Part shown: one piece after another, positions 1-64,000 of the stretch
How the letters are laid out: every line of letters starts with the position of its first letter
How positions within the stretch are numbered: position 1 is the first letter of the stretch
DNA from: a virus
Lineage: Duplodnaviria; Caudoviricetes
Virus record (IMG/VR): IMGVR_UViG_3300043447_000415
Span: 8,568-72,567 of that record
DNA length: 64,000 bases
Strand: one strand, 5' to 3'
The notes under the pieces: generated by a model
What the model was told of the DNA's origin: nothing
The model's database searches: none
The model's input: the letters and a program-made list of their open reading frames with translations, nothing else
Position numbers and translations under genes: made by a program

Positions 1-137
1 GAACACGATCGACATCTCCTGAAACACGTCCTCGTAGTCGATGACGACTTTAGCCGTTGCCAGACGACTGAAGCCCTTCCTCGATACAGCGTGGACGAGC
101 CCCATGTTGGCCTTGTAGAAGTCGGCCGATGTCATGT

Positions 138-1352
138 TCAAGCGCCGAAGACGCGTTGAGCCAGACCGTCAACCACTTCGCGATCCACTTTGGACAGCTT
201 GTTGGTGAACGACAGCGTGATGCCCTTGCGGAACGAGGCACGCATCACACCGATCTTGGCTGCGTAGATCAGAGTACGAGGCGAAATCACATCGCTGATC
301 TTGGCGCCGTCGTAGGCTTCGCGCACCACGGTCGCGAAGTCCACCAGCTTGTCGGCGTCTTCTTTGGTGAGGCCCACTTGGTTCTGAAGAATCTGGCTCT
401 CGGCTTGCTTCTTCATGTACTTCTTGTGGATCACCATGCCGAAGCGATCGTAGTTGGCGCTGTTCTGCAAGTTGGTGCCCTGATACAGGCCCGTCTCGTC
501 ACCACTGCCGTTGGTGTTGCCGGTGGCAGCGAAGCGAAAGTTCGGGTGCGGCTTGATGAGTCGGTTCTCGGCGTCCGCCTCCTTAATCATCAGTGACTTA
601 CCTTCGAGGACAGCCTGATAGACCGACAGCACCGAAGGCAGCGCGAAGTCGTATTCGTCGGCGACGTACATCCAACCGTTCATCATGGCCATCGGCAATG
701 GGCCCAGCTCGAACTTCGTCTCGCCGCCCTTGACGGTCCACTGTCCGACGATGTGCGACTCTTCCGTGTTGACCGTGTGCTGGACGCGAATCATCGGGTG
801 ATTGGTACGAGCGGCGATCTGCTCGAAGAGCTCCGTCTTGCCAGCGCCCTTGTGACCCCAGACGTAGCACGGAATCTTCATTTCGATGGCGAGCACCACG
901 TCCTTGAGTTCGTCGATGTCGTACACGTAGTTGTCCGAAGGTGTCGGCACATACTCGTCAAAGCCGTGGTTGGCCATCGTCGAGATTGGGATTGGCTCGC
1001 CACGCGAGTTGAGCGCGGACTTCACGCGGCCCAGGTTGAAGATTTCGTTGAAGGGCTTCTTGATGACGCCGTTCTTGGGAATGAGAGCGCTCACGCTGGC
1101 GGGCTGCTCGGTGGCCATATCGACCTTCGTCTCGGCGGGCTCGACCTTCGCGGCCTGGCGCTCGGCGATCTTGCGCTTGGCCATGTCGGACAGCAGCGGC
1201 GCATCGGGGTACTTCGCGCTGTACTCCTCCACGGTCATGTTGGGGTGGCTGTCACGCAGGTGCAGTTGGATTGCGTGAACTTGGGCTCCGCATTCGGAGC
1301 AGGTGATTTTGGCGTCAGACATGAGACTCTCCAGATAGTGTTGAAAATTCAA
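138..1352 (-). CDS. CobS/MoxR-like AAA+ ATPase with N-terminal C2H2-type zinc finger
   Basis: Walker A GHKGAGKT, Walker B YVADEYD, ATGNTNG and ANYDRF motifs, ISPRTL; N-terminal CSEC...HLRDSH; adjacent vWA partner. Confidence 0.88.
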   Translation of the reverse strand: MNFQHYLESLMSDAKITCSECGAQVHAIQLHLRDSHPNMTVEEYSAKYPDAPLLSDMAKRKIAERQAAKVEPAETKVDMATEQPASVSALIPKNGVIKKPFNEIFNLGRVKSALNSRGEPIPISTMANHGFDEYVPTPSDNYVYDIDELKDVVLAIEMKIPCYVWGHKGAGKTELFEQIAARTNHPMIRVQHTVNTEESHIVGQWTVKGGETKFELGPLPMAMMNGWMYVADEYDFALPSVLSVYQAVLEGKSLMIKEADAENRLIKPHPNFRFAATGNTNGSGDETGLYQGTNLQNSANYDRFGMVIHKKYMKKQAESQILQNQVGLTKEDADKLVDFATVVREAYDGAKISDVISPRTLIYAAKIGVMRASFRKGITLSFTNKLSKVDREVVDGLAQRVFGA

Positions 1353-1378
1353 CGGGTTAAAAAAATTGCGATGTATGA

Positions 1379-1420
1379 ATCATAAGGTGCGATCTCAGGA
1401 GAGACAAGTCACGGGTGACT
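1379..1420 (-). promoter_or_regulatory. sigma70 promoter TTGTCT-17-TATGAT with 14-bp operator abutting -35
   Basis: -35 at 1402-1407, -10 at 1379-1384; AGTCAcgggTGACT at 1407-1420. Confidence 0.7.
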
Positions 1421-1439
1421 TTGCCTCTCATGTTCCCAA

Positions 1440-3584
1440 TCACACCATCAGCAGGTGGCGCAGTTCCTTGATGACGACCGCAGGCAGGTCTTCGACCTTC
1501 TGGATCACCAAGCTCTTGGGGTAGAACTTGTTGACGGCGTCCGATTGGATGCCGATGCCCACGACGCGAACGCCAGAGGCCGACACGTCCTTGACGACTC
1601 GCTTGAGGTGCGACTCCAGGTCGCCACGATGGCCAGCGGCAGCGGGGTAGCCGTCCGAGAGCACGAGCATGACCTTGCTTGCCTCGCGTCGAGCGATGAG
1701 GCGGCGCGCGGCAGCTTCGACCGACTCACCGTCCACGTTCGAGCGGAGGATGTTGGTGTTGGGCAGCCAACCGAAGCGCTCCTTCACGTTGACCGTCATG
1801 CGCTCCTCGTAGCCCTTGAGGATGGGCATGTAGATGCCCTCGATGCGCGAGAAGCGGATGCCAGTCTTGCTGGTGGTTTCCTGAAGCTCCTTCATTGCGC
1901 TACTACCGATCTCCTTCGTCGTGAAGCCGATCACCTCATTCTTGATGTTCAGGCGATCGAGCACCGAAGCCAGCGCGTATGCAGCCTGCGCGGCAGTGTG
2001 AATCTTCGATCCGTTCATCGAGCCCGAGCAGTCAACGACCAACTCGACCGCCACGTCCTTGCTGGTGGACTCGTGCTTGCGGCTGAAGACCCGGTCATCG
2101 TTGAAGCGCAGGCGAGACAGGTTCGCGGCGTGCAACTTGCCCGAGCGGTGGCCATGAGAGCGTGTTGCCAGCGATCGTGCGGCGATGGCGCGCTCCAGGT
2201 CTTTCTGAAGGGGTGCGACCATGTGATCGACCTTGTCCATCAGGCTCTTGGTCATCGAGGGGCTGTATGCGCTGCCGATTGGCAGCTTCTCGACCACGTC
2301 GAAGTCCTTCGTGAAGGGCATGTAGTCGGCGTTCTGAGCGGACTTGAGCGCGGTCTCCGACAAGGCTCGAGACATCGACTCGTCGTAGCCATTCTTGCCG
2401 TCCTTGTCGAGTTCGGCCCAGATCGGTGCGGAGTCGCCGAGCTCCTCGCTGTCGTCGCCGTCACTCTCGCCCATCGTGCCTTCGGTCATCGTCGAGGCGG
2501 CGTCGTCAGTCTCAGCCTCCTCGTCGGCTTCCTTGATGTCGGTCTCGTCCTCGTCGTCTTCTTCGGGCTCGTCTTCCGGCTCGGACTCAGACTCAGGTTC
2601 AGACTCCGGCTCGGACTCAGGTTCGGCTTCTGACTTCTCGCCCTCGCCCTCCTCCTTCTCGTCTTCAGGTTCGGGCTTTTCTTCGGTCTTCTTCTCGTCC
2701 TTGCCCTTGCCGCCGGCGCTCTCGTCTTCACCCTTCTCGTCTTCACCCTTCTCGCCAGCGCCTTCACCTGTTTCTTCTTCTTCATCCTTGTCTTCGGGCG
2801 GGGTGGCGGGCGGTGTCTTGCCCTTCGACTTCTCAGGCTTGCCCTTCGACTTGGACTTGCTCGACTTGCCTGAAGCGCTGCTGGTGCCGCCCTCGCCTTC
2901 ACCCTCGTCATCGCTCTTGTCGGGCTTGCCCTTGCCCTTGCTGCCTTCGCTCAGACGCTTGCCGATTTCGATGGCGAGCTTCAGACAGTCTTCGGTCGAG
3001 GCGGCGTCTTCGATCTCAGGCTGCAAGTCTTTGATGCGCTCATACACGACATCCATCTTGGTCCAGTGATCCTTCATGAACTCCTTGAAGATTTGCTGGC
3101 CCGACATGGCGCGAATCATCGGCACCATCAAAGTCTGAATGACGCCATTTGCATCACCAGCGGCGGCTTTTTCTTTCAGTCGCGGCATGACGAACTTGTC
3201 GAGGTAGAACTTGCCTGTGACCGACAGGTTGTAACCAGAGCCTTGAAAGCGCTTTGCCATCTCTTTCTCGATGCGAGGGTCTTCAAGCGCATTGAGCATG
3301 AAGCCGATCTGGCGACCGTGAGCGTTCGCTTTGGCCATCAGCGGAAAGTTGGTGAACAGGATGTGTGCGACCTCGTGGTCGAGGAAGCCTTGAATCGCAT
3401 TGCACAGCTCCTCGGTTGCGTTGTCGGGCAGGTAAGGCAGGTTGACCACGACCGGGGTGCCCAGGTGGTCTGCCTTGACGTATGCGTTCACGCCTTGTTG
3501 CGTGACCTTGATGCCCTTGCCCGAGAGCATCTGGGTGATCTTCACGACTGACTCGCGAAGGATGAAGACTCGATCATTTCTCAT
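1440..3584 (-). CDS. CobT-like vWA protein with N-terminal HEXXH metallopeptidase-like domain and long acidic linker
   Basis: LDHEVAH; NALEDPRIEK; E/D/P-rich linker; MIDAS DCSGSM and VLSDG; next to the AAA+ gene. Confidence 0.88.
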   Translation of the reverse strand: MRNDRVFILRESVVKITQMLSGKGIKVTQQGVNAYVKADHLGTPVVVNLPYLPDNATEELCNAIQGFLDHEVAHILFTNFPLMAKANAHGRQIGFMLNALEDPRIEKEMAKRFQGSGYNLSVTGKFYLDKFVMPRLKEKAAAGDANGVIQTLMVPMIRAMSGQQIFKEFMKDHWTKMDVVYERIKDLQPEIEDAASTEDCLKLAIEIGKRLSEGSKGKGKPDKSDDEGEGEGGTSSASGKSSKSKSKGKPEKSKGKTPPATPPEDKDEEEETGEGAGEKGEDEKGEDESAGGKGKDEKKTEEKPEPEDEKEEGEGEKSEAEPESEPESEPESESEPEDEPEEDDEDETDIKEADEEAETDDAASTMTEGTMGESDGDDSEELGDSAPIWAELDKDGKNGYDESMSRALSETALKSAQNADYMPFTKDFDVVEKLPIGSAYSPSMTKSLMDKVDHMVAPLQKDLERAIAARSLATRSHGHRSGKLHAANLSRLRFNDDRVFSRKHESTSKDVAVELVVDCSGSMNGSKIHTAAQAAYALASVLDRLNIKNEVIGFTTKEIGSSAMKELQETTSKTGIRFSRIEGIYMPILKGYEERMTVNVKERFGWLPNTNILRSNVDGESVEAAARRLIARREASKVMLVLSDGYPAAAGHRGDLESHLKRVVKDVSASGVRVVGIGIQSDAVNKFYPKSLVIQKVEDLPAVVIKELRHLLMV

Positions 3585-3670
3585 TGGTTTCTCCGTATGT
3601 CATGAGTGACTGATAACGCATTGTCACCGTTGAATCTAGGGAGAACAATGCTTTGAGCAGGGAAGATGAA

Positions 3671-3690
3671 AGGGCGACCGAAGTCGCCCT
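3671..3690 (-). terminator. intrinsic terminator
   Basis: AGGGCGAC-cgaa-GTCGCCCT stem followed by TTCATCTT on minus strand. Confidence 0.55.
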
Positions 3691-3695
3691 GGGGT

Positions 3696-3881
3696 CTACA
3701 TGGAGATGCGAGCCGCTCTGCCGCAGGCGGTGCTGACGAGGATCAGCTTGCCCAGGTGGACGTGCTCACCCACATGTAGTATCGTTGATCCAAGGTCAAT
3801 TGAAGTGCTGACTGCCAAACTCTCAAGGAGTCGGCATAGTTCTGAGACGTGAATTTCGATCGCTTCTTTAAACTCGGGCAT
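3696..3881 (-). CDS. hypothetical protein (61 aa)
   Basis: AAGGA RBS-like upstream and a terminator right after the stop; no recognisable domain. Confidence 0.35.
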   Translation of the reverse strand: MPEFKEAIEIHVSELCRLLESLAVSTSIDLGSTILHVGEHVHLGKLILVSTACGRAARISM

Positions 3882-3899
3882 AAGCGCCGTCCTTATAAA

Positions 3900-4520
3900 T
3901 TATCGCTTTGTGTTTTGTCTATATAGTTTAGTCACCAGTAAGTAAATCCTTCTTGTGGAACTTGACCTCCGTTCGGGCTTTGCCCGCAGCAGGATGTTGC
4001 TCACTCGGGTGAGCATGTAGTGGGCACCCCGATCCTCGACCTTCTGGAAAATCGACCGCACCTCGTCGGCCGAGAGCTCCGTGATGCGCCTGGCGCCGTG
4101 CGTGGCCAGGATGTTGGCTTTGGCGGCGGTGTTGTAGTCGTCGTAGTGCCGCGAGCTCCACTCGTGCCGGTTGTGCTCGAGCCATTCAGTGATGACTTCA
4201 CTCACCGACTTGGCCGCCTTGTTTGCGCCACGGGCCTGGCGCCGTAGCTCCACGGGGTCAGTGCCCAGTTGCACCGCTTCCCTAGCTTGCTCAGCCAGGG
4301 TCCGTGCCGTACTCAGCTTGACCTGCGGGTAGGTGCCCATCGAGAACGTCTTCCGTACCCCGAGCAGGACATAGTCGAGCTGCCAGGACATGCCGCCCGT
4401 GCGCCGGACGACGAGGTAGAGCCCTGAGCCGTCGCTGATCTTGGTGACGGAATTCTCGGACTCGCGAGCCTCCCTGATGCGCTTCTCGAGCTCCTTCTGG
4501 GACAACTCATGCAGTGCCAC
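3900..4520 (-). pseudogene. truncated P4-type tyrosine integrase (arm-binding and core-binding parts only)
   Basis: KISDGSGLYLVV...SWQLDY...GTYPQVKLSTAR...A arm-DNA-binding signature; homology ends near 3985; no catalytic R-H-R-Y domain. Confidence 0.85.
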
Positions 4521-4539
4521 GGCCGATCTCCGGGTCGTT

Positions 4540-4835
4540 GTGGTAACGGCGGTGGGTGCGTTGTCGCCTCAGTGGTAACGACTTGCCGCCCAGTGCCCGT
4601 TTTTGGACGTTACCACAGGCTCTACTGGCCGAATTCGTGGACGCAGGCGGTCGTCGGTGGACGACGCTGGAATGAAAAAAGCCCCAAGTGGTTGATTTCT
4701 TGGGGCTTTCTGGTTGACCGTGGAGGTCAGCGGACTGTTGTGGAAATGCAACTGGCGGAGAGGGTGGGATTCGTACCGCTAGTATCCATGCGGTTCTTCG
4801 GGCACGTTCCCGTTCTCTACCACTTTGGTTGCCAC
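4540..4835 (-). mobile_element. attP-like site: tRNA-Ser 3-prime end core flanked by arm-type repeats
   Basis: Minus-strand 4777-4753 = GGTACGAATCCCACCCTCTCCGCCA (tRNA T-arm, acceptor and CCA, one mismatch); GTGGTAACG/CGTTACCAC at 4540-4548, 4572-4580, 4608-4616, variant GGTTGCCAC at 4827-4835. Confidence 0.72.
4675..4709 (-). terminator. intrinsic terminator between att core and integrase
   Basis: AAAGCCCCAAG / CTTGGGGCTTT stem plus T6 on minus strand. Confidence 0.8.
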
Positions 4836-4836
4836 G

Positions 4837-5478
4837 TCAGTTTGTGGCCAGGCATTCGACCGCCACACGGCCGATCTGCTCAAGGACGCTGTCGATATTG
4901 GACTCGTCGAACGAGTGAAGCCAGAGGTCGCACAGCGGCCCCACATCCTCACCCCACCAGCACTCGTCCTTGAGCATGACCCCCAGGCGGCCGGCGTAAC
5001 TGGCCTGAACCTTCCTGATGTTGCCGTCGCTTGCGCCGGTCTCGACGGCCTTCTTCAGGTCGTCCATGTACCGAGCCAGGAAGCGCTCGCCGATCACGCC
5101 ACCAGGGTTGTCGATGAAGACGGTGAAGTAGTTCCAGCCACGACCCGTGCAGTAGGCTCGAATCTGCTTCAGACCTTCGGGCTCGACAATGACGACGATG
5201 GGCTTGTTCTGGGCCGCCACACGCTCGACTTCCTGAACCGACACGCCGTAGTGCTTGCCGTTGAAGTGGACACTCTCCACCAGCAGGCCAGAGCTGTCCA
5301 GGCGCTTGAACTCTTCCTCGCTCACGAAGTAGTAGCTCACGCCATCGACTTCGCCGGCTCGTGGAGCTCGAGTGGTTGTGGAGATCACATTGACAAAGCC
5401 GGCGTTCTTCAGCCGGCTCTCGAGGGTGGTCTTGCCCGCACAGGATGGACCTGTGAGGGTGACGATGAATGGGGTCAT
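4837..5478 (-). CDS. guanylate kinase-like NMP kinase
   Basis: P-loop TGPSCAGKTT; ISTTTRAPRAGEVDGVSYYFVS; start moved to ATG 5478. Confidence 0.85.
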   Translation of the reverse strand: MTPFIVTLTGPSCAGKTTLESRLKNAGFVNVISTTTRAPRAGEVDGVSYYFVSEEEFKRLDSSGLLVESVHFNGKHYGVSVQEVERVAAQNKPIVVIVEPEGLKQIRAYCTGRGWNYFTVFIDNPGGVIGERFLARYMDDLKKAVETGASDGNIRKVQASYAGRLGVMLKDECWWGEDVGPLCDLWLHSFDESNIDSVLEQIGRVAVECLATN

Positions 5479-5927
5479 GATGTTGTCCTTTCTACATAGC
5501 GCACTCGGGAGGTGTTGATCCGGATGCCGTCGGGGCTGTTCGGGGTGATGGAGTTCTGCGTGCCGAGGTAGGTCGAAAGCTCCCAACCCTCCTCGTGAAA
5601 GCGTCCTTCGGGGTCGTTTTCGAGGAGGGCTTTGATGCCCGCCCTGTCGTAGCTTCTGAGGTCGTGCTTGGCCAGGTACTCGTCCGTCAGCACGAACGTG
5701 ACGGGTTGGCTCTCGCGCACCTTGCCGACGTTGTCCAAGCCGCGAACGGTCAGCCGCGCCTCAACCTCGGAGAGGCCCGTGAGAGCCTCTGCAAAGTTGG
5801 CCAGGGGCACCTCGATGGTCACGAAGTCGATGCGGCTGGTGGCGTCGCGAACCTTGATGCTGATGCAGGGGTTCTCGTCGCTTCGCCCGCCATTCGGCCG
5901 ACTGATGGTCAGGTTGCCTTTAAGCAC
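5475..5927 (-). CDS. hypothetical phage protein
   Basis: Coupled overlaps with both neighbours. Confidence 0.65.
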   Translation of the reverse strand: MLKGNLTISRPNGGRSDENPCISIKVRDATSRIDFVTIEVPLANFAEALTGLSEVEARLTVRGLDNVGKVRESQPVTFVLTDEYLAKHDLRSYDRAGIKALLENDPEGRFHEEGWELSTYLGTQNSITPNSPDGIRINTSRVRYVERTTS

Positions 5928-6108
5928 TTGGGGGCTCCTTCGGCTCCAGCTTTCGAGTCAGCAACTGCAAGATGTCCGTCATCGTGAACAGCGGAACTTC
6001 CTGGCCGTTGCGATCAACCATCTGGACAAGCCCACCCACTCCCGTTGGGAACACATGGGTGGTCCAGGGAAAGGTGGCTTGAATCTGCTTGAACTGTTCG
6101 TCAGTCAT
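5920..6108 (-). CDS. hypothetical protein (62 aa)
   Basis: Tight packing in operon. Confidence 0.6.
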   Translation of the reverse strand: MTDEQFKQIQATFPWTTHVFPTGVGGLVQMVDRNGQEVPLFTMTDILQLLTRKLEPKEPPSA

Positions 6109-6111
6109 GAC

Positions 6112-7470
6112 TTATGCCTTGTCGTCGCGGAATCGCTTGAAGCGTGGGTGACGCAGAGAGCCGTCAGGGGTGATCTCGTGGAACTCGACTTCAATGACGC
6201 GTCCAATCAGCGCTTCGCGGTCTTCCCAGAAGCTCTGACGTTGGCTGTCGCTGAGACCGCTTCCGACGTTCACGCGCACCGCATCAGGGTGGTCATGGTT
6301 TGCCCCATGTGCTCCGTTCTCGTGGCAAGTCTTGTCGAAGGCGACGATGATCGCGCCCAACATGCCCTCGTACTTGCCGGTGCCCTCCTCGAAGCCCACG
6401 ATCGGCACGTCGGTCGATTCTTCGGCCTTGATCTTCATCCAGGCGTGGTTGCGGCGGCGGTAGTACGGCGCGTCGTCCTTGATGATGAGTCCTTCCAGAC
6501 CTCGTGCCTGCACCGACTCGTAGAGGGCGTCAATTTCGGCTTCGGAGCTCACCAAGTACCGAGGCAGCAGGTGAACGGGGCCCGACTTGCCGGTGGGCAG
6601 CAACTCGTTGAGCACTTGGCGACGTTCGGTGTACGTGTGCTTGCTCGGCACCTTGTCGTCCTTACTGAAGAGCGACATGGGCAGGATGTCGAACACGTTG
6701 AAGATCGCGTCCGTAGCCTGGGCATCCTTGCGTCGAACTTCCGAAACGGTCTTGTTGAAGCTGCCAGAGACGATTTCCCCGTCGAATACCACGGCGAAGT
6801 CTTCGCAGTCCACGCGATCCGAGAAGTACTCGGCATCGTAGTCGTCGCCCAATCCACACAGATCGGCACGGAAGTCGTCGATCAGCCTCAGCAGCGGCCC
6901 CTTCAGGTGGTCAAAGGTCGTGAACTCCTTGCCCGAGCGGGAGAAGAAGTGAACTGAGGGCTTGGTGATGTCCACGAACGCAAGCACCCGCACGCCATCG
7001 AGCTTGGGCTCGGCAACGACTGGCCATTTCTTGACTCGATGCGCCTCGAACTTGTGAGCCAACATACAGTCGAAGGTGGGCACCGTGCCTGGGATGGCCT
7101 TGTTGACGGTGGACTCCGAGAAGCCCGCCCGCAGGTCTTTGCTGACGATGCGCCAGAGCAGTTCGGCCGACTTGGTGGTCAGACGAGTCAGCTCCGATAC
7201 CAGCGACTCGCGAGCCGCATTGCCTGTCAGGGTGCGAGTCTCCAGATTTGTCAGAAGCACCCATGTCTGAGTGTCAAACACGCCATCGAGATTGGTCAGC
7301 ACTTCGGGCCGTTTGGCGATGCCGTAGGTCTTGAAAGGGTTGAGCGCCGCCTCGAGCACCGCAAGAAACTTGCCGTTGGCGCCGTGCTTGGCGACGAGCG
7401 CTTCCTTGCCGGTCTTGCTGGAGGTTGAGGCGATCTCCTCGATCGCGTCGAAGATTGCATCCGAGTTCAC
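6112..7470 (-). CDS. ATP-dependent DNA ligase
   Basis: Motif I EPKLDGVR, VFDGEI, FDIL, EGLIIK, WMKIK, OB-fold SLRHPRF; GTG start at 7470 overlapping upstream TGA. Confidence 0.93.
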   Translation of the reverse strand: MNSDAIFDAIEEIASTSSKTGKEALVAKHGANGKFLAVLEAALNPFKTYGIAKRPEVLTNLDGVFDTQTWVLLTNLETRTLTGNAARESLVSELTRLTTKSAELLWRIVSKDLRAGFSESTVNKAIPGTVPTFDCMLAHKFEAHRVKKWPVVAEPKLDGVRVLAFVDITKPSVHFFSRSGKEFTTFDHLKGPLLRLIDDFRADLCGLGDDYDAEYFSDRVDCEDFAVVFDGEIVSGSFNKTVSEVRRKDAQATDAIFNVFDILPMSLFSKDDKVPSKHTYTERRQVLNELLPTGKSGPVHLLPRYLVSSEAEIDALYESVQARGLEGLIIKDDAPYYRRRNHAWMKIKAEESTDVPIVGFEEGTGKYEGMLGAIIVAFDKTCHENGAHGANHDHPDAVRVNVGSGLSDSQRQSFWEDREALIGRVIEVEFHEITPDGSLRHPRFKRFRDDKA

Positions 7471-7769
7471 TTGGAAGCCTCTGCAATCTCCTTGACCATG
7501 CGGTCGTAGGCGATAGTGATGAAGTCGTCCATCGTGTCGATCGCTTCCTTGCAGGTGGTAGCAACCTGTTCTTTGGGCAGACCGTTTGATGCGACTAAAG
7601 CCGCCACGAAGGTGACGTAGGAGGCGCACAGAGCGCTGGCCAGGGCCGGTGCGGGGACGCCCGCATTGTTGATGGCGCGCTGGGCGTCCAGCAGAATCGG
7701 CATCGCGTGGTCGAAGCCGTTGTGCATTTCGTTCATGAGGCGCTGTTCGTCGGTGATTTCATTGGTCAT
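7467..7769 (-). CDS. hypothetical protein
   Basis: RBS AAGGAG, operon packing. Confidence 0.65.
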   Translation of the reverse strand: MTNEITDEQRLMNEMHNGFDHAMPILLDAQRAINNAGVPAPALASALCASYVTFVAALVASNGLPKEQVATTCKEAIDTMDDFITIAYDRMVKEIAEASK

Positions 7770-7772
7770 TGG

Positions 7773-8375
7773 TTACTCCTTGTTCAAGCCCATCTGAAGA
7801 CGCGCCTTCTCGATCATCGAGAGGCCACTGTTGACTGGCGAAGGCGATGGGCTGGCAACCTTCGGTTCTGGTGTTGGGGTGGGCTGGGCCGCTTCTTTGA
7901 TCGCGGCGTTGATCGCGGCCGCATAGCCGTCGGTTTCCGCCGGAACCATCAGGCGATGGTCAGACTTGGCTGGCGGCGTGACGGTGGGCTTCGATGCGGG
8001 ATTCGGTTTCGATGCAGGCGACACGGTCTTGGTGGGTGCAAACCGAGCGCTCACGCCGGCAAACGCTTTGTCCATCTCCTCACGCAGCAGTGCGCGGTCG
8101 ATGAAGTACAGCGCCTTGCCGGCGGCCTGCTCTTCGGCTCGCATGGTGAGCGCGGGGCAGACCTTGCCCGAGATGGCACGCTCACACTCGGGGTACGAGG
8201 TCAGCGCCCGATCGCGCTCGAATGCCTTGATCTTGTTCAGGCACACGCAATAGCCAGGGGTGTGCCCCACGACCTTACAGCCCTTGACGGTGTACGAGTT
8301 GACGCCGCCAGCAGAATGCTCGGGCGGGTACGTGGGTTGGCGGTCGCGAACCGCAGCTTCGATAGTGTCGAACAT
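7773..8375 (-). CDS. Cys-containing hypothetical protein with Pro/Ala-rich C-terminus
   Basis: RBS CAGGAG before ATG 8375. Confidence 0.65.
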   Translation of the reverse strand: MFDTIEAAVRDRQPTYPPEHSAGGVNSYTVKGCKVVGHTPGYCVCLNKIKAFERDRALTSYPECERAISGKVCPALTMRAEEQAAGKALYFIDRALLREEMDKAFAGVSARFAPTKTVSPASKPNPASKPTVTPPAKSDHRLMVPAETDGYAAAINAAIKEAAQPTPTPEPKVASPSPSPVNSGLSMIEKARLQMGLNKE

Positions 8376-8483
8376 GGAAACTCCTGTATTGACCCAGAAC
8401 GGGTGTTGCTCAGTGCTGACTGATAGTGTAGTGCGATTTCTTCGGGGTATCGCGCACATTCAGCGATTGCCGGTCAGATGTCC

Positions 8484-8990
8484 TCACCAGCTACCCCACG
8501 AGTCGCCGCGCTCAGGCTCCGGTGGTGGCTCCTCGCTCACGATGCTGTCGGCTTCGTCTACCCAGATGCCCGTTGCCTCCAGACCTCTGATCTTTTCTTC
8601 GCCCACCGGGGTCATGAACTCCCGAAGAATGGCAACCGTGTTGTCGCGGCCGTAGTGATCGAGCAGGAGACTCTTCAAGTTCTCATTGGTGATCGCGCCG
8701 CCGTAGCCGTGAAGCCCGACTGCATACGTCCGCTTGGCGTAGCCTCGCCCTTCTTTCTGTCGAATGACGGTTTCTGCCGCCTGGCCAGCCTTGCGAGCCG
8801 CCCCGAACATCTGGACTTGAATTTCTCCACCCTTGCTCAGTGCGGAGGTCTTGCCCCATCGCTTGATGAGCAGGTGCTGCTTGATGTCAGGAGCGTGAAG
8901 CTGCACGACTTCATAAAACTTGCTTCCACCCTCGTGCATCATCAGGGTGGTTTCGTGTACTACGGAAATTGTCATATTGATCCTCGACAT
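8484..8990 (-). CDS. WGR-domain-like protein
   Basis: SKFYEV...IKRWGK...QKEGRGY pattern. Confidence 0.65.
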   Translation of the reverse strand: MSRINMTISVVHETTLMMHEGGSKFYEVVQLHAPDIKQHLLIKRWGKTSALSKGGEIQVQMFGAARKAGQAAETVIRQKEGRGYAKRTYAVGLHGYGGAITNENLKSLLLDHYGRDNTVAILREFMTPVGEEKIRGLEATGIWVDEADSIVSEEPPPEPERGDSWGSW

Positions 8991-9048
8991 AACGTCTTCT
9001 GATGCAAATTGTACGAACCAAAACGCGGGGTAAACGCGTGCCTATGCA

Positions 9049-10137
9049 CTACCCCATCAGGCACTTCAGCTTGATCTTGGCGGCGGTTGCGGGGTTCAGC
9101 GTCTCGGCTTTCCAGAACGCTTGGCGCACCACTTCTGGCGCGACCTCGTTCGGGTCTTTGTCTTTCGGCAAGAACGCGATCCGAGCAATGAGGCCCAGGC
9201 TGCGAACGACCAGCGCGGCCTTCACAGCGTCCTGAGTTGCCCGCTTCTCGCCGTCCCACATGAACGTGACCTCTTTGAGGCCCCGCTCCTTGAGCGCGAC
9301 GAGCTTGCCTACCTGACTCTCTGCCGTACCCTCAGACAGGTGCTTGCCGAAGGAGCCGACTGGCACCACGTCTCGCAAAGCGGGATCGCCGTCCAGTGCG
9401 ATCTTGGTGGCCATCACGTCGAACGCACCCTCCCCGATCACGATTCGAGTCGCTCCAACGGCGTTCTGGCCGTTGTAGAGGTATGCGCCCGTCGATGCGA
9501 AGCCAGGTGGAAACAGGTACTTTTGCTCTGCCGTACCCGTGATGTCGCGACCTTGGAAGCTCACGAGGTTGCCCTCGAGGTCGTAGATCGGAATCAGGAT
9601 GCGGCCCGCATAGCTCTGACGCCGCGTCTTGCCGCTTTCGTCAAGATAGACAAAAACGCCGTTGGTCGAGTAGCTCAGCCGAAAGTACTGGGCGATGTCG
9701 GCCGTGATGCCCCGGTTGTCCAGGTACTTCAGGTTGCGCCCGTTGTGCGGCATGGCGATCGATTCGGGCAGGTGGAGCTCACCCGTATCCCGAACTTGCG
9801 CCGTAGCCCGCACCTTCGGGTGCCAGCCCTGCTCTGAGGCCACGGTCTTGATGTGTTCGATCAAGTCCCGAGTGCTCACGGCCGTACCTAGAGTCGCCTG
9901 AATAAACTTCCACTTGTTGAACTTCGTCTCGCAGTCGCCCGAGAAGCAGTTGCCCAAACCATTCTCGGCGTTGAGATACACCTTCCAGTTTGAGCCACCA
10001 CAGCACGGGCACTCCTTGACGTTGAGTTGGGTGCCTCTGGAGCCGCGAGTGACCTTGTAGGTGACGCCCTCGCGGTCGAGCCACGACTCCATGTCGATCG
10101 TCTCCAGGGCTTCCTGGAGGTCTTCGTTACGACTCAT
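9049..10137 (-). CDS. DNA primase (Zn finger plus TOPRIM)
   Basis: CPCCGG...CFSGDC; FQGRDI; IVIGEGAFDV; WDGE; downstream of the helicase. Confidence 0.9.
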   Translation of the reverse strand: MSRNEDLQEALETIDMESWLDREGVTYKVTRGSRGTQLNVKECPCCGGSNWKVYLNAENGLGNCFSGDCETKFNKWKFIQATLGTAVSTRDLIEHIKTVASEQGWHPKVRATAQVRDTGELHLPESIAMPHNGRNLKYLDNRGITADIAQYFRLSYSTNGVFVYLDESGKTRRQSYAGRILIPIYDLEGNLVSFQGRDITGTAEQKYLFPPGFASTGAYLYNGQNAVGATRIVIGEGAFDVMATKIALDGDPALRDVVPVGSFGKHLSEGTAESQVGKLVALKERGLKEVTFMWDGEKRATQDAVKAALVVRSLGLIARIAFLPKDKDPNEVAPEVVRQAFWKAETLNPATAAKIKLKCLMG

Positions 10138-10264
10138 TTGCCCGCTCCTGAATGTCGCGCATCTGCTTCTTGCGCTCTTTCTTCCAGAAGACGCGTTTCC
10201 AGTCCCGCAGGTGCTTCCACCATTGCGGTGGAGCTGCGAGGTTTCCTTTCTTGACGCCTGCCAT
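10127..10264 (-). CDS. small basic Trp-rich protein (45 aa, MAGVKKGNLAAPPQWWKHLRDWKRVFWKKER...), absent from the ORF track
   Basis: ATG overlaps the helicase TGA; fills the gap exactly. Confidence 0.6.
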   Translation of the reverse strand: MAGVKKGNLAAPPQWWKHLRDWKRVFWKKERKKQMRDIQERANES

Positions 10265-11691
10265 CACTCTCTCCGAACGATCGACTCGATGAACTTCATC
10301 TTGGCGATGTCTTGCTTGATGAACAGCGTGAAGCCGGACTCCTGGTTACGCGATGCGGCAAAGTACAGGCGTGCTTCGTTCTTCGATCGCTCCTCGTCGG
10401 TGATGTTGATGGAGATCATCAGATCAACCGTCCGCACCTTGTTGAAGTCTTCGGCGACGTGCTCGGCTTTGGCCACGGTCGCTTTGTAACCTTCTCGGTT
10501 GGTCTGAGTGGCCGTGAGCATCGCCACGTCTTTCTCTTGCGCGATGGCCCGAAGGTCCACGTAGACCGACTTGGAGTTCTCGATCACATCGTTGTAGCGG
10601 AAGTTCGGGGCCATGATGTCGGCGTAGTCCACGACGACCAGATCGAACTTCATGCCCTTCGCTTCGTAGCGATCCAGCAGTGCCCGCAGTTGCTTGGGCG
10701 CGAAGGTGCCAGAGGGGTACTCGTGAATCTTCAGTTCGCCGTGCGGGAGCGCTGCCAGCGCCTCGATCTTTGCTTCAACATCCTTGATCTTGCTGCCGAG
10801 CGATCGAATTTCCGTGTCGCTCATTGAGGCGTCAAGTCGTTCGCTGATGATGCGAGCCGACACTTCGAGGGTGACGTACAGCGTGTTGAAGCCCTTAAGC
10901 GATGCGGACTTCGCAAAGCCGATCAGAGCGGTTGTCTTGCCCGACTTGGCCCCACCCATGATGGTGGCCAGCTCCTTTCGACCCCACCCTCGGTGATAGA
11001 GGATTTCGTCCAGCTTCAGGTGCCCTGTGGTGATGCCTCGCGGAGGTTTGGTTCCGGCCGCATCGTCGAGTCGTTCGGCTGTGCGCAGGCTGATGTTCGA
11101 GTAGTAGTCGTAGGCGCCGCCGTCTTCGTTGATACCGACCTCGACCGCTTCCTTGATGTACTGCTCGACCTTCTCGAACTCGCCGCGCTGCACGAGCTCC
11201 ACTGATTTGAGAATGGCGGCGCTGGTGGCCTGGTGACGGGCGAACTCGACGATCCGCTCTTCGATGTACTCACGCCCCGATGCGTCTGTGGCGTTGAAGA
11301 GTTTCTTCCAGGTCGCGACCGCAAGCGGCACGACATCTTTCTTGATGACCTTGTTGGCTACACCACGTCGAATGATGTCGGCCATGATGGTCTTGTCGGG
11401 CAGACTGCGACTGCGGCCGTGATAGGACAGCGCCAGGTTGACCAGCGTTGCTTCCCCCGCGTCCTCGAAGTACTGAGGTCGCAGGAGGTGCCCCACTCGG
11501 TTGACGAACTCGATGTTCTGAGTGGCCAGAACGGCGACTCGAGTCTGAAACTCTGCATCGAAGTCGAACTTCTCCGTGATGTCGTCCATCACGGTTGCGG
11601 TGGGGGTGGTTGGTGTTGTGGTCTCGCCCTCAAATGACGAGCCGATCATTTCAGCGGTAGATTGCTCCGCGATAGAGTTTGCGTCCGTCAT
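10264..11691 (-). CDS. DnaB-like (SF4) replicative helicase
   Basis: Walker A GGAKSGKT, LYVTLE, VVVDYAD, TATQTNR, ASRNQ. Confidence 0.92.
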   Translation of the reverse strand: MTDANSIAEQSTAEMIGSSFEGETTTPTTPTATVMDDITEKFDFDAEFQTRVAVLATQNIEFVNRVGHLLRPQYFEDAGEATLVNLALSYHGRSRSLPDKTIMADIIRRGVANKVIKKDVVPLAVATWKKLFNATDASGREYIEERIVEFARHQATSAAILKSVELVQRGEFEKVEQYIKEAVEVGINEDGGAYDYYSNISLRTAERLDDAAGTKPPRGITTGHLKLDEILYHRGWGRKELATIMGGAKSGKTTALIGFAKSASLKGFNTLYVTLEVSARIISERLDASMSDTEIRSLGSKIKDVEAKIEALAALPHGELKIHEYPSGTFAPKQLRALLDRYEAKGMKFDLVVVDYADIMAPNFRYNDVIENSKSVYVDLRAIAQEKDVAMLTATQTNREGYKATVAKAEHVAEDFNKVRTVDLMISINITDEERSKNEARLYFAASRNQESGFTLFIKQDIAKMKFIESIVRRE

Positions 11692-11696
11692 ACATT

Positions 11697-11990
11697 TCAG
11701 ACCGCTTTGTTTTGATCTTCAGGATTGGTCCAGAAGCATTCGATGGCGTGCTTGAAGATGACGAACACCTGATAGCCGCCGCCGTTGGGGCGATCGACCT
11801 TCAGGCTGATCGTGTACTTGTCTGAGTGCTTGATGACGCCCTTCATCGGGGGTGCGTCCGAGCTTGTAATCAGAGCGACATTGACGACCGCTCCTGCGGC
11901 CTCGAGTGCTTTGAGAAATGCTTCGTGGCCTTTGGGCGTGACGGGCTTCTTGATGAGGGGCGCTTTGCTGCGCGGGGTGATGTCGGACAT
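11697..11990 (-). CDS. hfq: Hfq-like Sm-fold RNA chaperone
   Basis: HEAFLKAL helix, MKGVIKHSDKYTISL (Sm1), VIFKHAI (Sm2, compare YKHAI). Confidence 0.8.
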   Translation of the reverse strand: MSDITPRSKAPLIKKPVTPKGHEAFLKALEAAGAVVNVALITSSDAPPMKGVIKHSDKYTISLKVDRPNGGGYQVFVIFKHAIECFWTNPEDQNKAV

Positions 11991-12051
11991 AGTGTTCTCC
12001 GTGATATGAAAATTGCTGACCTGCTCAGTATAGCTCAGGCGTGACTGACAT

Positions 12052-12825
12052 TTATCGACATTCGTCGATTGCCGCCCGAACTACCCGCTCGTCGAACTCC
12101 CGAAGTGCGGTCTCGATGCGTAGCGTCTGCTCAATATAGAGCGAAGCGTGAAGCGAGTATTGGGGGTGTCGGCGAGTCTTGATCTGAGCGACGAGGTAAG
12201 TCTCCCAATCGAGCTGATCCACATGACCGAAGAAGTTGGCCACCTTATAGCGGGTGTCTTTGGGGAACTGAATGCGAGCGGCGCACTCCTCTTCCCAGGC
12301 CAGCATGACATCGGTGATGAGGTCGGCGTTGGCGCCGATGTGAGAGGGTCTTGGCGCTGCGCGAGCGCCCTTGTCCAGCTTCTTCAGATACCAGCCGTCG
12401 TGGCTGTACCAGCGAAATGCCTGGTTCAGGAAGAAGTCGTAGCGCATACCGAGGCTGTCGGCCAACTGACGCAGTCGCCAGACCGAGAGCCGTTCGCGCG
12501 CCTCCATGATGTTCATCTCCTTGAACGCCCGCATGAAGCGCCCGCTACGGTCGTGTGTTGCCACCATGAACCGCTGATAGGCTCGGTTGAACTCGTGCGC
12601 GAAGAGGTACGTTGCTTTGGTCGGGTGCATCCGACGGTAGTCGAACCACTTGACCCGGTACAGAGCCGCCTCCTTCTTCAGAAGCGCTGTGGGGACGTGC
12701 TGGATGGCCAGGAGCTCCGCATGAAGCAGCCCCAGGTCATGGCCGTAGAAGTAGCCGAACCACTCGGTCAGTTTCGGGGAATCGGGAGGGGTTGGAGCCG
12801 GCATAGAAGGTAAGAGTAAATTCAC
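12052..12825 (-). CDS. hypothetical protein (257 aa) heading the replication block
   Basis: Long ORF, backbone-like codon usage; no motif recognised. Confidence 0.75.
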   Translation of the reverse strand: MNLLLPSMPAPTPPDSPKLTEWFGYFYGHDLGLLHAELLAIQHVPTALLKKEAALYRVKWFDYRRMHPTKATYLFAHEFNRAYQRFMVATHDRSGRFMRAFKEMNIMEARERLSVWRLRQLADSLGMRYDFFLNQAFRWYSHDGWYLKKLDKGARAAPRPSHIGANADLITDVMLAWEEECAARIQFPKDTRYKVANFFGHVDQLDWETYLVAQIKTRRHPQYSLHASLYIEQTLRIETALREFDERVVRAAIDECR

Positions 12826-12884
12826 TCATGAAGTATATTGAATATACGCGGGGCGAAAATTCCCCGCGTATTTCCCCGCACCGA

Positions 12885-13649
12885 TCAGTCGGCGCCAGGT
12901 GTCTCGTAGGCTTCCACGATCTCTTGCACCAGACCGGAACGGACCACGTCTTCACGCGAAAAGCGGACACACTTGACGCTCGGAATGTGCGAGACCCGTT
13001 TGATCGCGTCCTCAAGACCCGAAACCCCGTGAATGTCTTTCTGGTTGATGTCCCCGTTCACCACGACCTTGCACTCCTGCCCGATGCGGGTGAGGAAGAG
13101 CTTCATCTGGTTCGGGGTGGTGTTCTGGCCTTCATCCAGGATCACGAAAGCCCGCTTGAAGGTACGGCCCCGCATGTAGGCAAGGGGTGCAGCCTCGATG
13201 CGGCCCATCTTCATCAGGTACTCCACGAAGCTCTTGCCGAGCCGTTCGTTGAGCACGTCACGGAAGGGTTGCAGGAACGGGTCGAACTTGTCTTCGATCT
13301 CGCCAGGCAGAAAGCCCAGAGACTCGCCCGCTTCAACTGCGGGGCGGGTAATGATGATCTTGTCGATGACGCCTTCGGAGAGCGCTTGCGCTGCCAGAGC
13401 GCCGCACAGCCAGGTCTTGCCCGTACCGGCAGGGCCTGTTGCGAACGTCAGCTCGAAGGATTTGATGGCGCTGATGTAGCGCTTCTGGGATTCGTTGAGC
13501 GCCTCGATTGGCTGACGAGCAGCGCGGTCTTGGCGAGGCACGGAGAAGTCATTGTGGGCCTCCGTATTCTCTTCTCGGAGCAGTGCGCCCCTCTTGACTG
13601 GACGCTTGGGTGCTCGCTTCGGAACAGCGGGGGCTTTTGCTCGTGCCAT
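12885..13649 (-). CDS. phoH: PhoH-family ATPase
   Basis: GPAGTGKT, RPAVEAGESLGFLPG, YMRGRT, ILDEGQN, GDINQKD. Confidence 0.93.
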   Translation of the reverse strand: MARAKAPAVPKRAPKRPVKRGALLREENTEAHNDFSVPRQDRAARQPIEALNESQKRYISAIKSFELTFATGPAGTGKTWLCGALAAQALSEGVIDKIIITRPAVEAGESLGFLPGEIEDKFDPFLQPFRDVLNERLGKSFVEYLMKMGRIEAAPLAYMRGRTFKRAFVILDEGQNTTPNQMKLFLTRIGQECKVVVNGDINQKDIHGVSGLEDAIKRVSHIPSVKCVRFSREDVVRSGLVQEIVEAYETPGAD

Positions 13650-13716
13650 GTACTACAAACCTTGAAGTTGATCCTGTCGTTACTATACCTCAGTCATCCG
13701 TGACTGACGCGCCGGA

Positions 13717-15045
13717 TCAGCGAATTCTTGCAGGGATTGACGCATCGACCTCATGGGGCTCGCGGTGATACCACTTGCCGCCAGCCACTGCGAAGTCGGT
13801 GACGGAGATGTAGTCAAACGCGGTGGAGCGCGTGTGCGTGTCTACGTTGACGAGGGCGAACCCGTTGTGCCACCGCTCGCCTTCGCAGTACGAGGCGCTG
13901 CGCTTGTGACCGGAGCCGAGCTGGTGCCATTCATACGCGCCGTAGACGGGGTTGAACTCGCTCCAGACCTGATGCTTGTGATGATGGCCATTGATGCCTG
14001 GCAGGCCCATGTTGCGAGCGTGCGGGAAGTGATGGCACAACACCGTGTCGAAGTAGACCTTGTAGTTCTGCGCCAACTCTTTCTCGAAGTCGCGCTTGGT
14101 GAAGGCGGCCAGGTCGGCTTTGGCGATGTAGTTGATCTCGAACTTCTCCAGGCCCAGCAGCTTGGCTACCGTGAAGCCGTGAAGGTCGGAGAGCACCGCA
14201 CGCAGAGCCGGTGTGGCGTCTGCAAGCTGGCGAAGCAAGCGTGCCTCGTGGTTGCCTTCGATGAAGTCGATCTGAGCCTCGGGGCACACATCGCGCAGCG
14301 GGGCAAGGATAGCCTCGTGGGCAAACTTGATGCGACCCACGACATCCCATTCACGCGGATCGACGCCGTACTTGCCGAACTCGGGCAGGTCGAAGATGTC
14401 GCCCGCAAGCACGATCACATCTGGCTGGACGCGCTCTGCGGTGTCGATCAGGACGCGCAGGTAGAACGGGTCGATCTCGACATCGTGCAGGTCCGAGCAG
14501 GTGAGGATGGTCTTGAAGCGGTTGTTGTTGGTGCGGACGTACTTGTCGGCCCAGTCCTGGCGCTCGACGTTCATCACCCGGTAGTGATCGACCGATGCGT
14601 GCTTGGCGATGTGTCGCTCGTGAGCGTGCTGCTGACGCGAGAGCTTGATGCCGGCCTGGCGCTTGAATTCCTCGAAGGTGCCGAAGTAGCGGTTCCAGGT
14701 GGATTCGGAGATGGCGCTGTGGTTACGGAAGTAGTTTCGGGTGACGATCTTCTCGGTGTCGAGCTCCGAGATGCGTCGCAGCTCCTCGATGCACTCTTCC
14801 GGACCCCAGTGCTCCATGAACTTGGAGCTGTCTTCCGACATGGGGCTGTCGTTGACGGGCGCTCGATTGATGAGCTTCGGGCCCTTTGGGTCGTTCTTGA
14901 AGGTGGAGCGAATGAAGCCCGCCTTGTTGCGAACTGTCTTCAGAGAGATGCCGAGCACTTTGGCCACGTCGGCAACTGAGGGGTATTTGTCCAGGTCGTT
15001 GTAAACCTCGATGAATTGGTCAATGTCGGTTGGGTGTGCGGACAT
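13717..15045 (-). CDS. calcineurin-like metallophosphoesterase with N-terminal HTH and helical repeat
   Basis: SDLHD, GDIFD, GNHE, GHHH; N-terminal SVADVAKVLGISLKTVRN. Confidence 0.82.
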   Translation of the reverse strand: MSAHPTDIDQFIEVYNDLDKYPSVADVAKVLGISLKTVRNKAGFIRSTFKNDPKGPKLINRAPVNDSPMSEDSSKFMEHWGPEECIEELRRISELDTEKIVTRNYFRNHSAISESTWNRYFGTFEEFKRQAGIKLSRQQHAHERHIAKHASVDHYRVMNVERQDWADKYVRTNNNRFKTILTCSDLHDVEIDPFYLRVLIDTAERVQPDVIVLAGDIFDLPEFGKYGVDPREWDVVGRIKFAHEAILAPLRDVCPEAQIDFIEGNHEARLLRQLADATPALRAVLSDLHGFTVAKLLGLEKFEINYIAKADLAAFTKRDFEKELAQNYKVYFDTVLCHHFPHARNMGLPGINGHHHKHQVWSEFNPVYGAYEWHQLGSGHKRSASYCEGERWHNGFALVNVDTHTRSTAFDYISVTDFAVAGGKWYHREPHEVDASIPARIR

Positions 15046-15090
15046 GCGCCCTACTCCTTTGGGCTGCCGCCCCGGTTAAACAAGGGGAAC

Positions 15091-15429
15091 TTAAGCCTGT
15101 GTGGTCGCCGCCATCTTGACGACTTGCCAGACCCCGTAAAGAACTGCGCTGCCGATTACAGCCCAGATGATCTGAATTGCCTTGACGGACACTTTGATGG
15201 TTGTGTCCTGCTTGACGTGCGCCAGCTCGAGTGCCGACTGCCTGTCAGCGATTCGCTCCAGCTTTTCCGTCACGCGAAGCATGTTGGATGACATGGTTTG
15301 GTGACGCTCTTCCAAGACCGCGATCTTGGAGAGAGCATCAGCCATCTTCGACATGCTAGTTTTCATGTCTTCCAGATCGTTCTGGATGACTTTGAAACTG
15401 GCTTCAATGACTTGTTCGGTGGACGACAT
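15091..15429 (-). CDS. coiled-coil protein with C-terminal TM helix (holin/XhlA-like)
   Basis: IAVLEERH coiled coil plus one hydrophobic helix. Confidence 0.5.
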   Translation of the reverse strand: MSSTEQVIEASFKVIQNDLEDMKTSMSKMADALSKIAVLEERHQTMSSNMLRVTEKLERIADRQSALELAHVKQDTTIKVSVKAIQIIWAVIGSAVLYGVWQVVKMAATTQA

Positions 15430-15535
15430 CGCGGACTTTCAAGGTCAATTTCGGATGCCGGATTCTAACCGATGTGAAATCATTCGTGAAGTACTTTCGT
15501 CCTTTGTCGAATTTGCACAAAACCTTATATAAGGT

Positions 15536-15778
15536 TTAGTCCTCGTCACTCAGGCCAGCTTTGATCTGTTCAGCAGGCTGTTCGCGCACTGGCACAGGCT
15601 TGTTGGCAAGTGCTTGTGCGGCATTCTGCGCTTGCACTTGTTGAATGATTTGACCTTCCAGTTTGTTCATCACGGTGCGCGATGTCTTGGAGGGCAGTTC
15701 GTTCAGACCTACCATGATGGCTTCGATTTCTTGGCCAGTCAGGTCGTTGAGCTGGAAGGTTTGCTGATTTTGTTGCAT
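15536..15778 (-). CDS. hypothetical protein
   Basis: Preceded by TATAAT, operator and RBS GGAG. Confidence 0.6.
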   Translation of the reverse strand: MQQNQQTFQLNDLTGQEIEAIMVGLNELPSKTSRTVMNKLEGQIIQQVQAQNAAQALANKPVPVREQPAEQIKAGLSDED

Positions 15779-15828
15779 GAGGTTCTCCGGTTATGTCAAC
15801 AGTGACTTACCCATTATAGCCAACAAGC

Positions 15829-16182
15829 TCAGGGAGCTGCGGGAGTTTCGGGTTCAGGTGCGGGTGCCCAGGGCAGTGGGGCGCTGTCGAGCGCTGCCTC
15901 TTGAACCATCTTGTCGAGCACGGACTGGATGTGCGCTTTGATGCTGGGCATACGCTCGACTTCGGCCGCTTCGATCCAGGCGACAACGACTTCCGGCGTC
16001 AGCGAAGTCAGCGGGATGAAGTCTTCCGCGTCGGGCTCGCCCATCATGGTCTTCTGAGGCAGCTCGAACGACTGGCCGTTCTCGGTGCCCTTCAGAGTCC
16101 ACTCGACGTGCTTGACGACGGACTCCAATTCGCCAACGGTTGTCGTGCGAATGGCCGTGATGGTGATAGTGAATTCAGTCAT
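15829..16182 (-). CDS. tail-fibre-associated protein
   Basis: Immediately downstream of the fibre gene; VKHVEW...LPW type seen after phage fibres. Confidence 0.6.
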   Translation of the reverse strand: MTEFTITITAIRTTTVGELESVVKHVEWTLKGTENGQSFELPQKTMMGEPDAEDFIPLTSLTPEVVVAWIEAAEVERMPSIKAHIQSVLDKMVQEAALDSAPLPWAPAPEPETPAAP

Positions 16183-16185
16183 GAC

Positions 16186-19100
16186 TTATCCTTCAATGAG
16201 TTTGGAAACAAGGGCTTCGAGTTTAGCGACTCGGGCGCGGAGATCGACATTATCTTTTGCCAGTTCAACGGCGGCGGCGAGCGCTGCGTTGCCGTAAGCG
16301 ACAGAAAGCAAATCCTCCTTCTCATGATAGTCCACCGCTTCAGGGAGAACTTTCTGGAGAGATTGTGCGGAAACGCCAACTTGACGTTTGCCGGTGTCGG
16401 TTCGGTCAAAGACGCCCGACTTGACTTGAGCCAATCTGGCAACAAAGTCGTCGGCCAGGTCCGACCAATTGGTCTTCAGCTTCTCATCCGAGTAAGCCGT
16501 GATGTTGCCGGCTGCCCAGATCGAGCCACCGAAGGTGGCGTTGTTGTTCGTCAAGTCCCAGTACACGGGCCAGTAGCCGCCAACTTGAGCCCACGAGGTC
16601 GAGTTGTTTGCACCTCGAAGGATATACATCAGGTTGGAATTGCAGTGCAGCATCGCACTGTTGTTGTCCGTATCCTGGAGATAGATCGTGGGACTTGCGT
16701 TATTCACCGTCACGTTGCCGGTGAGAGATAGGTTGCCGGTCAGAGACCCGCCAGCGAGTGGCAGGTAGCTCGAGAGCGTCGATGACGAGACTGCGTCAGT
16801 GATGCCGTAGCCCGCGACGGTGGTTGGTTTGCCGCTCACGCCACTCCAGGCAACCGAACCTGCACTGCCGGTGACGTTGATGCTCCATGTGCCCGAGGCT
16901 CCACCGCCCGACAGTGTAGGTGCATAGCTGGCGATGTTCTCGCTCGTCATCATGGCGCGCCAGCCTGGCGCGTAACCACTGCCTTGGTCGTTATAGACCA
17001 ATACCTGGAAGCCACCCGCGCCCGTTGTGGGGCGCGTAATGCGGACGTGCTTTTCAGCGCTGTTGATCCACGTTTCGATCACGCAGCCAGCCATATCGAC
17101 TGTGCCGAACCCTGTGTCGGTCAGGTCATTGTTGCCCGCGTAGTCCCAGGCGCACTTGGCAACCGAATGGGCGAAGTTGAACATGCCCAGCGTCGTGAGG
17201 TGGGCGATCAGTTGCGCTGTTGTGCAGTTCGCGTTAGTGCCGTTGGGGTTAATGTAGATTGTGCCAAACGACTTAAAGCCCGAGACCGAGCCCGCGCTGC
17301 CGGTGATGTTGATGCCCCACGTACCTGAAGCACCGGAACCTGTCAGTGACGGCGAGTAGCTGGTGTAGTTGCCTGCGTGGAGGACTACGTTGTTGTTGAC
17401 GTATGAAGCTGATGGTGTAACCGCAAAGTTAACGCCCGTCGCAGAAGTTGATCCGTTTACGGAAACACCAAATGTATCTGCGCCACCAATACCAGCACCA
17501 CCTTGAAAGTAGCTGATGCCGTATGTAGTTGCGTTTCCAAACGACCAGATTGGGTTGCGTACCCCACCGTAGTAGACGTCGTTGCGAAAGCCGTTGTTCC
17601 CGCCCGATGTCACTGCACCAATAAACGAGCTGTAGCTGGTGTAGTTGCCGCTGTGCAGGTACGGAAGGTTGCCGCTGTACCGATACAACTGGCCGTCTAC
17701 CAATACATCTTTATTGAAGTAGAACGAAGGTCGGTCCGTTTGAAAGTGGCTGTGCGACGTGTTCAGGGGGCCGATAGTCACATAACCATTTGCGTTCACA
17801 AACGACGCATAGTTGTTGCCGTCAAGGTGCAGGCCGTATGCGGTGTTGTCTCTGCTAAATCGAGCAATCCCGCCAAACGCGTCGATGTGCGCCGTGCCGT
17901 TCGTGTTTTGGCCGACCTGAAGCTGTGTGTTGATACGAACGCTGCTGGAGCTAAGAGCAAGCAATGTTGCCGGGGTGACCCCACTTGCGTTTCCAACACG
18001 AATGCGAAGACCGTCAAAGACGTTCATCTTCATGCCGTCCCAACCACCCTCGCCGTCGATGTTGTTGTAGTTGTTGTAGATCGAGTGGTTAGCGTCGTTG
18101 TAAGTCGAGCTGAATGACAAGCGCTGTCGGCTGACGTTCAATGCACCTGTAACCGTGCCACCACTCAAAGGCAAGGCGTAGGAGCTGTAGTTACCATCAT
18201 GAAGCAGCGTGTACCAAGCATTCCAGGTGCTGTCGATACCGTTGCGAATGCTTAGCTTTGGTTGACCAGATGCGTTAACCCCGCTCCCGTTTGCAAACGC
18301 AAGTTGATACGACGAGTCGCCGGTACTTGCGCTGGTGCCAGTCCAAGGGCTAAACGTCATCACGCCTGCGTAGTTGCCAGAGCCGTTGCCGACACCAGCA
18401 CCCACAAAATCAAAGTTTACTGTTCGCGTGAAGCTGTTTGGAAGGCGATCAGAGAGGTTGCGTGGGCCGTCTTCAAAGCCAATCCTGCGTGCCGATCCAG
18501 TAACGCTAATTCCCCAGATACCAGAAGCACCTGAGCCACCTAACGAGGGGCTGTAGCTTGTGTAGTTGCCAGCGTGCAGGACTTGATTCCCAGCTTGCTG
18601 GATTGCTCCTTCGACGTTCAGGCCGTTTGTCGGGTTGCTGGTCGCAGCGTACCCAGAACCAATTGTCATGCCGCCGTTTACATGCAGCTTCTTGCCAGAT
18701 ACCGCTGAACCGCCGCCGCCAATGGCAAACGTACTCGTCGAGCCGTTAAACCATGTGTAGTCGGTGCCCGCCACGTCAGTCCAGCTAATCCCAGCCCATG
18801 AGGTGCCACCCCCGTTAAGGATGATCTGGGTATCGCTGGCATTTGAGAACGTAGTAACGCCAGTAACCGTACCGCCGCTCAGCGGAAGCGCATACGAGCT
18901 GTAGTTACCTGCGTGGAGCGCTTGGTTTCCACCAATCTGAAGCGTACCGGAGTCAAAGTACGTTGCAGCACCACGGATGTAGTTCACATAGCTACTGCCG
19001 TTGTAGTAGCCAAAATGTGTTTTGTTATCCCCTTGCCCGGTAGCGTAAGCGTGCGTACTAAAAATTGACACACCGGAGCTGATTCTTGACGAAGGTGTGG

Positions 19101-19965
19101 CCACAACAGCGCCACTGCCAAGGTTCACGATGTCATCGTCACCAATATAGAACGTGCCGGGGCCAGATGTGATGCGCAGGGATGGGCTGCTGTTGCTGAA
19201 ATCCAGATAGGCGCCGGTCAGCGTACCGCCGCTCAGGGGCAAGGCGTAGCTACCGAAGTTTGCGCTCGTCAGTACTGTTTTCCAGGCTGTCCAAGTTGAG
19301 GAATCCGTCTGGTTGCGGAACTGCATGAGTCCACCGTAGGTGAACGTCATTTGCAGCGGGCCGAGAGAGCCACTCGAGTTGAAGACCAAAACGCCTTGGC
19401 TGTCGCTAGAGTTGTTCTGCGTGTAGAAGCCGTTTGCCGTGGCTGTGTCGATGCTGGCGGCTGCAACTGAGCCTCGGTTTCTCATCCACGGCGCGTCGTT
19501 GGCCAAGCTACCAGCGCTGCCGGAAATCGACCCACTGCTCGTGATATAGCCACTCGGGTTGGTGCTGTTGTAAGGGGTGAACCCCAGCGCCGAGGTCACG
19601 TTGCCGCTGGTGAGCGACAAGGTGCCGCCCAAGGTGAGGTTGCCCGAGCCTGTGACGGTGCCGGAGAGGGTGAGGCCAGAGACGGTGCCCGTGCCGCCCA
19701 CCGAGGTGACCGTGCCCGAGCCTGCGCTCGAGTTCACCCAGTTGGTGCCGTTCCAGGACAGACCCTGCCCTGTCGCCAGGGAAGAAAGAACCACATCGGA
19801 AAGTCCACTCAACTGCCCGCTGCCCACCTGGACGATGTTGGTGCCGTTGTTGATCCAGATTTTCCGGTCCGCCATGTTGACGGCCAGTTCGCCCGACGAC
19901 AGGTTGGAAATGGTTGGAGCAACCCCCGCAGAATTACTGCGCTTGGGCTTGAGTATATTTGGCAT
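16186..19965 (-). CDS. long tail fibre with C-terminal peptidase S74 intramolecular chaperone
   Basis: N-terminal KRSNS...GELAVNMAD; repeated LHAGNY(S/T)SY modules; YSDEKLK cleavage motif and coiled coil. Confidence 0.9.
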   Translation of the reverse strand: MPNILKPKRSNSAGVAPTISNLSSGELAVNMADRKIWINNGTNIVQVGSGQLSGLSDVVLSSLATGQGLSWNGTNWVNSSAGSGTVTSVGGTGTVSGLTLSGTVTGSGNLTLGGTLSLTSGNVTSALGFTPYNSTNPSGYITSSGSISGSAGSLANDAPWMRNRGSVAAASIDTATANGFYTQNNSSDSQGVLVFNSSGSLGPLQMTFTYGGLMQFRNQTDSSTWTAWKTVLTSANFGSYALPLSGGTLTGAYLDFSNSSPSLRITSGPGTFYIGDDDIVNLGSGAVVATPSSRISSGVSIFSTHAYATGQGDNKTHFGYYNGSSYVNYIRGAATYFDSGTLQIGGNQALHAGNYSSYALPLSGGTVTGVTTFSNASDTQIILNGGGTSWAGISWTDVAGTDYTWFNGSTSTFAIGGGGSAVSGKKLHVNGGMTIGSGYAATSNPTNGLNVEGAIQQAGNQVLHAGNYTSYSPSLGGSGASGIWGISVTGSARRIGFEDGPRNLSDRLPNSFTRTVNFDFVGAGVGNGSGNYAGVMTFSPWTGTSASTGDSSYQLAFANGSGVNASGQPKLSIRNGIDSTWNAWYTLLHDGNYSSYALPLSGGTVTGALNVSRQRLSFSSTYNDANHSIYNNYNNIDGEGGWDGMKMNVFDGLRIRVGNASGVTPATLLALSSSSVRINTQLQVGQNTNGTAHIDAFGGIARFSRDNTAYGLHLDGNNYASFVNANGYVTIGPLNTSHSHFQTDRPSFYFNKDVLVDGQLYRYSGNLPYLHSGNYTSYSSFIGAVTSGGNNGFRNDVYYGGVRNPIWSFGNATTYGISYFQGGAGIGGADTFGVSVNGSTSATGVNFAVTPSASYVNNNVVLHAGNYTSYSPSLTGSGASGTWGINITGSAGSVSGFKSFGTIYINPNGTNANCTTAQLIAHLTTLGMFNFAHSVAKCAWDYAGNNDLTDTGFGTVDMAGCVIETWINSAEKHVRITRPTTGAGGFQVLVYNDQGSGYAPGWRAMMTSENIASYAPTLSGGGASGTWSINVTGSAGSVAWSGVSGKPTTVAGYGITDAVSSSTLSSYLPLAGGSLTGNLSLTGNVTVNNASPTIYLQDTDNNSAMLHCNSNLMYILRGANNSTSWAQVGGYWPVYWDLTNNNATFGGSIWAAGNITAYSDEKLKTNWSDLADDFVARLAQVKSGVFDRTDTGKRQVGVSAQSLQKVLPEAVDYHEKEDLLSVAYGNAALAAAVELAKDNVDLRARVAKLEALVSKLIEG

Positions 19966-20038
19966 GTGACTCCCCTTCTGACCTATCTAGGTCGGGTTTA
20001 AAGCCCCCTATGTAGGGGGCGGTTTATTCATTCGTGAC

Positions 20039-22114
20039 TTAGAAGGTTCCGCCGTCGATGGTGATTCCGTCAAACGTGGCGAGGTTGATGATCGAACCGC
20101 CTGTGATGGCCACAGCACCTGCGTTCTGGGTGGACATCGTGCCCAGGCCGGTGATGTCGGTGTTGGGGATGGTTGCGGACGCCGTCATGGCGGCAGTGCC
20201 AGCACCCTTCACGTAGCCAGTCAGAGTCGTGGCACCTGTACCGCCGTTGCCGACAGACAGAGCCGTACCAGACCAGTTCGAGTTGTTGATCGAGGACAGG
20301 ACGGCCAGCGAGCCCAGGCCCAGGGTCGAGCGTGCGGCGGTGGCATCAGCGTCATCGACCAGTGTGCGGCCGAAGGCGGTAAAGGTCGCGAGTGCAGCGG
20401 TGCCGGAGCCTGTGAAGTAAGGCAGGCGGTCAGCAGCGCTGACCAGACCAGCCAGAGCCGTCAGTTCAGCATCCAGACCTTGAGCGTCGGTGATGCCGTA
20501 GCCAGCCAATGTGGTTGGGTTCGTACCTGCACTCACACGACCGTAGGCGTCAACGGTGACGCTGCGGTAGGTGCCCGCAGTACCGATTGTCGCGAGGTCG
20601 ATGTTGTCGGCGTTGACGACGATTCGAGCACTCGAGGCGGTACCGATGTCGATGCTGTTGCCCGACTTGGTCAGGCCCATACCAGCGCTGATCTGGCCAG
20701 CGCCAGAGAATTGCTGGAAGGTGATCGCAGTGGTGTTCAGCGTGCCACCGGGTTCCACAGTGCACACAAAGCCCATGTCGGCGTTGACCGTACCGGACTC
20801 GGCGAAGACGTAAGCGCCAGGCAGCTCGAGCCAGGTGTCAGCATCCAGCGAGCGGGTCCAGGCGCCAGCGGCGACGACGTAGATACCGTTCTGCGAAGCG
20901 GTTGTCTGATCCTTGACCAGCACACGGTCGCCGGCGACGAGCGCGATGCCGTCGATGGTCATCGTGCCGGAGAGGGTTGCAATGTTGGCGGTGGTTGCGG
21001 CGCGGACGGACTGCTTGGGGTCGAGACCCTGCACTGTCATGTCCACGTAGTTCTTGGTCGCTGCGTCCTGTGCGTTCACAGGGTCGGCGAGGTTGGTGAT
21101 CTTGCGGCTGTTCAGCGACACGTCGGCCGTCGGCACAGCCATCTGGTCAAGACGGTTGGTGCGGACTTGAGTGTCGAAGTCGCTGATCTTGGCGGCGGTC
21201 AGCGTCGGGATGTCAGTCGCAGACAGTGTTGTGCCGGCGGTGGCGCGACCTTTCGCGTCAACGGTGAGCTTCGTGTAGGTGCCAGCGGTCACGCCGCTTG
21301 CTGCCAGAGTCAGCGCTGTCGAGGAGCCTGTTGTGCCGGTGCCGGTCGCGTCGCCCGTGAAGGTCAGCGAACTGGAGATCGAAGATGTCGAGACGGCCGT
21401 TACGCGACCTTTGGCATCAACCGTGATGACAGGCACAGCGGTGGCCGAGCCGTAGCTCCCGGCAGTAACGCCCGAAGCGGCCAGTGTCAGAGCTCCGGTT
21501 GCGTTTGCCGAGCCGTCGAAGTTGATCGTCCAGGTGGCGTCGCCAGTCGCAGAGATCGAGCGAGATGTTGCCAGCGTTGTTGCCGTCGAGGCGTTACCGC
21601 TCAGAGCGGCAGTGATGGTGCCGGCCGCGAAGTTGCCAGAGGCGTCGCGAGCGACAACTTTGGATGCGGTGTTGACGCTCGTCGCATCTACCGCGAACGT
21701 CACTCCACCAGAGCCGTTGAACGTGCCGCCAGTCAGGAAAGCTCCTGCCGTCAGCGCGTTGGTCGTGTTCGCAGTGATCGTGATGTTGCCGGAACCGTTG
21801 AACGACACGCCGTTGATCGTGCGTGCAGTCTCCAGAATCGTTGCCGTGCCTGCGTTGCCGCTGATGGAGCCACTGATTGTCTGGAGGAAGGTCTTGACGC
21901 CGTCGATGGTTTGCGAGCCTGTCAGCGCTGCGAAAGCGCCGCTACCTGCAATGGGAATGACAGAGGTTGCACTGCCGCCCGCTCCACCCGTGCCCGAGCC
22001 GTAGTAGAGCGTGAGGTCTTGTTCGTTGAATGCGAGTTCGGCGTTCTGGAGCGAGGCGGGTGCGCCTGCTGCTCCACCGGCTGCGCGGCGTTTGATGCGT
22101 ACTGTATTTGCCAT
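20039..22114 (-). CDS. tail fibre / virion structural protein
   Basis: IKRR...AELAFNE N-terminus; DAATKNYVD; Gly/Thr/Ala-rich modules shared with the other fibres. Confidence 0.78.
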
Positions 22115-22386
22115 TAGAAGTTTCCTCCGTCCGTCAGGCTCGGTGCTGAGATGTTGATGACCTTGTTAGCTCCGATGGCCAGGATGTCCCCGTCCGCCGG
22201 ACTCGTGAGCTGAACGGCCAAACCGCCGATCTGATTCGGACCTGGGTCTCCCCGATCGCCCTTGTCGCCCTTGTCTCCTTTTTCCCCAGAGGGTCCTATC
22301 ACACCTTCGGAGATAACCTCCGCAGGCTGATCGTCAATCACGACAACCGAGATTTCCTCGGTCGTCTGGACAATTTCAAAGTCCAT
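22114..22386 (-). CDS. small collagen-like (G-X-Y) virion protein
   Basis: [20 protein letters not shown]. Confidence 0.65.
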
Positions 22387-22726
22387 CTTTGGTGACTCCG
22401 GGTGTGACCGTGAGCTTGCCTTCGATGAATCGAATTTCTTGGCCGCTTGGCGCGTAGAGCTTCAAGTCATACACGCCGGAAGTGATGGCATCTGTATCGT
22501 TGGCGGCAACGTCGAGCTGTACGACGCCTGGGCCAGGGAATGTGATTCGCCCGTTGGCTGTGGACAGCTCGAGAATCACGTTCGCGGAGGTCGCGGACGG
22601 ACGCACCTGCATCTTGGCGGTGTAGCCAGTCAGGGGCACGGGGCGCTTGTTCTTGTCGCGCCATACCAGACGCTTTGTGAAGGTCGCACCCTGTTCGATC
22701 GAGATGTTCAACTTTGCGGCGGGCAT
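22376..22726 (-). CDS. virion/tail accessory protein (QGATF-type N-terminus)
   Basis: IEQGATF...YTAKMQVR...YDL; tail-module context. Confidence 0.65.
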   Translation of the reverse strand: MPAAKLNISIEQGATFTKRLVWRDKNKRPVPLTGYTAKMQVRPSATSANVILELSTANGRITFPGPGVVQLDVAANDTDAITSGVYDLKLYAPSGQEIRFIEGKLTVTPGVTKDGL

Positions 22727-22747
22727 GGATGTTCCAAAATTTGGGCC

Positions 22748-22790
22748 ATTCTAAGGCCGAAAAGCCGAGAATGTCAAGTCAGTCATGACT
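22748..22790 (-). promoter_or_regulatory. sigma70 promoter TTGACA-18-TAGAAT with operator abutting -35
   Basis: -35 at 22772-22777, -10 at 22748-22753; AGTCAgtcaTGACT at 22777-22790. Confidence 0.72.
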
Positions 22791-23278
22791 TATTTGCCAG
22801 ACTGAACGACTTTTTGAATGTATGCGTGCAAGCCGCTTACTTGATCTCTGAGGCTGTCAGCTTCGAGCGCCATGCTTCGATATTCTTCTGAGCACGTTCC
22901 AAGTAGCTCTCGGGCGATACGGGCTTCATCAGAGAAGGCGACGGATTCGGGATTCGAGGGGGCTGGACGGGCATTGAGTCGATTGATTTGGTCGCGCAGC
23001 CCTGTGTCAGAGCGGCGAGCAGCAGCGTCCCGAGAAGCCAGCAGCTTGTCTTTCTTGGCGAGTTCATCTGTAAGCCTTTCGTTTGTCGTCACGAGTTGAC
23101 GCTCTTTGTCTCGCGCCATTGATTCTTGTCGCGCAGTCGCGTTGGCGACTTCGAGCTTGTAGGCCGCGAACTGAGTCGTAACCGAGTTCTTGCCGACGTA
23201 TTGGGTGACGCCGAACGCCAGCAGCGCCAGCGCAAGCGCACCCCAGAGGTAGTCCTTGATGCCGATCAGGAAGTTCAT
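22790..23278 (-). CDS. Rz: i-spanin
   Basis: N-terminal TM plus coiled coil, follows the endolysin. Confidence 0.85.
   Translation of the reverse strand: MNFLIGIKDYLWGALALALLAFGVTQYVGKNSVTTQFAAYKLEVANATARQESMARDKERQLVTTNERLTDELAKKDKLLASRDAAARRSDTGLRDQINRLNARPAPSNPESVAFSDEARIARELLGTCSEEYRSMALEADSLRDQVSGLHAYIQKVVQSGK
22837..23067 (-). CDS. Rz1: o-spanin lipoprotein embedded in Rz
   Basis: Lipobox LTQG-C, Pro-rich, alternative frame inside Rz. Confidence 0.82.
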   Translation of the reverse strand: MNSPRKTSCWLLGTLLLAALTQGCATKSIDSMPVQPPRIPNPSPSLMKPVSPESYLERAQKNIEAWRSKLTASEIK

Positions 23279-23760
23279 GCGCCCTCACCGATGCAGGTGC
23301 GGTATTCGTCCTGACGGCGGCTCGTCAAACCTTTGACAGTCACGCCTTTGACCTTGTCCCACTTCAGGAGCTCCTTGCAGGCTCCCGCGTAGTCCAAAGC
23401 GTTCAGCTTCTTGGTCAGGGTCGATTTGCAGAACGCCGTCTCGCCCACGTTGTAGGTGAAGCTGACGTACGCCTGGAACTCGTAGGGGTGCATCGGGACG
23501 GGCGCACAGCGCTTGACCGCTTGCTCGAACCGGGTTGCGTCGCGCAGCAGGTCAACCAAGGCGCGAGTGGGGTTGGTCTTCTGACCCATCTTGACCGGCG
23601 TTCCATCAGGATGGCGAGTAGTGCCATGCCCGAAGGTGGGCACATCCCCAGGAACGGGAATAATGGCGTTCTCGGTATAGCTCTCATGCAGAGCAATACC
23701 TACAAGCGTAGATGCGGCCAGTACTAGGCTGCCGACGGCGACTCGAGGCTTGGAAATCAT
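23275..23760 (-). CDS. GH24 lysozyme, probable SAR endolysin
   Basis: Hydrophobic N-terminus, HE...PGDVPTFGHG, SFTYNVG, GL..RR..E; start moved to ATG 23760. Confidence 0.9.
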   Translation of the reverse strand: MISKPRVAVGSLVLAASTLVGIALHESYTENAIIPVPGDVPTFGHGTTRHPDGTPVKMGQKTNPTRALVDLLRDATRFEQAVKRCAPVPMHPYEFQAYVSFTYNVGETAFCKSTLTKKLNALDYAGACKELLKWDKVKGVTVKGLTSRRQDEYRTCIGEGA

Positions 23761-23978
23761 TCGGAATCCTTTTGTGCAAGAAGACGAGTCACGAAGGCGC
23801 CACTCACAACAAGCGCCACCAATGAAGCTGACGCCCAGCGCGGCCACGGCAGGCTGTCTGTGACGACGGGGAGAATGACTTCGACGCCCGAAAGCACTCC
23901 CGCAAGCAGCATCAGTCGAATGCTCCAGGCGCGACGAAGGACGTGTCGCCAGTCGGGGATGAGTTCGGGTTTCTTCAC
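23757..23978 (-). CDS. holin (2 TM)
   Basis: LIPDWRHVLRRAWSIRL, two hydrophobic segments, overlaps the endolysin start. Confidence 0.75.
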   Translation of the reverse strand: MKKPELIPDWRHVLRRAWSIRLMLLAGVLSGVEVILPVVTDSLPWPRWASASLVALVVSGAFVTRLLAQKDSE

Positions 23979-24077
23979 AGACGTTTGCTCATTAGTGACT
24001 TATGGTTTGTGAGTTAGTGATATTTCTGCAAATACCACACCTTATTGCCAAGAATCAGTTTTCAATATGTCCTTGGA

Positions 24078-24316
24078 TTAAGTGATCGCTTCAAGCGGCT
24101 TTCGACCGCAGATCAAGTGATGAAACTGTTTTTCGCGACTCATCTTAATGTTACCATAGCTCTGTTTGTCGGTGAGGCCGGCCTCGCCTTGAGCATGTTC
24201 TTGAGAGAGCCTGCAAAGCGCGTGCGCTGAAAGCCATAAGCCTCCACTAAGTGCTTTGCGACCAGCCTCTTGCCGCTGCCTGCTACGTCGAGAATGACGG
24301 CGATCTTTCGGGTCAT
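24078..24316 (-). pseudogene. degenerate dNMP kinase fragment
   Basis: ATG 24316 gives MTRKIAVILDVAGSGKRLVAKHLVEAYGFQRTRFAGSLKNML, then a frameshift into AGLTDKQSYGNIK...GRKP; P-loop damaged, C-terminus missing. Confidence 0.7.
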
Positions 24317-24868
24317 TGCTTAATTCTTTCAAGACTTTGCCTTAAGGCGTCCCAAGACGAGCTTCTCGACAAACAGAACCCCCAAACCCACATAAGCCTC
24401 GGATTGAATCCCTGAACAAGATTCACTTCATGTGGCAGGTGCGAAACGGGGTAACAAATTAAATCGCCCATCGGCATCTGATACACGTCTTCATCGATGA
24501 CTACGTCCCCACCAGAATCCGGTGGAGAAACGATCATGTTGCAGTGAACCGTGATGGTGCTCTCGTGCCACACCGGATCAACGTGCCGGTAGCATGTGTC
24601 CCCCAGGGTAGGCGCAACTGGCAACCATTCCATCCTTGAAAGGTATGGGTCGGACATTAAATTCTGCAATGGATGAAGCGATGCTGGACTGAAGCTCGTA
24701 GCTTTCCTTGGGAAACTGAAAACCATCATGGCTGTACCGGGTCGTTAATCTGTTGCCTTTCATGTTGGCGTCACGAAAGAATGGGCAATGGAGGTGCTCG
24801 GTAATCCATCTCGCCAACGCGCTGCAATGGGTGGCGCTCGCAAACTCTCGAACGTAAAAAGGCTTCAT
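24313..24868 (-). pseudogene. 2OG-Fe(II) oxygenase split by a one-base frameshift in a G5 tract
   Basis: ORF 24578-24868 joins ORF 24313-24729 at plus-strand CCCCC 24600-24604; HVD...PHEV...PR ligands lie in the second frame. Confidence 0.75.
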
Positions 24869-25231
24869 TCAGGCGGATGTGCAGATTGCCGCAGATAAGG
24901 TGAGTGGATTCACGCCGGCAGGGATCATGGACGGATCAAGAATCTCGCCTGTGTCCTTGTCGCGCAAGGCATGGATGCAGTAGGCCACGGTCTCATCGGT
25001 GAGCGCCTCGAGTTGATGCACCTTGTCCTTGTGGATGTAGATCATGTGCGGGGCGATGAACTCCGTGCTCACACCCTCCACCGTCACCTTGAGCTTGCCT
25101 TTGGCGAGCAAAGTGAGATGATCGAACTGGTGCGTGTGACCAATTTCTGTGTCGCCAGTTTTCTCGAACCGCATCATGCGTGAGAAGAGGTTTGCAACAC
25201 ATCCGATTTTTACTTCTGGCGACGACTGCAT
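24869..25231 (-). CDS. cupin-fold protein
   Basis: GHTHQFDHLT...HQLEAL...YCIH metal-binding cupin motifs. Confidence 0.78.
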   Translation of the reverse strand: MQSSPEVKIGCVANLFSRMMRFEKTGDTEIGHTHQFDHLTLLAKGKLKVTVEGVSTEFIAPHMIYIHKDKVHQLEALTDETVAYCIHALRDKDTGEILDPSMIPAGVNPLTLSAAICTSA

Positions 25232-25233
25232 GA

Positions 25234-25593
25234 TTAAACCTTGGTCACAGGAATATCACCTGACGATGGAGTTGCTGAAATCTTAATGATGTCAGGCTTA
25301 GGGTATCGGGTTTTGATTTCTTGAATTGCTTCTTTCCACTCTTGGATACCCTTGTGATAAATAATGTCAAGTTGCTCTTCGATAGACGGGTATTTAAGCC
25401 TCCGAAGTTGGTCATAACCCAAGCCCAATTCTTCTTCGGGTGGAGAAGTGCGCTTGAATTCTTCAACAATTGCATCAATCTCTTCAGAGCTTGGTTGCGG
25501 AACGGCTGTCGACCTCCACTCAACTTCTGAGTTGGTTACGGAAAAATCGACGCCGGGAAATTTGGCGATTAGCGCTTCAAACAAAATAGACAT
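25234..25593 (-). CDS. tail fibre assembly chaperone-like (XkdW-type)
   Basis: PQPSSEEI...Y...RRLKYPSIEEQLD...W...IK..YPKP. Confidence 0.65.
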   Translation of the reverse strand: MSILFEALIAKFPGVDFSVTNSEVEWRSTAVPQPSSEEIDAIVEEFKRTSPPEEELGLGYDQLRRLKYPSIEEQLDIIYHKGIQEWKEAIQEIKTRYPKPDIIKISATPSSGDIPVTKV

Positions 25594-25603
25594 TGCAATC
25601 TCC

Positions 25604-26245
25604 TTAAAGCCAATTCAAGAATTGAATCGAAGTGCTTTTAATGCCCCACGATTCCTCTTGACCAGAGCCGTTACCCATTCTTGCCGCGAAAACGAATGTT
25701 ACTCCTGCCTGCAACAATGATCCGGGGATGTCGACATCAACCGAGTGCTGCCGATCGACAAAGTTAGCAACGGTACTTCCATTGGTACTCCATACTGCGG
25801 GAGCCCAAGATGCTTCCGAGCTAAACCCATAATTGTTGGTGATGCGAGTCGAGCCTCCGTCGTCGGTGTTCTCGCCAAAATTACCAATAACGCGAACACG
25901 CATTCCGCGAGGAACACCGCTCGTTTTAAGGGTCATGCTAACAGTTGCTCTGTTGTAGATGGTAGTCCAAGCACTGTAACCATCGTTATAGGCGTAATAG
26001 TCGCCTGCATCCGTCTGATAACCATGATCGCCGTTACCGTAATAAGTACCTGCTTGACCGGTCGAGTTGTCTGCACGATGGTAGGCATAACGCCGAATAT
26101 AGGTTTTATTGCGGGTAACCGATGTGCTTGTCAGGCCGACCCCAAAGATTGCATTGAGTGCAGCCGTGTCTGTCATGAACGGGCTTGAAGACATGGTTGT
26201 GCCATCATTAAAAAGAATGTCGGTGTTTCTGAGTGATACTGGCAT
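25604..26245 (-). CDS. putative receptor-binding adhesin / fibre tip
   Basis: MPVSL..T.ILFNDGT N-terminus, aromatic/Gly-rich; between the fibre and the chaperone; lower GC. Confidence 0.55.
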   Translation of the reverse strand: MPVSLRNTDILFNDGTTMSSSPFMTDTAALNAIFGVGLTSTSVTRNKTYIRRYAYHRADNSTGQAGTYYGNGDHGYQTDAGDYYAYNDGYSAWTTIYNRATVSMTLKTSGVPRGMRVRVIGNFGENTDDGGSTRITNNYGFSSEASWAPAVWSTNGSTVANFVDRQHSVDVDIPGSLLQAGVTFVFAARMGNGSGQEESWGIKSTSIQFLNWL

Positions 26246-26246
26246 T

Positions 26247-28154
26247 TCAAGCCCCTTTCATTTCGTTCAGTTCGCGGCGCAGCAAGACTACTTCTCGCGC
26301 CAAGGCAATCGATGCCGCGAGCGCGGCATTTCCATAAGCAACCGAGAGGATTCCAGCGGTATCTTGGCCAACAGCCCAAGGGAGCACGCGACGAAGACTC
26401 TGAGCACTGACGCCCACCTGCGTGATGCCATTATCGGTTCGATCGTAGACGCCCATTTTTACGGTCGCCAATTCAGCGATAAAGTCTTCGGCCAGATCGC
26501 GCCAATTCGTCTTGATGCGCTCGTCTGAGTTTGAGGTCACGTTACCGGCAAAACTAGCATTTCCCGAAGTATCGATTCCAATCAATTCAGTCGAGGCTAC
26601 GCCAGCACCATTCGTCGTGGAAAGACGGACAACACCGGTTGCATCCAGGTACAAACCACGCGCATGTGCTCCCGGTATGTGCATCTCCCACATGGCGGTG
26701 CCAGCGCTTTGCACCTGCGCTCTGCCACCAGTGAAGGTTGCGAGGCCAGAGAGTGTCTTGTTACCACCAATGGTTTGATCGCCAGTTGTATAAACGCCGT
26801 TCGTTACGGTGGCGGCATTACCGCTGCACGCCGCCGCCGTGGAAGCTGTGGCCGCATTGCCTGTAATCGCGATCGCCCATGTGCCCGAAGCACCTGCGCC
26901 GGTCGCACTGGGTGCGCCCACTGAGTTGTAGCTGATCGTGCGAGCGATGCTGCCGTCGAAAGAGGTGCCTGAAGCGACACCCGCACCGCCGTTGTTGAAT
27001 GTCAGCGCGGCAGGCGTGCTGGCTGTGATCGTGATGTTGGCGCCTCCGTTGAAGGAAATGCCGTTGATTGTTCGAGCCGTCTGAAGCGTTGTTGCTGTCG
27101 CGGCGTTACCCGTCGTGCTCTGATTCAGCGTGGCGATGTAGCTTGCGGCAATGACGTCGCCGTTCCACACCGACCCTGTGCCAAGCGTCTTGTTGGTGAG
27201 GGTCTGGGTCGAGTCGGTGTTGACCTGAATCTTGCTGCCGGCTGCGGTGCCGAGAACGATCAGGTCATCATCTGTATCCCATTCGATACGCCCTTCGGCA
27301 GTGGGCGCCGCTGTCGTGGATTGAACCAGCGTGATCGCTGTGCCAGCAATCGTGCCGCCCGTGATCGCGACTGCGTTTGCAGCCTGCGTACCCATTGAGG
27401 CGACACCCAGGTTCGTACGAGCCGTTGCGGCGTCTGTGGCTCCAGTTCCGCCATTTGCGACGGCGATCGCACCGCCGCTCCATACCGACCCCGAACCGAG
27501 CGTCTTGTTGGTGAGAGTTTGAGTGTTGTCGGTGTTGACGACCGTTCTGGTGCCTGTGCCTGTGCCGATCCTCAAGACATCATCGTCGGTGTCCCACTCC
27601 ATTCGACCTTCGGCAGTTGGAGCTGCCGTGGTCGATTGGGTCAAAGTAAGAGCTGTTCCGGTGATGCTGCCACCAGTGATCGCTACTGCGCCCGCCCCTT
27701 GAGTGGCCATTGTGCCGAGCGCTGCGGTCGAGACGGCCGTCACTAGACCTTTGGCATTGACGGTTACGACAGGAACTGCGGCAGTCGAGCCGAATGTGCC
27801 GATGTTGGAGTTGACCGTAGGCAGCGTTGCGGCGATGGAGAGGTTTGCAGAGCCTGTCCAACCGGCGGAAGTTGCGGTTACGTCACCCGTGAGTGAGACT
27901 GTGCGGGCGGTTGCCCAGGCGTTGGCGGTTGTGACGTTGATTGAATAGGTTGATGCGAGATCGACCCAGGATGTTCCGTTGAACTTCTCCCACTTCGACG
28001 CCGCCGAGGTCCAACGCTGTGCATTGGTGGGCGCGTTCGAGACGGTGGTAAGCGCTGGGTCCAAACCATAGGCGAGGTCGTCCAGCCGAGCGTCCAGCTC
28101 GGCGGTGTAGTTCACATACGTGGACGCGGTGGTTGGGAGTTGCCAATTTGCCAT
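26247..28154 (-). CDS. second tail fibre with S74 chaperone
   Basis: NSDERIKTNW C-terminal domain similar to fibre 1; internal tandem duplication. Confidence 0.85.
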   Translation of the reverse strand: MANWQLPTTASTYVNYTAELDARLDDLAYGLDPALTTVSNAPTNAQRWTSAASKWEKFNGTSWVDLASTYSINVTTANAWATARTVSLTGDVTATSAGWTGSANLSIAATLPTVNSNIGTFGSTAAVPVVTVNAKGLVTAVSTAALGTMATQGAGAVAITGGSITGTALTLTQSTTAAPTAEGRMEWDTDDDVLRIGTGTGTRTVVNTDNTQTLTNKTLGSGSVWSGGAIAVANGGTGATDAATARTNLGVASMGTQAANAVAITGGTIAGTAITLVQSTTAAPTAEGRIEWDTDDDLIVLGTAAGSKIQVNTDSTQTLTNKTLGTGSVWNGDVIAASYIATLNQSTTGNAATATTLQTARTINGISFNGGANITITASTPAALTFNNGGAGVASGTSFDGSIARTISYNSVGAPSATGAGASGTWAIAITGNAATASTAAACSGNAATVTNGVYTTGDQTIGGNKTLSGLATFTGGRAQVQSAGTAMWEMHIPGAHARGLYLDATGVVRLSTTNGAGVASTELIGIDTSGNASFAGNVTSNSDERIKTNWRDLAEDFIAELATVKMGVYDRTDNGITQVGVSAQSLRRVLPWAVGQDTAGILSVAYGNAALAASIALAREVVLLRRELNEMKGA

Positions 28155-28175
28155 GTGTATTTCTCTTGGTGTCCG

Positions 28176-28204
28176 ATATTATGTCACGAATGACTTTTGG
28201 TCAA
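28176..28204 (-). promoter_or_regulatory. sigma70 promoter TTGACC-17-TAATAT with operator in spacer
   Basis: -35 at 28199-28204, -10 at 28176-28181; TGTCAcgaaTGACT at 28182-28195. Confidence 0.72.
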
Positions 28205-31200
28205 TAGCCCTTAACCGACCACGAGAAGGTGCCGCCCACACGGTTTCCTGCTGAATCGTAGAGCAAGACCTTGAAGCCAGCGGCGTTGGGAGTGTCCACG
28301 AAGTCGTAGAGTCCGTATCGCGCACTCGAGCCTGCGGCGGGTGAAATCTCGACCGCCGAGATGTCGATGAACGGCGTACCGAAGCGAATCATCGTTCCGG
28401 GGCCGTCCGGCACCCGCACGCCAAAGCCGTTGTTGGGGTTCACGTTGGTGAGCGAGACGCCGTTGATGATCGCGTTGGTGCCCGACACGGCATCGGTCGC
28501 GCTGGCGGTATTCATGCCAGCTTCATTGCGAACTTTGGTGTCCAGCTTTACGTTCAACTTGGTGATTCGGTACAAGGAAAGGTTGTCACCCGTCACGTTC
28601 AGGCGCACCTTCACGTACCGGAAGTTGTTCACGAAGACTGAAGAGATGCCGTTGTAGTCCGTCCAGGCGTCGCCAGCATTGAGCTTCACGCTGATGTTGA
28701 TCGTGACCGTCGGATTGCCCGCCACGACGGAGCCGGTCGGCGTCACGGTGATCTTCGTGCCACCAATCGGAGTCTCGTAGTCGATCACTTCCTCGTAGAA
28801 GCCGGGGCTGTTCGCGGGTTGGATGAACACGGGAAAGCCTGCTGCGATCTGTGCATTGGGCGTCGTCCATGAGCGGCTCGTGAAGTGCTGCTCGAAGGTC
28901 TCGGTGGTGTTGACGGGCAGGATGTAGCTGCCGTCTGTGTCCAGGTACATGTTGGACTTGGTGCCGCCGAACGTCAGATCGTTGTTGGCCTTCAGCGCGT
29001 AGTCCGGCGGTTGACTGACGCTCGTGGTCACGTCGCCTGGGGTGCCGATGTTGCCCGCGCTGTCAACGCCCGCTACCCAGTAGGTATAGGTTCCTGCAAC
29101 TGTCTCGAAGACGGTTGTGAAGCCCCCTGCTTTCTGGCCGATAGGCTCTGCCGTCTCCCAGGTTGGTCCGCGACGCAGCTCGTTGGTGACAACAGGCAGC
29201 GTGCCGGCAGGCTGGGTCCAGTACAGCAGCACGTTGTTGTCCACGACTTGCTGAGTCAGATTGGGCTTCGTTGGCGCAGAGATGACGAGTGCGGCCGAAC
29301 CTGTGGCGCCAATGTTTCCATTCACGTCAACGGCCGCAACCCACCATGTTCGCGAACCGATCCACTGAGCTTTTGTGGAAATCGTCGTACCCTTGACTCG
29401 GCCGAGCACCGTTCCGGCCGCCCAGGAAGAGCCGTGGCGAATTTCGTACTCTTCGATCGGCAGTGTAGAGGTGGGTTCGGTCCAGTTGAGCTTGAACACG
29501 TCCAGCACGAACGAGCCACTGACCGAAGGTGCGGTCGGGGCCGAGACCGTGACGATGGTCGAGCCGGCGACGCCGACGTTTCCATTCACGTCTCGAGCTG
29601 CGATCCAGTAGGTTCGATTGCCGATCCACTCGACCGGAGCGCGGTAGGCGGTTGAGAGTGTCGTGGCAACCACTGTGCCGGCGGCCCAGGAAGTGCCGTA
29701 ACGAATCTCGTACTCGCGAATGGGGAGCGTGGCGCTCGGCGCGGTCCATGTCAGTTCCGCTTTTGCGACAACCACGGCCGACGAAACGCTCGGGGCGCCA
29801 GGCGCCGTGACGCTCGAGATGATCGAGGCGGGCGTTCCAAACTGCTTGTTGCTATCGACTGCTGCAACCCAGAGCTTTCGATCTCCAAGCCAGGTAATCG
29901 GCAGCGTGATTGTTGTCGTGTTGGCTTTGCCGATGATTTCGCCGGTGCCCCAGTCGTTGCCGTGACGAATATCGTAGTATGAGATTTCGAGCGAGCCGTT
30001 GACGGCCGACTGCCAGCTCAGCGTGGTGCTGGCTTGCGAGGTGGTTGAAGTCAGCCCTGTTGGCGCGTCGTACTTAACGAACGTGACCACTCGGCTTCCT
30101 GGCGAGCCGTAGCTGCCGGCGGTATCGACCGCAGCCACGAAGAACGTCTTGCTGGATGTCCAGTTGACCGGAATCGAGTAGAGACGGTCCGAGGTGATGC
30201 CCACCAGCGAGCCGGTCGCCCAGGTGGCACCCTCTCGAATCTCGTAGTGACGAATGGGCAGAGAACCCGTACTGGGCGCCGCCCAGGTCAGGATCGCGTT
30301 GCCGTCCTTGAACTGGTGCGCGACACTTACGACCCCTGGTGCGCCGATCGTGTTGACGTATGTTCCGCTCGGGCCTTGGTTGCCGTTGATGTCGGTGGCG
30401 CGAATGTTGAAGGTTGCGGACTCTGCCCAACTGACTTCAAGGTTGAGCGTGTTCGTGTATGCCTTGCCAACGAGCGTTCCTGTATTCCAGTCTGCGCCGC
30501 GACGAACTTCGTAGAAGTCGATCGGCAGAGTTTCTGCCGAGTCGGCCCAGGAGATCGTCACTTGGCTTTGGTTGTAGATTGCACCAAAGTTTGTGGGCGC
30601 ACGAGGCGCCAGCACGGTGAGAGAGCGGCTGCCGGCGGTTCCGACGTTTCCGTTCAGGTCGATGCCGACGACCCAGAAGGTGCGCGAACCGAGCCAGGTG
30701 ATTGGAATGGTCAACTGTCTGCCGTTGATCGTGCCAATAGCCACGCCGTTGGCAAAGCTCGAACCGAATCGAACCTCGTAGGCGCTGATCGGAAGGCTTG
30801 AAGATGGCGCCGACCACTCCAGGATGTAGTTGATCTCTTTCTGGGAGTGTGAAAGCGTCGGTGCCGAGGGCAAGTTGAAGACGGCACTTACGGAGGTGGG
30901 GGTGCCAACGCTCCCTGCAATATCGACGGTCGCTACCCAGATCAACTGAGTGGTTGTCCACTTGACCGGGGTCTTGTAGCTCAGGTCGGTGGTGGTGCCG
31001 ATCTCGACCGCTGTCGCCCAGGTTGCGCCACGTTTGATGACGTGGTGCTTGATGGGCAGCGAACCTGCGGTTGCGGCGCCCCAGCTCACCACGATGTCGG
31101 CGAGCGAGTAGGAGTAGGTCGGTGTCACGGTGCCAGGAGGCGCTATCGTCACCGACACGCGAGTGGCCACAGCACTGTAGTTGCCGGTCGTGTCGATCGC

Positions 31201-33927
31201 CTTAATCAGCCATTGATAGGTGCCCTGCGCGGCAGGTGGCACCTGAAACACGGTGAGTGGCGTCTCGATCAGCTTAGTGGCAGCTTCCCAGGATTGGCCC
31301 GCCACGGTACAGGCGCGAACCTCGTAGGACTTCACGTCCTCATCGGGGATGGGCACCCACGACAGCTCGACGCCCTGCGCGTTAGGTGCGGCGAAGAAGT
31401 TGGATACGTTCGACGGGGGCGCGGTTTTTCCAGCAATGGTGTAGGTGCCGGTCGCGCTGCTTGAGCGTTTGCCAAGAGGGTTGATGCCGATGACGGAAAC
31501 CTCGTAGGGGCCGACAGCGACATTGGGAACCTCGTAGGACAGCCCGTCGGTCACGCGCACGAACGTCCAGTTACTTCTGTTGCCGGCGCCGATGCCTCGA
31601 TAGGCAACTTCATACTGCGTCGAGTCGCCATACCAGAAGATCATCATCTTGTTGGCAAAGACGCCAGGTGCTGCCTTGTAGCGCGTTTCAGTCACAAACA
31701 ACTGAGTGGGTGTCTGCACGAAAGTGGCATCGAGAATGGAAGTTTTCCGATCCTCGAGTGTCAGTCCGAGCTCGATGGCGCCGAACTTGGATGGGTTGTG
31801 CTCGAGCGCCGTGATCTCGTACTCGGATGGGTTTTCTCCCTGACTGATGCCAATGACTCGAGCCAGAATCGGAACAAGATTCGGCTCGGAGATCATCCAC
31901 AAGGCGTTCTCAACGGGCAGTTGCGGCAATGCCGTCGCCCAGGTGACGGTCGTATGAGCTCCGGCGCTTTGGAAGATCACCCGATCCACGAACGAGCCAT
32001 CGGGCATCATCAGAGAGATGCTTGTTCCGGTCGATGTGATTGTGACTGGATTGTCCAGAGTCGCGCTGTTGACTGTTGCCGACTTGAGTCGGCCTGCCAC
32101 TCGACGCCCTGCTCTCGTGGTGTCGTGAATCTTGACCACGTTGCCAGGCATGACGAAGGCCGAGTCAACTCCCACCTTGAAGGTGATGAAGTCCGACTCG
32201 TACTTTTCGGTGTAGAGAATCCACTTGCCGACACGAGCTGCCTGTCCGCGAGAGGTGCATCCGAAAGCCAGCGTGTCCAGCTTCTTGACGCCGTAGAGGT
32301 TCACCAGTTCGCGATCCTCGACATACTCCACTTTCTGCTTGTAGAGGTCTTCGGGGTCGTTCCACGTTACGTGGACGATGCTGTGTCGATCCTTGCGAGC
32401 GCTGCCGGTGTACGAGAACGCGCCATCGATGACGTTGGCCGACGTGTAAAGCATGGACGGGTCGGTGGGTGCATCCTGGGTGAAGTTCACCATGCCGCCG
32501 TCCCAGAACCCCATGCCTCGGAAGACCGAGCTGATGTCCGAGACGAATTTGAATGCCTCTGCCTGGCTCGAGATGACCGTGTTGAGGGTGAACCTCGGCT
32601 CGGTGCCTCCAAAGCCATTGGGCACCAGGCCGTCGCAATAGCGCCCGATCGTGTAGAGCATCGCCTTGTCCACCTGGCTGTCTTCGATGAAGTTGCCCAG
32701 GCCGTAGCGTTTGTTTGTCAGAACGTCGAACATGATCCAGGCCGGATTGTTCGAGACTGCGTACTGAAAGCTGCCATTCCAGACACCCGTGTAGGTGCGA
32801 GTGGCTGCGTTGTAGTTGCTCGGAACGCGGATGTAGAGGCCGTTGACCAAGTAGGAACGATTGGGAATCTGGTTGAACTGCTGAGAGTCCACTCGCAGTC
32901 CGAAGATGGCCGAGTTCGGGTACGCCATGTTGAGCGTCACGATCTCGGAGTAGGAGTCGAGGAACAGGTCGTTCTGGACCAGTGCGCTCGTGGAGTCCGC
33001 CGTCAGGCGCTCCATGCGAATTCGAGTCTGTGCGCCGGGGGTGACGGGGATGACGTGAGAGCGCTGATAGCGCGAGCGTGACTTTCCGCTGATGATGGCG
33101 ATGGGGCTTGGAGCAAGCGAGCTTGCGGGGCCGGGCGTGATGAAAAGCGAGGTGCGAGACCGCGATACAACAATGAAGCGAACCTTCGAGACCTCCTCGG
33201 CCTCGATCGAGTACGTTTCACCATTAGGCTCCCAGACCGTATAAATGCTGTCGCCCCACCCCTGACTTGTCGGCACCCAACTCACAGTGAGCACTCTTGG
33301 CGCATCAATGTCTTGCCAAAGAAAGCCGACCTTGCGCTGTGCCTTGACCGTGATTGTTCCTGGCTGGTAGTTGCCGTCATCGGTGCCTGTCGCCTGAATC
33401 GTCGCCCTAAGTACCGTGGAGCCGGCAGATATTGTTGCCGTGTGATAGCTGTCCTCAACCGCCCACGATGCGCCGGCAACAGCGTTTGCCAGATTCTGCG
33501 GCACCCAGGTCGCGCCATTGTTGATTGAGGTGCTGAACTTGTACGACACCGACCCACCCGAAATGTCACCATTTCCGCCGTCAGTCGTGGTGAGGCTCGG
33601 CACATTGACGATCACGCGCACGGCGTCGGCATTGGGGTTGTTGACCGTGAAGGTGTAGGGTGTTGTCGTCTTGATCTGGGCGCCGACGCTGAAGGGGGCT
33701 TCGACGTAGTTGCCAAAAGACGGCATGACTGGTTGGGTGTTTGTGCCCCCGCGAATATCCCAGCTCAAGCCCTGGAAGTTCTTCGTTCCGTCCGCGTTCT
33801 CGATCGGAGTGTCATTCAGGTAAACCGACTTCAGGCCATTGACCAAGCCGCCAATAGGCCCCTCGCCCAGAAGGTCCAGGATCGAGAGAGTCGCCTTGGA
33901 CTGGAGGGAATCTTTTGCTTCGTTCAT
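28201..33927 (-). CDS. J: tail tip / host specificity protein J, FN3-expanded
   Basis: EGPIGGL, NNPAW, EPRFTLN, GCTSRGQA; many FN3-like repeats. Confidence 0.93.
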   Translation of the reverse strand: MNEAKDSLQSKATLSILDLLGEGPIGGLVNGLKSVYLNDTPIENADGTKNFQGLSWDIRGGTNTQPVMPSFGNYVEAPFSVGAQIKTTTPYTFTVNNPNADAVRVIVNVPSLTTTDGGNGDISGGSVSYKFSTSINNGATWVPQNLANAVAGASWAVEDSYHTATISAGSTVLRATIQATGTDDGNYQPGTITVKAQRKVGFLWQDIDAPRVLTVSWVPTSQGWGDSIYTVWEPNGETYSIEAEEVSKVRFIVVSRSRTSLFITPGPASSLAPSPIAIISGKSRSRYQRSHVIPVTPGAQTRIRMERLTADSTSALVQNDLFLDSYSEIVTLNMAYPNSAIFGLRVDSQQFNQIPNRSYLVNGLYIRVPSNYNAATRTYTGVWNGSFQYAVSNNPAWIMFDVLTNKRYGLGNFIEDSQVDKAMLYTIGRYCDGLVPNGFGGTEPRFTLNTVISSQAEAFKFVSDISSVFRGMGFWDGGMVNFTQDAPTDPSMLYTSANVIDGAFSYTGSARKDRHSIVHVTWNDPEDLYKQKVEYVEDRELVNLYGVKKLDTLAFGCTSRGQAARVGKWILYTEKYESDFITFKVGVDSAFVMPGNVVKIHDTTRAGRRVAGRLKSATVNSATLDNPVTITSTGTSISLMMPDGSFVDRVIFQSAGAHTTVTWATALPQLPVENALWMISEPNLVPILARVIGISQGENPSEYEITALEHNPSKFGAIELGLTLEDRKTSILDATFVQTPTQLFVTETRYKAAPGVFANKMMIFWYGDSTQYEVAYRGIGAGNRSNWTFVRVTDGLSYEVPNVAVGPYEVSVIGINPLGKRSSSATGTYTIAGKTAPPSNVSNFFAAPNAQGVELSWVPIPDEDVKSYEVRACTVAGQSWEAATKLIETPLTVFQVPPAAQGTYQWLIKAIDTTGNYSAVATRVSVTIAPPGTVTPTYSYSLADIVVSWGAATAGSLPIKHHVIKRGATWATAVEIGTTTDLSYKTPVKWTTTQLIWVATVDIAGSVGTPTSVSAVFNLPSAPTLSHSQKEINYILEWSAPSSSLPISAYEVRFGSSFANGVAIGTINGRQLTIPITWLGSRTFWVVGIDLNGNVGTAGSRSLTVLAPRAPTNFGAIYNQSQVTISWADSAETLPIDFYEVRRGADWNTGTLVGKAYTNTLNLEVSWAESATFNIRATDINGNQGPSGTYVNTIGAPGVVSVAHQFKDGNAILTWAAPSTGSLPIRHYEIREGATWATGSLVGITSDRLYSIPVNWTSSKTFFVAAVDTAGSYGSPGSRVVTFVKYDAPTGLTSTTSQASTTLSWQSAVNGSLEISYYDIRHGNDWGTGEIIGKANTTTITLPITWLGDRKLWVAAVDSNKQFGTPASIISSVTAPGAPSVSSAVVVAKAELTWTAPSATLPIREYEIRYGTSWAAGTVVATTLSTAYRAPVEWIGNRTYWIAARDVNGNVGVAGSTIVTVSAPTAPSVSGSFVLDVFKLNWTEPTSTLPIEEYEIRHGSSWAAGTVLGRVKGTTISTKAQWIGSRTWWVAAVDVNGNIGATGSAALVISAPTKPNLTQQVVDNNVLLYWTQPAGTLPVVTNELRRGPTWETAEPIGQKAGGFTTVFETVAGTYTYWVAGVDSAGNIGTPGDVTTSVSQPPDYALKANNDLTFGGTKSNMYLDTDGSYILPVNTTETFEQHFTSRSWTTPNAQIAAGFPVFIQPANSPGFYEEVIDYETPIGGTKITVTPTGSVVAGNPTVTINISVKLNAGDAWTDYNGISSVFVNNFRYVKVRLNVTGDNLSLYRITKLNVKLDTKVRNEAGMNTASATDAVSGTNAIINGVSLTNVNPNNGFGVRVPDGPGTMIRFGTPFIDISAVEISPAAGSSARYGLYDFVDTPNAAGFKVLLYDSAGNRVGGTFSWSVKGY

Positions 33928-34496
33928 GTTGGGGCGACCTCATCGACTGAAATTGAGGCAGAAATAGGATGTGAACCGATCAGCACCTGGCCGTAGATCA
34001 ACGGTACGGGATTACCCTGGCGCTCCGTGTTCACCGGACCGTCAAAGTAGAAGGAGTTTCGCTGCTGGTCGGGTTCAGTCTGTCTTGGGCGCGGGCTGAG
34101 CACCTCGATCACGCCGCCAATAATCAGTGTCGCGCCCAGCTTGTAGAGGTAGGGGTTCTGAATCGTCAAGAAGTTGGCAACGATGATAATGATGCCGACG
34201 ATGATCTTGGCCACACCGCTCGCGCCTGCGACGGTGGGTGAGAATCGAATCGATTTGAGGTTGGTTCTGGTGACTGCGTATGTGCTGTCCCCTAGCTCCT
34301 CCTCGCGGTCATCGTCGAAGGTGCAGACAACCCGGTAGGCGTCGTACTTCTCGCGGTTGGCGATAATCCACGCCTTCAAACCAGGCTTGTTGGCCTCGAT
34401 CATGCGAAGTGCCTCGGCGGGACTGGAAACATCAAGCTCCCACTCCTTGCCGAATTTCTTTCCCATGACGCCGTCGAGGCGAACTTTTGTCAGCAT
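33924..34496 (-). CDS. I: tail assembly protein I
   Basis: SPAEALR...; QGNPVPLIYG; synteny. Confidence 0.88.
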   Translation of the reverse strand: MLTKVRLDGVMGKKFGKEWELDVSSPAEALRMIEANKPGLKAWIIANREKYDAYRVVCTFDDDREEELGDSTYAVTRTNLKSIRFSPTVAGASGVAKIIVGIIIIVANFLTIQNPYLYKLGATLIIGGVIEVLSPRPRQTEPDQQRNSFYFDGPVNTERQGNPVPLIYGQVLIGSHPISASISVDEVAPT

Positions 34497-35239
34497 TTTG
34501 TTCGATGTCTGAGGTGTAACTTGACCCTGGAGTACCAGTAAGGCCCGAACGTCTCTTGCCTTGAGAGGCGATTGACGAGGTGATGCAAAATTATATCACC
34601 CGTGACATATAACGCAATGTGGTTAGCGACCTGAGAATCCATCGCAATGCACAGGACGTCACCCCGCTCGAACGACTCGTCTTGAACGACCTGAAAGCCT
34701 TGAGACTCCCAGTGGTCGCCGACGATGTCCAGGCCCTTGTTCCACCAGTGGTCGATTCGCAGATGCGGCAGCCGATCCAGCGTGATGTCGAACTCACGGC
34801 GGTAGTAGTCGGTCAGCAGAGAATAGCAATCGAAGGTGCCAAAGACATAGGGTCGCCCGACGTAGTCCACCTGGAAGCCCGACGGTTTGACGAGTCTGGT
34901 GCCCTCATGGATCAGGCCGCCATCCAGCGTTCGCAAGCTCGAGATCAGCCAAGGTAGCTCCGACGCCTCGCAGCCGGCCAGGTCCGCTTCGGACGGCTCG
35001 TTGCTTGTGTCGGGGTGAGAGTGCCAGATGGCCAGAATTTCACCGGCGTCCTCCGCTCGGGCGTAGTCGATGTGAGAGATCAGAAATTGGCTATTCGAGT
35101 CGGCGACGTTCTCGCACGGCATGAACTCGGCCTTCTTTCCGCGTCCGATGACGAATCCGCACGCCTCTCTTGGATAGCAGGCTTCCGCATGACGGCGCAT
35201 GGCGCCGGTCAGCGCATCAAGTTGTTCCTCTAACTGCAC
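34490..35239 (-). CDS. K: tail assembly protein K (JAB plus NlpC/P60)
   Basis: EACG, HSHP...SEAD, FDCYSL, NHIALY; GTG start at 35239. Confidence 0.9.
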   Translation of the reverse strand: MQLEEQLDALTGAMRRHAEACYPREACGFVIGRGKKAEFMPCENVADSNSQFLISHIDYARAEDAGEILAIWHSHPDTSNEPSEADLAGCEASELPWLISSLRTLDGGLIHEGTRLVKPSGFQVDYVGRPYVFGTFDCYSLLTDYYRREFDITLDRLPHLRIDHWWNKGLDIVGDHWESQGFQVVQDESFERGDVLCIAMDSQVANHIALYVTGDIILHHLVNRLSRQETFGPYWYSRVKLHLRHRTKC

Positions 35240-35909
35240 CGGGAAACCCTCCAAATCGAATGGGCTGAACGCCAAAGCGGACTCTGCAAGCGGCGAGCGT
35301 CTTGGCGCACGCATCGTTTGCCGGAGCGCTGGGCGCGTTGTTCACATCGTAATTGGCACCCGTCCACCCGCATTCGGTGCCACGGTACTTCCACGAGCAA
35401 CTGTTCTGAATGATCTGACGGTTTGGAAGCTGCTGGCCCATCAAGTCGAACGCCGAAGATAGCTCGAACTCGATGATGTAGCGGTTCTCGGTGAGCTTGC
35501 GCTCCACGAACCACAAGTCATCAGGAATGAACTGGTTCGCATCGGCGGTCGGGTTCGTGCCGCCTGGGAAATTGACCGCGTCGATGTATTTGGCAAACGT
35601 GCGCTTGCGCGTGACCTTGCAACCCACGAAGTCGTTGAAGGACTTGACCGATGCCGACAGAAGTCCGTTGACGTTGGCGATTCGCATCTTGGGCCTTGGT
35701 AGAGAGCCCTTTGTGGTCACGTCGAAGCCCTCCGCTTCGATCGGCAGGGGCTCGTAGGTCTGACCCTGCCACACAACAGGCTGCATCAGACCGTTCGTGC
35801 CTGCGTGAAATCGCATCAGCGAACCTCCGGGCAGGTTGGTCGAATCCAGAATGAAGAAGTCCAGAAGCGCCGATGGCGCCAAGGATTGGATCTCTGCTCG
35901 AATGGTCAT
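35217..35909 (-). CDS. L: minor tail protein L
   Basis: CSWKYRGTECG...CAKTLAAC..RFG..FGGFPG Fe-S motif. Confidence 0.92.
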   Translation of the reverse strand: MTIRAEIQSLAPSALLDFFILDSTNLPGGSLMRFHAGTNGLMQPVVWQGQTYEPLPIEAEGFDVTTKGSLPRPKMRIANVNGLLSASVKSFNDFVGCKVTRKRTFAKYIDAVNFPGGTNPTADANQFIPDDLWFVERKLTENRYIIEFELSSAFDLMGQQLPNRQIIQNSCSWKYRGTECGWTGANYDVNNAPSAPANDACAKTLAACRVRFGVQPIRFGGFPGAVRGTT

Positions 35910-35912
35910 TCT

Positions 35913-36248
35913 TTAAGCCTCAAACACTTGCTCGAAGTCGAACGTGACGACGTTGTGACCCTGCTTGCGGGACACGCGCCAGCTTCGGCACACGAAAATC
36001 TTCGTCTGCTCGAACGGCGTCATCCAGAAGAAGCTCTCCGAGCCGTTGCGAGCCTGAACAAAGGCCAGCACATCGGGGAAGCTGGCAGAGCTTCGTACAA
36101 ACTCCAGAGACCACTTCTCCGGGTTGTTGTTGATGCCCGTCGGCGTTCTCAATTCGTACCCATCGCCGAACTTCGTCACGTTGACGGCCGGCTCCTGCGA
36201 CATCTGAGATTCGTAGCTGGGTTGCCAAATAAAAGTCGGTCTTGCCAT
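35913..36248 (-). CDS. M: minor tail protein M
   Basis: KFGDGYE.R...GINN; SFFWMTP. Confidence 0.9.
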   Translation of the reverse strand: MARPTFIWQPSYESQMSQEPAVNVTKFGDGYELRTPTGINNNPEKWSLEFVRSSASFPDVLAFVQARNGSESFFWMTPFEQTKIFVCRSWRVSRKQGHNVVTFDFEQVFEA

Positions 36249-36263
36249 TTGTTCACCTGTGAC

Positions 36264-39200
36264 TTATCGATACAGCAGGCCGCCAGGGCGCTGCTGCGTA
36301 ACCATTTCTTCCATCACCACGCCACGCACCTTGCTGGCCACCCGCTTCCAGGTCTCGGCATCATCACCTTGGCCAGAAGAGGTCTCGCTTCCATCCTTGT
36401 TGACGACGATGTTGATGACCACGCCGCCTTGGTTGGTGGTCGTGTTGTTGCTGCCTGTCATCGTGACGGGGATGCTGCGGCCGTCAGGCAGTGGCACGTA
36501 GGCTTCGTTCATGGAGCCTTCACCGAAGAGCGCGAGCTGCGGGCTTGTAGCGATGCCGCCCTTGGCGTACTTGTTCAGTGGCATGGAGCCCATAGCGGAC
36601 ATGACGCCACCTTTGGCAAAGCCGAACAGGCTCATGCCCAGTTTGAGCAGGTCGCCCATTCCACCGCCGCCACCGCCGCCACCGCCGAACAAGCCCATGA
36701 TGCCGTCGAGCATACCGGACAGACCGCCCTTGAGGCTGTCGAAGAGGCCACCCATGGAGCCCTTGAGCGTGTCCCAGACAGTCGAGAAGTTTTCCTTCAC
36801 CGAGTCCCAGACGCTGCTCAGCTTTTCCTTTACGGCCGTGAACATCTCTTCTTCCGGGTTCTTCAACTTTCCGGACGTGGCGTTGATGACGTGATATGGA
36901 GCGTTTGCGGAGCCGTCGGCTTTGCCGGAAGCTCCAGCGCTTCCCAGGCCCAGCATGCCGCTCATCATGTTGGCGAAGCCGCCGGTCACGCTCGTCACCG
37001 CATCGCCCAGTACGTTGCGAATCAGGATGGTGTTCACATCCTTCAACGCACCGATCACCAAGTCCTTGAACTTGCCAACCTTCTCACCGTTCATCGCCTT
37101 GGTAATGTAGTCCATTGTCTGCTGCGCCCAGTTGGCCGAAGCCTGGTTCATCGCATCGACGGAGTTGCGCCAGCTATCGGCGAGCTTGTCGAGCGCCGAC
37201 TTGGCGTTCTGCATGTAGCGCAACCATGCCTCGGAGCGGTACTGCGAGCCGGCATCCTCAAGATGGTTCAGTTCGCTCTGGTAAGCCGCGAAGCTTATGT
37301 GACCCGCCTGGAAGCGATCCTCGAGCGCCCACAGCTTCGCGTCTTCGTTGAGGGTGAACTCGCGCAGCTCTTCCTGGTAGGTGGCCACGGCCACCTGCTT
37401 GTAGTCCATCGTCGAGCGCATCCGAGCGATCTTCGAGCGCTCCACACCCTTGACCGTGTCCTCAACGAACTTCTTGTTCTCCTCGCGCATCTCGAACATC
37501 GAGCGCAGGTTGCGAGTCTCTGTTGCGTTGGCTACGGCCTTGTTGCGCTGCGCCTCGATGCGCTGGTATTCGTCGCTGGTCTTGTCCAGTTTCTTGAGCA
37601 GCTCGTCGTACTTGGCGATGACGGAATTGAGCGCCTTGCTTTCCTTCGAGATACCGTTCGTTGCCGTCTCTTCACGAGCGGCGTCCAGGTCGCGCAGTGA
37701 GTCGGCGAGCAGGTTGTTCGAGGTTTCCTGAGCTTTGTTGGCGTCCTTGTAGCGTTGCTCCGTGGTCAGGTTGTTGATGATGTCCAGAACTTGCTTGCTC
37801 TGCGTCTCGGTCAACTTCAAGCCTGCGATGAAGTCATCGACGGACTTCTTGCCGTTGACGACTTCCTTCATGAACTCCGCAACGAAGCCTTTGCGTTTGT
37901 CGATGTTGCCAAAGCGCACCGGCACCTTCTCTTTGCCTTCGGCGTCCATCTCCTTGGTGTCGAACTTGCCCTCGGCGATGTCACCCAGCACGCCAACGGC
38001 GATCTGGTTCTTGATGTCGCCGATCTCTTTCGAGCCGATCAGAGCCTGCTTGTAGGCGATCAGCGCTTCAGCGGCGGCCGCTTTGGCACGCTCGGCTTCA
38101 CGCAGGATCGGGTCTTCCTTCAGGTTGGGTTTGTCGTCCTTGCGAGTGGTGGGCACGCGGCCCAGCGACTGCTCGGCCTGCTTGATGGCGCTGCTCGTCT
38201 CTTCGATCTTGTCGTTGATGAACTTCAACTGCCCTTCAAGCGCCTTGCGTTTGGAGGGATCGGTTTCCGTCTTGAGAATGCCTGCAACCTCAAGCTGGCG
38301 CTCTCGTGCGTAGTCGAGCAGATAGCGTTCGCGAGCGATCACCAAGGCGTTTTTCTTGGCGGTGTATCGCTTGCTGATGGCGTCTTCTTCGGATTCAGTC
38401 AGCTTCTTGCCGCTCGCGGCAGCGGCGCTGCGAGCCTTGTCCAGCTCGGTGCGTTCCGCCTTTGAAAGCTCTGCCGCTTCACTGCGCAAGGCGTCAACCT
38501 TGCCCTCTGTGGCGCGACGGTATGTACGCTCGAACTGAGAAACTGATCGTCCGACAGTTTCCTCATCCAGCAGTCGCGTCTGTTCGGCAGATTGTTTGGT
38601 GGCTTGCTCGTATACGGCGTTGCGCTCAGCCAATTGCTTTTCGAGCGATGCTCGGTAAGCCGCCACATCAGCACCGCCCCGCGAATCACGGAAACCGGCG
38701 CCCAGCGCACGACTGATCGAACGAGCGGACGTGTCACCGTCCTTGTCCAGGTCGTTCAGAACCGTCTTGAGAGTCTTGATGGCTTTAGCCGCCTCGTTGG
38801 CCCGATCCGTGGCTTTGGCCAGGTCGTCCTTTGATGCAACGCCCGCCTCGGTGCGCTTGACAACCTCCTGGAACTCCTTCCAGCGGTTCATGTACTCCCA
38901 GAGCTTCTGGCCGAGCGTGACGAGCACGCCGATCGCGATACCCACCCAACCTCCGAAGGCATTGAAGAGCACGCCGGCGCCAGACATGGCTCGAGACAGG
39001 ATACCCACCCCGGTCGCTGCGTTGGTCGCGGCCGTAGCTTGCTGACCCAGCAGACTGGCCATCATGCGAGCGTGTTGCGCCGCCAGCGCTGCGGACTCTG
39101 CCTGGCGATTGTTGGCAGTTGTGGCGTTGCGAGTTGTCTGAATCGATTGCAAGAGCGCGGCGTCGCGCGCCTTAATTGCGGCGATCTCAGCCTGAACTGC

Positions 39201-40694
39201 GGCGATGTTGCCCGCGTTGACAGCGGCGTTTGTGCCAATTCGTTCAGCCTCAGTGTTCAAGCCTCGAGCGGTCGCGCCGGAGCCGGTCTTCTTCTGACGC
39301 ATTGCCGATTCGGCGGCGAGTTCGGCAGCCATTTGCTGACCCAGGAACTTCTGCTGAAGCGCGTTCAAAGATTGGTAGTGAGCGACGCGGCCGGCAAGCT
39401 CTTTGGCCAGCGCGGCACGCTGACGCTCCGCCTGCTTGACCTGCTCGGCGGCCAGCTTCTGTTCGGCTTGCTGCTCGGAGGCCACTTGCTTGTTGAGCAT
39501 TGCCTGACGCGCCGCGAACGAGCGTTGCTCTTCGGCGATCTCGTTGGCAATGAGAGTCTGCTTGTTCGCCAGAGCGTCGCGCTTGGCTTGCACGTCCTCG
39601 CGATACTTCTCGATCTGCCCATTGATCGCGCCCTTGATTGCGCCAGTCAGTGACAGAACCCGAGTGACGGCGAAGTATCCGATAAAGGCTTTTCCGGCGA
39701 GCTCGATTGCTCCCGCCCACTCGATGACAATATCGACGATGCTTCGGAGCAGTCGCACGATGTCAGCCAGGCCCGTCCCGAGATCGTTGGCGAAGCGTTT
39801 CGCCGAGCCGGTGTCGAACATGGCGATCATGTCCTGGAGCTGCTCTTTGGCTTCCTTGAAGAAGTCGTTCTTGCCCGCCTCGAGCTTGAACAGCTCGAAC
39901 TTGGTGTTAAGCAGCGCCAACATGCCGGTCCACGAGTCCATCATGGCTTCGGCTGCGCCGTCGTTCTCGAAGCGCATCACCAGGAACATGTTGCGCAGCG
40001 CGGTCGTTGCCTCAACGGTGCCGGTTTGCACGAGCTTGGTGAACTTGGGCATCGACATGCCGGCGCCCTGGGCCATCATGTTGATCGCGTTGGGCACAGC
40101 TTCACCCAACTGCTGGCGAAGTTCTTCCATCGAGATCACGCCCTTGCCGGACATCTGCTGAATCGCGATGGAGGCACGGTGCATGGTTTCGGAGGTGCCG
40201 CCGAACTTGGCGACCGAGTCCACCAGGGCCTTCATGCTGCCGTCGGTGGGGTCCAGACCGCCCGACTTCAGCTTCACGAAGGCATCGGTCAGTGTTTTGA
40301 CATCGAACGGCGCGTTCTGCGCCATGTTGAAGATGAACTTGACGTTGTTGAGCGCCTCGGCTTCACGGGCGGCCTTGCTCGTTTCCTTGCTCATGCCCTC
40401 CATGAGCTTGGTCATCTTCTCAACCTCGCCCGAGGTCTTCAGAATCGCGCCAGGCAGCGCCATGAAGATGTCGTGAACATCGTGCAGCGCATAGCGGAGC
40501 ATCGAGGCGGTCTGCACCACGGAACGGAATCGGCCTCCGAGGCCAGTGAAGTGCTTCTCCAGCGCTTCGGTGGAGCGAGAGGTGCGGTCGATGGCACGCT
40601 GAAGCTCCTGGATCGTGACGCCAGCTTTCTGCGTCTGAACCACGAACTGATTGTTGTCCAACGACAACACAACTTTGATTTCGCCACCGAGCAT
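36264..40694 (-). CDS. H: tape measure protein
   Basis: 1476 aa, Ala-rich helical; KGVISMEELRQQLGE tape_meas motif; FAKGG C-terminal motifs. Confidence 0.93.
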   Translation of the reverse strand: MLGGEIKVVLSLDNNQFVVQTQKAGVTIQELQRAIDRTSRSTEALEKHFTGLGGRFRSVVQTASMLRYALHDVHDIFMALPGAILKTSGEVEKMTKLMEGMSKETSKAAREAEALNNVKFIFNMAQNAPFDVKTLTDAFVKLKSGGLDPTDGSMKALVDSVAKFGGTSETMHRASIAIQQMSGKGVISMEELRQQLGEAVPNAINMMAQGAGMSMPKFTKLVQTGTVEATTALRNMFLVMRFENDGAAEAMMDSWTGMLALLNTKFELFKLEAGKNDFFKEAKEQLQDMIAMFDTGSAKRFANDLGTGLADIVRLLRSIVDIVIEWAGAIELAGKAFIGYFAVTRVLSLTGAIKGAINGQIEKYREDVQAKRDALANKQTLIANEIAEEQRSFAARQAMLNKQVASEQQAEQKLAAEQVKQAERQRAALAKELAGRVAHYQSLNALQQKFLGQQMAAELAAESAMRQKKTGSGATARGLNTEAERIGTNAAVNAGNIAAVQAEIAAIKARDAALLQSIQTTRNATTANNRQAESAALAAQHARMMASLLGQQATAATNAATGVGILSRAMSGAGVLFNAFGGWVGIAIGVLVTLGQKLWEYMNRWKEFQEVVKRTEAGVASKDDLAKATDRANEAAKAIKTLKTVLNDLDKDGDTSARSISRALGAGFRDSRGGADVAAYRASLEKQLAERNAVYEQATKQSAEQTRLLDEETVGRSVSQFERTYRRATEGKVDALRSEAAELSKAERTELDKARSAAAASGKKLTESEEDAISKRYTAKKNALVIARERYLLDYARERQLEVAGILKTETDPSKRKALEGQLKFINDKIEETSSAIKQAEQSLGRVPTTRKDDKPNLKEDPILREAERAKAAAAEALIAYKQALIGSKEIGDIKNQIAVGVLGDIAEGKFDTKEMDAEGKEKVPVRFGNIDKRKGFVAEFMKEVVNGKKSVDDFIAGLKLTETQSKQVLDIINNLTTEQRYKDANKAQETSNNLLADSLRDLDAAREETATNGISKESKALNSVIAKYDELLKKLDKTSDEYQRIEAQRNKAVANATETRNLRSMFEMREENKKFVEDTVKGVERSKIARMRSTMDYKQVAVATYQEELREFTLNEDAKLWALEDRFQAGHISFAAYQSELNHLEDAGSQYRSEAWLRYMQNAKSALDKLADSWRNSVDAMNQASANWAQQTMDYITKAMNGEKVGKFKDLVIGALKDVNTILIRNVLGDAVTSVTGGFANMMSGMLGLGSAGASGKADGSANAPYHVINATSGKLKNPEEEMFTAVKEKLSSVWDSVKENFSTVWDTLKGSMGGLFDSLKGGLSGMLDGIMGLFGGGGGGGGGMGDLLKLGMSLFGFAKGGVMSAMGSMPLNKYAKGGIATSPQLALFGEGSMNEAYVPLPDGRSIPVTMTGSNNTTTNQGGVVINIVVNKDGSETSSGQGDDAETWKRVASKVRGVVMEEMVTQQRPGGLLYR

Positions 40695-40704
40695 TTCGCT
40701 TCCT

Positions 40705-41040
40705 TTACATCGTCGCCGCCATCAGCTTCAGCTCTGCGAAGCCTGCTTCGTCGCGCACCGCTTCCACTACCGAAGGCTCTTTGATTACATCTCCAATTTC
40801 GATAATCAGCCTGTCCTGACATTCCCGAACGCCCTCGGCGCTCTGGGCTGCCGCTGCGGTCGAAAGGCGCCGCAAGTCATCCCCTGCTCTGATGCGACGA
40901 ATGTTGCCGCTCAGCAGCCAGAAGGTCTTGATGGGGATGGCCATCAAGTCCCGATATGGCATCGAATAGAAGTGGCTTACCTCGCAGAACATGAAGCCGA
41001 AATCGACCTCACGCTCGGGTAAGCCCCTTACACGTTTCCC
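40705..41040 (-). CDS. T portion of the G-T tail chaperone, reached by -1 frameshift
   Basis: The -1 frame from GGGAAAC is open into ORF 40705-40992. Confidence 0.75.
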   Translation of the reverse strand, partial: GKRVRGLPEREVDFGFMFCEVSHFYSMPYRDLMAIPIKTFWLLSGNIRRIRAGDDLRRLSTAAAAQSAEGVRECQDRLIIEIGDVIKEPSVVEAVRDEAGFAELKLMAATM

Positions 41041-41372
41041 GCCTCTGCCTGGCCTTCGCTTTGCGCCTCATGTGCGCCCACGATGCTCTCGGGACTCTCG
41101 CCGCGAGTGAATGCCGCCAAGCCCTTCAACTGTTCGAGCGACAAGCTCAGCAAGACAGGCGTGTCGATGGCGGGGATCGAGCGCTGAATCAGCTCGATGG
41201 TCGCCGACAACTGCTTTGCATAGCTCGTCTCGTTTTCCATCGCTTCCGCCACGCGGGTGGTCTCGATGAAATCTTCAACCGACATCTCCTTGACAACATA
41301 TGTCTTTTCGCCAATTTGCACTTCGCGCACTTCCTTTGCGCTCAACTGATTCAAGTTCAACAGTTTTGTCAT
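41028..41372 (-). CDS. G: tail assembly chaperone G
   Basis: Between tube and tape measure genes; ends at a slippery heptamer. Confidence 0.8.
   Translation of the reverse strand: MTKLLNLNQLSAKEVREVQIGEKTYVVKEMSVEDFIETTRVAEAMENETSYAKQLSATIELIQRSIPAIDTPVLLSLSLEQLKGLAAFTRGESPESIVGAHEAQSEGQAEAGNV
41034..41040 (-). other. programmed -1 ribosomal frameshift site G GGA AAC
   Basis: X XXY YYZ heptamer in frame (GCG GGA AAC GTG TAA). Confidence 0.82.
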
Positions 41373-41392
41373 GCGTACTCCTTTGGGTTCAT

Positions 41393-41422
41393 AAAAAGAA
41401 AAAGCCTCGCACTAGGCGAGGC
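41393..41422 (-). terminator. intrinsic terminator after the major tail gene
   Basis: GCCTCGC/GCGAGGC stem plus TTTTTCTTTTT. Confidence 0.8.
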
Positions 41423-41457
41423 CAATTCTATCCGATTTCAGTCAGTTGTGAAAGAGC

Positions 41458-42330
41458 TTACCCGCCCACAGTGAACAGTTTGCCGTTGCCATCGGGATAG
41501 CCGGTGAAGTCGGTGTTGTAGACACGCTCGGTGTCCAGCTTGTAAGCGAAGTTCATCGCACCAGGCGTAGCGGCCAGAGGAATGACGAAGTCTTCCGACT
41601 TGTCGGTCAGAGGCTTGCCAACGGGGTGGATGCGGAGCTCGCGAGCGAAGCTCAGGAGGTCATTGCCCACGCCGGTAGGCACAGACACGGATGCGCCGGT
41701 GGGGTCTGCGCCACCAGTCAGGGCTGCGCCCGACATCGTCACCTTCGTCAGAGCGGTGCCCGTCGCCAAGGTGAACGCATTGCCTTCGGTGCCTTTTTGA
41801 CCAGCCAAACCATAGGCGAGTTGGTTGCCGTAGTTGACGGTAACGATGGCGCCGGCAGCCGAGTACGAAGCCGTGGCGATCTTTGGATCGGTCGAGGCGT
41901 TCAAAGCGGAGGCCAGGTTGGCGGCAGTGCTGGTTGCGGCCGCGCCGATGATGGACTCGACGCCCACGCCTGTCAGCGCGGTGCGGAATGTCACGGTCGT
42001 GCCGTTCACGATGATTGTCTCGCCTGCGGTGGGCTGAGTCGTCACGGTGATGGAGCCAGTGGCCACTGTTCCACCGACAGTGGTCAGTGTGGCGCCAGGC
42101 ATGATGGACACGAGGTTTTCCAGCGTGGTCTCGGCCATTGGCACCTTGGCCATGACTTCACGACCCATGATGTATTCGTTGATCGTCGTGTTGCCGAACT
42201 GATCGATGTTGACTTTGTGTGTCTCAGTGGTGACTGTGACTTCGACGCCGCCTTGGGTGTAACCCAGGTCAACGCCATCAAAGAAAACCTGGCAGACGCC
42301 AAGTTTCACGTTTTTTGTACTAGATGCCAT
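41458..42330 (-). CDS. major tail tube protein
   Basis: LGYTQGGVEV; position; Ig-like insertion. Confidence 0.85.
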   Translation of the reverse strand: MASSTKNVKLGVCQVFFDGVDLGYTQGGVEVTVTTETHKVNIDQFGNTTINEYIMGREVMAKVPMAETTLENLVSIMPGATLTTVGGTVATGSITVTTQPTAGETIIVNGTTVTFRTALTGVGVESIIGAAATSTAANLASALNASTDPKIATASYSAAGAIVTVNYGNQLAYGLAGQKGTEGNAFTLATGTALTKVTMSGAALTGGADPTGASVSVPTGVGNDLLSFARELRIHPVGKPLTDKSEDFVIPLAATPGAMNFAYKLDTERVYNTDFTGYPDGNGKLFTVGG

Positions 42331-42426
42331 TGGAAGCTCCTTTGCAAAGGGTTTTTGAAGTCACTACTGAGTGACTTCGCCGGTGCCCGGACTCTACCAC
42401 AAGTGGGTGTAAAAGTCCAGCATTTC

Positions 42427-42888
42427 TTAGAAGTAGGTTTTTGCTACATCGATCAGGCGGTTCATGATGCCTTTGGACACGTCATCGGCCGCACGCTCGA
42501 GAAAGCGTCCACCGACTCGTCCGCTGCCGGCGTTCTTGGCGGCCGATCGCTTGCCGAGGTTCAGCGGGCCATATGGGGTCAGGTGCTCGTGCATGATGTA
42601 GGCGTACTGAGACATTGGCTCGCCGTTGTAGCCCTCGGCGTCCATGTCAATGAAGACCGACAGCGCCTTGCGAACGAAGCGACCCCGCGAATCTCGACCG
42701 CCGCCACCGACTTGCATCTTGATGGCGTCCTCGAGGTTGCCGTGGTCGATCGGCGCGTAGCTGCGGGCGAGGTCTCGAATCGACCTTGCCTCGACCTTCA
42801 TCTGCTCAAAGATGCCGTCAGTGGCCTTGGGGCCGATCTGACGCAGCATCACCATCAGTTCGTCGGCGCCTTCAAGCTGCATACCCAT
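42427..42888 (-). CDS. HK97 gp10-like tail completion protein
   Basis: APIDHGNLEDAI...YAYIMHE...FLERA. Confidence 0.75.
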   Translation of the reverse strand: MGMQLEGADELMVMLRQIGPKATDGIFEQMKVEARSIRDLARSYAPIDHGNLEDAIKMQVGGGGRDSRGRFVRKALSVFIDMDAEGYNGEPMSQYAYIMHEHLTPYGPLNLGKRSAAKNAGSGRVGGRFLERAADDVSKGIMNRLIDVAKTYF

Positions 42889-43270
42889 ACTTCGCTCCCG
42901 AGAAGACTGTATGGAAGTTGACCTGCACCTCGTAGAAGTTGCCCTCCGACACCGGGAACGAGATCGGCAGGCTGGTCGGGTACATGCGCTTGACCGACAT
43001 GCCGTCGAGCTCCTCGTTGTAGAGAGTCAGGGCAAGCATCACTTCCTGCATCTTGGCAAGCGCCGTGGTGTATTCGGGCGAGCGAACCACCACCATGAAG
43101 GGCGACTTGAAGTAGCCAGGCAACTCATGGTCAATGTCCACGCCCGACAGTGGGCTGCGCAGCATGATGGCGGTCTTGGCCTCCATCGGCATGAAGTTGA
43201 TGAAGAGTGTCTTGCCCTGGGTGCCCAGGCTCTCGAACTCAAGTTTGTTGGCGATTGGCATCAAGTCCAT
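42872..43270 (-). CDS. tail terminator-like protein
   Basis: Size and position in the neck module. Confidence 0.62.
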   Translation of the reverse strand: MDLMPIANKLEFESLGTQGKTLFINFMPMEAKTAIMLRSPLSGVDIDHELPGYFKSPFMVVVRSPEYTTALAKMQEVMLALTLYNEELDGMSVKRMYPTSLPISFPVSEGNFYEVQVNFHTVFSGAKYGYAA

Positions 43271-43272
43271 GT

Positions 43273-43617
43273 TCAGCTCCAGACCGAGGCGGTGATTTCG
43301 TAGTGATCCAGCGTGCCGCCCACCGAGTAGCGCGGGTGCTTGGAGAGAATTCGCAACTTGGCCCCACTCACCTCGATCAGGTCATCGATGCCGGCGACCG
43401 TCGTGGCGGCCAGCAGAATCAGCGAGTCGCTCACCAGTTCCTTGGCGTTGCCTCGAGATGCGGAGCTGTCCGCACGAACGGCGCTTTTCATGTTGGTGGT
43501 CAGAAGGCGGACAACGGCGCACTGCTCGCGCACCTTGGTGGCGGCCAGCGGCTGACCGTAGACATCCGTGCGACCGGATGCCACGGTGACGTAGCAGGTT
43601 TTGTTAGGTCGAAACAT
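43273..43617 (-). CDS. head closure / stopper-like protein
   Basis: GRTDVYGQP N-terminus; position. Confidence 0.62.
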   Translation of the reverse strand: MFRPNKTCYVTVASGRTDVYGQPLAATKVREQCAVVRLLTTNMKSAVRADSSASRGNAKELVSDSLILLAATTVAGIDDLIEVSGAKLRILSKHPRYSVGGTLDHYEITASVWS

Positions 43618-44281
43618 AGGGGCCGATCTTCGCTGTTGCGTTGTAGTGAAAGACGGTCTCGGCGATGTCGTCGAAACTCGGATAGCCTGGTGTGGCGCCC
43701 GACATCGAGAAGATCAGTCCGTTGTTCTTGTGGCCCTCGTCGTCGTACATGACCTGAGCGAGGTCGCCCTCCCAGGAGAACCCGACCATCTGGAGCTGAA
43801 GCCATGTCTGGTAGGCGAACTGGCGGGCTTGCGCCTTCACGAAGGGGGCGGCCTTGAAGACGCGCCCCGATACGGAGGTCACATTGAATTCTGGTGTGGA
43901 GAGCTTGCGTTGCAGCAGCAGGCCCATTGCGCCATGCAACTCGCCCACCGCATCCAGCTCACTGTTCTTGACGCCCTTCATGCGGCTGGAGAGTGACTGG
44001 ATGTTTTCGCGGGTCACGCGAGCGAGCTCCTCGTTGAAGCCCTGGGAAAGCGCTTTGACCGTGTCCACGTCGCTCACACCGACGTAGTCAGCAATCGAGC
44101 GGCTGGCGGTCTTCAGGAACGTCTCACGCAGCTCCGACGCTGACTGCTCGAACTGAGTGACGAGCATCGGGGACACGGAGACCCCCGGCGCCATTACCGA
44201 CAGGTAGCGGCCCGAGAGTGCGAAGAGGAAGAGGTCGTACTCCGACTTCAGGCGAATTGCGAAGCCTTCGTACTGCATCAT
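43604..44281 (-). CDS. head morphogenesis-region hypothetical protein
   Basis: Coupled ORF; start moved to ATG 44281. Confidence 0.6.
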   Translation of the reverse strand: MMQYEGFAIRLKSEYDLFLFALSGRYLSVMAPGVSVSPMLVTQFEQSASELRETFLKTASRSIADYVGVSDVDTVKALSQGFNEELARVTRENIQSLSSRMKGVKNSELDAVGELHGAMGLLLQRKLSTPEFNVTSVSGRVFKAAPFVKAQARQFAYQTWLQLQMVGFSWEGDLAQVMYDDEGHKNNGLIFSMSGATPGYPSFDDIAETVFHYNATAKIGPYVST

Positions 44282-45126
44282 CCACGTCCGATCCGCTTGG
44301 CGAAGCTCACGTAGTAGCTCAGGTAGCCGAGCGCACGCTTGCACACCGGCAGCGACAGCTTGGCGCCCTGGCCGAACTTGATCGTGCTCTCGCCGATCTT
44401 CTCTTCGACGATGCCTGCGTTGCGCTTTGCGTCATCGGGCTCACCGCCCAGAATGGCGTTGGCCTCGACCACTTGAGCCTGGCGCAGCGCACGCTTGAAC
44501 TTCTCGGGCAGTTGGTTGAACTGGGTCTCGTTCAACAGGCCCAGGTTGCCATTGAAGAGGAACAGGCTGTTGCGAGCCACATAGGACGACTGGAACGAGC
44601 CTTCCGGCACGTAGTTCAGGTTGTCCTGGCTAAAGTTCACGTTGGAGTTGAGCATGTTGAAGTTCAACTGGATGATGTGCTCTCGGGCATCCATCAGCGC
44701 GGCGATCTGGTCGCGCTCGCTGGCCGCGTTGAAGGCGGCGATGTTGGGGATGTCGAGCGCCATCAGTTGCGCCATCGGAAAGGTCTGAAAGCTCGTGTCG
44801 GGAATCTTCAGCGGATCGGTGGTCTCGATGGCGTAGGTCTTGCTGATGCCGATCGTTCCTGTGTCGGTCGCGCAGCGCAGCTCCACGGTGCGAACCTCGC
44901 GAGAGGCGGACGCCGTGAGCTGATTGGAGATCGTGGGGATGGCGACGACAGCCTGGCTGTCACCCGAGGTGAAGCTCGCCAGGCTGGCTTGTGGAACAAG
45001 CGCTACGCCGTTCATGTCCAGCACCGAGTACTGGACGGAGTTGACGCTCAGCTCGTTACCCGCCGCATCGACGAGGTCGATGGTGAGTGTGACTTCCGTG
45101 CCGGCAAGGTAGATGTCGAGCGCCAT
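44278..45126 (-). CDS. head-tail adaptor-like protein with N-terminal extension
   Basis: AQVVEANAIL...EEKIGESTIKF C-terminal adaptor-like pattern. Confidence 0.6.
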   Translation of the reverse strand: MALDIYLAGTEVTLTIDLVDAAGNELSVNSVQYSVLDMNGVALVPQASLASFTSGDSQAVVAIPTISNQLTASASREVRTVELRCATDTGTIGISKTYAIETTDPLKIPDTSFQTFPMAQLMALDIPNIAAFNAASERDQIAALMDAREHIIQLNFNMLNSNVNFSQDNLNYVPEGSFQSSYVARNSLFLFNGNLGLLNETQFNQLPEKFKRALRQAQVVEANAILGGEPDDAKRNAGIVEEKIGESTIKFGQGAKLSLPVCKRALGYLSYYVSFAKRIGRG

Positions 45127-45129
45127 TGA

Positions 45130-45558
45130 TTACTCCGTAGGGCCTTGATGTTTCAGGATCGCTTCGATCAGGCCAACGATCGAGGTGCCCTTGACGCCCT
45201 TCGGATCGGCGATGGCGCGAAGACCCGCGATACCTTCGGCATCGGCGATCTTGGCCAGGTCGTCCTTGGAGTAGGTCGTGCCGTCGGCTGGAGCCTGGGC
45301 GGTCTTGGCTTGGGGCTCGGCAGGTGCCGACGCCTCGCTGGAGCTGCCGCCAACGAAGGCGGGCGAGTCCATGTTGTTCAGGTACATGTCGCCGACGTTT
45401 GCGGCCGAACCATCCTCCCAGTCAGCGCCGATTGCGGCCGAGATGCGGATTGCATCGATCGGCAGCACGTCGCCTTCCGACAGGCCGTCCTTGAACATCA
45501 CCACGCCCATCTGGCCGGTGTAGTTCTCGAAGCCCGCTTGTGTGAGGCGCAGCTTCAT
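45130..45558 (-). CDS. virion-associated hypothetical protein, paralog A
   Basis: MKLRLTQAGFENYTGQMG... Confidence 0.65.
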   Translation of the reverse strand: MKLRLTQAGFENYTGQMGVVMFKDGLSEGDVLPIDAIRISAAIGADWEDGSAANVGDMYLNNMDSPAFVGGSSSEASAPAEPQAKTAQAPADGTTYSKDDLAKIADAEGIAGLRAIADPKGVKGTSIVGLIEAILKHQGPTE

Positions 45559-45896
45559 TTGGCGACCTTCTTGGCTTGATCGGCAGCTTCTTGGGCTGCG
45601 GCTTGAGCGGCAGCTTCTGCGGCGTCGGCTTCAGCACGCTCGCGGTCGGCTTCTGCGGCCAGGCGCTCGGCTTCGGCTGCTGCCTGTTCGGCAGCAATTC
45701 GCTCGTCTTCGCCAGCCTGATCGGCAGCGGCCTGGTCGGCTTCCGAGTCCTCGAAGGTCTCGGTGATGAACATGGCGGCAACGTAGGCGGCCTGCTGTTC
45801 GCTGGCGTCGCCGACGGATACGCCGTTGTCGAATTTCACGTCTCCGAGCAGACCCGTGAAGGTCTCGTAGCCAGATTGAATAATGCGGATTTTCAT
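45555..45896 (-). CDS. virion-associated hypothetical protein, paralog B
   Basis: MKIRIIQSGYETFTGLLG...; Ala/Glu-rich tail. Confidence 0.65.
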   Translation of the reverse strand: MKIRIIQSGYETFTGLLGDVKFDNGVSVGDASEQQAAYVAAMFITETFEDSEADQAAADQAGEDERIAAEQAAAEAERLAAEADRERAEADAAEAAAQAAAQEAADQAKKVAK

Positions 45897-45910
45897 TGGG
45901 GACTCCTTAC

Positions 45911-45944
45911 AAAAGAAAAGGGCGAGCCTTGTGAGCTCGCCCTT
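45911..45944 (-). terminator. intrinsic terminator after the capsid gene
   Basis: AAGGGCGAGC/GCTCGCCCTT stem plus TTTTCTTTT. Confidence 0.82.
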
Positions 45945-45945
45945 G

Positions 45946-45974
45946 ATTCTACGTCAGTTGTGACTGACTCGCAA
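45946..45974 (-). promoter_or_regulatory. sigma70 promoter TTGCGA-17-TAGAAT with operator in spacer
   Basis: -35 at 45969-45974, -10 at 45946-45951; CGTCAgttgTGACT at 45952-45965. Confidence 0.62.
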
Positions 45975-45980
45975 CACCGA

Positions 45981-46892
45981 TTAGATGTTGGTCACACCCT
46001 TGAGGCGACCGATGGAGCGGGTGCTCTTCAGTGCCAAGCCGGTGTACCACTTCAGACGGATGCGGGTGGCGTCCTTGTTCTGAACGGTGCCGATGTTCTC
46101 GACCACGATACCGGCGTTGTCGCCGCCGTACAGACCGTGCAGGCCGTCCAGCTCGTTCAAGCGCAGGGCGTAGACCGAGGCAGTCGCGTTGGCGGAGCCT
46201 TGAGCTTCGTCGGCGGCCAGGAACTCGTTCATGATGATCGGGATGCCGTTGTGAGTCAGCATGGGACGACCAAAGTTCTCGAGCTGCTGCATCACGGCGT
46301 CAGTGCCGTAAGTGGCGCGCAACAGAGCACGGAAGGCGCGGATTGTGCCGCGACGCATCACGATCACGTCAGGACCGTTGGGCACGGAGTCAACCAGCTC
46401 GTCGAGCATGGTCAGAGTCAGTGCGTTGCCGTTGGCACCAGCAGTCACGGTCTGAGTGCCGCCAGCGGCAGCAGCCAGGACGGGCAGGCCGTCGAACTCT
46501 TTGGTGTTGGCAGTGGCGTCGCCCTTGGCCAGTGTGCGGTGGAATTCGCGAGACACGGCCTTGGCCTTCTTCGCGATCTGCACAGCCATCTGGTCGTTGG
46601 TGTCGCCCATTGTGGATTGCAAGAACTTGTCCACGTCCACGTCGCCAGCCAGGATACGCAGCTTGGCCACGACTTCAGTGAAGGTTGCAGCGGATTCGCT
46701 GATCGCTTCATTGGGGTCAAGCCATGCAGCACCACCCAGGGTGTTTTCACGGTTGTAAACGTATGCCTTGCCATTCACGCCGATGAACGGCAGAACAGCC
46801 ATCAGGTCATCACGTTCGATGATCTGGTCAATAACGCCAGCGATGAGCTGGTTGTTACTCAGTTTCTCAGCTTCTGCGCGGAGGAGAGCCAT
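45981..46892 (-). CDS. major capsid protein (HK97 fold)
   Basis: 303 aa after the scaffold; strong RBS, own promoter and terminator; EFDGL, RIRLKWY. Confidence 0.88.
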   Translation of the reverse strand: MALLRAEAEKLSNNQLIAGVIDQIIERDDLMAVLPFIGVNGKAYVYNRENTLGGAAWLDPNEAISESAATFTEVVAKLRILAGDVDVDKFLQSTMGDTNDQMAVQIAKKAKAVSREFHRTLAKGDATANTKEFDGLPVLAAAAGGTQTVTAGANGNALTLTMLDELVDSVPNGPDVIVMRRGTIRAFRALLRATYGTDAVMQQLENFGRPMLTHNGIPIIMNEFLAADEAQGSANATASVYALRLNELDGLHGLYGGDNAGIVVENIGTVQNKDATRIRLKWYTGLALKSTRSIGRLKGVTNI

Positions 46893-46947
46893 TTGATTTC
46901 CTTTCGAGGAGGGGTTTATTCAATGCCTCGGTCCTTACGTCGCTCTA

Positions 46948-47007
46948 AGTCACCGATGAGGCAGGACTATACCACACTTTGTGGCAAATTGCAAGTCATC
47001 GGTGACT
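46948..47007 (-). promoter_or_regulatory. capsid promoter TTGCAA-17-TATAGT bracketed by two operators
   Basis: -35 at 46989-46994, -10 at 46966-46971; operators 46994-47007 and 46948-46961. Confidence 0.78.
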
Positions 47008-47013
47008 TAGTAC

Positions 47014-47907
47014 TTAAATGACCTTGAGACCTTTCAATCCGGACGCAATCTTGGAAATGCCATCAGTGGGCACATCCTGTTTTGTCTGGCCGGAGGGCTT
47101 GCGAGAATCAGAGCCTGCGCCAGGTTTCATCTTGCTCTTCAGGAGGTGATCTTTCTCAGGATCAGCCTCGATGATCTTGCGCAGTGCGCTCTCGAAGTCC
47201 ACGGTGTTGCCGTACTGATCGACGATCGCGGTGCGGTTGGCGGCGCCACGAGGCTTGTCATAGCCCACAACCTTGCCCTCTTCCACGTCGAAGTAGTCGC
47301 CGTAGATCACGCGGGTCTTGGCGGGCGTGAGCGTCAGCTCTTCCGAGATGAACTTGCTCTGGCTGAACTGCGTGCCGATCGACAGGTCTTTGATCGTGCC
47401 TTCGGTGTTGTTCAGCTTGGCGGTCAGGGCTGCGATCTGCTCTTGCAGCGTCTTGACTTCCTTGCCGTGCTCTTCGGCCATGCGGCCCTTCAGACGGTCC
47501 CAGTCACCCTTGGCTTCCAGAGCTTTTTCCTCGGCGGACTTCTGGTCGGCCAGCAGCTTGCGCACGGCTTCAGGGTCGATGCCCTCGAATGCCTTCAGGG
47601 CATCTTGGGTCTTCTTGAGTTCGGCGTTGGCTTTGTCCAGCGCTTCCTTCTTCTTCATGTTCTCTTTGAGCAGACGGGCTTCCTCGTCGCTCGGCTTCTT
47701 GCTGCCACCGGCAGCTTCTTCAGCGGCCTTCTTTGCAGCTTCGTCAGCGGCAGCTTTTGCAGCGGCCTCTTCAGCGGCTTTTGCAGCAGCAGCTTCTGCG
47801 GCAGCTTTTGCAGCAGCGTCGTCGCCACCAGAACCACCACCACCTTCACCACCCTCTCCGTTCATGGGTGCCAGGTATTTTCGTGCAACATTGCGTGTAA
47901 CAAACAT
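47014..47907 (-). CDS. capsid scaffolding protein
   Basis: Gly/Ala-rich N-terminus, coiled coil, KPGAGS motif; between portal and capsid. Confidence 0.82.
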   Translation of the reverse strand: MFVTRNVARKYLAPMNGEGGEGGGGSGGDDAAAKAAAEAAAAKAAEEAAAKAAADEAAKKAAEEAAGGSKKPSDEEARLLKENMKKKEALDKANAELKKTQDALKAFEGIDPEAVRKLLADQKSAEEKALEAKGDWDRLKGRMAEEHGKEVKTLQEQIAALTAKLNNTEGTIKDLSIGTQFSQSKFISEELTLTPAKTRVIYGDYFDVEEGKVVGYDKPRGAANRTAIVDQYGNTVDFESALRKIIEADPEKDHLLKSKMKPGAGSDSRKPSGQTKQDVPTDGISKIASGLKGLKVI

Positions 47908-47983
47908 TTTTCGCCTTCCAGACCGTTCGCTTGGTCATTGAGTTGTGGTTGCGCCAGCAGTCTCTTGCTGACGTTGCGGGGGC

Positions 47984-49606
47984 TTATTCCCCCTTCGAGG
48001 AGCCAACGGCCCCTTGATTCGATTCGGGCTTGGTCGCCTCCTTCACGTCGGCCGCAGGCTTGTTGGGGTCTGCGGTCAATGCGGCGGGATCGGCGGGCCA
48101 GCCCTTGAGCTCCTTCTCCATCTTGGCGCGAAGCTCTTTGGCCAACTGAGGAAAGAGTTTGTCCAGCACCGACTTCATCTGCTCTTGGCGAACCGCGTCC
48201 GGAGCGCTGATGAGCATGAGTCGTGCGGCGATGTCGAACTCGTCGTAGAGACCGCGTGTGTCGAAATCATCAGGGTAGGAGACGAGCTCCGGTCCGTCGA
48301 TTTCTTCACCGCTCCACTTGGCGACGATTGCCGCGATCCTGTTCTCGATCACTTCCAGGCTGTCTGCTTTGGCCGCCAACAGAGCATTCACTCGCTCGAA
48401 GTCGTAAGCCTTGGCGACACCGCTGGAGTTGTCGATACCGACCGCGTTGTCCTGCTTGGTGCGCTCACCGGCGAGACCGACCGTGTGGTAAATCTCGTTG
48501 ATGATCTTGTTGATGACCCCCAGGATCATCTGTGCCTGCTTGGGGTCAGGCGACAGGTAGTGCGGTGCAGCGCCGCCCTCCCCGTCATAGAGGAAGATGC
48601 GCTTGGTGCCCATCTCCGTCAGCTTGGTGTAGTTGTCCTCGCCAGGCATCACGTTCTGCGCCGGCATGGCCAACTGCGAGAAGGTCTGGTCCTGGATGAT
48701 GGCGTCCAGGTTGGAGAGGTAGTTCGCGACCGCCCGATCCAGGTACGCAATCTCGTCGATCAGCGCCTGAGCGCAGTATTCCTCGTCCGAGATGATGTTG
48801 TCGGCGATCACCACCGGAACGATGCCCAGGTTGTGGTCGCCGGAGTCCACGAGCTTGACCACCTTGCGGCGGCCTTCCTTGAACTCCTGGTAGAGCTGCC
48901 AGTTGGTCTTGGTCCACAGGCGGTAGCGCTCGACCTCGTCACCGGACGAGTTCATCGGGTCGGCAGCCTCGCGCACGCACTCCTCGATCAGCACCCATTC
49001 CAGAGCTCCGTCATCATCGAAAGCGTAGTCCAGGAGCTGCTCGGGCCCGACGGTGTAGGCGTAGGTGCGAACACCGGAGCTCTTCTCGTCAGCCTTGGAA
49101 AGGACGGGTGCCGCGTTGGCGCCGTTGGTGGTGTCGATCACGATGCCGATACGCCCGTAGATCGAGGTCTTCTTGGAAATCTGACGGCTGAGCTCCTTGA
49201 TGCTCAGTCCGTTGCGGGTTGCCTTCTTCCAGAAGCGCTTGATGGACTCGGGTGCGTCGGCTTCGTTGCGCTGGATGTTCTGCTTGAACAGGTACTTGTT
49301 CAGCAAGTCCACGACTTCACGGGAGTGGTTGAAGCGGTACGCACGGCTCAGGCGGTCGGCGAACTCGGTGTCGCCCTCCTTGATGTAGCGAAAGACGTTG
49401 TCCTTGAACCACTCGCGACCGCCCTCGTAGGTGTCCTCGAGGAAGTCCCAGTGAGCCTTGTTGTCTTTGTATTCGGGGTGGCGCCGCTCGATGAGGGCCC
49501 GCAGCTTCTTTTGATCGTCAGTGACGGGCGCGACAGTGCCGCCGGCCAGGTCCGACTTGGGATCGACGGCGAAGCTCTCGCCAGGTTTCATCGTAAGTTT
49601 TGCCAT
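47984..49606 (-). CDS. portal protein
   Basis: W..LEDTYEGG...RL.RAY.FN; SGVAKAYDF; follows the terminase; start at ATG 49606. Confidence 0.85.
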   Translation of the reverse strand: MAKLTMKPGESFAVDPKSDLAGGTVAPVTDDQKKLRALIERRHPEYKDNKAHWDFLEDTYEGGREWFKDNVFRYIKEGDTEFADRLSRAYRFNHSREVVDLLNKYLFKQNIQRNEADAPESIKRFWKKATRNGLSIKELSRQISKKTSIYGRIGIVIDTTNGANAAPVLSKADEKSSGVRTYAYTVGPEQLLDYAFDDDGALEWVLIEECVREAADPMNSSGDEVERYRLWTKTNWQLYQEFKEGRRKVVKLVDSGDHNLGIVPVVIADNIISDEEYCAQALIDEIAYLDRAVANYLSNLDAIIQDQTFSQLAMPAQNVMPGEDNYTKLTEMGTKRIFLYDGEGGAAPHYLSPDPKQAQMILGVINKIINEIYHTVGLAGERTKQDNAVGIDNSSGVAKAYDFERVNALLAAKADSLEVIENRIAAIVAKWSGEEIDGPELVSYPDDFDTRGLYDEFDIAARLMLISAPDAVRQEQMKSVLDKLFPQLAKELRAKMEKELKGWPADPAALTADPNKPAADVKEATKPESNQGAVGSSKGE

Positions 49607-49616
49607 GATTCTTCCT

Positions 49617-49645
49617 ATCTTATACGTCACGAATGACTTAGTCAA
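49617..49645 (-). promoter_or_regulatory. portal promoter TTGACT-17-TAAGAT with operator in spacer
   Basis: -35 at 49640-49645, -10 at 49617-49622; CGTCAcgaaTGACT at 49625-49638. Confidence 0.72.
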
Positions 49646-49648
49646 TCC

Positions 49649-50893
49649 TTAGATTGACAAGCCACCAATTTCTACTTTGCGAACTGGGTATTCCAACTCG
49701 ATGCAGTAGCCACCGGCGTCAGCCGAGTGTTCGGTGCCGGCCGACTTGTCCACCTCACGGGTGCCCTTCTTGTAGATCGTCTGCTCGAGTGCCGAGATGA
49801 AGTGCTTGCAGCGAGGGTTCACCTTCAGCCGCACGGCTCCATTGGCGTCCTTCAGCATCCGGTTCACTGCGTTGACCCTGTCGGCCACCATCGGGTGCTT
49901 CTTGCGGTACTTGATCCGCTTGAAGCCCTTTTCGCGCAAGATGTCCATGTCGGTCTCGCCACGAGCATGCTGGCGCTGGCCACCCGCCGGGTCGGGGTAC
50001 ATGACGATCTGGCTCTGGTGGCGCCAGAAGCGCTTCTCGAGCTCCTCGCACACCTCTTCGGTGTTGGAGCCGAACAGCACGATCTCGTCCACTGCCCAGA
50101 GCTCGCCATTCAACTGCGGCTGATAGATCACCGTGGACATCGGGTCGATGTTGAAGTCCATACCCACCCAGATGGGCAGCTTCGGGTTGAACTCCACTGG
50201 CTGGATGTGAACGCTGCGATCGAAGGGGTAGTAGACCCGGCCCGACATCGTCTCGAAGCTCGCCTCGAACTCCTGGCGAAACGACTTCTCGTCCATGTCT
50301 TTCTTGGCCGCCTCGATTTCCGAGACGGGGATGAAGGGCGAGGTGATGGTGGGGAACTGCCAGCTCTCCCACTCCCCGGCCGCCTTCAGCATCGGGTTCT
50401 GGCCCTTCTTGTAAAGCTCGTAGAGGTAGTTGTACGCCTTGGGCGTGCCGATGAAGATGGCGTGGCCACCCGTGTCGGCGAGCGTTGGGCGCAGCACCAG
50501 CGTCCAGACCTCCTCGGCCATGTCCTGGAACTCGTCCAGAACGAGAAAGTGGATACCCACGCCTCGCAGCGAGTCAGGCTTGTCGGCGCCTTTGAGCTCG
50601 ATCCGAGTGCCGTTGATGAGAGTGACGGTGAGGCTGGTCTCGTTGACCTTGCGAATCCACTTGCGCGGAATCGCATCCATCAGATCGACCCACATGATCT
50701 GCTTGGCCATCTTGTAGGTCGGCGCCACGTACCAGATTTTCTGCTTCTTCTTCTGAGCCTTCTTGATGATGAGGACTCGAGACAGCGCGGTCTTTCCCCA
50801 GCGACGGCCAGCCACGACAACCCGATACCGGCTCTGCGAGCGGTAGACCTCCATCTGCTTGGTGTGAAGGGAGAGGTTGACCTTGCCCGCCAT
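49649..50893 (-). CDS. terminase large subunit
   Basis: AGRRWGKT, YVAPT, LVLDEF, IGTP, GMDFN, HSADA. Confidence 0.95.
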   Translation of the reverse strand: MAGKVNLSLHTKQMEVYRSQSRYRVVVAGRRWGKTALSRVLIIKKAQKKKQKIWYVAPTYKMAKQIMWVDLMDAIPRKWIRKVNETSLTVTLINGTRIELKGADKPDSLRGVGIHFLVLDEFQDMAEEVWTLVLRPTLADTGGHAIFIGTPKAYNYLYELYKKGQNPMLKAAGEWESWQFPTITSPFIPVSEIEAAKKDMDEKSFRQEFEASFETMSGRVYYPFDRSVHIQPVEFNPKLPIWVGMDFNIDPMSTVIYQPQLNGELWAVDEIVLFGSNTEEVCEELEKRFWRHQSQIVMYPDPAGGQRQHARGETDMDILREKGFKRIKYRKKHPMVADRVNAVNRMLKDANGAVRLKVNPRCKHFISALEQTIYKKGTREVDKSAGTEHSADAGGYCIELEYPVRKVEIGGLSI

Positions 50894-51546
50894 CAGGTCT
50901 CCTCGACAACACCGTTGTCGGCAGCATCGTCATCTTCGAGGTCGCCGACGGAAACGGCTTCCAGCTCGTTGAGTTCGCGGAAGCTACGGGCCCGAAGCGC
51001 CTCGATCTGGTCGGCGGTCAGCTCCGAGATCACCAGTTCAGGCACATCGTTCTCGTCGATGGCGTCCGGACGATCCAGACCCAGCACGGCGTAGCGCTCT
51101 TCACGGGCTTTCTTGAGCACGTTCATGGCGCTTTCCAGCGCCTTCAGGTTGTTGATGGCTGTGCCGACGGGTACACCGTCTTGCTTGGCCTTGAGAATCT
51201 CGCCCCAGGTGAGCTTGGCCAGACCGCTGGCCATCTTGTAGTGCTCTTCCTTGGTTTCCTTGATTCGGGCCGCGATGATTGCCGCGTCGTTGACGAGTTG
51301 CTTCTCGACGACGCTCTCGACCTTCGCCATCGTTTTGGCACGCGCAGAGCCCTTTTTGATTCCCCTGCGACGGAAGTACTGCACGAACGACTGCTCGTGC
51401 CGATCGAATTTCTCGGCCAGTTGACCGTAGGTGACGGCGCCCTGCTCCCAGAGCGCGGTTGCTTCGGCCCACTCCCGCTCGGAGAGCTTGCCTTTGCGCT
51501 TGGGTTTCTCGGGCTTCTCTGCGCCCTTGGATGTCTCTTCAGTCAC
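50893..51546 (-). CDS. terminase small subunit
   Basis: N-terminal HTH, coiled coil, overlaps the TerL start. Confidence 0.8.
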   Translation of the reverse strand: MTEETSKGAEKPEKPKRKGKLSEREWAEATALWEQGAVTYGQLAEKFDRHEQSFVQYFRRRGIKKGSARAKTMAKVESVVEKQLVNDAAIIAARIKETKEEHYKMASGLAKLTWGEILKAKQDGVPVGTAINNLKALESAMNVLKKAREERYAVLGLDRPDAIDENDVPELVISELTADQIEALRARSFRELNELEAVSVGDLEDDDAADNGVVEET

Positions 51547-51617
51547 TGCGGATTCTTTCGTTCAAAAAAAAAGGGCGTGGAGAAGACGCCCAGAGGAGAT
51601 AACTGAAATCCTGGGCC

Positions 51618-51659
51618 AATGTAGCGCGAAAGCAACAATTTGTCAAGTCATTCATGACT
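51618..51659 (-). promoter_or_regulatory. terminase promoter TTGACA-17-TACATT with operator abutting -35
   Basis: -35 at 51641-51646, -10 at 51618-51623; AGTCAttcaTGACT at 51646-51659. Confidence 0.8.
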
Positions 51660-52044
51660 TAGTACCTTGGCGCCCGTAGAGTGCTGCACAGGCGGCGAAT
51701 GCCGCAGCCATCTCTTTGCTCGTTGTCTCCTGGGTCTCGAGCTCGCCTTCGTCGCCGAAGATGACCACGGCCCAGTGGTATCCGTCTTCCTCGCCGAACT
51801 CGACTTCGACCTTCAGGCCCGCAAGCACGTTCAGCGATTCGTCCAGGTTGCGGGAGAACCGCTCACCCACGAGCCAGTTGGTCTCATCCGGAACCACGTC
51901 GTTGGGCCAGACCTTGATGATGTCGTCCACGACCTCGAACCGAAGACCCAGCAGCCGCATGATCTGCGTGTCCACCAGAAGCGCCAGGTCCGGGGTTTCC
52001 CCGCCGGGGTTTTCCTGCTCCGCGACAATTTCAGATTGATTCAT
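51652..52044 (-). CDS. acidic hypothetical protein
   Basis: 130 aa ORF filling the gap. Confidence 0.6.
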   Translation of the reverse strand: MNQSEIVAEQENPGGETPDLALLVDTQIMRLLGLRFEVVDDIIKVWPNDVVPDETNWLVGERFSRNLDESLNVLAGLKVEVEFGEEDGYHWAVVIFGDEGELETQETTSKEMAAAFAACAALYGRQGTKS

Positions 52045-52113
52045 TCAGTCACTCTTTACTTATATTTAATATACGGTAGAGAGAATTTCCCCGATTCGGG
52101 GAATTTCCTCGAC

Positions 52114-52434
52114 TCAGTTCTCGAACACCTCGGAAAGTTCATCCAAGAGGTCGTCCGGAATGGTCTCGACCAGTGACAGCTTCGGCTTTCCGACCATGAT
52201 CTCGCCCTGGGTGGTCAGGCTGATGAGCGTGCGGGTGCGGCCCCGGCGCTTTTCTGGCGCGTCCTTTTGGATCAGACCATGTGCGATGAGTGCTCGGATC
52301 GAAAACTGGATGGATTGCTTGCTTGGCTTGTACGACAGCCGCTCGATGAGCTGGTCCAGGTCAATGGCGCCACCATCGGGGTTTCGTCGCCCGATGGTGT
52401 TCAGCAGTTCGATTTGTTTGAGGGTCAGGTGCAT
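52114..52434 (-). CDS. winged-helix (MarR-like) DNA-binding protein
   Basis: SKQSIQFSIRALIAHGLIQK..EKRRGRTRTLISLT. Confidence 0.7.
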   Translation of the reverse strand: MHLTLKQIELLNTIGRRNPDGGAIDLDQLIERLSYKPSKQSIQFSIRALIAHGLIQKDAPEKRRGRTRTLISLTTQGEIMVGKPKLSLVETIPDDLLDELSEVFEN

Positions 52435-52436
52435 GG

Positions 52437-53357
52437 TCAGCGGTACTTTTCAGGCAGTTTCGATACGTCCAGCGGCTCGGTGGTGGGTTGGTTGTCGAAA
52501 GCGATCACGGGCACGCGAGCCGGCAACTTCGAGACGTTCTTCTCGGGACTCGCGTCCGGATTGAGGTAGACCCCGTAGAGCGGGCTGGCCAGGACGAGCT
52601 GTTGGAGCGACTTCACGAGGTAGCCGATCTCCATGTTGTCCCGACGGTCCTCGCCCCGGAAGCGGGCATTTCCCGTCTTCTCGAGCGCCGAGCAGGCGTA
52701 GTAGAACTTGCGCATCTCGGCTTCGCACTTGGCGCGGGCAGCCGGCGGCATCGCCTTGATTTCTTCCATCACGCCCATGAAGTCCGACGGGTTGGCGTCG
52801 AACCAGCGGCGAAAGAAGACGAGGCCCTTGTCGTAGTTGGCGCTGCGCTTGGGCTTGGTGAACCGGATGCCGGCTTTGGCCGCGAACGGGTTGAACTTGC
52901 TCATGGACGACTGGAACTCGATCACGTCGCAGCCGGTCATGCGCATCATGAGGTTCTGCATCCGGTAGGCGATGCCGGCGCCCCGGTACATCGTGTCCAG
53001 CACGAGCCGGCTGTTGGTGCAGGCGTGGTCGTTGATCCAGTAGGCGCGAGTGCGGTTGATGAGTCGGCTGTCCATGCCGCCGGTGTTGGGCTTCAGGTGC
53101 TTGAAGACCTCGTTGCGGCCGCTCAGCAGCATCTTGGGCACCGTCATGACGCCCACCCCGATCACCTGGCCATTGAGCACGCAGCGGTAAATCTTCGGGC
53201 CGATGCCCAGCGATTCCGCCTTGTAGTGGAGCTCGTGGAGCAGGTTCCAGTCATCGATGTCGCCGCGCTCGACGTAGATGTCCTCGAGCAGCGACAGCTT
53301 GTGATCCACCGGCGTGGGGCGGCGTTCGATCCGGATGTCGGCGTTGTCAACGATCAT
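52437..53357 (-). CDS. GNAT-fold (Mom-like) acyltransferase
   Basis: LHY...; SRLVLDTMYRGAGIA acetyl-CoA-binding motif A; SSMSKFNPF..KAG. Confidence 0.72.
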   Translation of the reverse strand: MIVDNADIRIERRPTPVDHKLSLLEDIYVERGDIDDWNLLHELHYKAESLGIGPKIYRCVLNGQVIGVGVMTVPKMLLSGRNEVFKHLKPNTGGMDSRLINRTRAYWINDHACTNSRLVLDTMYRGAGIAYRMQNLMMRMTGCDVIEFQSSMSKFNPFAAKAGIRFTKPKRSANYDKGLVFFRRWFDANPSDFMGVMEEIKAMPPAARAKCEAEMRKFYYACSALEKTGNARFRGEDRRDNMEIGYLVKSLQQLVLASPLYGVYLNPDASPEKNVSKLPARVPVIAFDNQPTTEPLDVSKLPEKYR

Positions 53358-53626
53358 TTGCGCCGCTCCATCACGTTGCCGTAGAACCAGATGGCGCTGG
53401 CGATGCCCAGGCAGCCGCCCAGGGTCGAGATGCCCAACACCGCGAGCGAGCCGCTGGCGGCGTACTTCACGAAGATGAACTGAGACAGGCTGATGCCGGC
53501 CGAGGTCATCACGGCCGCCAGGTAGCGGCCGGCAACGACGTTGCGCGACTGCAAGCCCAGCAGAAAGACGACCGTGAAGGCGCCGGCGAAGATGATGGCG
53601 GCGTCAGCCAGGCTCAGCTCAGGCAT
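53354..53626 (-). CDS. small membrane protein (3 TM)
   Basis: Hydrophobic helices; start moved to ATG 53626. Confidence 0.65.
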   Translation of the reverse strand: MPELSLADAAIIFAGAFTVVFLLGLQSRNVVAGRYLAAVMTSAGISLSQFIFVKYAASGSLAVLGISTLGGCLGIASAIWFYGNVMERRK

Positions 53627-53930
53627 CGACGAACCCCAGAATCTTGGCGTCGGTCTGTTCGCCAACCAGGCGGGCGACCTCGCGGCCGTGGCTGAACTTG
53701 ACCAGCGTGGGCACCGACCGGATGTTGGTCTTCATAGCGGCTGCGGCAGCGTGGTAGACGTTCACGTAGCCGACATTCATCACGGCCGCACCTTCCAGAC
53801 GCTCGATTGCGGCTTTGACGCGACCGCACGGGGCGCAGTTGGGCGACGAGAAGAGCACGAACGACTTGGCGCCCTCTTCTTCGTTCCAGGAGCGCAGGAT
53901 GGCTTCTTCAAAGGTTTCTTGGTCTGTCAT
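53619..53930 (-). CDS. thioredoxin
   Basis: CAPC; IRSVPTL. Confidence 0.88.
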   Translation of the reverse strand: MTDQETFEEAILRSWNEEEGAKSFVLFSSPNCAPCGRVKAAIERLEGAAVMNVGYVNVYHAAAAAMKTNIRSVPTLVKFSHGREVARLVGEQTDAKILGFVDA

Positions 53931-54589
53931 GTGTTCTCCTTGAACTCGGCCGGCGTGCGGACGATCTCGATCTTTTCCCGATAGCGTTTTTCGATGTAGA
54001 GGTTCGGCGCCAGGTCGGCGACCATGTCGGTGTGGGTGGTGGCCACCATCAGCGTGGCGCCCATTTTTCGGGCGACCTTCTGGAGGTTGAAGGCGATGAC
54101 CTTGGCGGTCGTGCGATCCAGCACGGCCAGGAACTCGTCTGCGATCCAGACTTTGGCGCCCGATTCGATCAGCTTGGCGAGCTTAAAGCGGTAGCGCTGG
54201 CCGTCGGAGAGCTCCTGGGGCTTGCGCACGAAGAGATAGGCGTCGTTCAGCCCCGCGATGGACAACAGGTTGAGCGCCGAACTCGTGTCGCGGCCGATCT
54301 GGTCGATCAGCGGCTTGGTGGCGTCGAGCGGCACCTCGTCGATGTCGGAGACGTGCAGACCTTCGGTGGCCATCTGCACCTTCAGCTCGCGCAGCGCCAG
54401 GGACTTGCCCGAGCCGGACTGGCCCGTGATGTAGACCACGTCGCCCTGCTCGATCTCGATGGGCTGGTTCTCGAAGATCACGAACTCCTTGTCGTCCAGG
54501 CCCAGCCCGAACGCTTCGGCGATCTCCAGCACCCGGTCGGTGCGGTCCACATGGGACTTGAATCGTCGGTCGAGGTGATACGTGCTCAT
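53927..54589 (-). CDS. soluble ABC-family ATPase
   Basis: GQSGSGKS, LSDGQ, WIADEF, TTH; start at ATG 54589. Confidence 0.88.
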   Translation of the reverse strand: MSTYHLDRRFKSHVDRTDRVLEIAEAFGLGLDDKEFVIFENQPIEIEQGDVVYITGQSGSGKSLALRELKVQMATEGLHVSDIDEVPLDATKPLIDQIGRDTSSALNLLSIAGLNDAYLFVRKPQELSDGQRYRFKLAKLIESGAKVWIADEFLAVLDRTTAKVIAFNLQKVARKMGATLMVATTHTDMVADLAPNLYIEKRYREKIEIVRTPAEFKENT

Positions 54590-54714
54590 CGTTTGCCCAA
54601 CCAGTAGATGCGGACCCATTCGACGAGGAACCACGCGGCAAAGCTGCCCAGAAACACGCCAGGGATGGCTGCGATGAGCACAAGCCAGAAAAGGAAGGAG
54701 TTGATGCAGGTCAT
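54586..54714 (-). CDS. small TM peptide (42 aa)
   Basis: ATGA overlaps on both sides; hydrophobic. Confidence 0.55.
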   Translation of the reverse strand: MTCINSFLFWLVLIAAIPGVFLGSFAAWFLVEWVRIYWLGKR

Positions 54715-55079
54715 TCGTCGTCTTTCGCGTTTTCGCGCTTCATGGCGCGCAGGTTCTTGTTGAACCAGCTCACAACCTTCGGGTTGCTCATCCACATCTC
54801 CACCAGGCCGTTCGTGACCTGTGTGGTGATGTGCTCTTCTTCGGCGCCGTCTTTAACGCCGTACACCCAGTTGATGGCGTGAATCAGCTCGTGCTGGACG
54901 ACGTTCACCGCCCGCTGGCGATGCAAGGTGTCGTCGAGGTAGATGCGGAAGGTCTCGAAGTCCGTGATGCCGTCGCAGCCCTCGAGGATCGGGCTCTCGG
55001 CGGGCGTCGAGACGCTCAACCGGAACGTGTACTGTCCGATCTTGACGCGACGTGGAAGACCGCTGAATACGTCATTCAT
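54711..55079 (-). CDS. HEXXH-motif protein
   Basis: CDG.TD...VVQHELIHA...EE. Confidence 0.7.
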   Translation of the reverse strand: MNDVFSGLPRRVKIGQYTFRLSVSTPAESPILEGCDGITDFETFRIYLDDTLHRQRAVNVVQHELIHAINWVYGVKDGAEEEHITTQVTNGLVEMWMSNPKVVSWFNKNLRAMKRENAKDDE

Positions 55080-55732
55080 GACTTAGCCTCGGCGGTGGTC
55101 ATGACGCCCTTGATGAAGCGCACGAACGCTTCCGCCCCGGTAACACCCATCTCTTCCTCGATTTGGGCCATGAAGCGGGCAACGTGACGCTCGTCTGCGC
55201 CTGGGATCGCTTTGAAGCCGAGCGCTTTGTCGATCTTGACCTCTCGCGCATCCACTTCGGCGACCTTCTGAACACTTTCGTCCGCCTGCTTGGCTACCTC
55301 GACCTCGATGTCGTCCACGAACGCATCGGTGTTGAAGTCGCCCAGGTCGGCTTCCATGAACTCGAGTTCCTTCTTGTCGAAGATGCCTTCCAGGTCGAAG
55401 TCCAGGTCGGCGAGCTCCTTCTGGAGAATGGCGCTGTCGATGTCGGACAGGGCCACGCGGTTGTCCGCCAGGCGGTAGGCACGCTGCGCGGCTTCCGACA
55501 GGTTGTCGATCACCTTGATCGGCACGTCCTTCAGACCGAGCTTCAGAGCGGCCAGACGGCGACCGTGGCCAGCCAGGATCACGCCCTTGTCGTTCACGAC
55601 GATCGGGTTGCCGACCCAGCCGAACTCTTCGATCGACTTGGCGATCTTGTCCACCTGCTTGTCGTTGTGAATCTTGGCGTTCTGTTCGTACGGAACGATG
55701 GTGTCGATCGTCCAGGTTTTCTTGTTTGTCAT
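55076..55732 (-). CDS. ParB/Srx N-terminal domain protein
   Basis: PYEQNAKIH, SIEEFGW..PIVV, ILAGHGRRLAA, YRLADN. Confidence 0.88.
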   Translation of the reverse strand: MTNKKTWTIDTIVPYEQNAKIHNDKQVDKIAKSIEEFGWVGNPIVVNDKGVILAGHGRRLAALKLGLKDVPIKVIDNLSEAAQRAYRLADNRVALSDIDSAILQKELADLDFDLEGIFDKKELEFMEADLGDFNTDAFVDDIEVEVAKQADESVQKVAEVDAREVKIDKALGFKAIPGADERHVARFMAQIEEEMGVTGAEAFVRFIKGVMTTAEAKS

Positions 55733-55923
55733 CCTGCGTTTCTCCAGTAGTCCTTGAATTGCTCAATGGTCATGTCTTCAGCCTCCGAGTCATGCAGGCT
55801 GTCCTCATCACCATCGTCGTAAGGCTCGAAGTTGTCCGCCTCATCACAGTCTTCACACTGCTCTGGGTCGTACTTGCGATTGATGCAGGAATCGCACTCT
55901 TCGTATTTGTCTTCGGCCTTCAC
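55729..55923 (-). CDS. small acidic CxxC...CxxC protein
   Basis: CDSC...CEDC; GTG start at 55923. Confidence 0.55.
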   Translation of the reverse strand: MKAEDKYEECDSCINRKYDPEQCEDCDEADNFEPYDDGDEDSLHDSEAEDMTIEQFKDYWRNAG

Positions 55924-55927
55924 GGTG

Positions 55928-56578
55928 TCAGTCTTTCTTTGTGAGCAAGTGAACAAGGGCGTTGCCAGCATTAGAAAGTGAGTCTTCATCCGTGTACCGC
56001 TGCTCTTTCATTGTCCTCTCGACCAAGTCAGTGATGACTGATACATCATCAACAGGAACCTTGAATCGCATGATTTGGTGGGTTTGTGCAGGTTTCGGGG
56101 CTGCACTCTTGGGAAGTTCTTCATCGTCTGGTAGATCAAGATCGTCCAGCGATATATTGACACTTGAGAAAATTGAAGCGAAGTCGCTTTCGGAAAATGG
56201 CATGAAACTGGCAAGCTCTTCTGCACCTACTCCGATGTCGTCCAGCAGTTCAGCCAGTTGAAGCGTGTCGTCAGCGCCATACCGACCGTTGTCCACCAGA
56301 CTGATCTCTTTGGCCTTCTTGTCGGTGATGCGGCCCAGGTTGACCACGGGCACTTCGGCGATCTTGAGCGCTTGAGCGGCTTCCCAGCGGTGCTGGCCGC
56401 CGATGATCTCGAGCGTGCCGTTGATTTCGCGCACGACGATCGGCTTGAACATCCCGAAGCGCTTGATGGACTCTTCGAGCTTGTGCTGGTTTTCGGGAGA
56501 CACCACATTGGTGTTCCACGGGTTTGGAGAAAGCCGCTCGGGCGGGAGGGTTTCAACCTTGATCTTGTTGGTGTTCAC
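55928..56578 (-). CDS. second ParB/Srx N-terminal domain protein
   Basis: PNPWNTN, ESIKRFG...PIVVR, IIGGQHRWEAA. Confidence 0.88.
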   Translation of the reverse strand: MNTNKIKVETLPPERLSPNPWNTNVVSPENQHKLEESIKRFGMFKPIVVREINGTLEIIGGQHRWEAAQALKIAEVPVVNLGRITDKKAKEISLVDNGRYGADDTLQLAELLDDIGVGAEELASFMPFSESDFASIFSSVNISLDDLDLPDDEELPKSAAPKPAQTHQIMRFKVPVDDVSVITDLVERTMKEQRYTDEDSLSNAGNALVHLLTKKD

Positions 56579-56591
56579 GGCAATGTTTCTA

Positions 56592-56636
56592 AGTCACTGG
56601 TGACGGGACTATAATCCTTATATAAGAACTTGGCAA
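56592..56636 (-). promoter_or_regulatory. divergent promoter region: TTGCCA-17-TATAGT on minus strand, TATAAT on plus strand, operator at 56592-56605
   Basis: -35 at 56631-56636, -10 at 56608-56613; plus-strand TATAAT at 56610-56615; CTTATATAAG palindrome at 56617-56626. Confidence 0.72.
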
Positions 56637-56641
56637 GCCAC

Positions 56642-58195
56642 ATGACAATAAATTCTTCAGAAGTTGCGACAATCGCCCACAACGCAGTTGTCGCAAAACT
56701 GCACGAACCCTCTCGCTCACTGAAACTTCGTGTGCAGTCGCTGCTGTCCTACAAAGTTGAAGCTGCCGAACATTCAGCATCCTTCAAGATGGGCAACTGG
56801 GACGGTCGGAGCTCGTTCTTCGACTTTCGTACCGGCAGCTTTCCGGCTGGGTTCGTGAGCTTCGTGGCGGGCAACCTGACTCGCGAGGGCTACCGGATCA
56901 ACCGGGTTCGCAAGCCGCTGCCACTGCCGCTCGGGCCCGAGAAGCCCAAGGTGGACGCTTTCCCCGAAGACCCGCGCTACGACTACCAGATGGACACGGT
57001 CAACCGGCTTCTGAAGCACGGCACGATGATCGCCCAGATCGCCACGGGCGGCGGCAAGTCACGAATCGCTCGCCTGGCCTTCATGCGGATCAACCGCCCC
57101 ACTCTTTTTCTGACGACTCGCGGCATTCTGATGTACCAGATGAAGGAGACGTTCGAGAAAGACCTCGGCGTGCCCTGCTCGGTGCTTGGAGATGGCCAAT
57201 TCGGTCACACCGACAAGGATGGCCGCCAGTTCATCAAGAAGATGTCGGTCGGCATGGTGCAAACGCTGGTGTCGCGCCTTCAGGAGGCCAATCCTGACGA
57301 TCCGGTGGACGTTCAGAACCGTCAGACCGCCATTCGCAACCAGACGATCGCCCTGCTGGGCAAGTTCGAGTTCGTGATCGGCGAAGAAGCTCACGAGGCG
57401 TCCGGCAACAGCTACTACGAGATTTTGCGCCACTGCAAGAACGCCCACTACCGCCTGGCGCTCACCGCCACGCCCTTCATGAAGGACAACGAAGAGTCGA
57501 ACATGCGCCTGATGGCCGCGTTCGGCTCGATCGGCATCAAGGTGTCCGAGAAGCTGCTGATCGAGCGCGGCATCTTGGCCAAGCCGATCTTCAAGATCGT
57601 GACACTCAAGGACAAGCCGAAGAACCTGATGCGGGGCACCCCCTGGCAGGGCGCCTACCGCCTGGGCATCGTCAACAACGACGAGCGCAACCGCCTGGTG
57701 GTGGCCGAGTCCGCTCGCGCGGCACGCCACGGTCTGTCTACGATGGTTCTCATCCAGCAGAAAGCACACGGTCATGCCTTGCTCGAGCTGATGGCACAAG
57801 CGGGCATTCGCGCTGAGTTCATCTACGGTGAGAACGACCAAGCCGAGCGCAAGAAAGCGCTTCAGAAGCTCGCCATCAACGAGGTGCAGGTGCTGATCGG
57901 TTCGACCATCCTGGACGTGGGCGTTGACGTTCCAGCGGTCGGTCTGGTGATCCTGGCGGGCGGGGGCAAAGCCGAGGTTGCGCTGCGCCAGCGAATCGGC
58001 CGTGGTTTGCGAGCCAAGAAGTCAGGCCCGAACGTCGCGCTGATCGTGGACTTCTACGACGAGCACAACCGCTACCTGAAGGAGCACAGCCTTCAGCGCA
58101 TCTCCATCATCAAGGGCACCGAGGGTTTCGGCGAGAACATCCTGCCCGACGGAGAAGATTTCGACTACGCCAAGCTGGGGCTCGCAAAAAAGTGA
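56642..58195 (+). CDS. SF2 DNA helicase (UvsW/DExH-like)
   Basis: ATGGGKS, EEAH, TATP, DVGVDVP, QRIGRGLR; ATG 56642 preferred. Confidence 0.9.
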   Translation: MTINSSEVATIAHNAVVAKLHEPSRSLKLRVQSLLSYKVEAAEHSASFKMGNWDGRSSFFDFRTGSFPAGFVSFVAGNLTREGYRINRVRKPLPLPLGPEKPKVDAFPEDPRYDYQMDTVNRLLKHGTMIAQIATGGGKSRIARLAFMRINRPTLFLTTRGILMYQMKETFEKDLGVPCSVLGDGQFGHTDKDGRQFIKKMSVGMVQTLVSRLQEANPDDPVDVQNRQTAIRNQTIALLGKFEFVIGEEAHEASGNSYYEILRHCKNAHYRLALTATPFMKDNEESNMRLMAAFGSIGIKVSEKLLIERGILAKPIFKIVTLKDKPKNLMRGTPWQGAYRLGIVNNDERNRLVVAESARAARHGLSTMVLIQQKAHGHALLELMAQAGIRAEFIYGENDQAERKKALQKLAINEVQVLIGSTILDVGVDVPAVGLVILAGGGKAEVALRQRIGRGLRAKKSGPNVALIVDFYDEHNRYLKEHSLQRISIIKGTEGFGENILPDGEDFDYAKLGLAKK

Positions 58196-58266
58196 CCGCC
58201 ATGTAACTCAGTCGTGACAAAAGGCATGCTTTTCAGGTAAAGTGCTACAAACCACGAAAGGCCGCC

Positions 58267-58458
58267 ATGAACCACGCTCTGCTTCTCAATTTTGCAATCA
58301 TCGGCTTGATCGTCGTTGCGCTCATTCTGACCAGCAATCCGCTGGCACTTCTGGGCATTGCGTTTCTTCGAGAGATGCCTTATGGTCTTCTTCAGCAGGA
58401 TGAAGAGGAAGAGGAAGAAAAGGGCCGACCCATCGGCTTCGTTCATTCCGACGATTGA
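58267..58458 (+). CDS. small membrane protein
   Basis: Two hydrophobic segments, acidic tail; operator/promoter upstream and terminator downstream. Confidence 0.65.
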   Translation: MNHALLLNFAIIGLIVVALILTSNPLALLGIAFLREMPYGLLQQDEEEEEEKGRPIGFVHSDD

Positions 58459-58509
58459 CTCTCTCCCGATCTATACTTGAACCATATCGAGTTTCAGACA
58501 CTCCTCCCA

Positions 58510-58535
58510 AGCCCCTCTTTAGGGGCTATTTTTTT
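58510..58535 (+). terminator. intrinsic terminator
   Basis: AGCCCCT/AGGGGCT stem plus ATTTTTTT. Confidence 0.82.
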
Positions 58536-58614
58536 GTTCTAAGTTTGTATAAGTTTTAGCAGTTCTTTGCTATACTACATTCAGCAACTTTGCTGAAACT
58601 CACCGGAGAAACTT

Positions 58615-58890
58615 ATGACTACACCCAAACGCACCGCCATCGTTCTTGAAGCCGACATCCAAGAGAAGGTGGCTACGATCGCCAAGACCTACAAGCTGTC
58701 CCAGGGCATCGTGATCCAGACCATGATGGACATGGTGGGCAATACCCCCGAGTTCGACACCGCGCTCAAGGCCAAGCGCGAAGACAAGGTCAGCAACCGC
58801 ACCGGCAAGACCGCCATTCTGAAGAAGCTCTCGAAGCTGAGCGCCGAAGAGCTCGAGGAGTTGGCCAAGAGCCTGAAAGTCGGCGAATGA
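58615..58890 (+). CDS. small basic, possibly ribbon-helix-helix DNA-binding protein
   Basis: RTAIVL strand then helices; RBS GGAG; extended -10 TGcTATACT at 58568-58576. Confidence 0.55.
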   Translation: MTTPKRTAIVLEADIQEKVATIAKTYKLSQGIVIQTMMDMVGNTPEFDTALKAKREDKVSNRTGKTAILKKLSKLSAEELEELAKSLKVGE

Positions 58891-59372
58891 CACCCGAGCA
58901 GTACCTGGCCGTGGCTCGTCAGTGCGGGGCCACGATCTACACCAACCGTCACTACCCACTTCAGCCAGCGGTGGCGTTTGGCCACTCAGCCTGGCTGAAG
59001 TTCTGCGAGAAGCTGGAAAAACCAGCCCCGAATGCTCTGTCAGTCGTGACGGATGACCCCTGCCCTGGCTGCAAACCCGGAGTCACATGCCGCACACCGA
59101 GCTGCGGAAGGCTCGGCAAGATCAACCTGGCCAAAGCCAGCGAGATTGGCCATACCGTCGATCAAGCGCTCAGGGCCTGGGGCAAGAACAACGCCGTAAC
59201 CGCGACCTTCAAGCTGGACGAACACGAGTCGCTGACCTTCCACCCGCTCGAGCAGAACGGCGGAAAGACGGGCTGGCCACCGAGCCTGCTCCAAGACGAC
59301 AGTCGCAAGCTCTCGAAGTGGTTTGCCTCACGCATCGACGCGCTCTACGTCCTCAGAAAGAACCTGAAATGA
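58887..59372 (+). CDS. hypothetical protein
   Basis: ATGA-coupled; CPGC..CRTPSC. Confidence 0.6.
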   Translation: MTPEQYLAVARQCGATIYTNRHYPLQPAVAFGHSAWLKFCEKLEKPAPNALSVVTDDPCPGCKPGVTCRTPSCGRLGKINLAKASEIGHTVDQALRAWGKNNAVTATFKLDEHESLTFHPLEQNGGKTGWPPSLLQDDSRKLSKWFASRIDALYVLRKNLK

Positions 59373-59572
59373 AATTCCTCGACCCCGTCTTCGCTCTCTT
59401 TGCCGTCGGTGTAGGTATCGGCTTCGGCAGCCTGTACGCGTACCACCACGAGCAGAACGAACTGAACCGCAAGGCGTACTACGAGTGCCTGCGCGTGACC
59501 GAAGAGATCGCCAAAGCCGACAACCAGAACGGCATTCGGATCGTGTCCACTCCAACCTGCCGACTGCCATGA
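59369..59572 (+). CDS. small TM protein (67 aa)
   Basis: ATGA-coupled on both sides. Confidence 0.6.
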   Translation: MKFLDPVFALFAVGVGIGFGSLYAYHHEQNELNRKAYYECLRVTEEIAKADNQNGIRIVSTPTCRLP

Positions 59573-59772
59573 CCATCGAAATCCACGACATCATTCAAGT
59601 GAACCCCGCCGTTGAGGTCTTTGGAGGCTGCATGGTCGTCGTCACCGAGGTGAAGAGCTGGGGTATTCAAGGCTACGTGCAGAACGCCGGTCAGGATGGC
59701 CAGGCGTACATTCGTCTGAAGACCGAAGACTTCGAGCCAACGGGCGGGAAAGCGATCTGGGTGGCTGCATGA
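59569..59772 (+). CDS. hypothetical protein (67 aa)
   Basis: ATGA-coupled. Confidence 0.62.
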   Translation: MTIEIHDIIQVNPAVEVFGGCMVVVTEVKSWGIQGYVQNAGQDGQAYIRLKTEDFEPTGGKAIWVAA

Positions 59773-60122
59773 TTACGACCGAGCAAGCCTACGAAATGGG
59801 TGCCAAAGGCGCCACACCCACCGAAGCCGAGCGTCTGCTCTTCGAGGCGTGGATGCGCGGTCACTGCTGGTCGGTCTCGGGCGACTGGGACGGGACAACC
59901 TACGTTCACGAGTCTGAGCGCAACCTCAGACAGGTCCACCCCGGTGCGATGAACACTCGGATGCTCTGGGCTGCCTGGCGCGATCGTGCTGCTCTTGAGA
60001 ACGATCGTGCTCGGGATGAGAACGATTCGGTGGCGATCGACCGAGCTTGCTTTGACCGAGGCTGTGCTTGCTTCGATCCTCGCATCGACAAGGACGCAGT
60101 CATCGTGGAGAGGCGCTCATGA
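59769..60122 (+). CDS. hypothetical protein
   Basis: ATGA-coupled. Confidence 0.6.
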   Translation: MITTEQAYEMGAKGATPTEAERLLFEAWMRGHCWSVSGDWDGTTYVHESERNLRQVHPGAMNTRMLWAAWRDRAALENDRARDENDSVAIDRACFDRGCACFDPRIDKDAVIVERRS

Positions 60123-60349
60123 AGCGCGTCGTCACAACTCCGAAGGGCCACACCTACATGTCAGTGTGGCGCGAGAATGGCCAGCTCAAGATGGAGCTTC
60201 AAACCGGCTACGTCATCAACCTCGACGAGAAGACGATTCCGCAGCTTCGGAGCATCCTTGAAGACATGGAGCTCGAGATGGCGCCCACTCCGCCGTGGAG
60301 AAGTCAGCGCGAGACAGCTCCGAAGACGAGCGTGGGAGAAGCGTGGTGA
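60119..60349 (+). CDS. hypothetical protein (76 aa)
   Basis: ATGA-coupled. Confidence 0.58.
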   Translation: MKRVVTTPKGHTYMSVWRENGQLKMELQTGYVINLDEKTIPQLRSILEDMELEMAPTPPWRSQRETAPKTSVGEAW

Positions 60350-60744
60350 GGGTCTTGGTGTGTGGTGGACGCGACTTCACCGACGGGGATTTCGTGAACT
60401 GGTGCCTGGACACGCTTCACGCGAAGAAACCCATCACACTCATCATCCACGGGTGTGCACAGGGCGCGGACACGCTCGGAGAGAAATGGGCCGCCAGGCA
60501 GGACGGTGTCACCTCTTACGGGGTTCCTGCGGACTGGAAGAAGCACGGGTCTCGAGCTGGACCTGTTCGGAATCGGTTGATGCTCGAGCACGGCAAGCCA
60601 CAGTTGGTGCTGGCGTTCGAGGGCGGGGCAGGTACACGCGACATGACGAGTGCGGCGACAGCCGCAGGAGTCAGGGTGGTCTTTGCCGAGAAGCTGAGGG
60701 CTCATTCTCCATTCGCGAACAGCGAACGGGGTGTGGACGTATAA
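60346..60744 (+). CDS. SLOG-superfamily protein (DUF2493/YspA-like)
   Basis: RVLVCGGRDF, IIHGCAQGAD, AGPVRNRLML, FEGGAGTRDM. Confidence 0.85.
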   Translation: MRVLVCGGRDFTDGDFVNWCLDTLHAKKPITLIIHGCAQGADTLGEKWAARQDGVTSYGVPADWKKHGSRAGPVRNRLMLEHGKPQLVLAFEGGAGTRDMTSAATAAGVRVVFAEKLRAHSPFANSERGVDV

Positions 60745-60861
60745 GGATTGGGTATCGGGTCTCGGAAAATGGGAGCCGGGGTGTGGGTTCCGGAGCCTAT
60801 GTATAAGGATCGGGGATTGGGGTCTCGGGGCCTGTATAAGGGAGGGTAGTTTTGGGTCTGG
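60739..60861 (+). repeat. three G-rich GTATAAGG...GGGTCT units
   Basis: Copies start at 60739, 60801 and 60834. Confidence 0.65.
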
Positions 60862-60905
60862 AATGAGGAAGGGGTCGCCCACCGACCTCGCGGATTTTCC
60901 TAAGA

Positions 60906-60937
60906 CTTTGGTTCACAGATTTAATTGTGAACCAAAG
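60906..60937. repeat. perfect 12-bp inverted repeat
   Basis: CTTTGGTTCACA-N8-TGTGAACCAAAG. Confidence 0.9.
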
Positions 60938-60996
60938 TGATAATCAATATTGCATTATAATAATACCTGCAATCGCGATTATATATAATACAAAAA

Positions 60997-61015
60997 GAAA
61001 ATGATTATCATTATC
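60997..61015. promoter_or_regulatory. Fur box-like site
   Basis: GAAAATGATTATCATTATC, 17/19 to the consensus GATAATGATAATCATTATC. Confidence 0.62.
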
Positions 61016-61065
61016 GAACCACTTGCAAAATGAATTGAACATTATATTATCTTTCGGTCATTTGA

Positions 61066-61108
61066 GATAATGAGAATCGAGATATTATTATCTCGATTCT
61101 CGATTATC
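61066..61108. repeat. 43-bp near-perfect palindrome
   Basis: GATAAT-GAGAATCGAGATA-ttat-TATCTCGATTCTC-g-ATTATC. Confidence 0.9.
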
Positions 61109-61110
61109 AA

Positions 61111-61725
61111 TTAAGCATAAAATGCAATAATTGTTTTTGCAGTTTCATTATCGTTGAATTGAAATTCATCACCGTTTTTGCGCTTAGTTACATTCGCGAT
61201 ATTCAAAATGTTAAGCATTTGACGTGTCGATGATGCTTGAGTCGATGCGGTAGAAACTGCAACATTGATTGTGCGTTTGATTTCTTGCACTTTATCAAGC
61301 TCTGAATATTCGATTGACTTAGATAATGCAATCAAAGCAGATTTATTTGTAATCTCTTGCAGTTTGACCATATTCGATATAATGCTATTTGAATAACCAT
61401 CAATAAATGATTTTGTATTATTCGCAAGAGAATAAATCATTTTGCGAATTTTTTGCAGTGCATACACTGCAACAAAATCAACATTTGATTTCTCGATAAT
61501 CGAGATTTTACGTGCGAGATTTTGAATATCGATTATGTGAGAAACTTTATTCAAAATGATTTGACCATTATTATCTGCAAAGAATTTATATTCAGTTTGC
61601 AGATTATCTTTTTGGTTTTCGTTTGGTGCGCTATCAATGCGCACTTGAATAGCGCTCAAGATCAGCGCTTGAAAATCAACTGTAATCTGTGCGGTTGCTT
61701 TGGTTGCTTTGGTTGCTTTGGTCAT
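61111..61725 (-). CDS. low-GC hypothetical protein with KAT-repeat N-terminus
   Basis: 204 aa; RBS TGAGG; extended -10 TGaTATAAT at 61797-61805; GC about 25-35% in the lines tallied. Confidence 0.75.
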   Translation of the reverse strand: MTKATKATKATAQITVDFQALILSAIQVRIDSAPNENQKDNLQTEYKFFADNNGQIILNKVSHIIDIQNLARKISIIEKSNVDFVAVYALQKIRKMIYSLANNTKSFIDGYSNSIISNMVKLQEITNKSALIALSKSIEYSELDKVQEIKRTINVAVSTASTQASSTRQMLNILNIANVTKRKNGDEFQFNDNETAKTIIAFYA

Positions 61726-62087
61726 GATGAAACCTCATAAGTGAGTGTTGAAAAAAACCGCTTTGCGGTATGCACTGTTTTTCAGTGCATGAATGAATTA
61801 TATCAAGTCTTTTTGTGTCTGGGGTGACTTTTTGCACTTTTCGCAAAATAAATTTGTGCAAAGTGTTGTTTTTCAGCGGATCAATTCTAAGGTGGTTTCC
61901 CGCGCTTTTGAGCGGTTTTGATGCAAGTCTAAGCAACTGCACCAGACCACACACAAAAACCGCTCTGGCGCGGTTCTGGTGGGTTTGAAACCTTCTGTTT
62001 TCAAATAAATTTGAAAACCAAGGTCCGCATGGAGGTTGGAGCGACTTCGCCGGGACCGGCTTTTCACAATGCGGGGTGGAGGTGGAA

Positions 62088-62206
62088 GTCTTATAGGAGA
62101 CCCGCTTGGGTCTTATAGGAGACCGGAGACCGGCGGTGGGTCTTGGGTCTCCTAGGAGACCGGTCTTATGTCTTATAGGAGACCCACGGCACTCTCCTAG
62201 GAGACC
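62088..62206. repeat. five GTCT(TA/CC)TAGGAGACC units
   Basis: Copies near 62088, 62110, 62146 (perfect palindrome GGTCTCCTAGGAGACC), 62170 and 62193. Confidence 0.85.
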
Positions 62207-62212
62207 CAGGTT

Positions 62213-62290
62213 CGCTTATATAAGCCTCCGGTTATATTCGCCTCCGCTTACTTAAGCCGCCGCTTATATGGATGCCCGCTTATATAAGCC
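62213..62290. repeat. GCTTATATAAGC palindrome family
   Basis: Perfect copies near 62214 and 62278; degenerate copies between them. Confidence 0.75.
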
Positions 62291-62339
62291 GAGGCTGATG
62301 CGCCCTAGGGGCTGCACCCTACTCCCTAGGCGTCTTCGC

Positions 62340-62506
62340 ACTTCGCCCTAGCCGTACCCCAACTTCAACCTAGCCGTACTCCTAGGGAACTTCTCACTTC
62401 GCCCTAGCCGTACTCCAACTTCGACCCAGCCGTACTCCTAGGCTCGTCCTTACTTCGACCCAGCCGTACTCCTGAAGGGCTGCTTACTTCGCCCTGCCCG
62501 TACTCC
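62340..62506 (+). repeat. six 21-bp iteron-like direct repeats ACTTCG(C/A)CC(T/C)AGCCGTACTCC
   Basis: Starts at 62340, 62362, 62396, 62418, 62452, 62486 (spacing 22/34/22/34/34). Confidence 0.9.
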
Positions 62507-62538
62507 TAGGCGTCCCTAGGCTTCGCCCGAGCTTTAAG

Positions 62539-62560
62539 AACCGAGCTCCTACGCTCGGTT
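62539..62560 (-). terminator. terminator-like hairpin after the 108-aa gene
   Basis: AACCGAGC/GCTCGGTT stem; weak U tract. Confidence 0.5.
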
Positions 62561-62566
62561 GGGTTC

Positions 62567-62893
62567 TTACATGTCCAAGTCGGTCGCGCTCATGTTGGCC
62601 ATCTCAGCGAGTGCTTCGCGGTAGGAGTCGTGTTTTGAGAACGCGATCAAGTCCCCTACCTTGTCGTCTACCGAGTTGGTGATTCCAAGAAACCAGAACT
62701 CGTCACCACCGTTGATGATCCAAACGATCGCGTAGTCGTTTCCATCGTTCGCGGTGAACAGGACTTCAGCGTGCTCCTCACTGTCGTTCTGACCGCTTAG
62801 GGCGTGACGAAACACGTCCAAGCTGTAACCGTAGGGGTTGGTGCGAAACGCGTGTTGGAGGTTGTTGAATGCTTCCAGAGAGATGTAGCGCAT
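62567..62893 (-). CDS. acidic hypothetical protein (108 aa)
   Basis: Own extended -10 TGtTATAAT at 62934-62942; hairpin after the stop. Confidence 0.68.
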   Translation of the reverse strand: MRYISLEAFNNLQHAFRTNPYGYSLDVFRHALSGQNDSEEHAEVLFTANDGNDYAIVWIINGGDEFWFLGITNSVDDKVGDLIAFSKHDSYREALAEMANMSATDLDM

Positions 62894-63100
62894 AGGGGCT
62901 TTCGGTGAATCACTGCAAAACCGCAGTGAAAGAATTATAACATCACCGATATTGGAAAGCGCAGGGGAGAGTGAATCTCCGAGCAGGTCTCCAACCGAGC
63001 ACCCTAGGAAGATGACTCCTAGGCATCCCTAGGCCGCAGCTCCTAGGCTCTACACGCAAAAACCGCCAACCTTGCCTATACAGCAAGGTGGCCGTACTCC

Positions 63101-63325
63101 TTAGATCGAACTGCCTGTGGCCGGTAGGTTGAACTCCTGGCCGACGAACTCATAGGGAAGGTCGTAACCGTCCGATTGAGCAACCAGACCAGGAGCGAGG
63201 TATGGAAGCAAAATCGCAGGAATCAGCGACTCGATCGGTTCGGGCACGTCAGGCGTCTGCTCCTGAACCGAGATGTGGAAGGTCTTGAAGCGAGCGTTGT
63301 AGGAGATGATTTTCACGTTCAGCAT
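63101..63325 (-). CDS. hypothetical protein (74 aa)
   Basis: RBS AGGAG before ATG 63325. Confidence 0.6.
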   Translation of the reverse strand: MLNVKIISYNARFKTFHISVQEQTPDVPEPIESLIPAILLPYLAPGLVAQSDGYDLPYEFVGQEFNLPATGSSI

Positions 63326-63579
63326 GGAGCGGTCTCCTTCACGCGCTTCTCGTGCTCTTCCAATTTGATGGTCAGGGCGTACACCTGCTCGATCACCAGG
63401 GGGTTCGTGTGGCCTGCTTCTTTCGCTTTCTCCAAGCACTCGATCGCGTAGGCCGGTGTGAAGAAGTAGATGGACGCTTCGTCAGCGCCAGGATGCTCAC
63501 CTGCTCCGAAGTAGTTGATGACGCGACACAGGAGGTCGGCCTCATCGTCGGTTAGGTGGCAGTTGTCGAGGATGTTCAT
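63319..63579 (-). CDS. hypothetical protein (86 aa)
   Basis: RBS AAGGA; overlaps the next gene. Confidence 0.62.
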   Translation of the reverse strand: MNILDNCHLTDDEADLLCRVINYFGAGEHPGADEASIYFFTPAYAIECLEKAKEAGHTNPLVIEQVYALTIKLEEHEKRVKETAPC

Positions 63580-63660
63580 CGGAGGTTCCTTTGCTCAGTG
63601 CGTCTTTGCACTGACTCAACTGTACCGAGCGATCCCAGGACAATGAGGTAGGCCGCAGGG

Positions 63661-63905
63661 AACCTTATAGGGAGATTGCGCACCTCGGCCTAGGCATTCC
63701 TAGGGGCAATCCATGCTTTTCTCCTAGGGAGATACTTTCCTAGGCCGAACCTTATAGAGCGTTGGAGGTGGAACCTTATAGGGGTAGGCCGGTACGCCTA
63801 GGCAACCTTATAGGGGAACTTCTGCACCGCCGTACCCTAATCGGTACGAACAGCCTGGTCGCCGTACCCTGAAATGGCCATGCTGCTGTCCACCCGTACC
63901 CTAGG
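63661..63905. repeat. second cluster of AACCTTATAG(G/A)G and CCTAGG motifs
   Basis: AACCTTATAG at 63661, 63748, 63772, 63804; CCTAGG at 63689, 63699, 63723, 63739, 63797, 63900. Confidence 0.8.
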
Positions 63906-64000
63906 CATCTCTAGGCTTCATGCGGGTTGCGGGACAGTTGGCAGGGTCGGCGCGCGAAATTTTTTCCTGTAAGGTTCTGGGAAATGGAGAGAGAAATTGT

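Follow-up and report, generated by a model that had tools for sequence, protein, structure and literature searches.

The 64,000-nucleotide stretch of phage DNA analysed here (the window) carries a dispersed set of copies of an 18-bp palindrome, which occupy fixed positions on sigma70-type promoters and are conserved among related phages. The reading that we prefer, with a probability of roughly 0.55, is that one phage repressor of the XRE type would act at all of these palindromes and that its gene was lost from this genome by deletion. The window is part of a 72.6-kb contig, which is a fragment of an SSU5/B1VFA-type siphovirus with a genome of ~107 kb.

Palindrome and its distribution in the window

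The consensus of the repeat is the palindrome T-A/C-AGTCA-YNRN-TGACT-T-A, also written TAAGTCA-N4-TGACTTA. The preliminary description had given a 14-bp consensus, AGTCA-N4-TGACT, which is correct as the core but too short, and had counted more than 20 copies, far above chance, which was borne out. The pattern TCA-N4-TGACT gave 34 strand matches at 27 places against 2.2 expected from shuffled sequences (shuffle maximum 6), AGTCA-N4-TGACT with at most one mismatch gave 21 matches against 1.65 expected, and an 18-bp position weight matrix (PWM) with a threshold of at least 13 bits gave 30 sites in the window against 0.87 expected from Markov resamples. Six copies are perfect 14-mers (1407, 13692, 22777, 46994, 51646 and 56026). 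A recognisable copy was present at every one of the 23 main coordinates listed previously; among all listed copies, the palindrome is very weak at 3622 and 7764 and moderate at 58206. The statement that all copies are intergenic holds for the listed sites but not overall, as about nine intragenic copies, including those at 585, 4184, 27881, 34594, 42222, 56026 and 59038, had been overlooked. At the same time, the PWM scan showed a strong bias towards non-coding DNA: 21 of the 30 sites fall within the 7.7% of the window that is non-coding (binomial p = 3 × 10−17).

The sites and other features are as follows (window coordinates; the strand of the sites is unassigned).

1..135, minus strand: sigma-70-family gene, 5' part (whole gene, contig 8031-8702)
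585..598: site in CobS-like gene (19.0 bits; weaker in G001)
1407..1420: perfect palindrome on TTGTCT-17-TATGAT, upstream of cobS-sigma operon
3598..3611: site 12 bp upstream of CobT-like gene start (20.6 bits; identical in G001)
3900..4520, minus strand: truncated tyrosine integrase, 206 aa, catalytic half lost
3930..3943: degenerate site, orthologue of the XRE-adjacent operator of G001, beside deletion junction
3955..3985: deletion junction, ~1.57 kb missing (G001 ~85,005-86,577)
6099..6112: site at stop/start junction (ligase stop, next ATG in spacer); no promoter found there
8408..8421: intergenic site (13.9 bits)
12033..12046: intergenic site, then TATACT
12820..12833: degenerate intergenic site
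13692..13705: perfect palindrome, spacer register, upstream of phoH
15478..15491: degenerate intergenic site
15794..15807: site directly downstream of TATAAT box
16173..16186: site at stop/start junction, upstream of 117-aa gene
20026..20039: site at tail-fibre gene stop, then terminator-like hairpin
22777..22790: perfect palindrome, centre −42.5 of TTGACA-18-TAGAAT
23987..24000: intergenic site upstream of lysis genes
27881..27894: site in tail-fibre gene (not conserved in G001)
28182..28195: spacer site, centre −19.5 of TTGACC-17-TAATAT
34594..34607: site in tail gene, adjoining TATAAT (kept in G001)
36251..36264: site at tape-measure gene stop
41440..41453: intergenic site overlapping TTCACA-16-TAGAAT
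42359..42372: intergenic site upstream of Ig-domain/major tail gene
45952..45965: spacer site, centre −19.5 of TTGCGA-17-TAGAAT
46948..46961: site at +5.5 of major-capsid promoter TTGCAA-17-TATAGT
46994..47007: perfect palindrome at −41.5 of the same major-capsid promoter
49625..49638: spacer site, centre −21.5 of portal promoter TTGACT-17-TAAGAT
51646..51659: perfect palindrome at −41.5 of terS/packaging promoter TTGACA-17-TACATT
52047..52060: degenerate site between wHTH gene and 130-aa gene
52114..52434, minus strand: wHTH protein, phrog_900, disfavoured candidate
55070..55083: site at stop/start junction after ParB-like gene 1
56026..56039: perfect palindrome in ParB-like gene 2 (identical in G001)
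56592..56605: site at +3.5 of TTGCCA-17-TATAGT, divergent ParB-like/helicase region
58206..58219: moderate site downstream of helicase gene
59038..59051: site in plus-strand gene (not conserved in G001)

Positions on promoters

The three promoter registers claimed in the preliminary description are real, both in the window and among the sites of relatives. In the window, the site centre lies at −41.5 or −42.5 in four cases (1407, at −41.5, 22777, 46994 and 51646), in the spacer at −19.5 or −21.5 in three (28182, 45952 and 49625) and around the start site in two (46948 and 56592). Among 388 non-redundant sites of the relatives, 100 are located on a promoter whose hexamers match at 10 or more of the 12 positions, and these 100 form the same clusters, with 37 within 1 bp of −41.5, 15 at −19.5 (21 across −21.5 to −17.5) and 22 at +2.5 to +5.5. 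A site is present on 11 of the 16 intergenic sigma70-like promoters, and the five site-free promoters all lie within an AT-rich stretch at 60.9–61.1 kb. The 18-bp site at −41.5 overlaps the −35 hexamer by 2–3 bp.

Conservation in related phages

The motif recurs 19–35 times per genome in complete relatives whose GC content ranges from 41 to 68%; for the complete genomes G002–G006, these are 19–35 perfect copies against 0–11 for a reversed-pattern control. Lineage variants of the half-site were found, namely AGTCAG in G005 and G006 and AGTAA in G010 and Rhizobium phage B1VFA, the latter carrying 39 copies of AAGTAA-N4-TTACTT. At orthologous sites of G000 and G001, the half-sites are kept and the central N4 varies. 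Retention of sites between the contig and its closest relative, G001, amounts to 25/28 and 25/29 in the two directions, and the operators of the contig show no extra decay relative to G001. The palindrome is absent from the related phages nickie, L041 and L046. In SSU5, ATAAGTA and TAAGTAA are the most intergenic-enriched 7-mers and related TAAGTA-type palindromes occur; neither an HTH_3 protein nor a member of the XRE family described below was found in that phage.

Candidate regulator and its deletion

As the probable binder of these sites, we favour a 434-Cro/cI-type XRE protein whose gene lies next to cobT. Its gene was found in G001–G006, G008 (a match with one in-frame TAA stop), G009, G011, B1VFA and RHEph10, that is, in every complete motif-bearing relative tested, and was not found in the motif-less nickie. 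In the relatives, it adjoins cobT beside integrase/excisionase or RepC genes, in G001 within a lysogeny module with xis and int, and most XRE genes are preceded by weak to moderate sites. In the predicted structure, the N-terminal domain superposes on the DNA-binding domains of 434 Cro and P22 c2 (TM 0.78–0.82, rmsd 1.7–1.8 Å). Residues Q34, N47 and K53, which lie within or near the recognition helix, are invariant and match the invariant outer TAAGT of the operators; moreover, differences at the variable residues follow those at the variable inner bases (ITM with AGTCAY, ISM with AGTCAG/A, GHVKLA with AGTAA), a covariation that is confounded by phylogeny. Against the XRE protein, two loci with the identical recognition helix NPNMITMLKQG differ in motif class. 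Additionally, a sigma-70-family gene accompanies the motif and the XRE gene in the relatives, and nickie, the only motif-less complete relative, also lacks it, so the phyletic test amounts to one lineage and does not single out the XRE gene. SSU5 has TAAGTA-type palindromes and no XRE protein of this family; should the half-site be homologous throughout the supergroup, the binder could be some protein of wider conservation.

The XRE gene was found neither in the window nor elsewhere in the contig. The stretch of G001 that is missing at the deletion junction carries the candidate XRE repressor gene, xis and the 3' half of int, and over ~178 aa the truncated integrase is still homologous to the N-terminal part of the 429-aa integrase of G001. 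With the candidate repressor gene, xis and the part of int that encodes its catalytic half lost in this ~1.6-kb deletion, the network in this genome is probably orphaned rather than silencing, and the phage itself is probably an obligately lytic derivative without a repressor, which a related lysogen would still silence. The presence of undecayed sites without the XRE gene fits a recent deletion and equally a binder that is still encoded in the contig. The contig being only 68% complete, the repressor gene may also have been relocated elsewhere in the genome.

The preliminary description had suggested three sources for the repressor. The wHTH protein of 52114-52434 is a core gene product that is also present in the motif-less nickie, and the protein of 58615-58890 occurs in close relatives only, which disfavours both. 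As for a gene outside the window, the XRE gene is absent from the window and from the whole contig too, having been deleted. The broader proposal of a single regulator with operators dispersed over the replication, lysis, tail, head and packaging genes is upheld in kind.

Proposed mechanism and alternatives

According to the preferred reading, the operators would be bound by one phage-encoded dimeric helix-turn-helix regulator, which is suggested by the fixed footprint positions, the conserved half-sites with variable N4 and the family-wide motif with its variants. Each 18-bp site falls within the RNA polymerase footprint, over the −35 box (−41.5), in the spacer (about −20) or on the start (+3 to +5), and because of this placement on host-type (sigma70) promoters a bound dimer would block initiation. 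Nearly all promoters for replication, lysis, tail, head and packaging functions would be blocked in this way, copies at promoter-free gene junctions would act as roadblocks, and jointly they would keep the phage silent in the lysogen or plasmid state. The analogy with P1 drawn previously is apt, because the relatives of the contig are phage-plasmid-like (PMC12509600).

It is possible, though rather unlikely, that the binder is another phage protein still encoded in the contig and used for temporal control in lytic growth, either for early shut-off or for an early-to-late switch with the phage sigma factor, the XRE gene then being an unrelated lysogeny gene. The candidates would be the terS-adjacent wHTH protein, either ParB-like protein acting in the manner of RK2 KorB, which provides a precedent, or an unrecognised small protein. 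The undecayed sites in the XRE-less contig, the XRE-independent palindromes of SSU5, the conservation of two ParB-like genes and the wHTH gene across the supergroup and the phyletic pattern that the sigma-factor gene shares with the motif all agree with such a binder. However, the wHTH and both ParB-like proteins also occur in the palindrome-free nickie, L041 and L046, the ParB-like proteins have no Pfam DNA-binding domain beyond ParB_N, and an 18-bp palindrome in three different registers on sigma70-type promoters is not what a sigma factor reads. Promoters with −41.5 sites could also be activated rather than repressed: a dual regulator would use these copies as class II-type activation sites, repress through the spacer and +1 copies, and switch between gene sets without blanket silencing. 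Lambda cI at PRM and FNR or CRP at −41.5 are examples of such activation, the 5-N4-5 layout is that of FNR-type boxes, four of the five intergenic perfect palindromes lie at −41.5/−42.5, and the major-capsid promoter carries sites at both −41.5 and +5.5. We consider this improbable, as the promoters concerned have near-consensus −35 boxes (TTGACA, TTGCAA) and therefore need no activator, and the overlap with the −35 hexamer favours occlusion.

That the palindrome is the site of a host transcription factor or nucleoid protein exploited by the phage family would account for the persistence of sites without the phage repressor gene and for their conservation across so wide a range of GC content. 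It is nevertheless very improbable: phage lineages of similar GC differ at half-site positions 4 (C or A) and 6 (Y or G), the related phages nickie and L041 have no copy, a scan of bacterial genomes gave mostly single matches per contig, as by chance, and to our knowledge no bacterial regulator has this consensus. We give least credence to an RNA element with a 7-bp stem and 4-nt loop that would serve processing, stability or translational coupling. Several copies (6099, 16173 and 55070) coincide precisely with stop/start junctions, so that the ATG falls in the loop region, conservation on the coding strand is slightly higher in the upstream arm, and both arms change together in the lineage variants; but the stem sequence itself is conserved beyond mere pairing, many copies at −41.5 and −20 lie upstream of the predicted start sites, and nothing at the RNA level would explain why the distances to the −35 and −10 boxes are fixed.

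Comparison with known systems

Systems of this kind are already known, P1 C1 and L5 gp71 being examples; a literature search found no description of the TAAGTCA-N4-TGACTTA motif. In P1, one repressor, C1, acts at many operators scattered over a temperate element of ~100 kb and controls replication and lytic functions; the operators are asymmetric 17-mers, C1 is a non-XRE protein, and the late genes are controlled indirectly through Lpa. The present phage would share the single repressor and the many operators dispersed over ~107 kb, whereas its operators are symmetric 18-bp palindromes placed directly on structural and packaging promoters, and a 434-type HTH protein is the candidate for binding them. 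RK2 has a global repressor of the ParB family, KorB, whose palindromic OB operators are dispersed over the plasmid, some of them directly upstream of −35. Dispersed palindromes with one class upstream of −35 are found here as well, and the contig encodes two ParB-like proteins; unlike KorB, these have no detected HTH domain and also occur in relatives without the motif. SSU5 belongs to the same supergroup and shares the half-site word (TAAGTA/TAAGTCA), but differs in having no member of the XRE family found in the relatives of the contig.

The stoperators of L5 gp71 resemble the present sites in number (~24 genome-wide), in being mostly intergenic and in that some are roadblocks rather than promoter sites. 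D29 lost ~3.6 kb including part of the repressor gene, and its stoperators are still well conserved (PMC5712189), which parallels the 1.6-kb deletion with intact sites in the contig. At the same time, L5 stoperators are asymmetric 13-mers with strict orientation, in contrast to palindromes in fixed promoter registers; there is also no relationship between the repressor families, and neither the hosts nor the phage lineages are the same. With 434, P22 and lambda, the similarity is in the parts: the predicted DNA-binding domain of the candidate shares the fold of 434 Cro and P22 c2, and the operator, with conserved outer bases and a free centre, is like the 14–18-bp lambdoid operators. The difference is in scale, as lambdoid phages have six operators in two clusters, whereas this phage has 30–55 sites distributed genome-wide.

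Putative operator palindrome in the window

The preliminary description had proposed a dispersed network built on a 14-bp palindrome, AGTCA-N4-TGACT. This palindrome is enriched in the window, with 21 matches at no more than one mismatch against 1.65 expected; TCA-N4-TGACT, with an expectation of 2.2, is matched 34 times over the two strands, in 27 places. Coding-strand alignment of the window copies extended the consensus to the 18-bp palindrome T-A/C-AGTCA-YNRN-TGACT-T-A. The identical 18-bp consensus was obtained from 390 non-redundant sites of relatives. With a site called at an 18-bp matrix score of at least 13 bits, 30 sites were found in the window against 0.87 expected from resampled sequence, and 21 of them fall in non-coding DNA, which makes up 7.7% of the window (p = 3e-17). 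The intergenic enrichment anticipated earlier was recovered by the matrix scan, and the site coordinates reported at that time are right; the statement that all copies are intergenic holds for the sites then listed, but about nine copies within genes had been overlooked, among them the perfect palindrome at 56026. The recurrence of the motif far above chance and the regulatory placement of its sites are those of a dispersed network, and the conserved outer bases and variable centre of the palindrome are those of a lambdoid-type operator.

Promoter registers

The three registers on sigma70-type promoters that the preliminary description had distinguished are present in the window and are clustered among 388 sites of the relatives. 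The window sites, numbered by the start of the inner 14-mer, are distributed as follows:

1407, 22777, 46994, 51646: centre at -41.5/-42.5, on promoters such as TTGACA-17/18-TAGAAT
28182, 45952, 49625: spacer register, centre at -19.5 to -21.5
46948, 56592: start-site register, centre at +5.5 and +3.5
6099, 16173, 20026, 36251, 55070: gene-junction copies without a promoter

Among the relatives, 100 of the 388 sites sit on a promoter matching at least 10 of the 12 hexamer positions, and the centres of these 100 accumulate at -41.5 (37 within 1 bp), at -19.5 (15, or 21 from -21.5 to -17.5) and at +2.5 to +5.5 (22). The window has 16 intergenic sigma70-like promoters; eleven have a site within the polymerase footprint, and the remaining five all lie in the AT-rich stretch at 60.9–61.1 kb. 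This stretch (60900-61100, 46% GC) is a convergent intergenic region and holds the only strong sigma70-like promoters without an operator.

The polymerase footprint is overlapped in all three registers. Since the sites of the -41.5 register reach 2–3 bp into the -35 hexamer and have near-consensus -35 boxes alongside, occlusion is favoured over activation for this register. The junction copies without a promoter could act as roadblocks, by analogy with the stoperators of phage L5.

The phage and its relatives

The window corresponds to bases 8568-72567 of an IMG/VR viral contig. The contig is linear, 72,567 bp long and 68% complete according to CheckV, and nearly all genes from 1 to 56,578 of the window are carried by the minus strand. 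PHROG and Pfam matches indicate a siphovirus whose tail tip is lambda-like:

28201-33927: J-like tail-tip protein
36264-40694: tape measure protein
45981-46892: major head protein
47984-49606: portal protein
49649-50893: large terminase
Packaging group: terS-like gene
55076-55732 and 55928-56578: two ParB-like proteins
Window: CobS/CobT-like proteins, ATP-dependent ligase, primase, DnaB, PhoH, lysis genes, helicase

No tRNA genes were found, and a megablast search of 20 kb against the phage collection gave no matches. The portal protein is 52–56% identical to those of the Salmonella phage-plasmid SSU5, Pseudomonas phage nickie and the Rhizobium phages RHEph10 and B1VFA, and the same range applies to Klebsiella and E. 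coli SSU5-like elements. The closest complete relative, G001 (107,050 bp), is collinear with the contig at 75–93% nucleotide identity, so that about 35 kb of the genome is missing from the contig. The common core genes (portal, capsid, terminase, cobS/cobT, PolIII alpha) and the genome class of about 100–120 kb place the phage in the SSU5 supergroup. The SSU5/B1VFA supergroup comprises widespread phage-plasmids of about 100–120 kb; in enterobacteria, resistance or virulence cargo is found on some of them. The only maintenance-type features seen in the contig are its ParB-like genes and a set of iteron-like repeats. An integrase takes the place of such genes in G001. The published B1VFA genome carries parA, parB, repC and a regulator-like protein, and its description mentions no repeat motif (PMC12509600).

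Several features of the genome were observed in passing. DNA polymerase III alpha (1149 aa; contig 3653-7102, minus strand, just outside the window) has PHP, NTPase and finger domains and a uracil-DNA-glycosylase-superfamily domain fused C-terminally (residues 1001-1100). The genes of a conserved operon upstream of terS (52437-56578) encode a pair of ParB-N-domain proteins, a pair of soluble ABC-type ATPases, a small holin-like membrane protein and a thioredoxin-like protein; the operon is core throughout the supergroup, nickie and SSU5 included. The gene-poor, repeat-dense stretch at 62100-63800 contains CCTAGGAG 13 times, CTTATATAAG palindromes and GGAGTACGGCTAGGGCGAAGT-like iterons of about 21 bp; it carries no operator palindromes and is a possible origin, partition site or terminal-repeat region.

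Conservation and lineage-specific variants

In most of the 80 viral contigs found by the portal-protein search, which span 41–68% GC and portal identities down to about 52%, AGTCA-N4-TGACT is the top 5-N-5 palindrome. Complete genomes carry 19–35 perfect copies, compared to 0–11 for the reversed-pattern control, and the 47 regex matches in G001 are spread genome-wide. The variant forms follow lineages:

AGTCAY-N2-RTGACT: the present contig, G001, G002, G011
AGTCAG-N2-CTGACT: G005, G006
AGTAAG-N2-CTTACT: G010
AAGTAA-N4-TTACTT (AGTAA form): cultured Rhizobium phage B1VFA, 39 copies against 3 for the control
Asymmetric form: G009

In SSU5, ATAAGTA/TAAGTAA are the most intergenic-enriched 7-mers and lie within palindromes of variable spacing; the half-site TAAGT is common to Salmonella SSU5, Rhizobium B1VFA and the environmental clade of the contig, whose motif is a distinct variant. 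At orthologous sites of the contig and G001 the half-sites are kept and the central four bases differ, with flanks 73–94% identical. No such palindrome was found in nickie and the relative L041. In the right-end intergenic regions of nickie, TTGCAAGCGTTTA recurs about seven times and is apparently a different promoter or operator element.

Searched in bacterial genomes, the 18-mer mostly gave one match per contig, which is the chance level. It is also present on 99–114-kb contigs of Bradyrhizobium sp. NAS80.1, Faunimonas pinastri, Brucella daejeonensis and Aureimonas sp., which hints at episomal relatives in Hyphomicrobiales.

A candidate repressor in the relatives

A six-frame Pfam HTH_3 search detected one XRE-type gene each in G001, G002, G006 and B1VFA, and none in the 72.6-kb, 68% complete contig. 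A profile of these sequences extended the family to G003, G004, G005, G008 (a match with one in-frame TAA stop), G009, G011 and RHEph10, that is, to every complete motif-bearing genome tested (G001 and ten further relatives), and gave no matches in nickie and SSU5. A check of the unannotated 750-bp gap before cobT in SSU5 for a hidden XRE gene revealed no credible ORF. When every G001 protein was screened by tblastn for its phyletic distribution, the XRE gene and a sigma factor were the only ones to track the motif. The position of the gene beside cobT-cobS is conserved, with a syntenic site in G001 (85114-85557), where it lies on the strand opposite to its neighbours, with an AlpA/excisionase gene and the gene of a 429-aa tyrosine integrase coming after it; in B1VFA it adjoins repC. 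A site of weak to moderate strength lies 80–260 bp upstream of most XRE genes. Two paralogues of the family occur in G003 (16574-16963 and 57474-57803), the second with the divergent recognition helix PPNLLSMILAG.

The G001 protein scores 20.1 bits against PF01381 (HTH_3), under the 23-bit cut-off, the B1VFA and G009 proteins score 24–25 bits, and the G001 protein matches the PHROG transcriptional-regulator families at 3e-8. Its predicted structure (pLDDT 83.6) consists of an N-terminal five-helix domain and a helical C-terminal domain, and the modelled N-domain superimposes on 434 Cro with a TM score of 0.78–0.80 (rmsd 1.7 Å) and on P22 c2 with 0.82, at Foldseek E-values of only about 1e-2. 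As modelled, the XRE candidate has the five-helix 434-type DNA-binding fold.

Residues Q34, N47 and K53, in and around the recognition helix, do not vary among 38–75 homologues, and the operator's outer TAAGT is invariant too. At the variable positions, ITM is paired with AGTCAY, ISM with AGTCAG/A (position-6 C in about 7% of half-sites), and NMITMLK-GHVKLA with AGTAA. The variable residues would thus track the variable inner operator bases, a pattern that is only suggestive and follows phylogeny. A simple model in which one residue covaries with one base (K to N before the recognition helix) was discarded, as the loci L182 and L207 have identical helices and different motif classes.

Deletion of the candidate gene in the contig

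The alignment of the contig with G001 breaks at about 85,005 of G001, in the XRE upstream region, whose operator is the window site 3930, and resumes at 86,577 within int. The contig therefore lacks about 1.57 kb that in G001 holds xis, the XRE gene and the part of int that encodes the catalytic half:

3900-4520: int remnant, 206 codons, about 178 homologous

A search of other viral contigs gave no second instance of the junction. At the same time, the operators are no more decayed than in G001, with retention of 25/28 and 25/29 in the two directions and equal mean scores. Equal site quality without the repressor also fits a binder still encoded in the contig.

Other candidate binders

The two repressor candidates of the preliminary description fared poorly: the wHTH protein at 52114-52434 (phrog_900) is a core gene also present in motif-less nickie, and the 58615-58890 protein was found in close relatives only. 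The ParB-like proteins, considered as KorB analogues, are disfavoured, since both also occur in the motif-less nickie, L041 and L046 and neither has an HTH domain match in Pfam (ParB_N scores of 52 bits and, below the cut-off, 24 bits).

The sigma-70-family gene encodes 223 aa with a Sigma70_r2 match (3.8e-7), lies just downstream of cobS (contig 8031-8702, minus strand; window 1-135), and has homologues in G001, G002, G006, G009 and B1VFA, where it is annotated as a sigma factor, with none in SSU5 and nickie. This phyletic pattern equals that of the XRE gene, and, with one loss lineage, the phyletic argument does not point uniquely to XRE; a sigma factor is nevertheless implausible as the reader of the palindrome, because the latter lies in three registers on sigma70-type promoters. 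Those registers, the lineage-specific variants and the conservation of sequence rather than pairing also make a host factor or an RNA hairpin disfavoured readings. SSU5, with its related half-sites and without an XRE gene, is a caveat for XRE as the presumed binder. It is conceivable, though we consider it improbable, that the operators of the contig stay intact because they are not mere relics. On this reading, a second core protein of the supergroup, perhaps acting together with the phage sigma factor, would recognise the TAAGT half-site and time lytic transcription, and the XRE repressor would have been added later as a competitor for these sites in an ancient, family-wide two-reader code. 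If true, this would amount to a regulatory code on nearly every promoter of a phage of about 100 kb.

Significance and comparison with known systems

The reading of the palindromes as operators of an XRE repressor defines a family-wide code, with an 18-bp palindrome, three promoter registers and lineage-specific variants, and names a concrete, testable repressor candidate. The natural repressor-deletion variant opens the immunity groups, the control of lysogeny and the emergence of virulent derivatives to direct testing, and, if the reading is confirmed, the operator variants would predict homo-immune and hetero-immune phages of the supergroup. The searched literature on SSU5, B1VFA and RHEph10 contained no description of the motif, and none was found of how elements of the SSU5/B1VFA supergroup stay silent. 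No published account of such a network was found for this supergroup, although the kind itself is known from P1 C1 and L5 gp71; new are the variants seen across the family, the quantification of the three registers on hundreds of sites, the XRE candidate at a syntenic position and its loss by deletion in this genome.

This deletion has its closest precedent in the lytic mycobacteriophage D29, a derivative from which about 3.6 kb is missing, part of the repressor gene included, and whose stoperators are well conserved (PMC5712189); the contig, the one assembly from which the deletion is known, likewise lost the candidate repressor gene and kept the operators. In its palindromic operator and the type of its candidate repressor, the system resembles the lambdoid systems of 434 and P22. 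As a dispersed operator network it resembles P1 C1 and L5 gp71 and, judging from sequence, with candidate binder, binding and repression all inferred, probably works like them.
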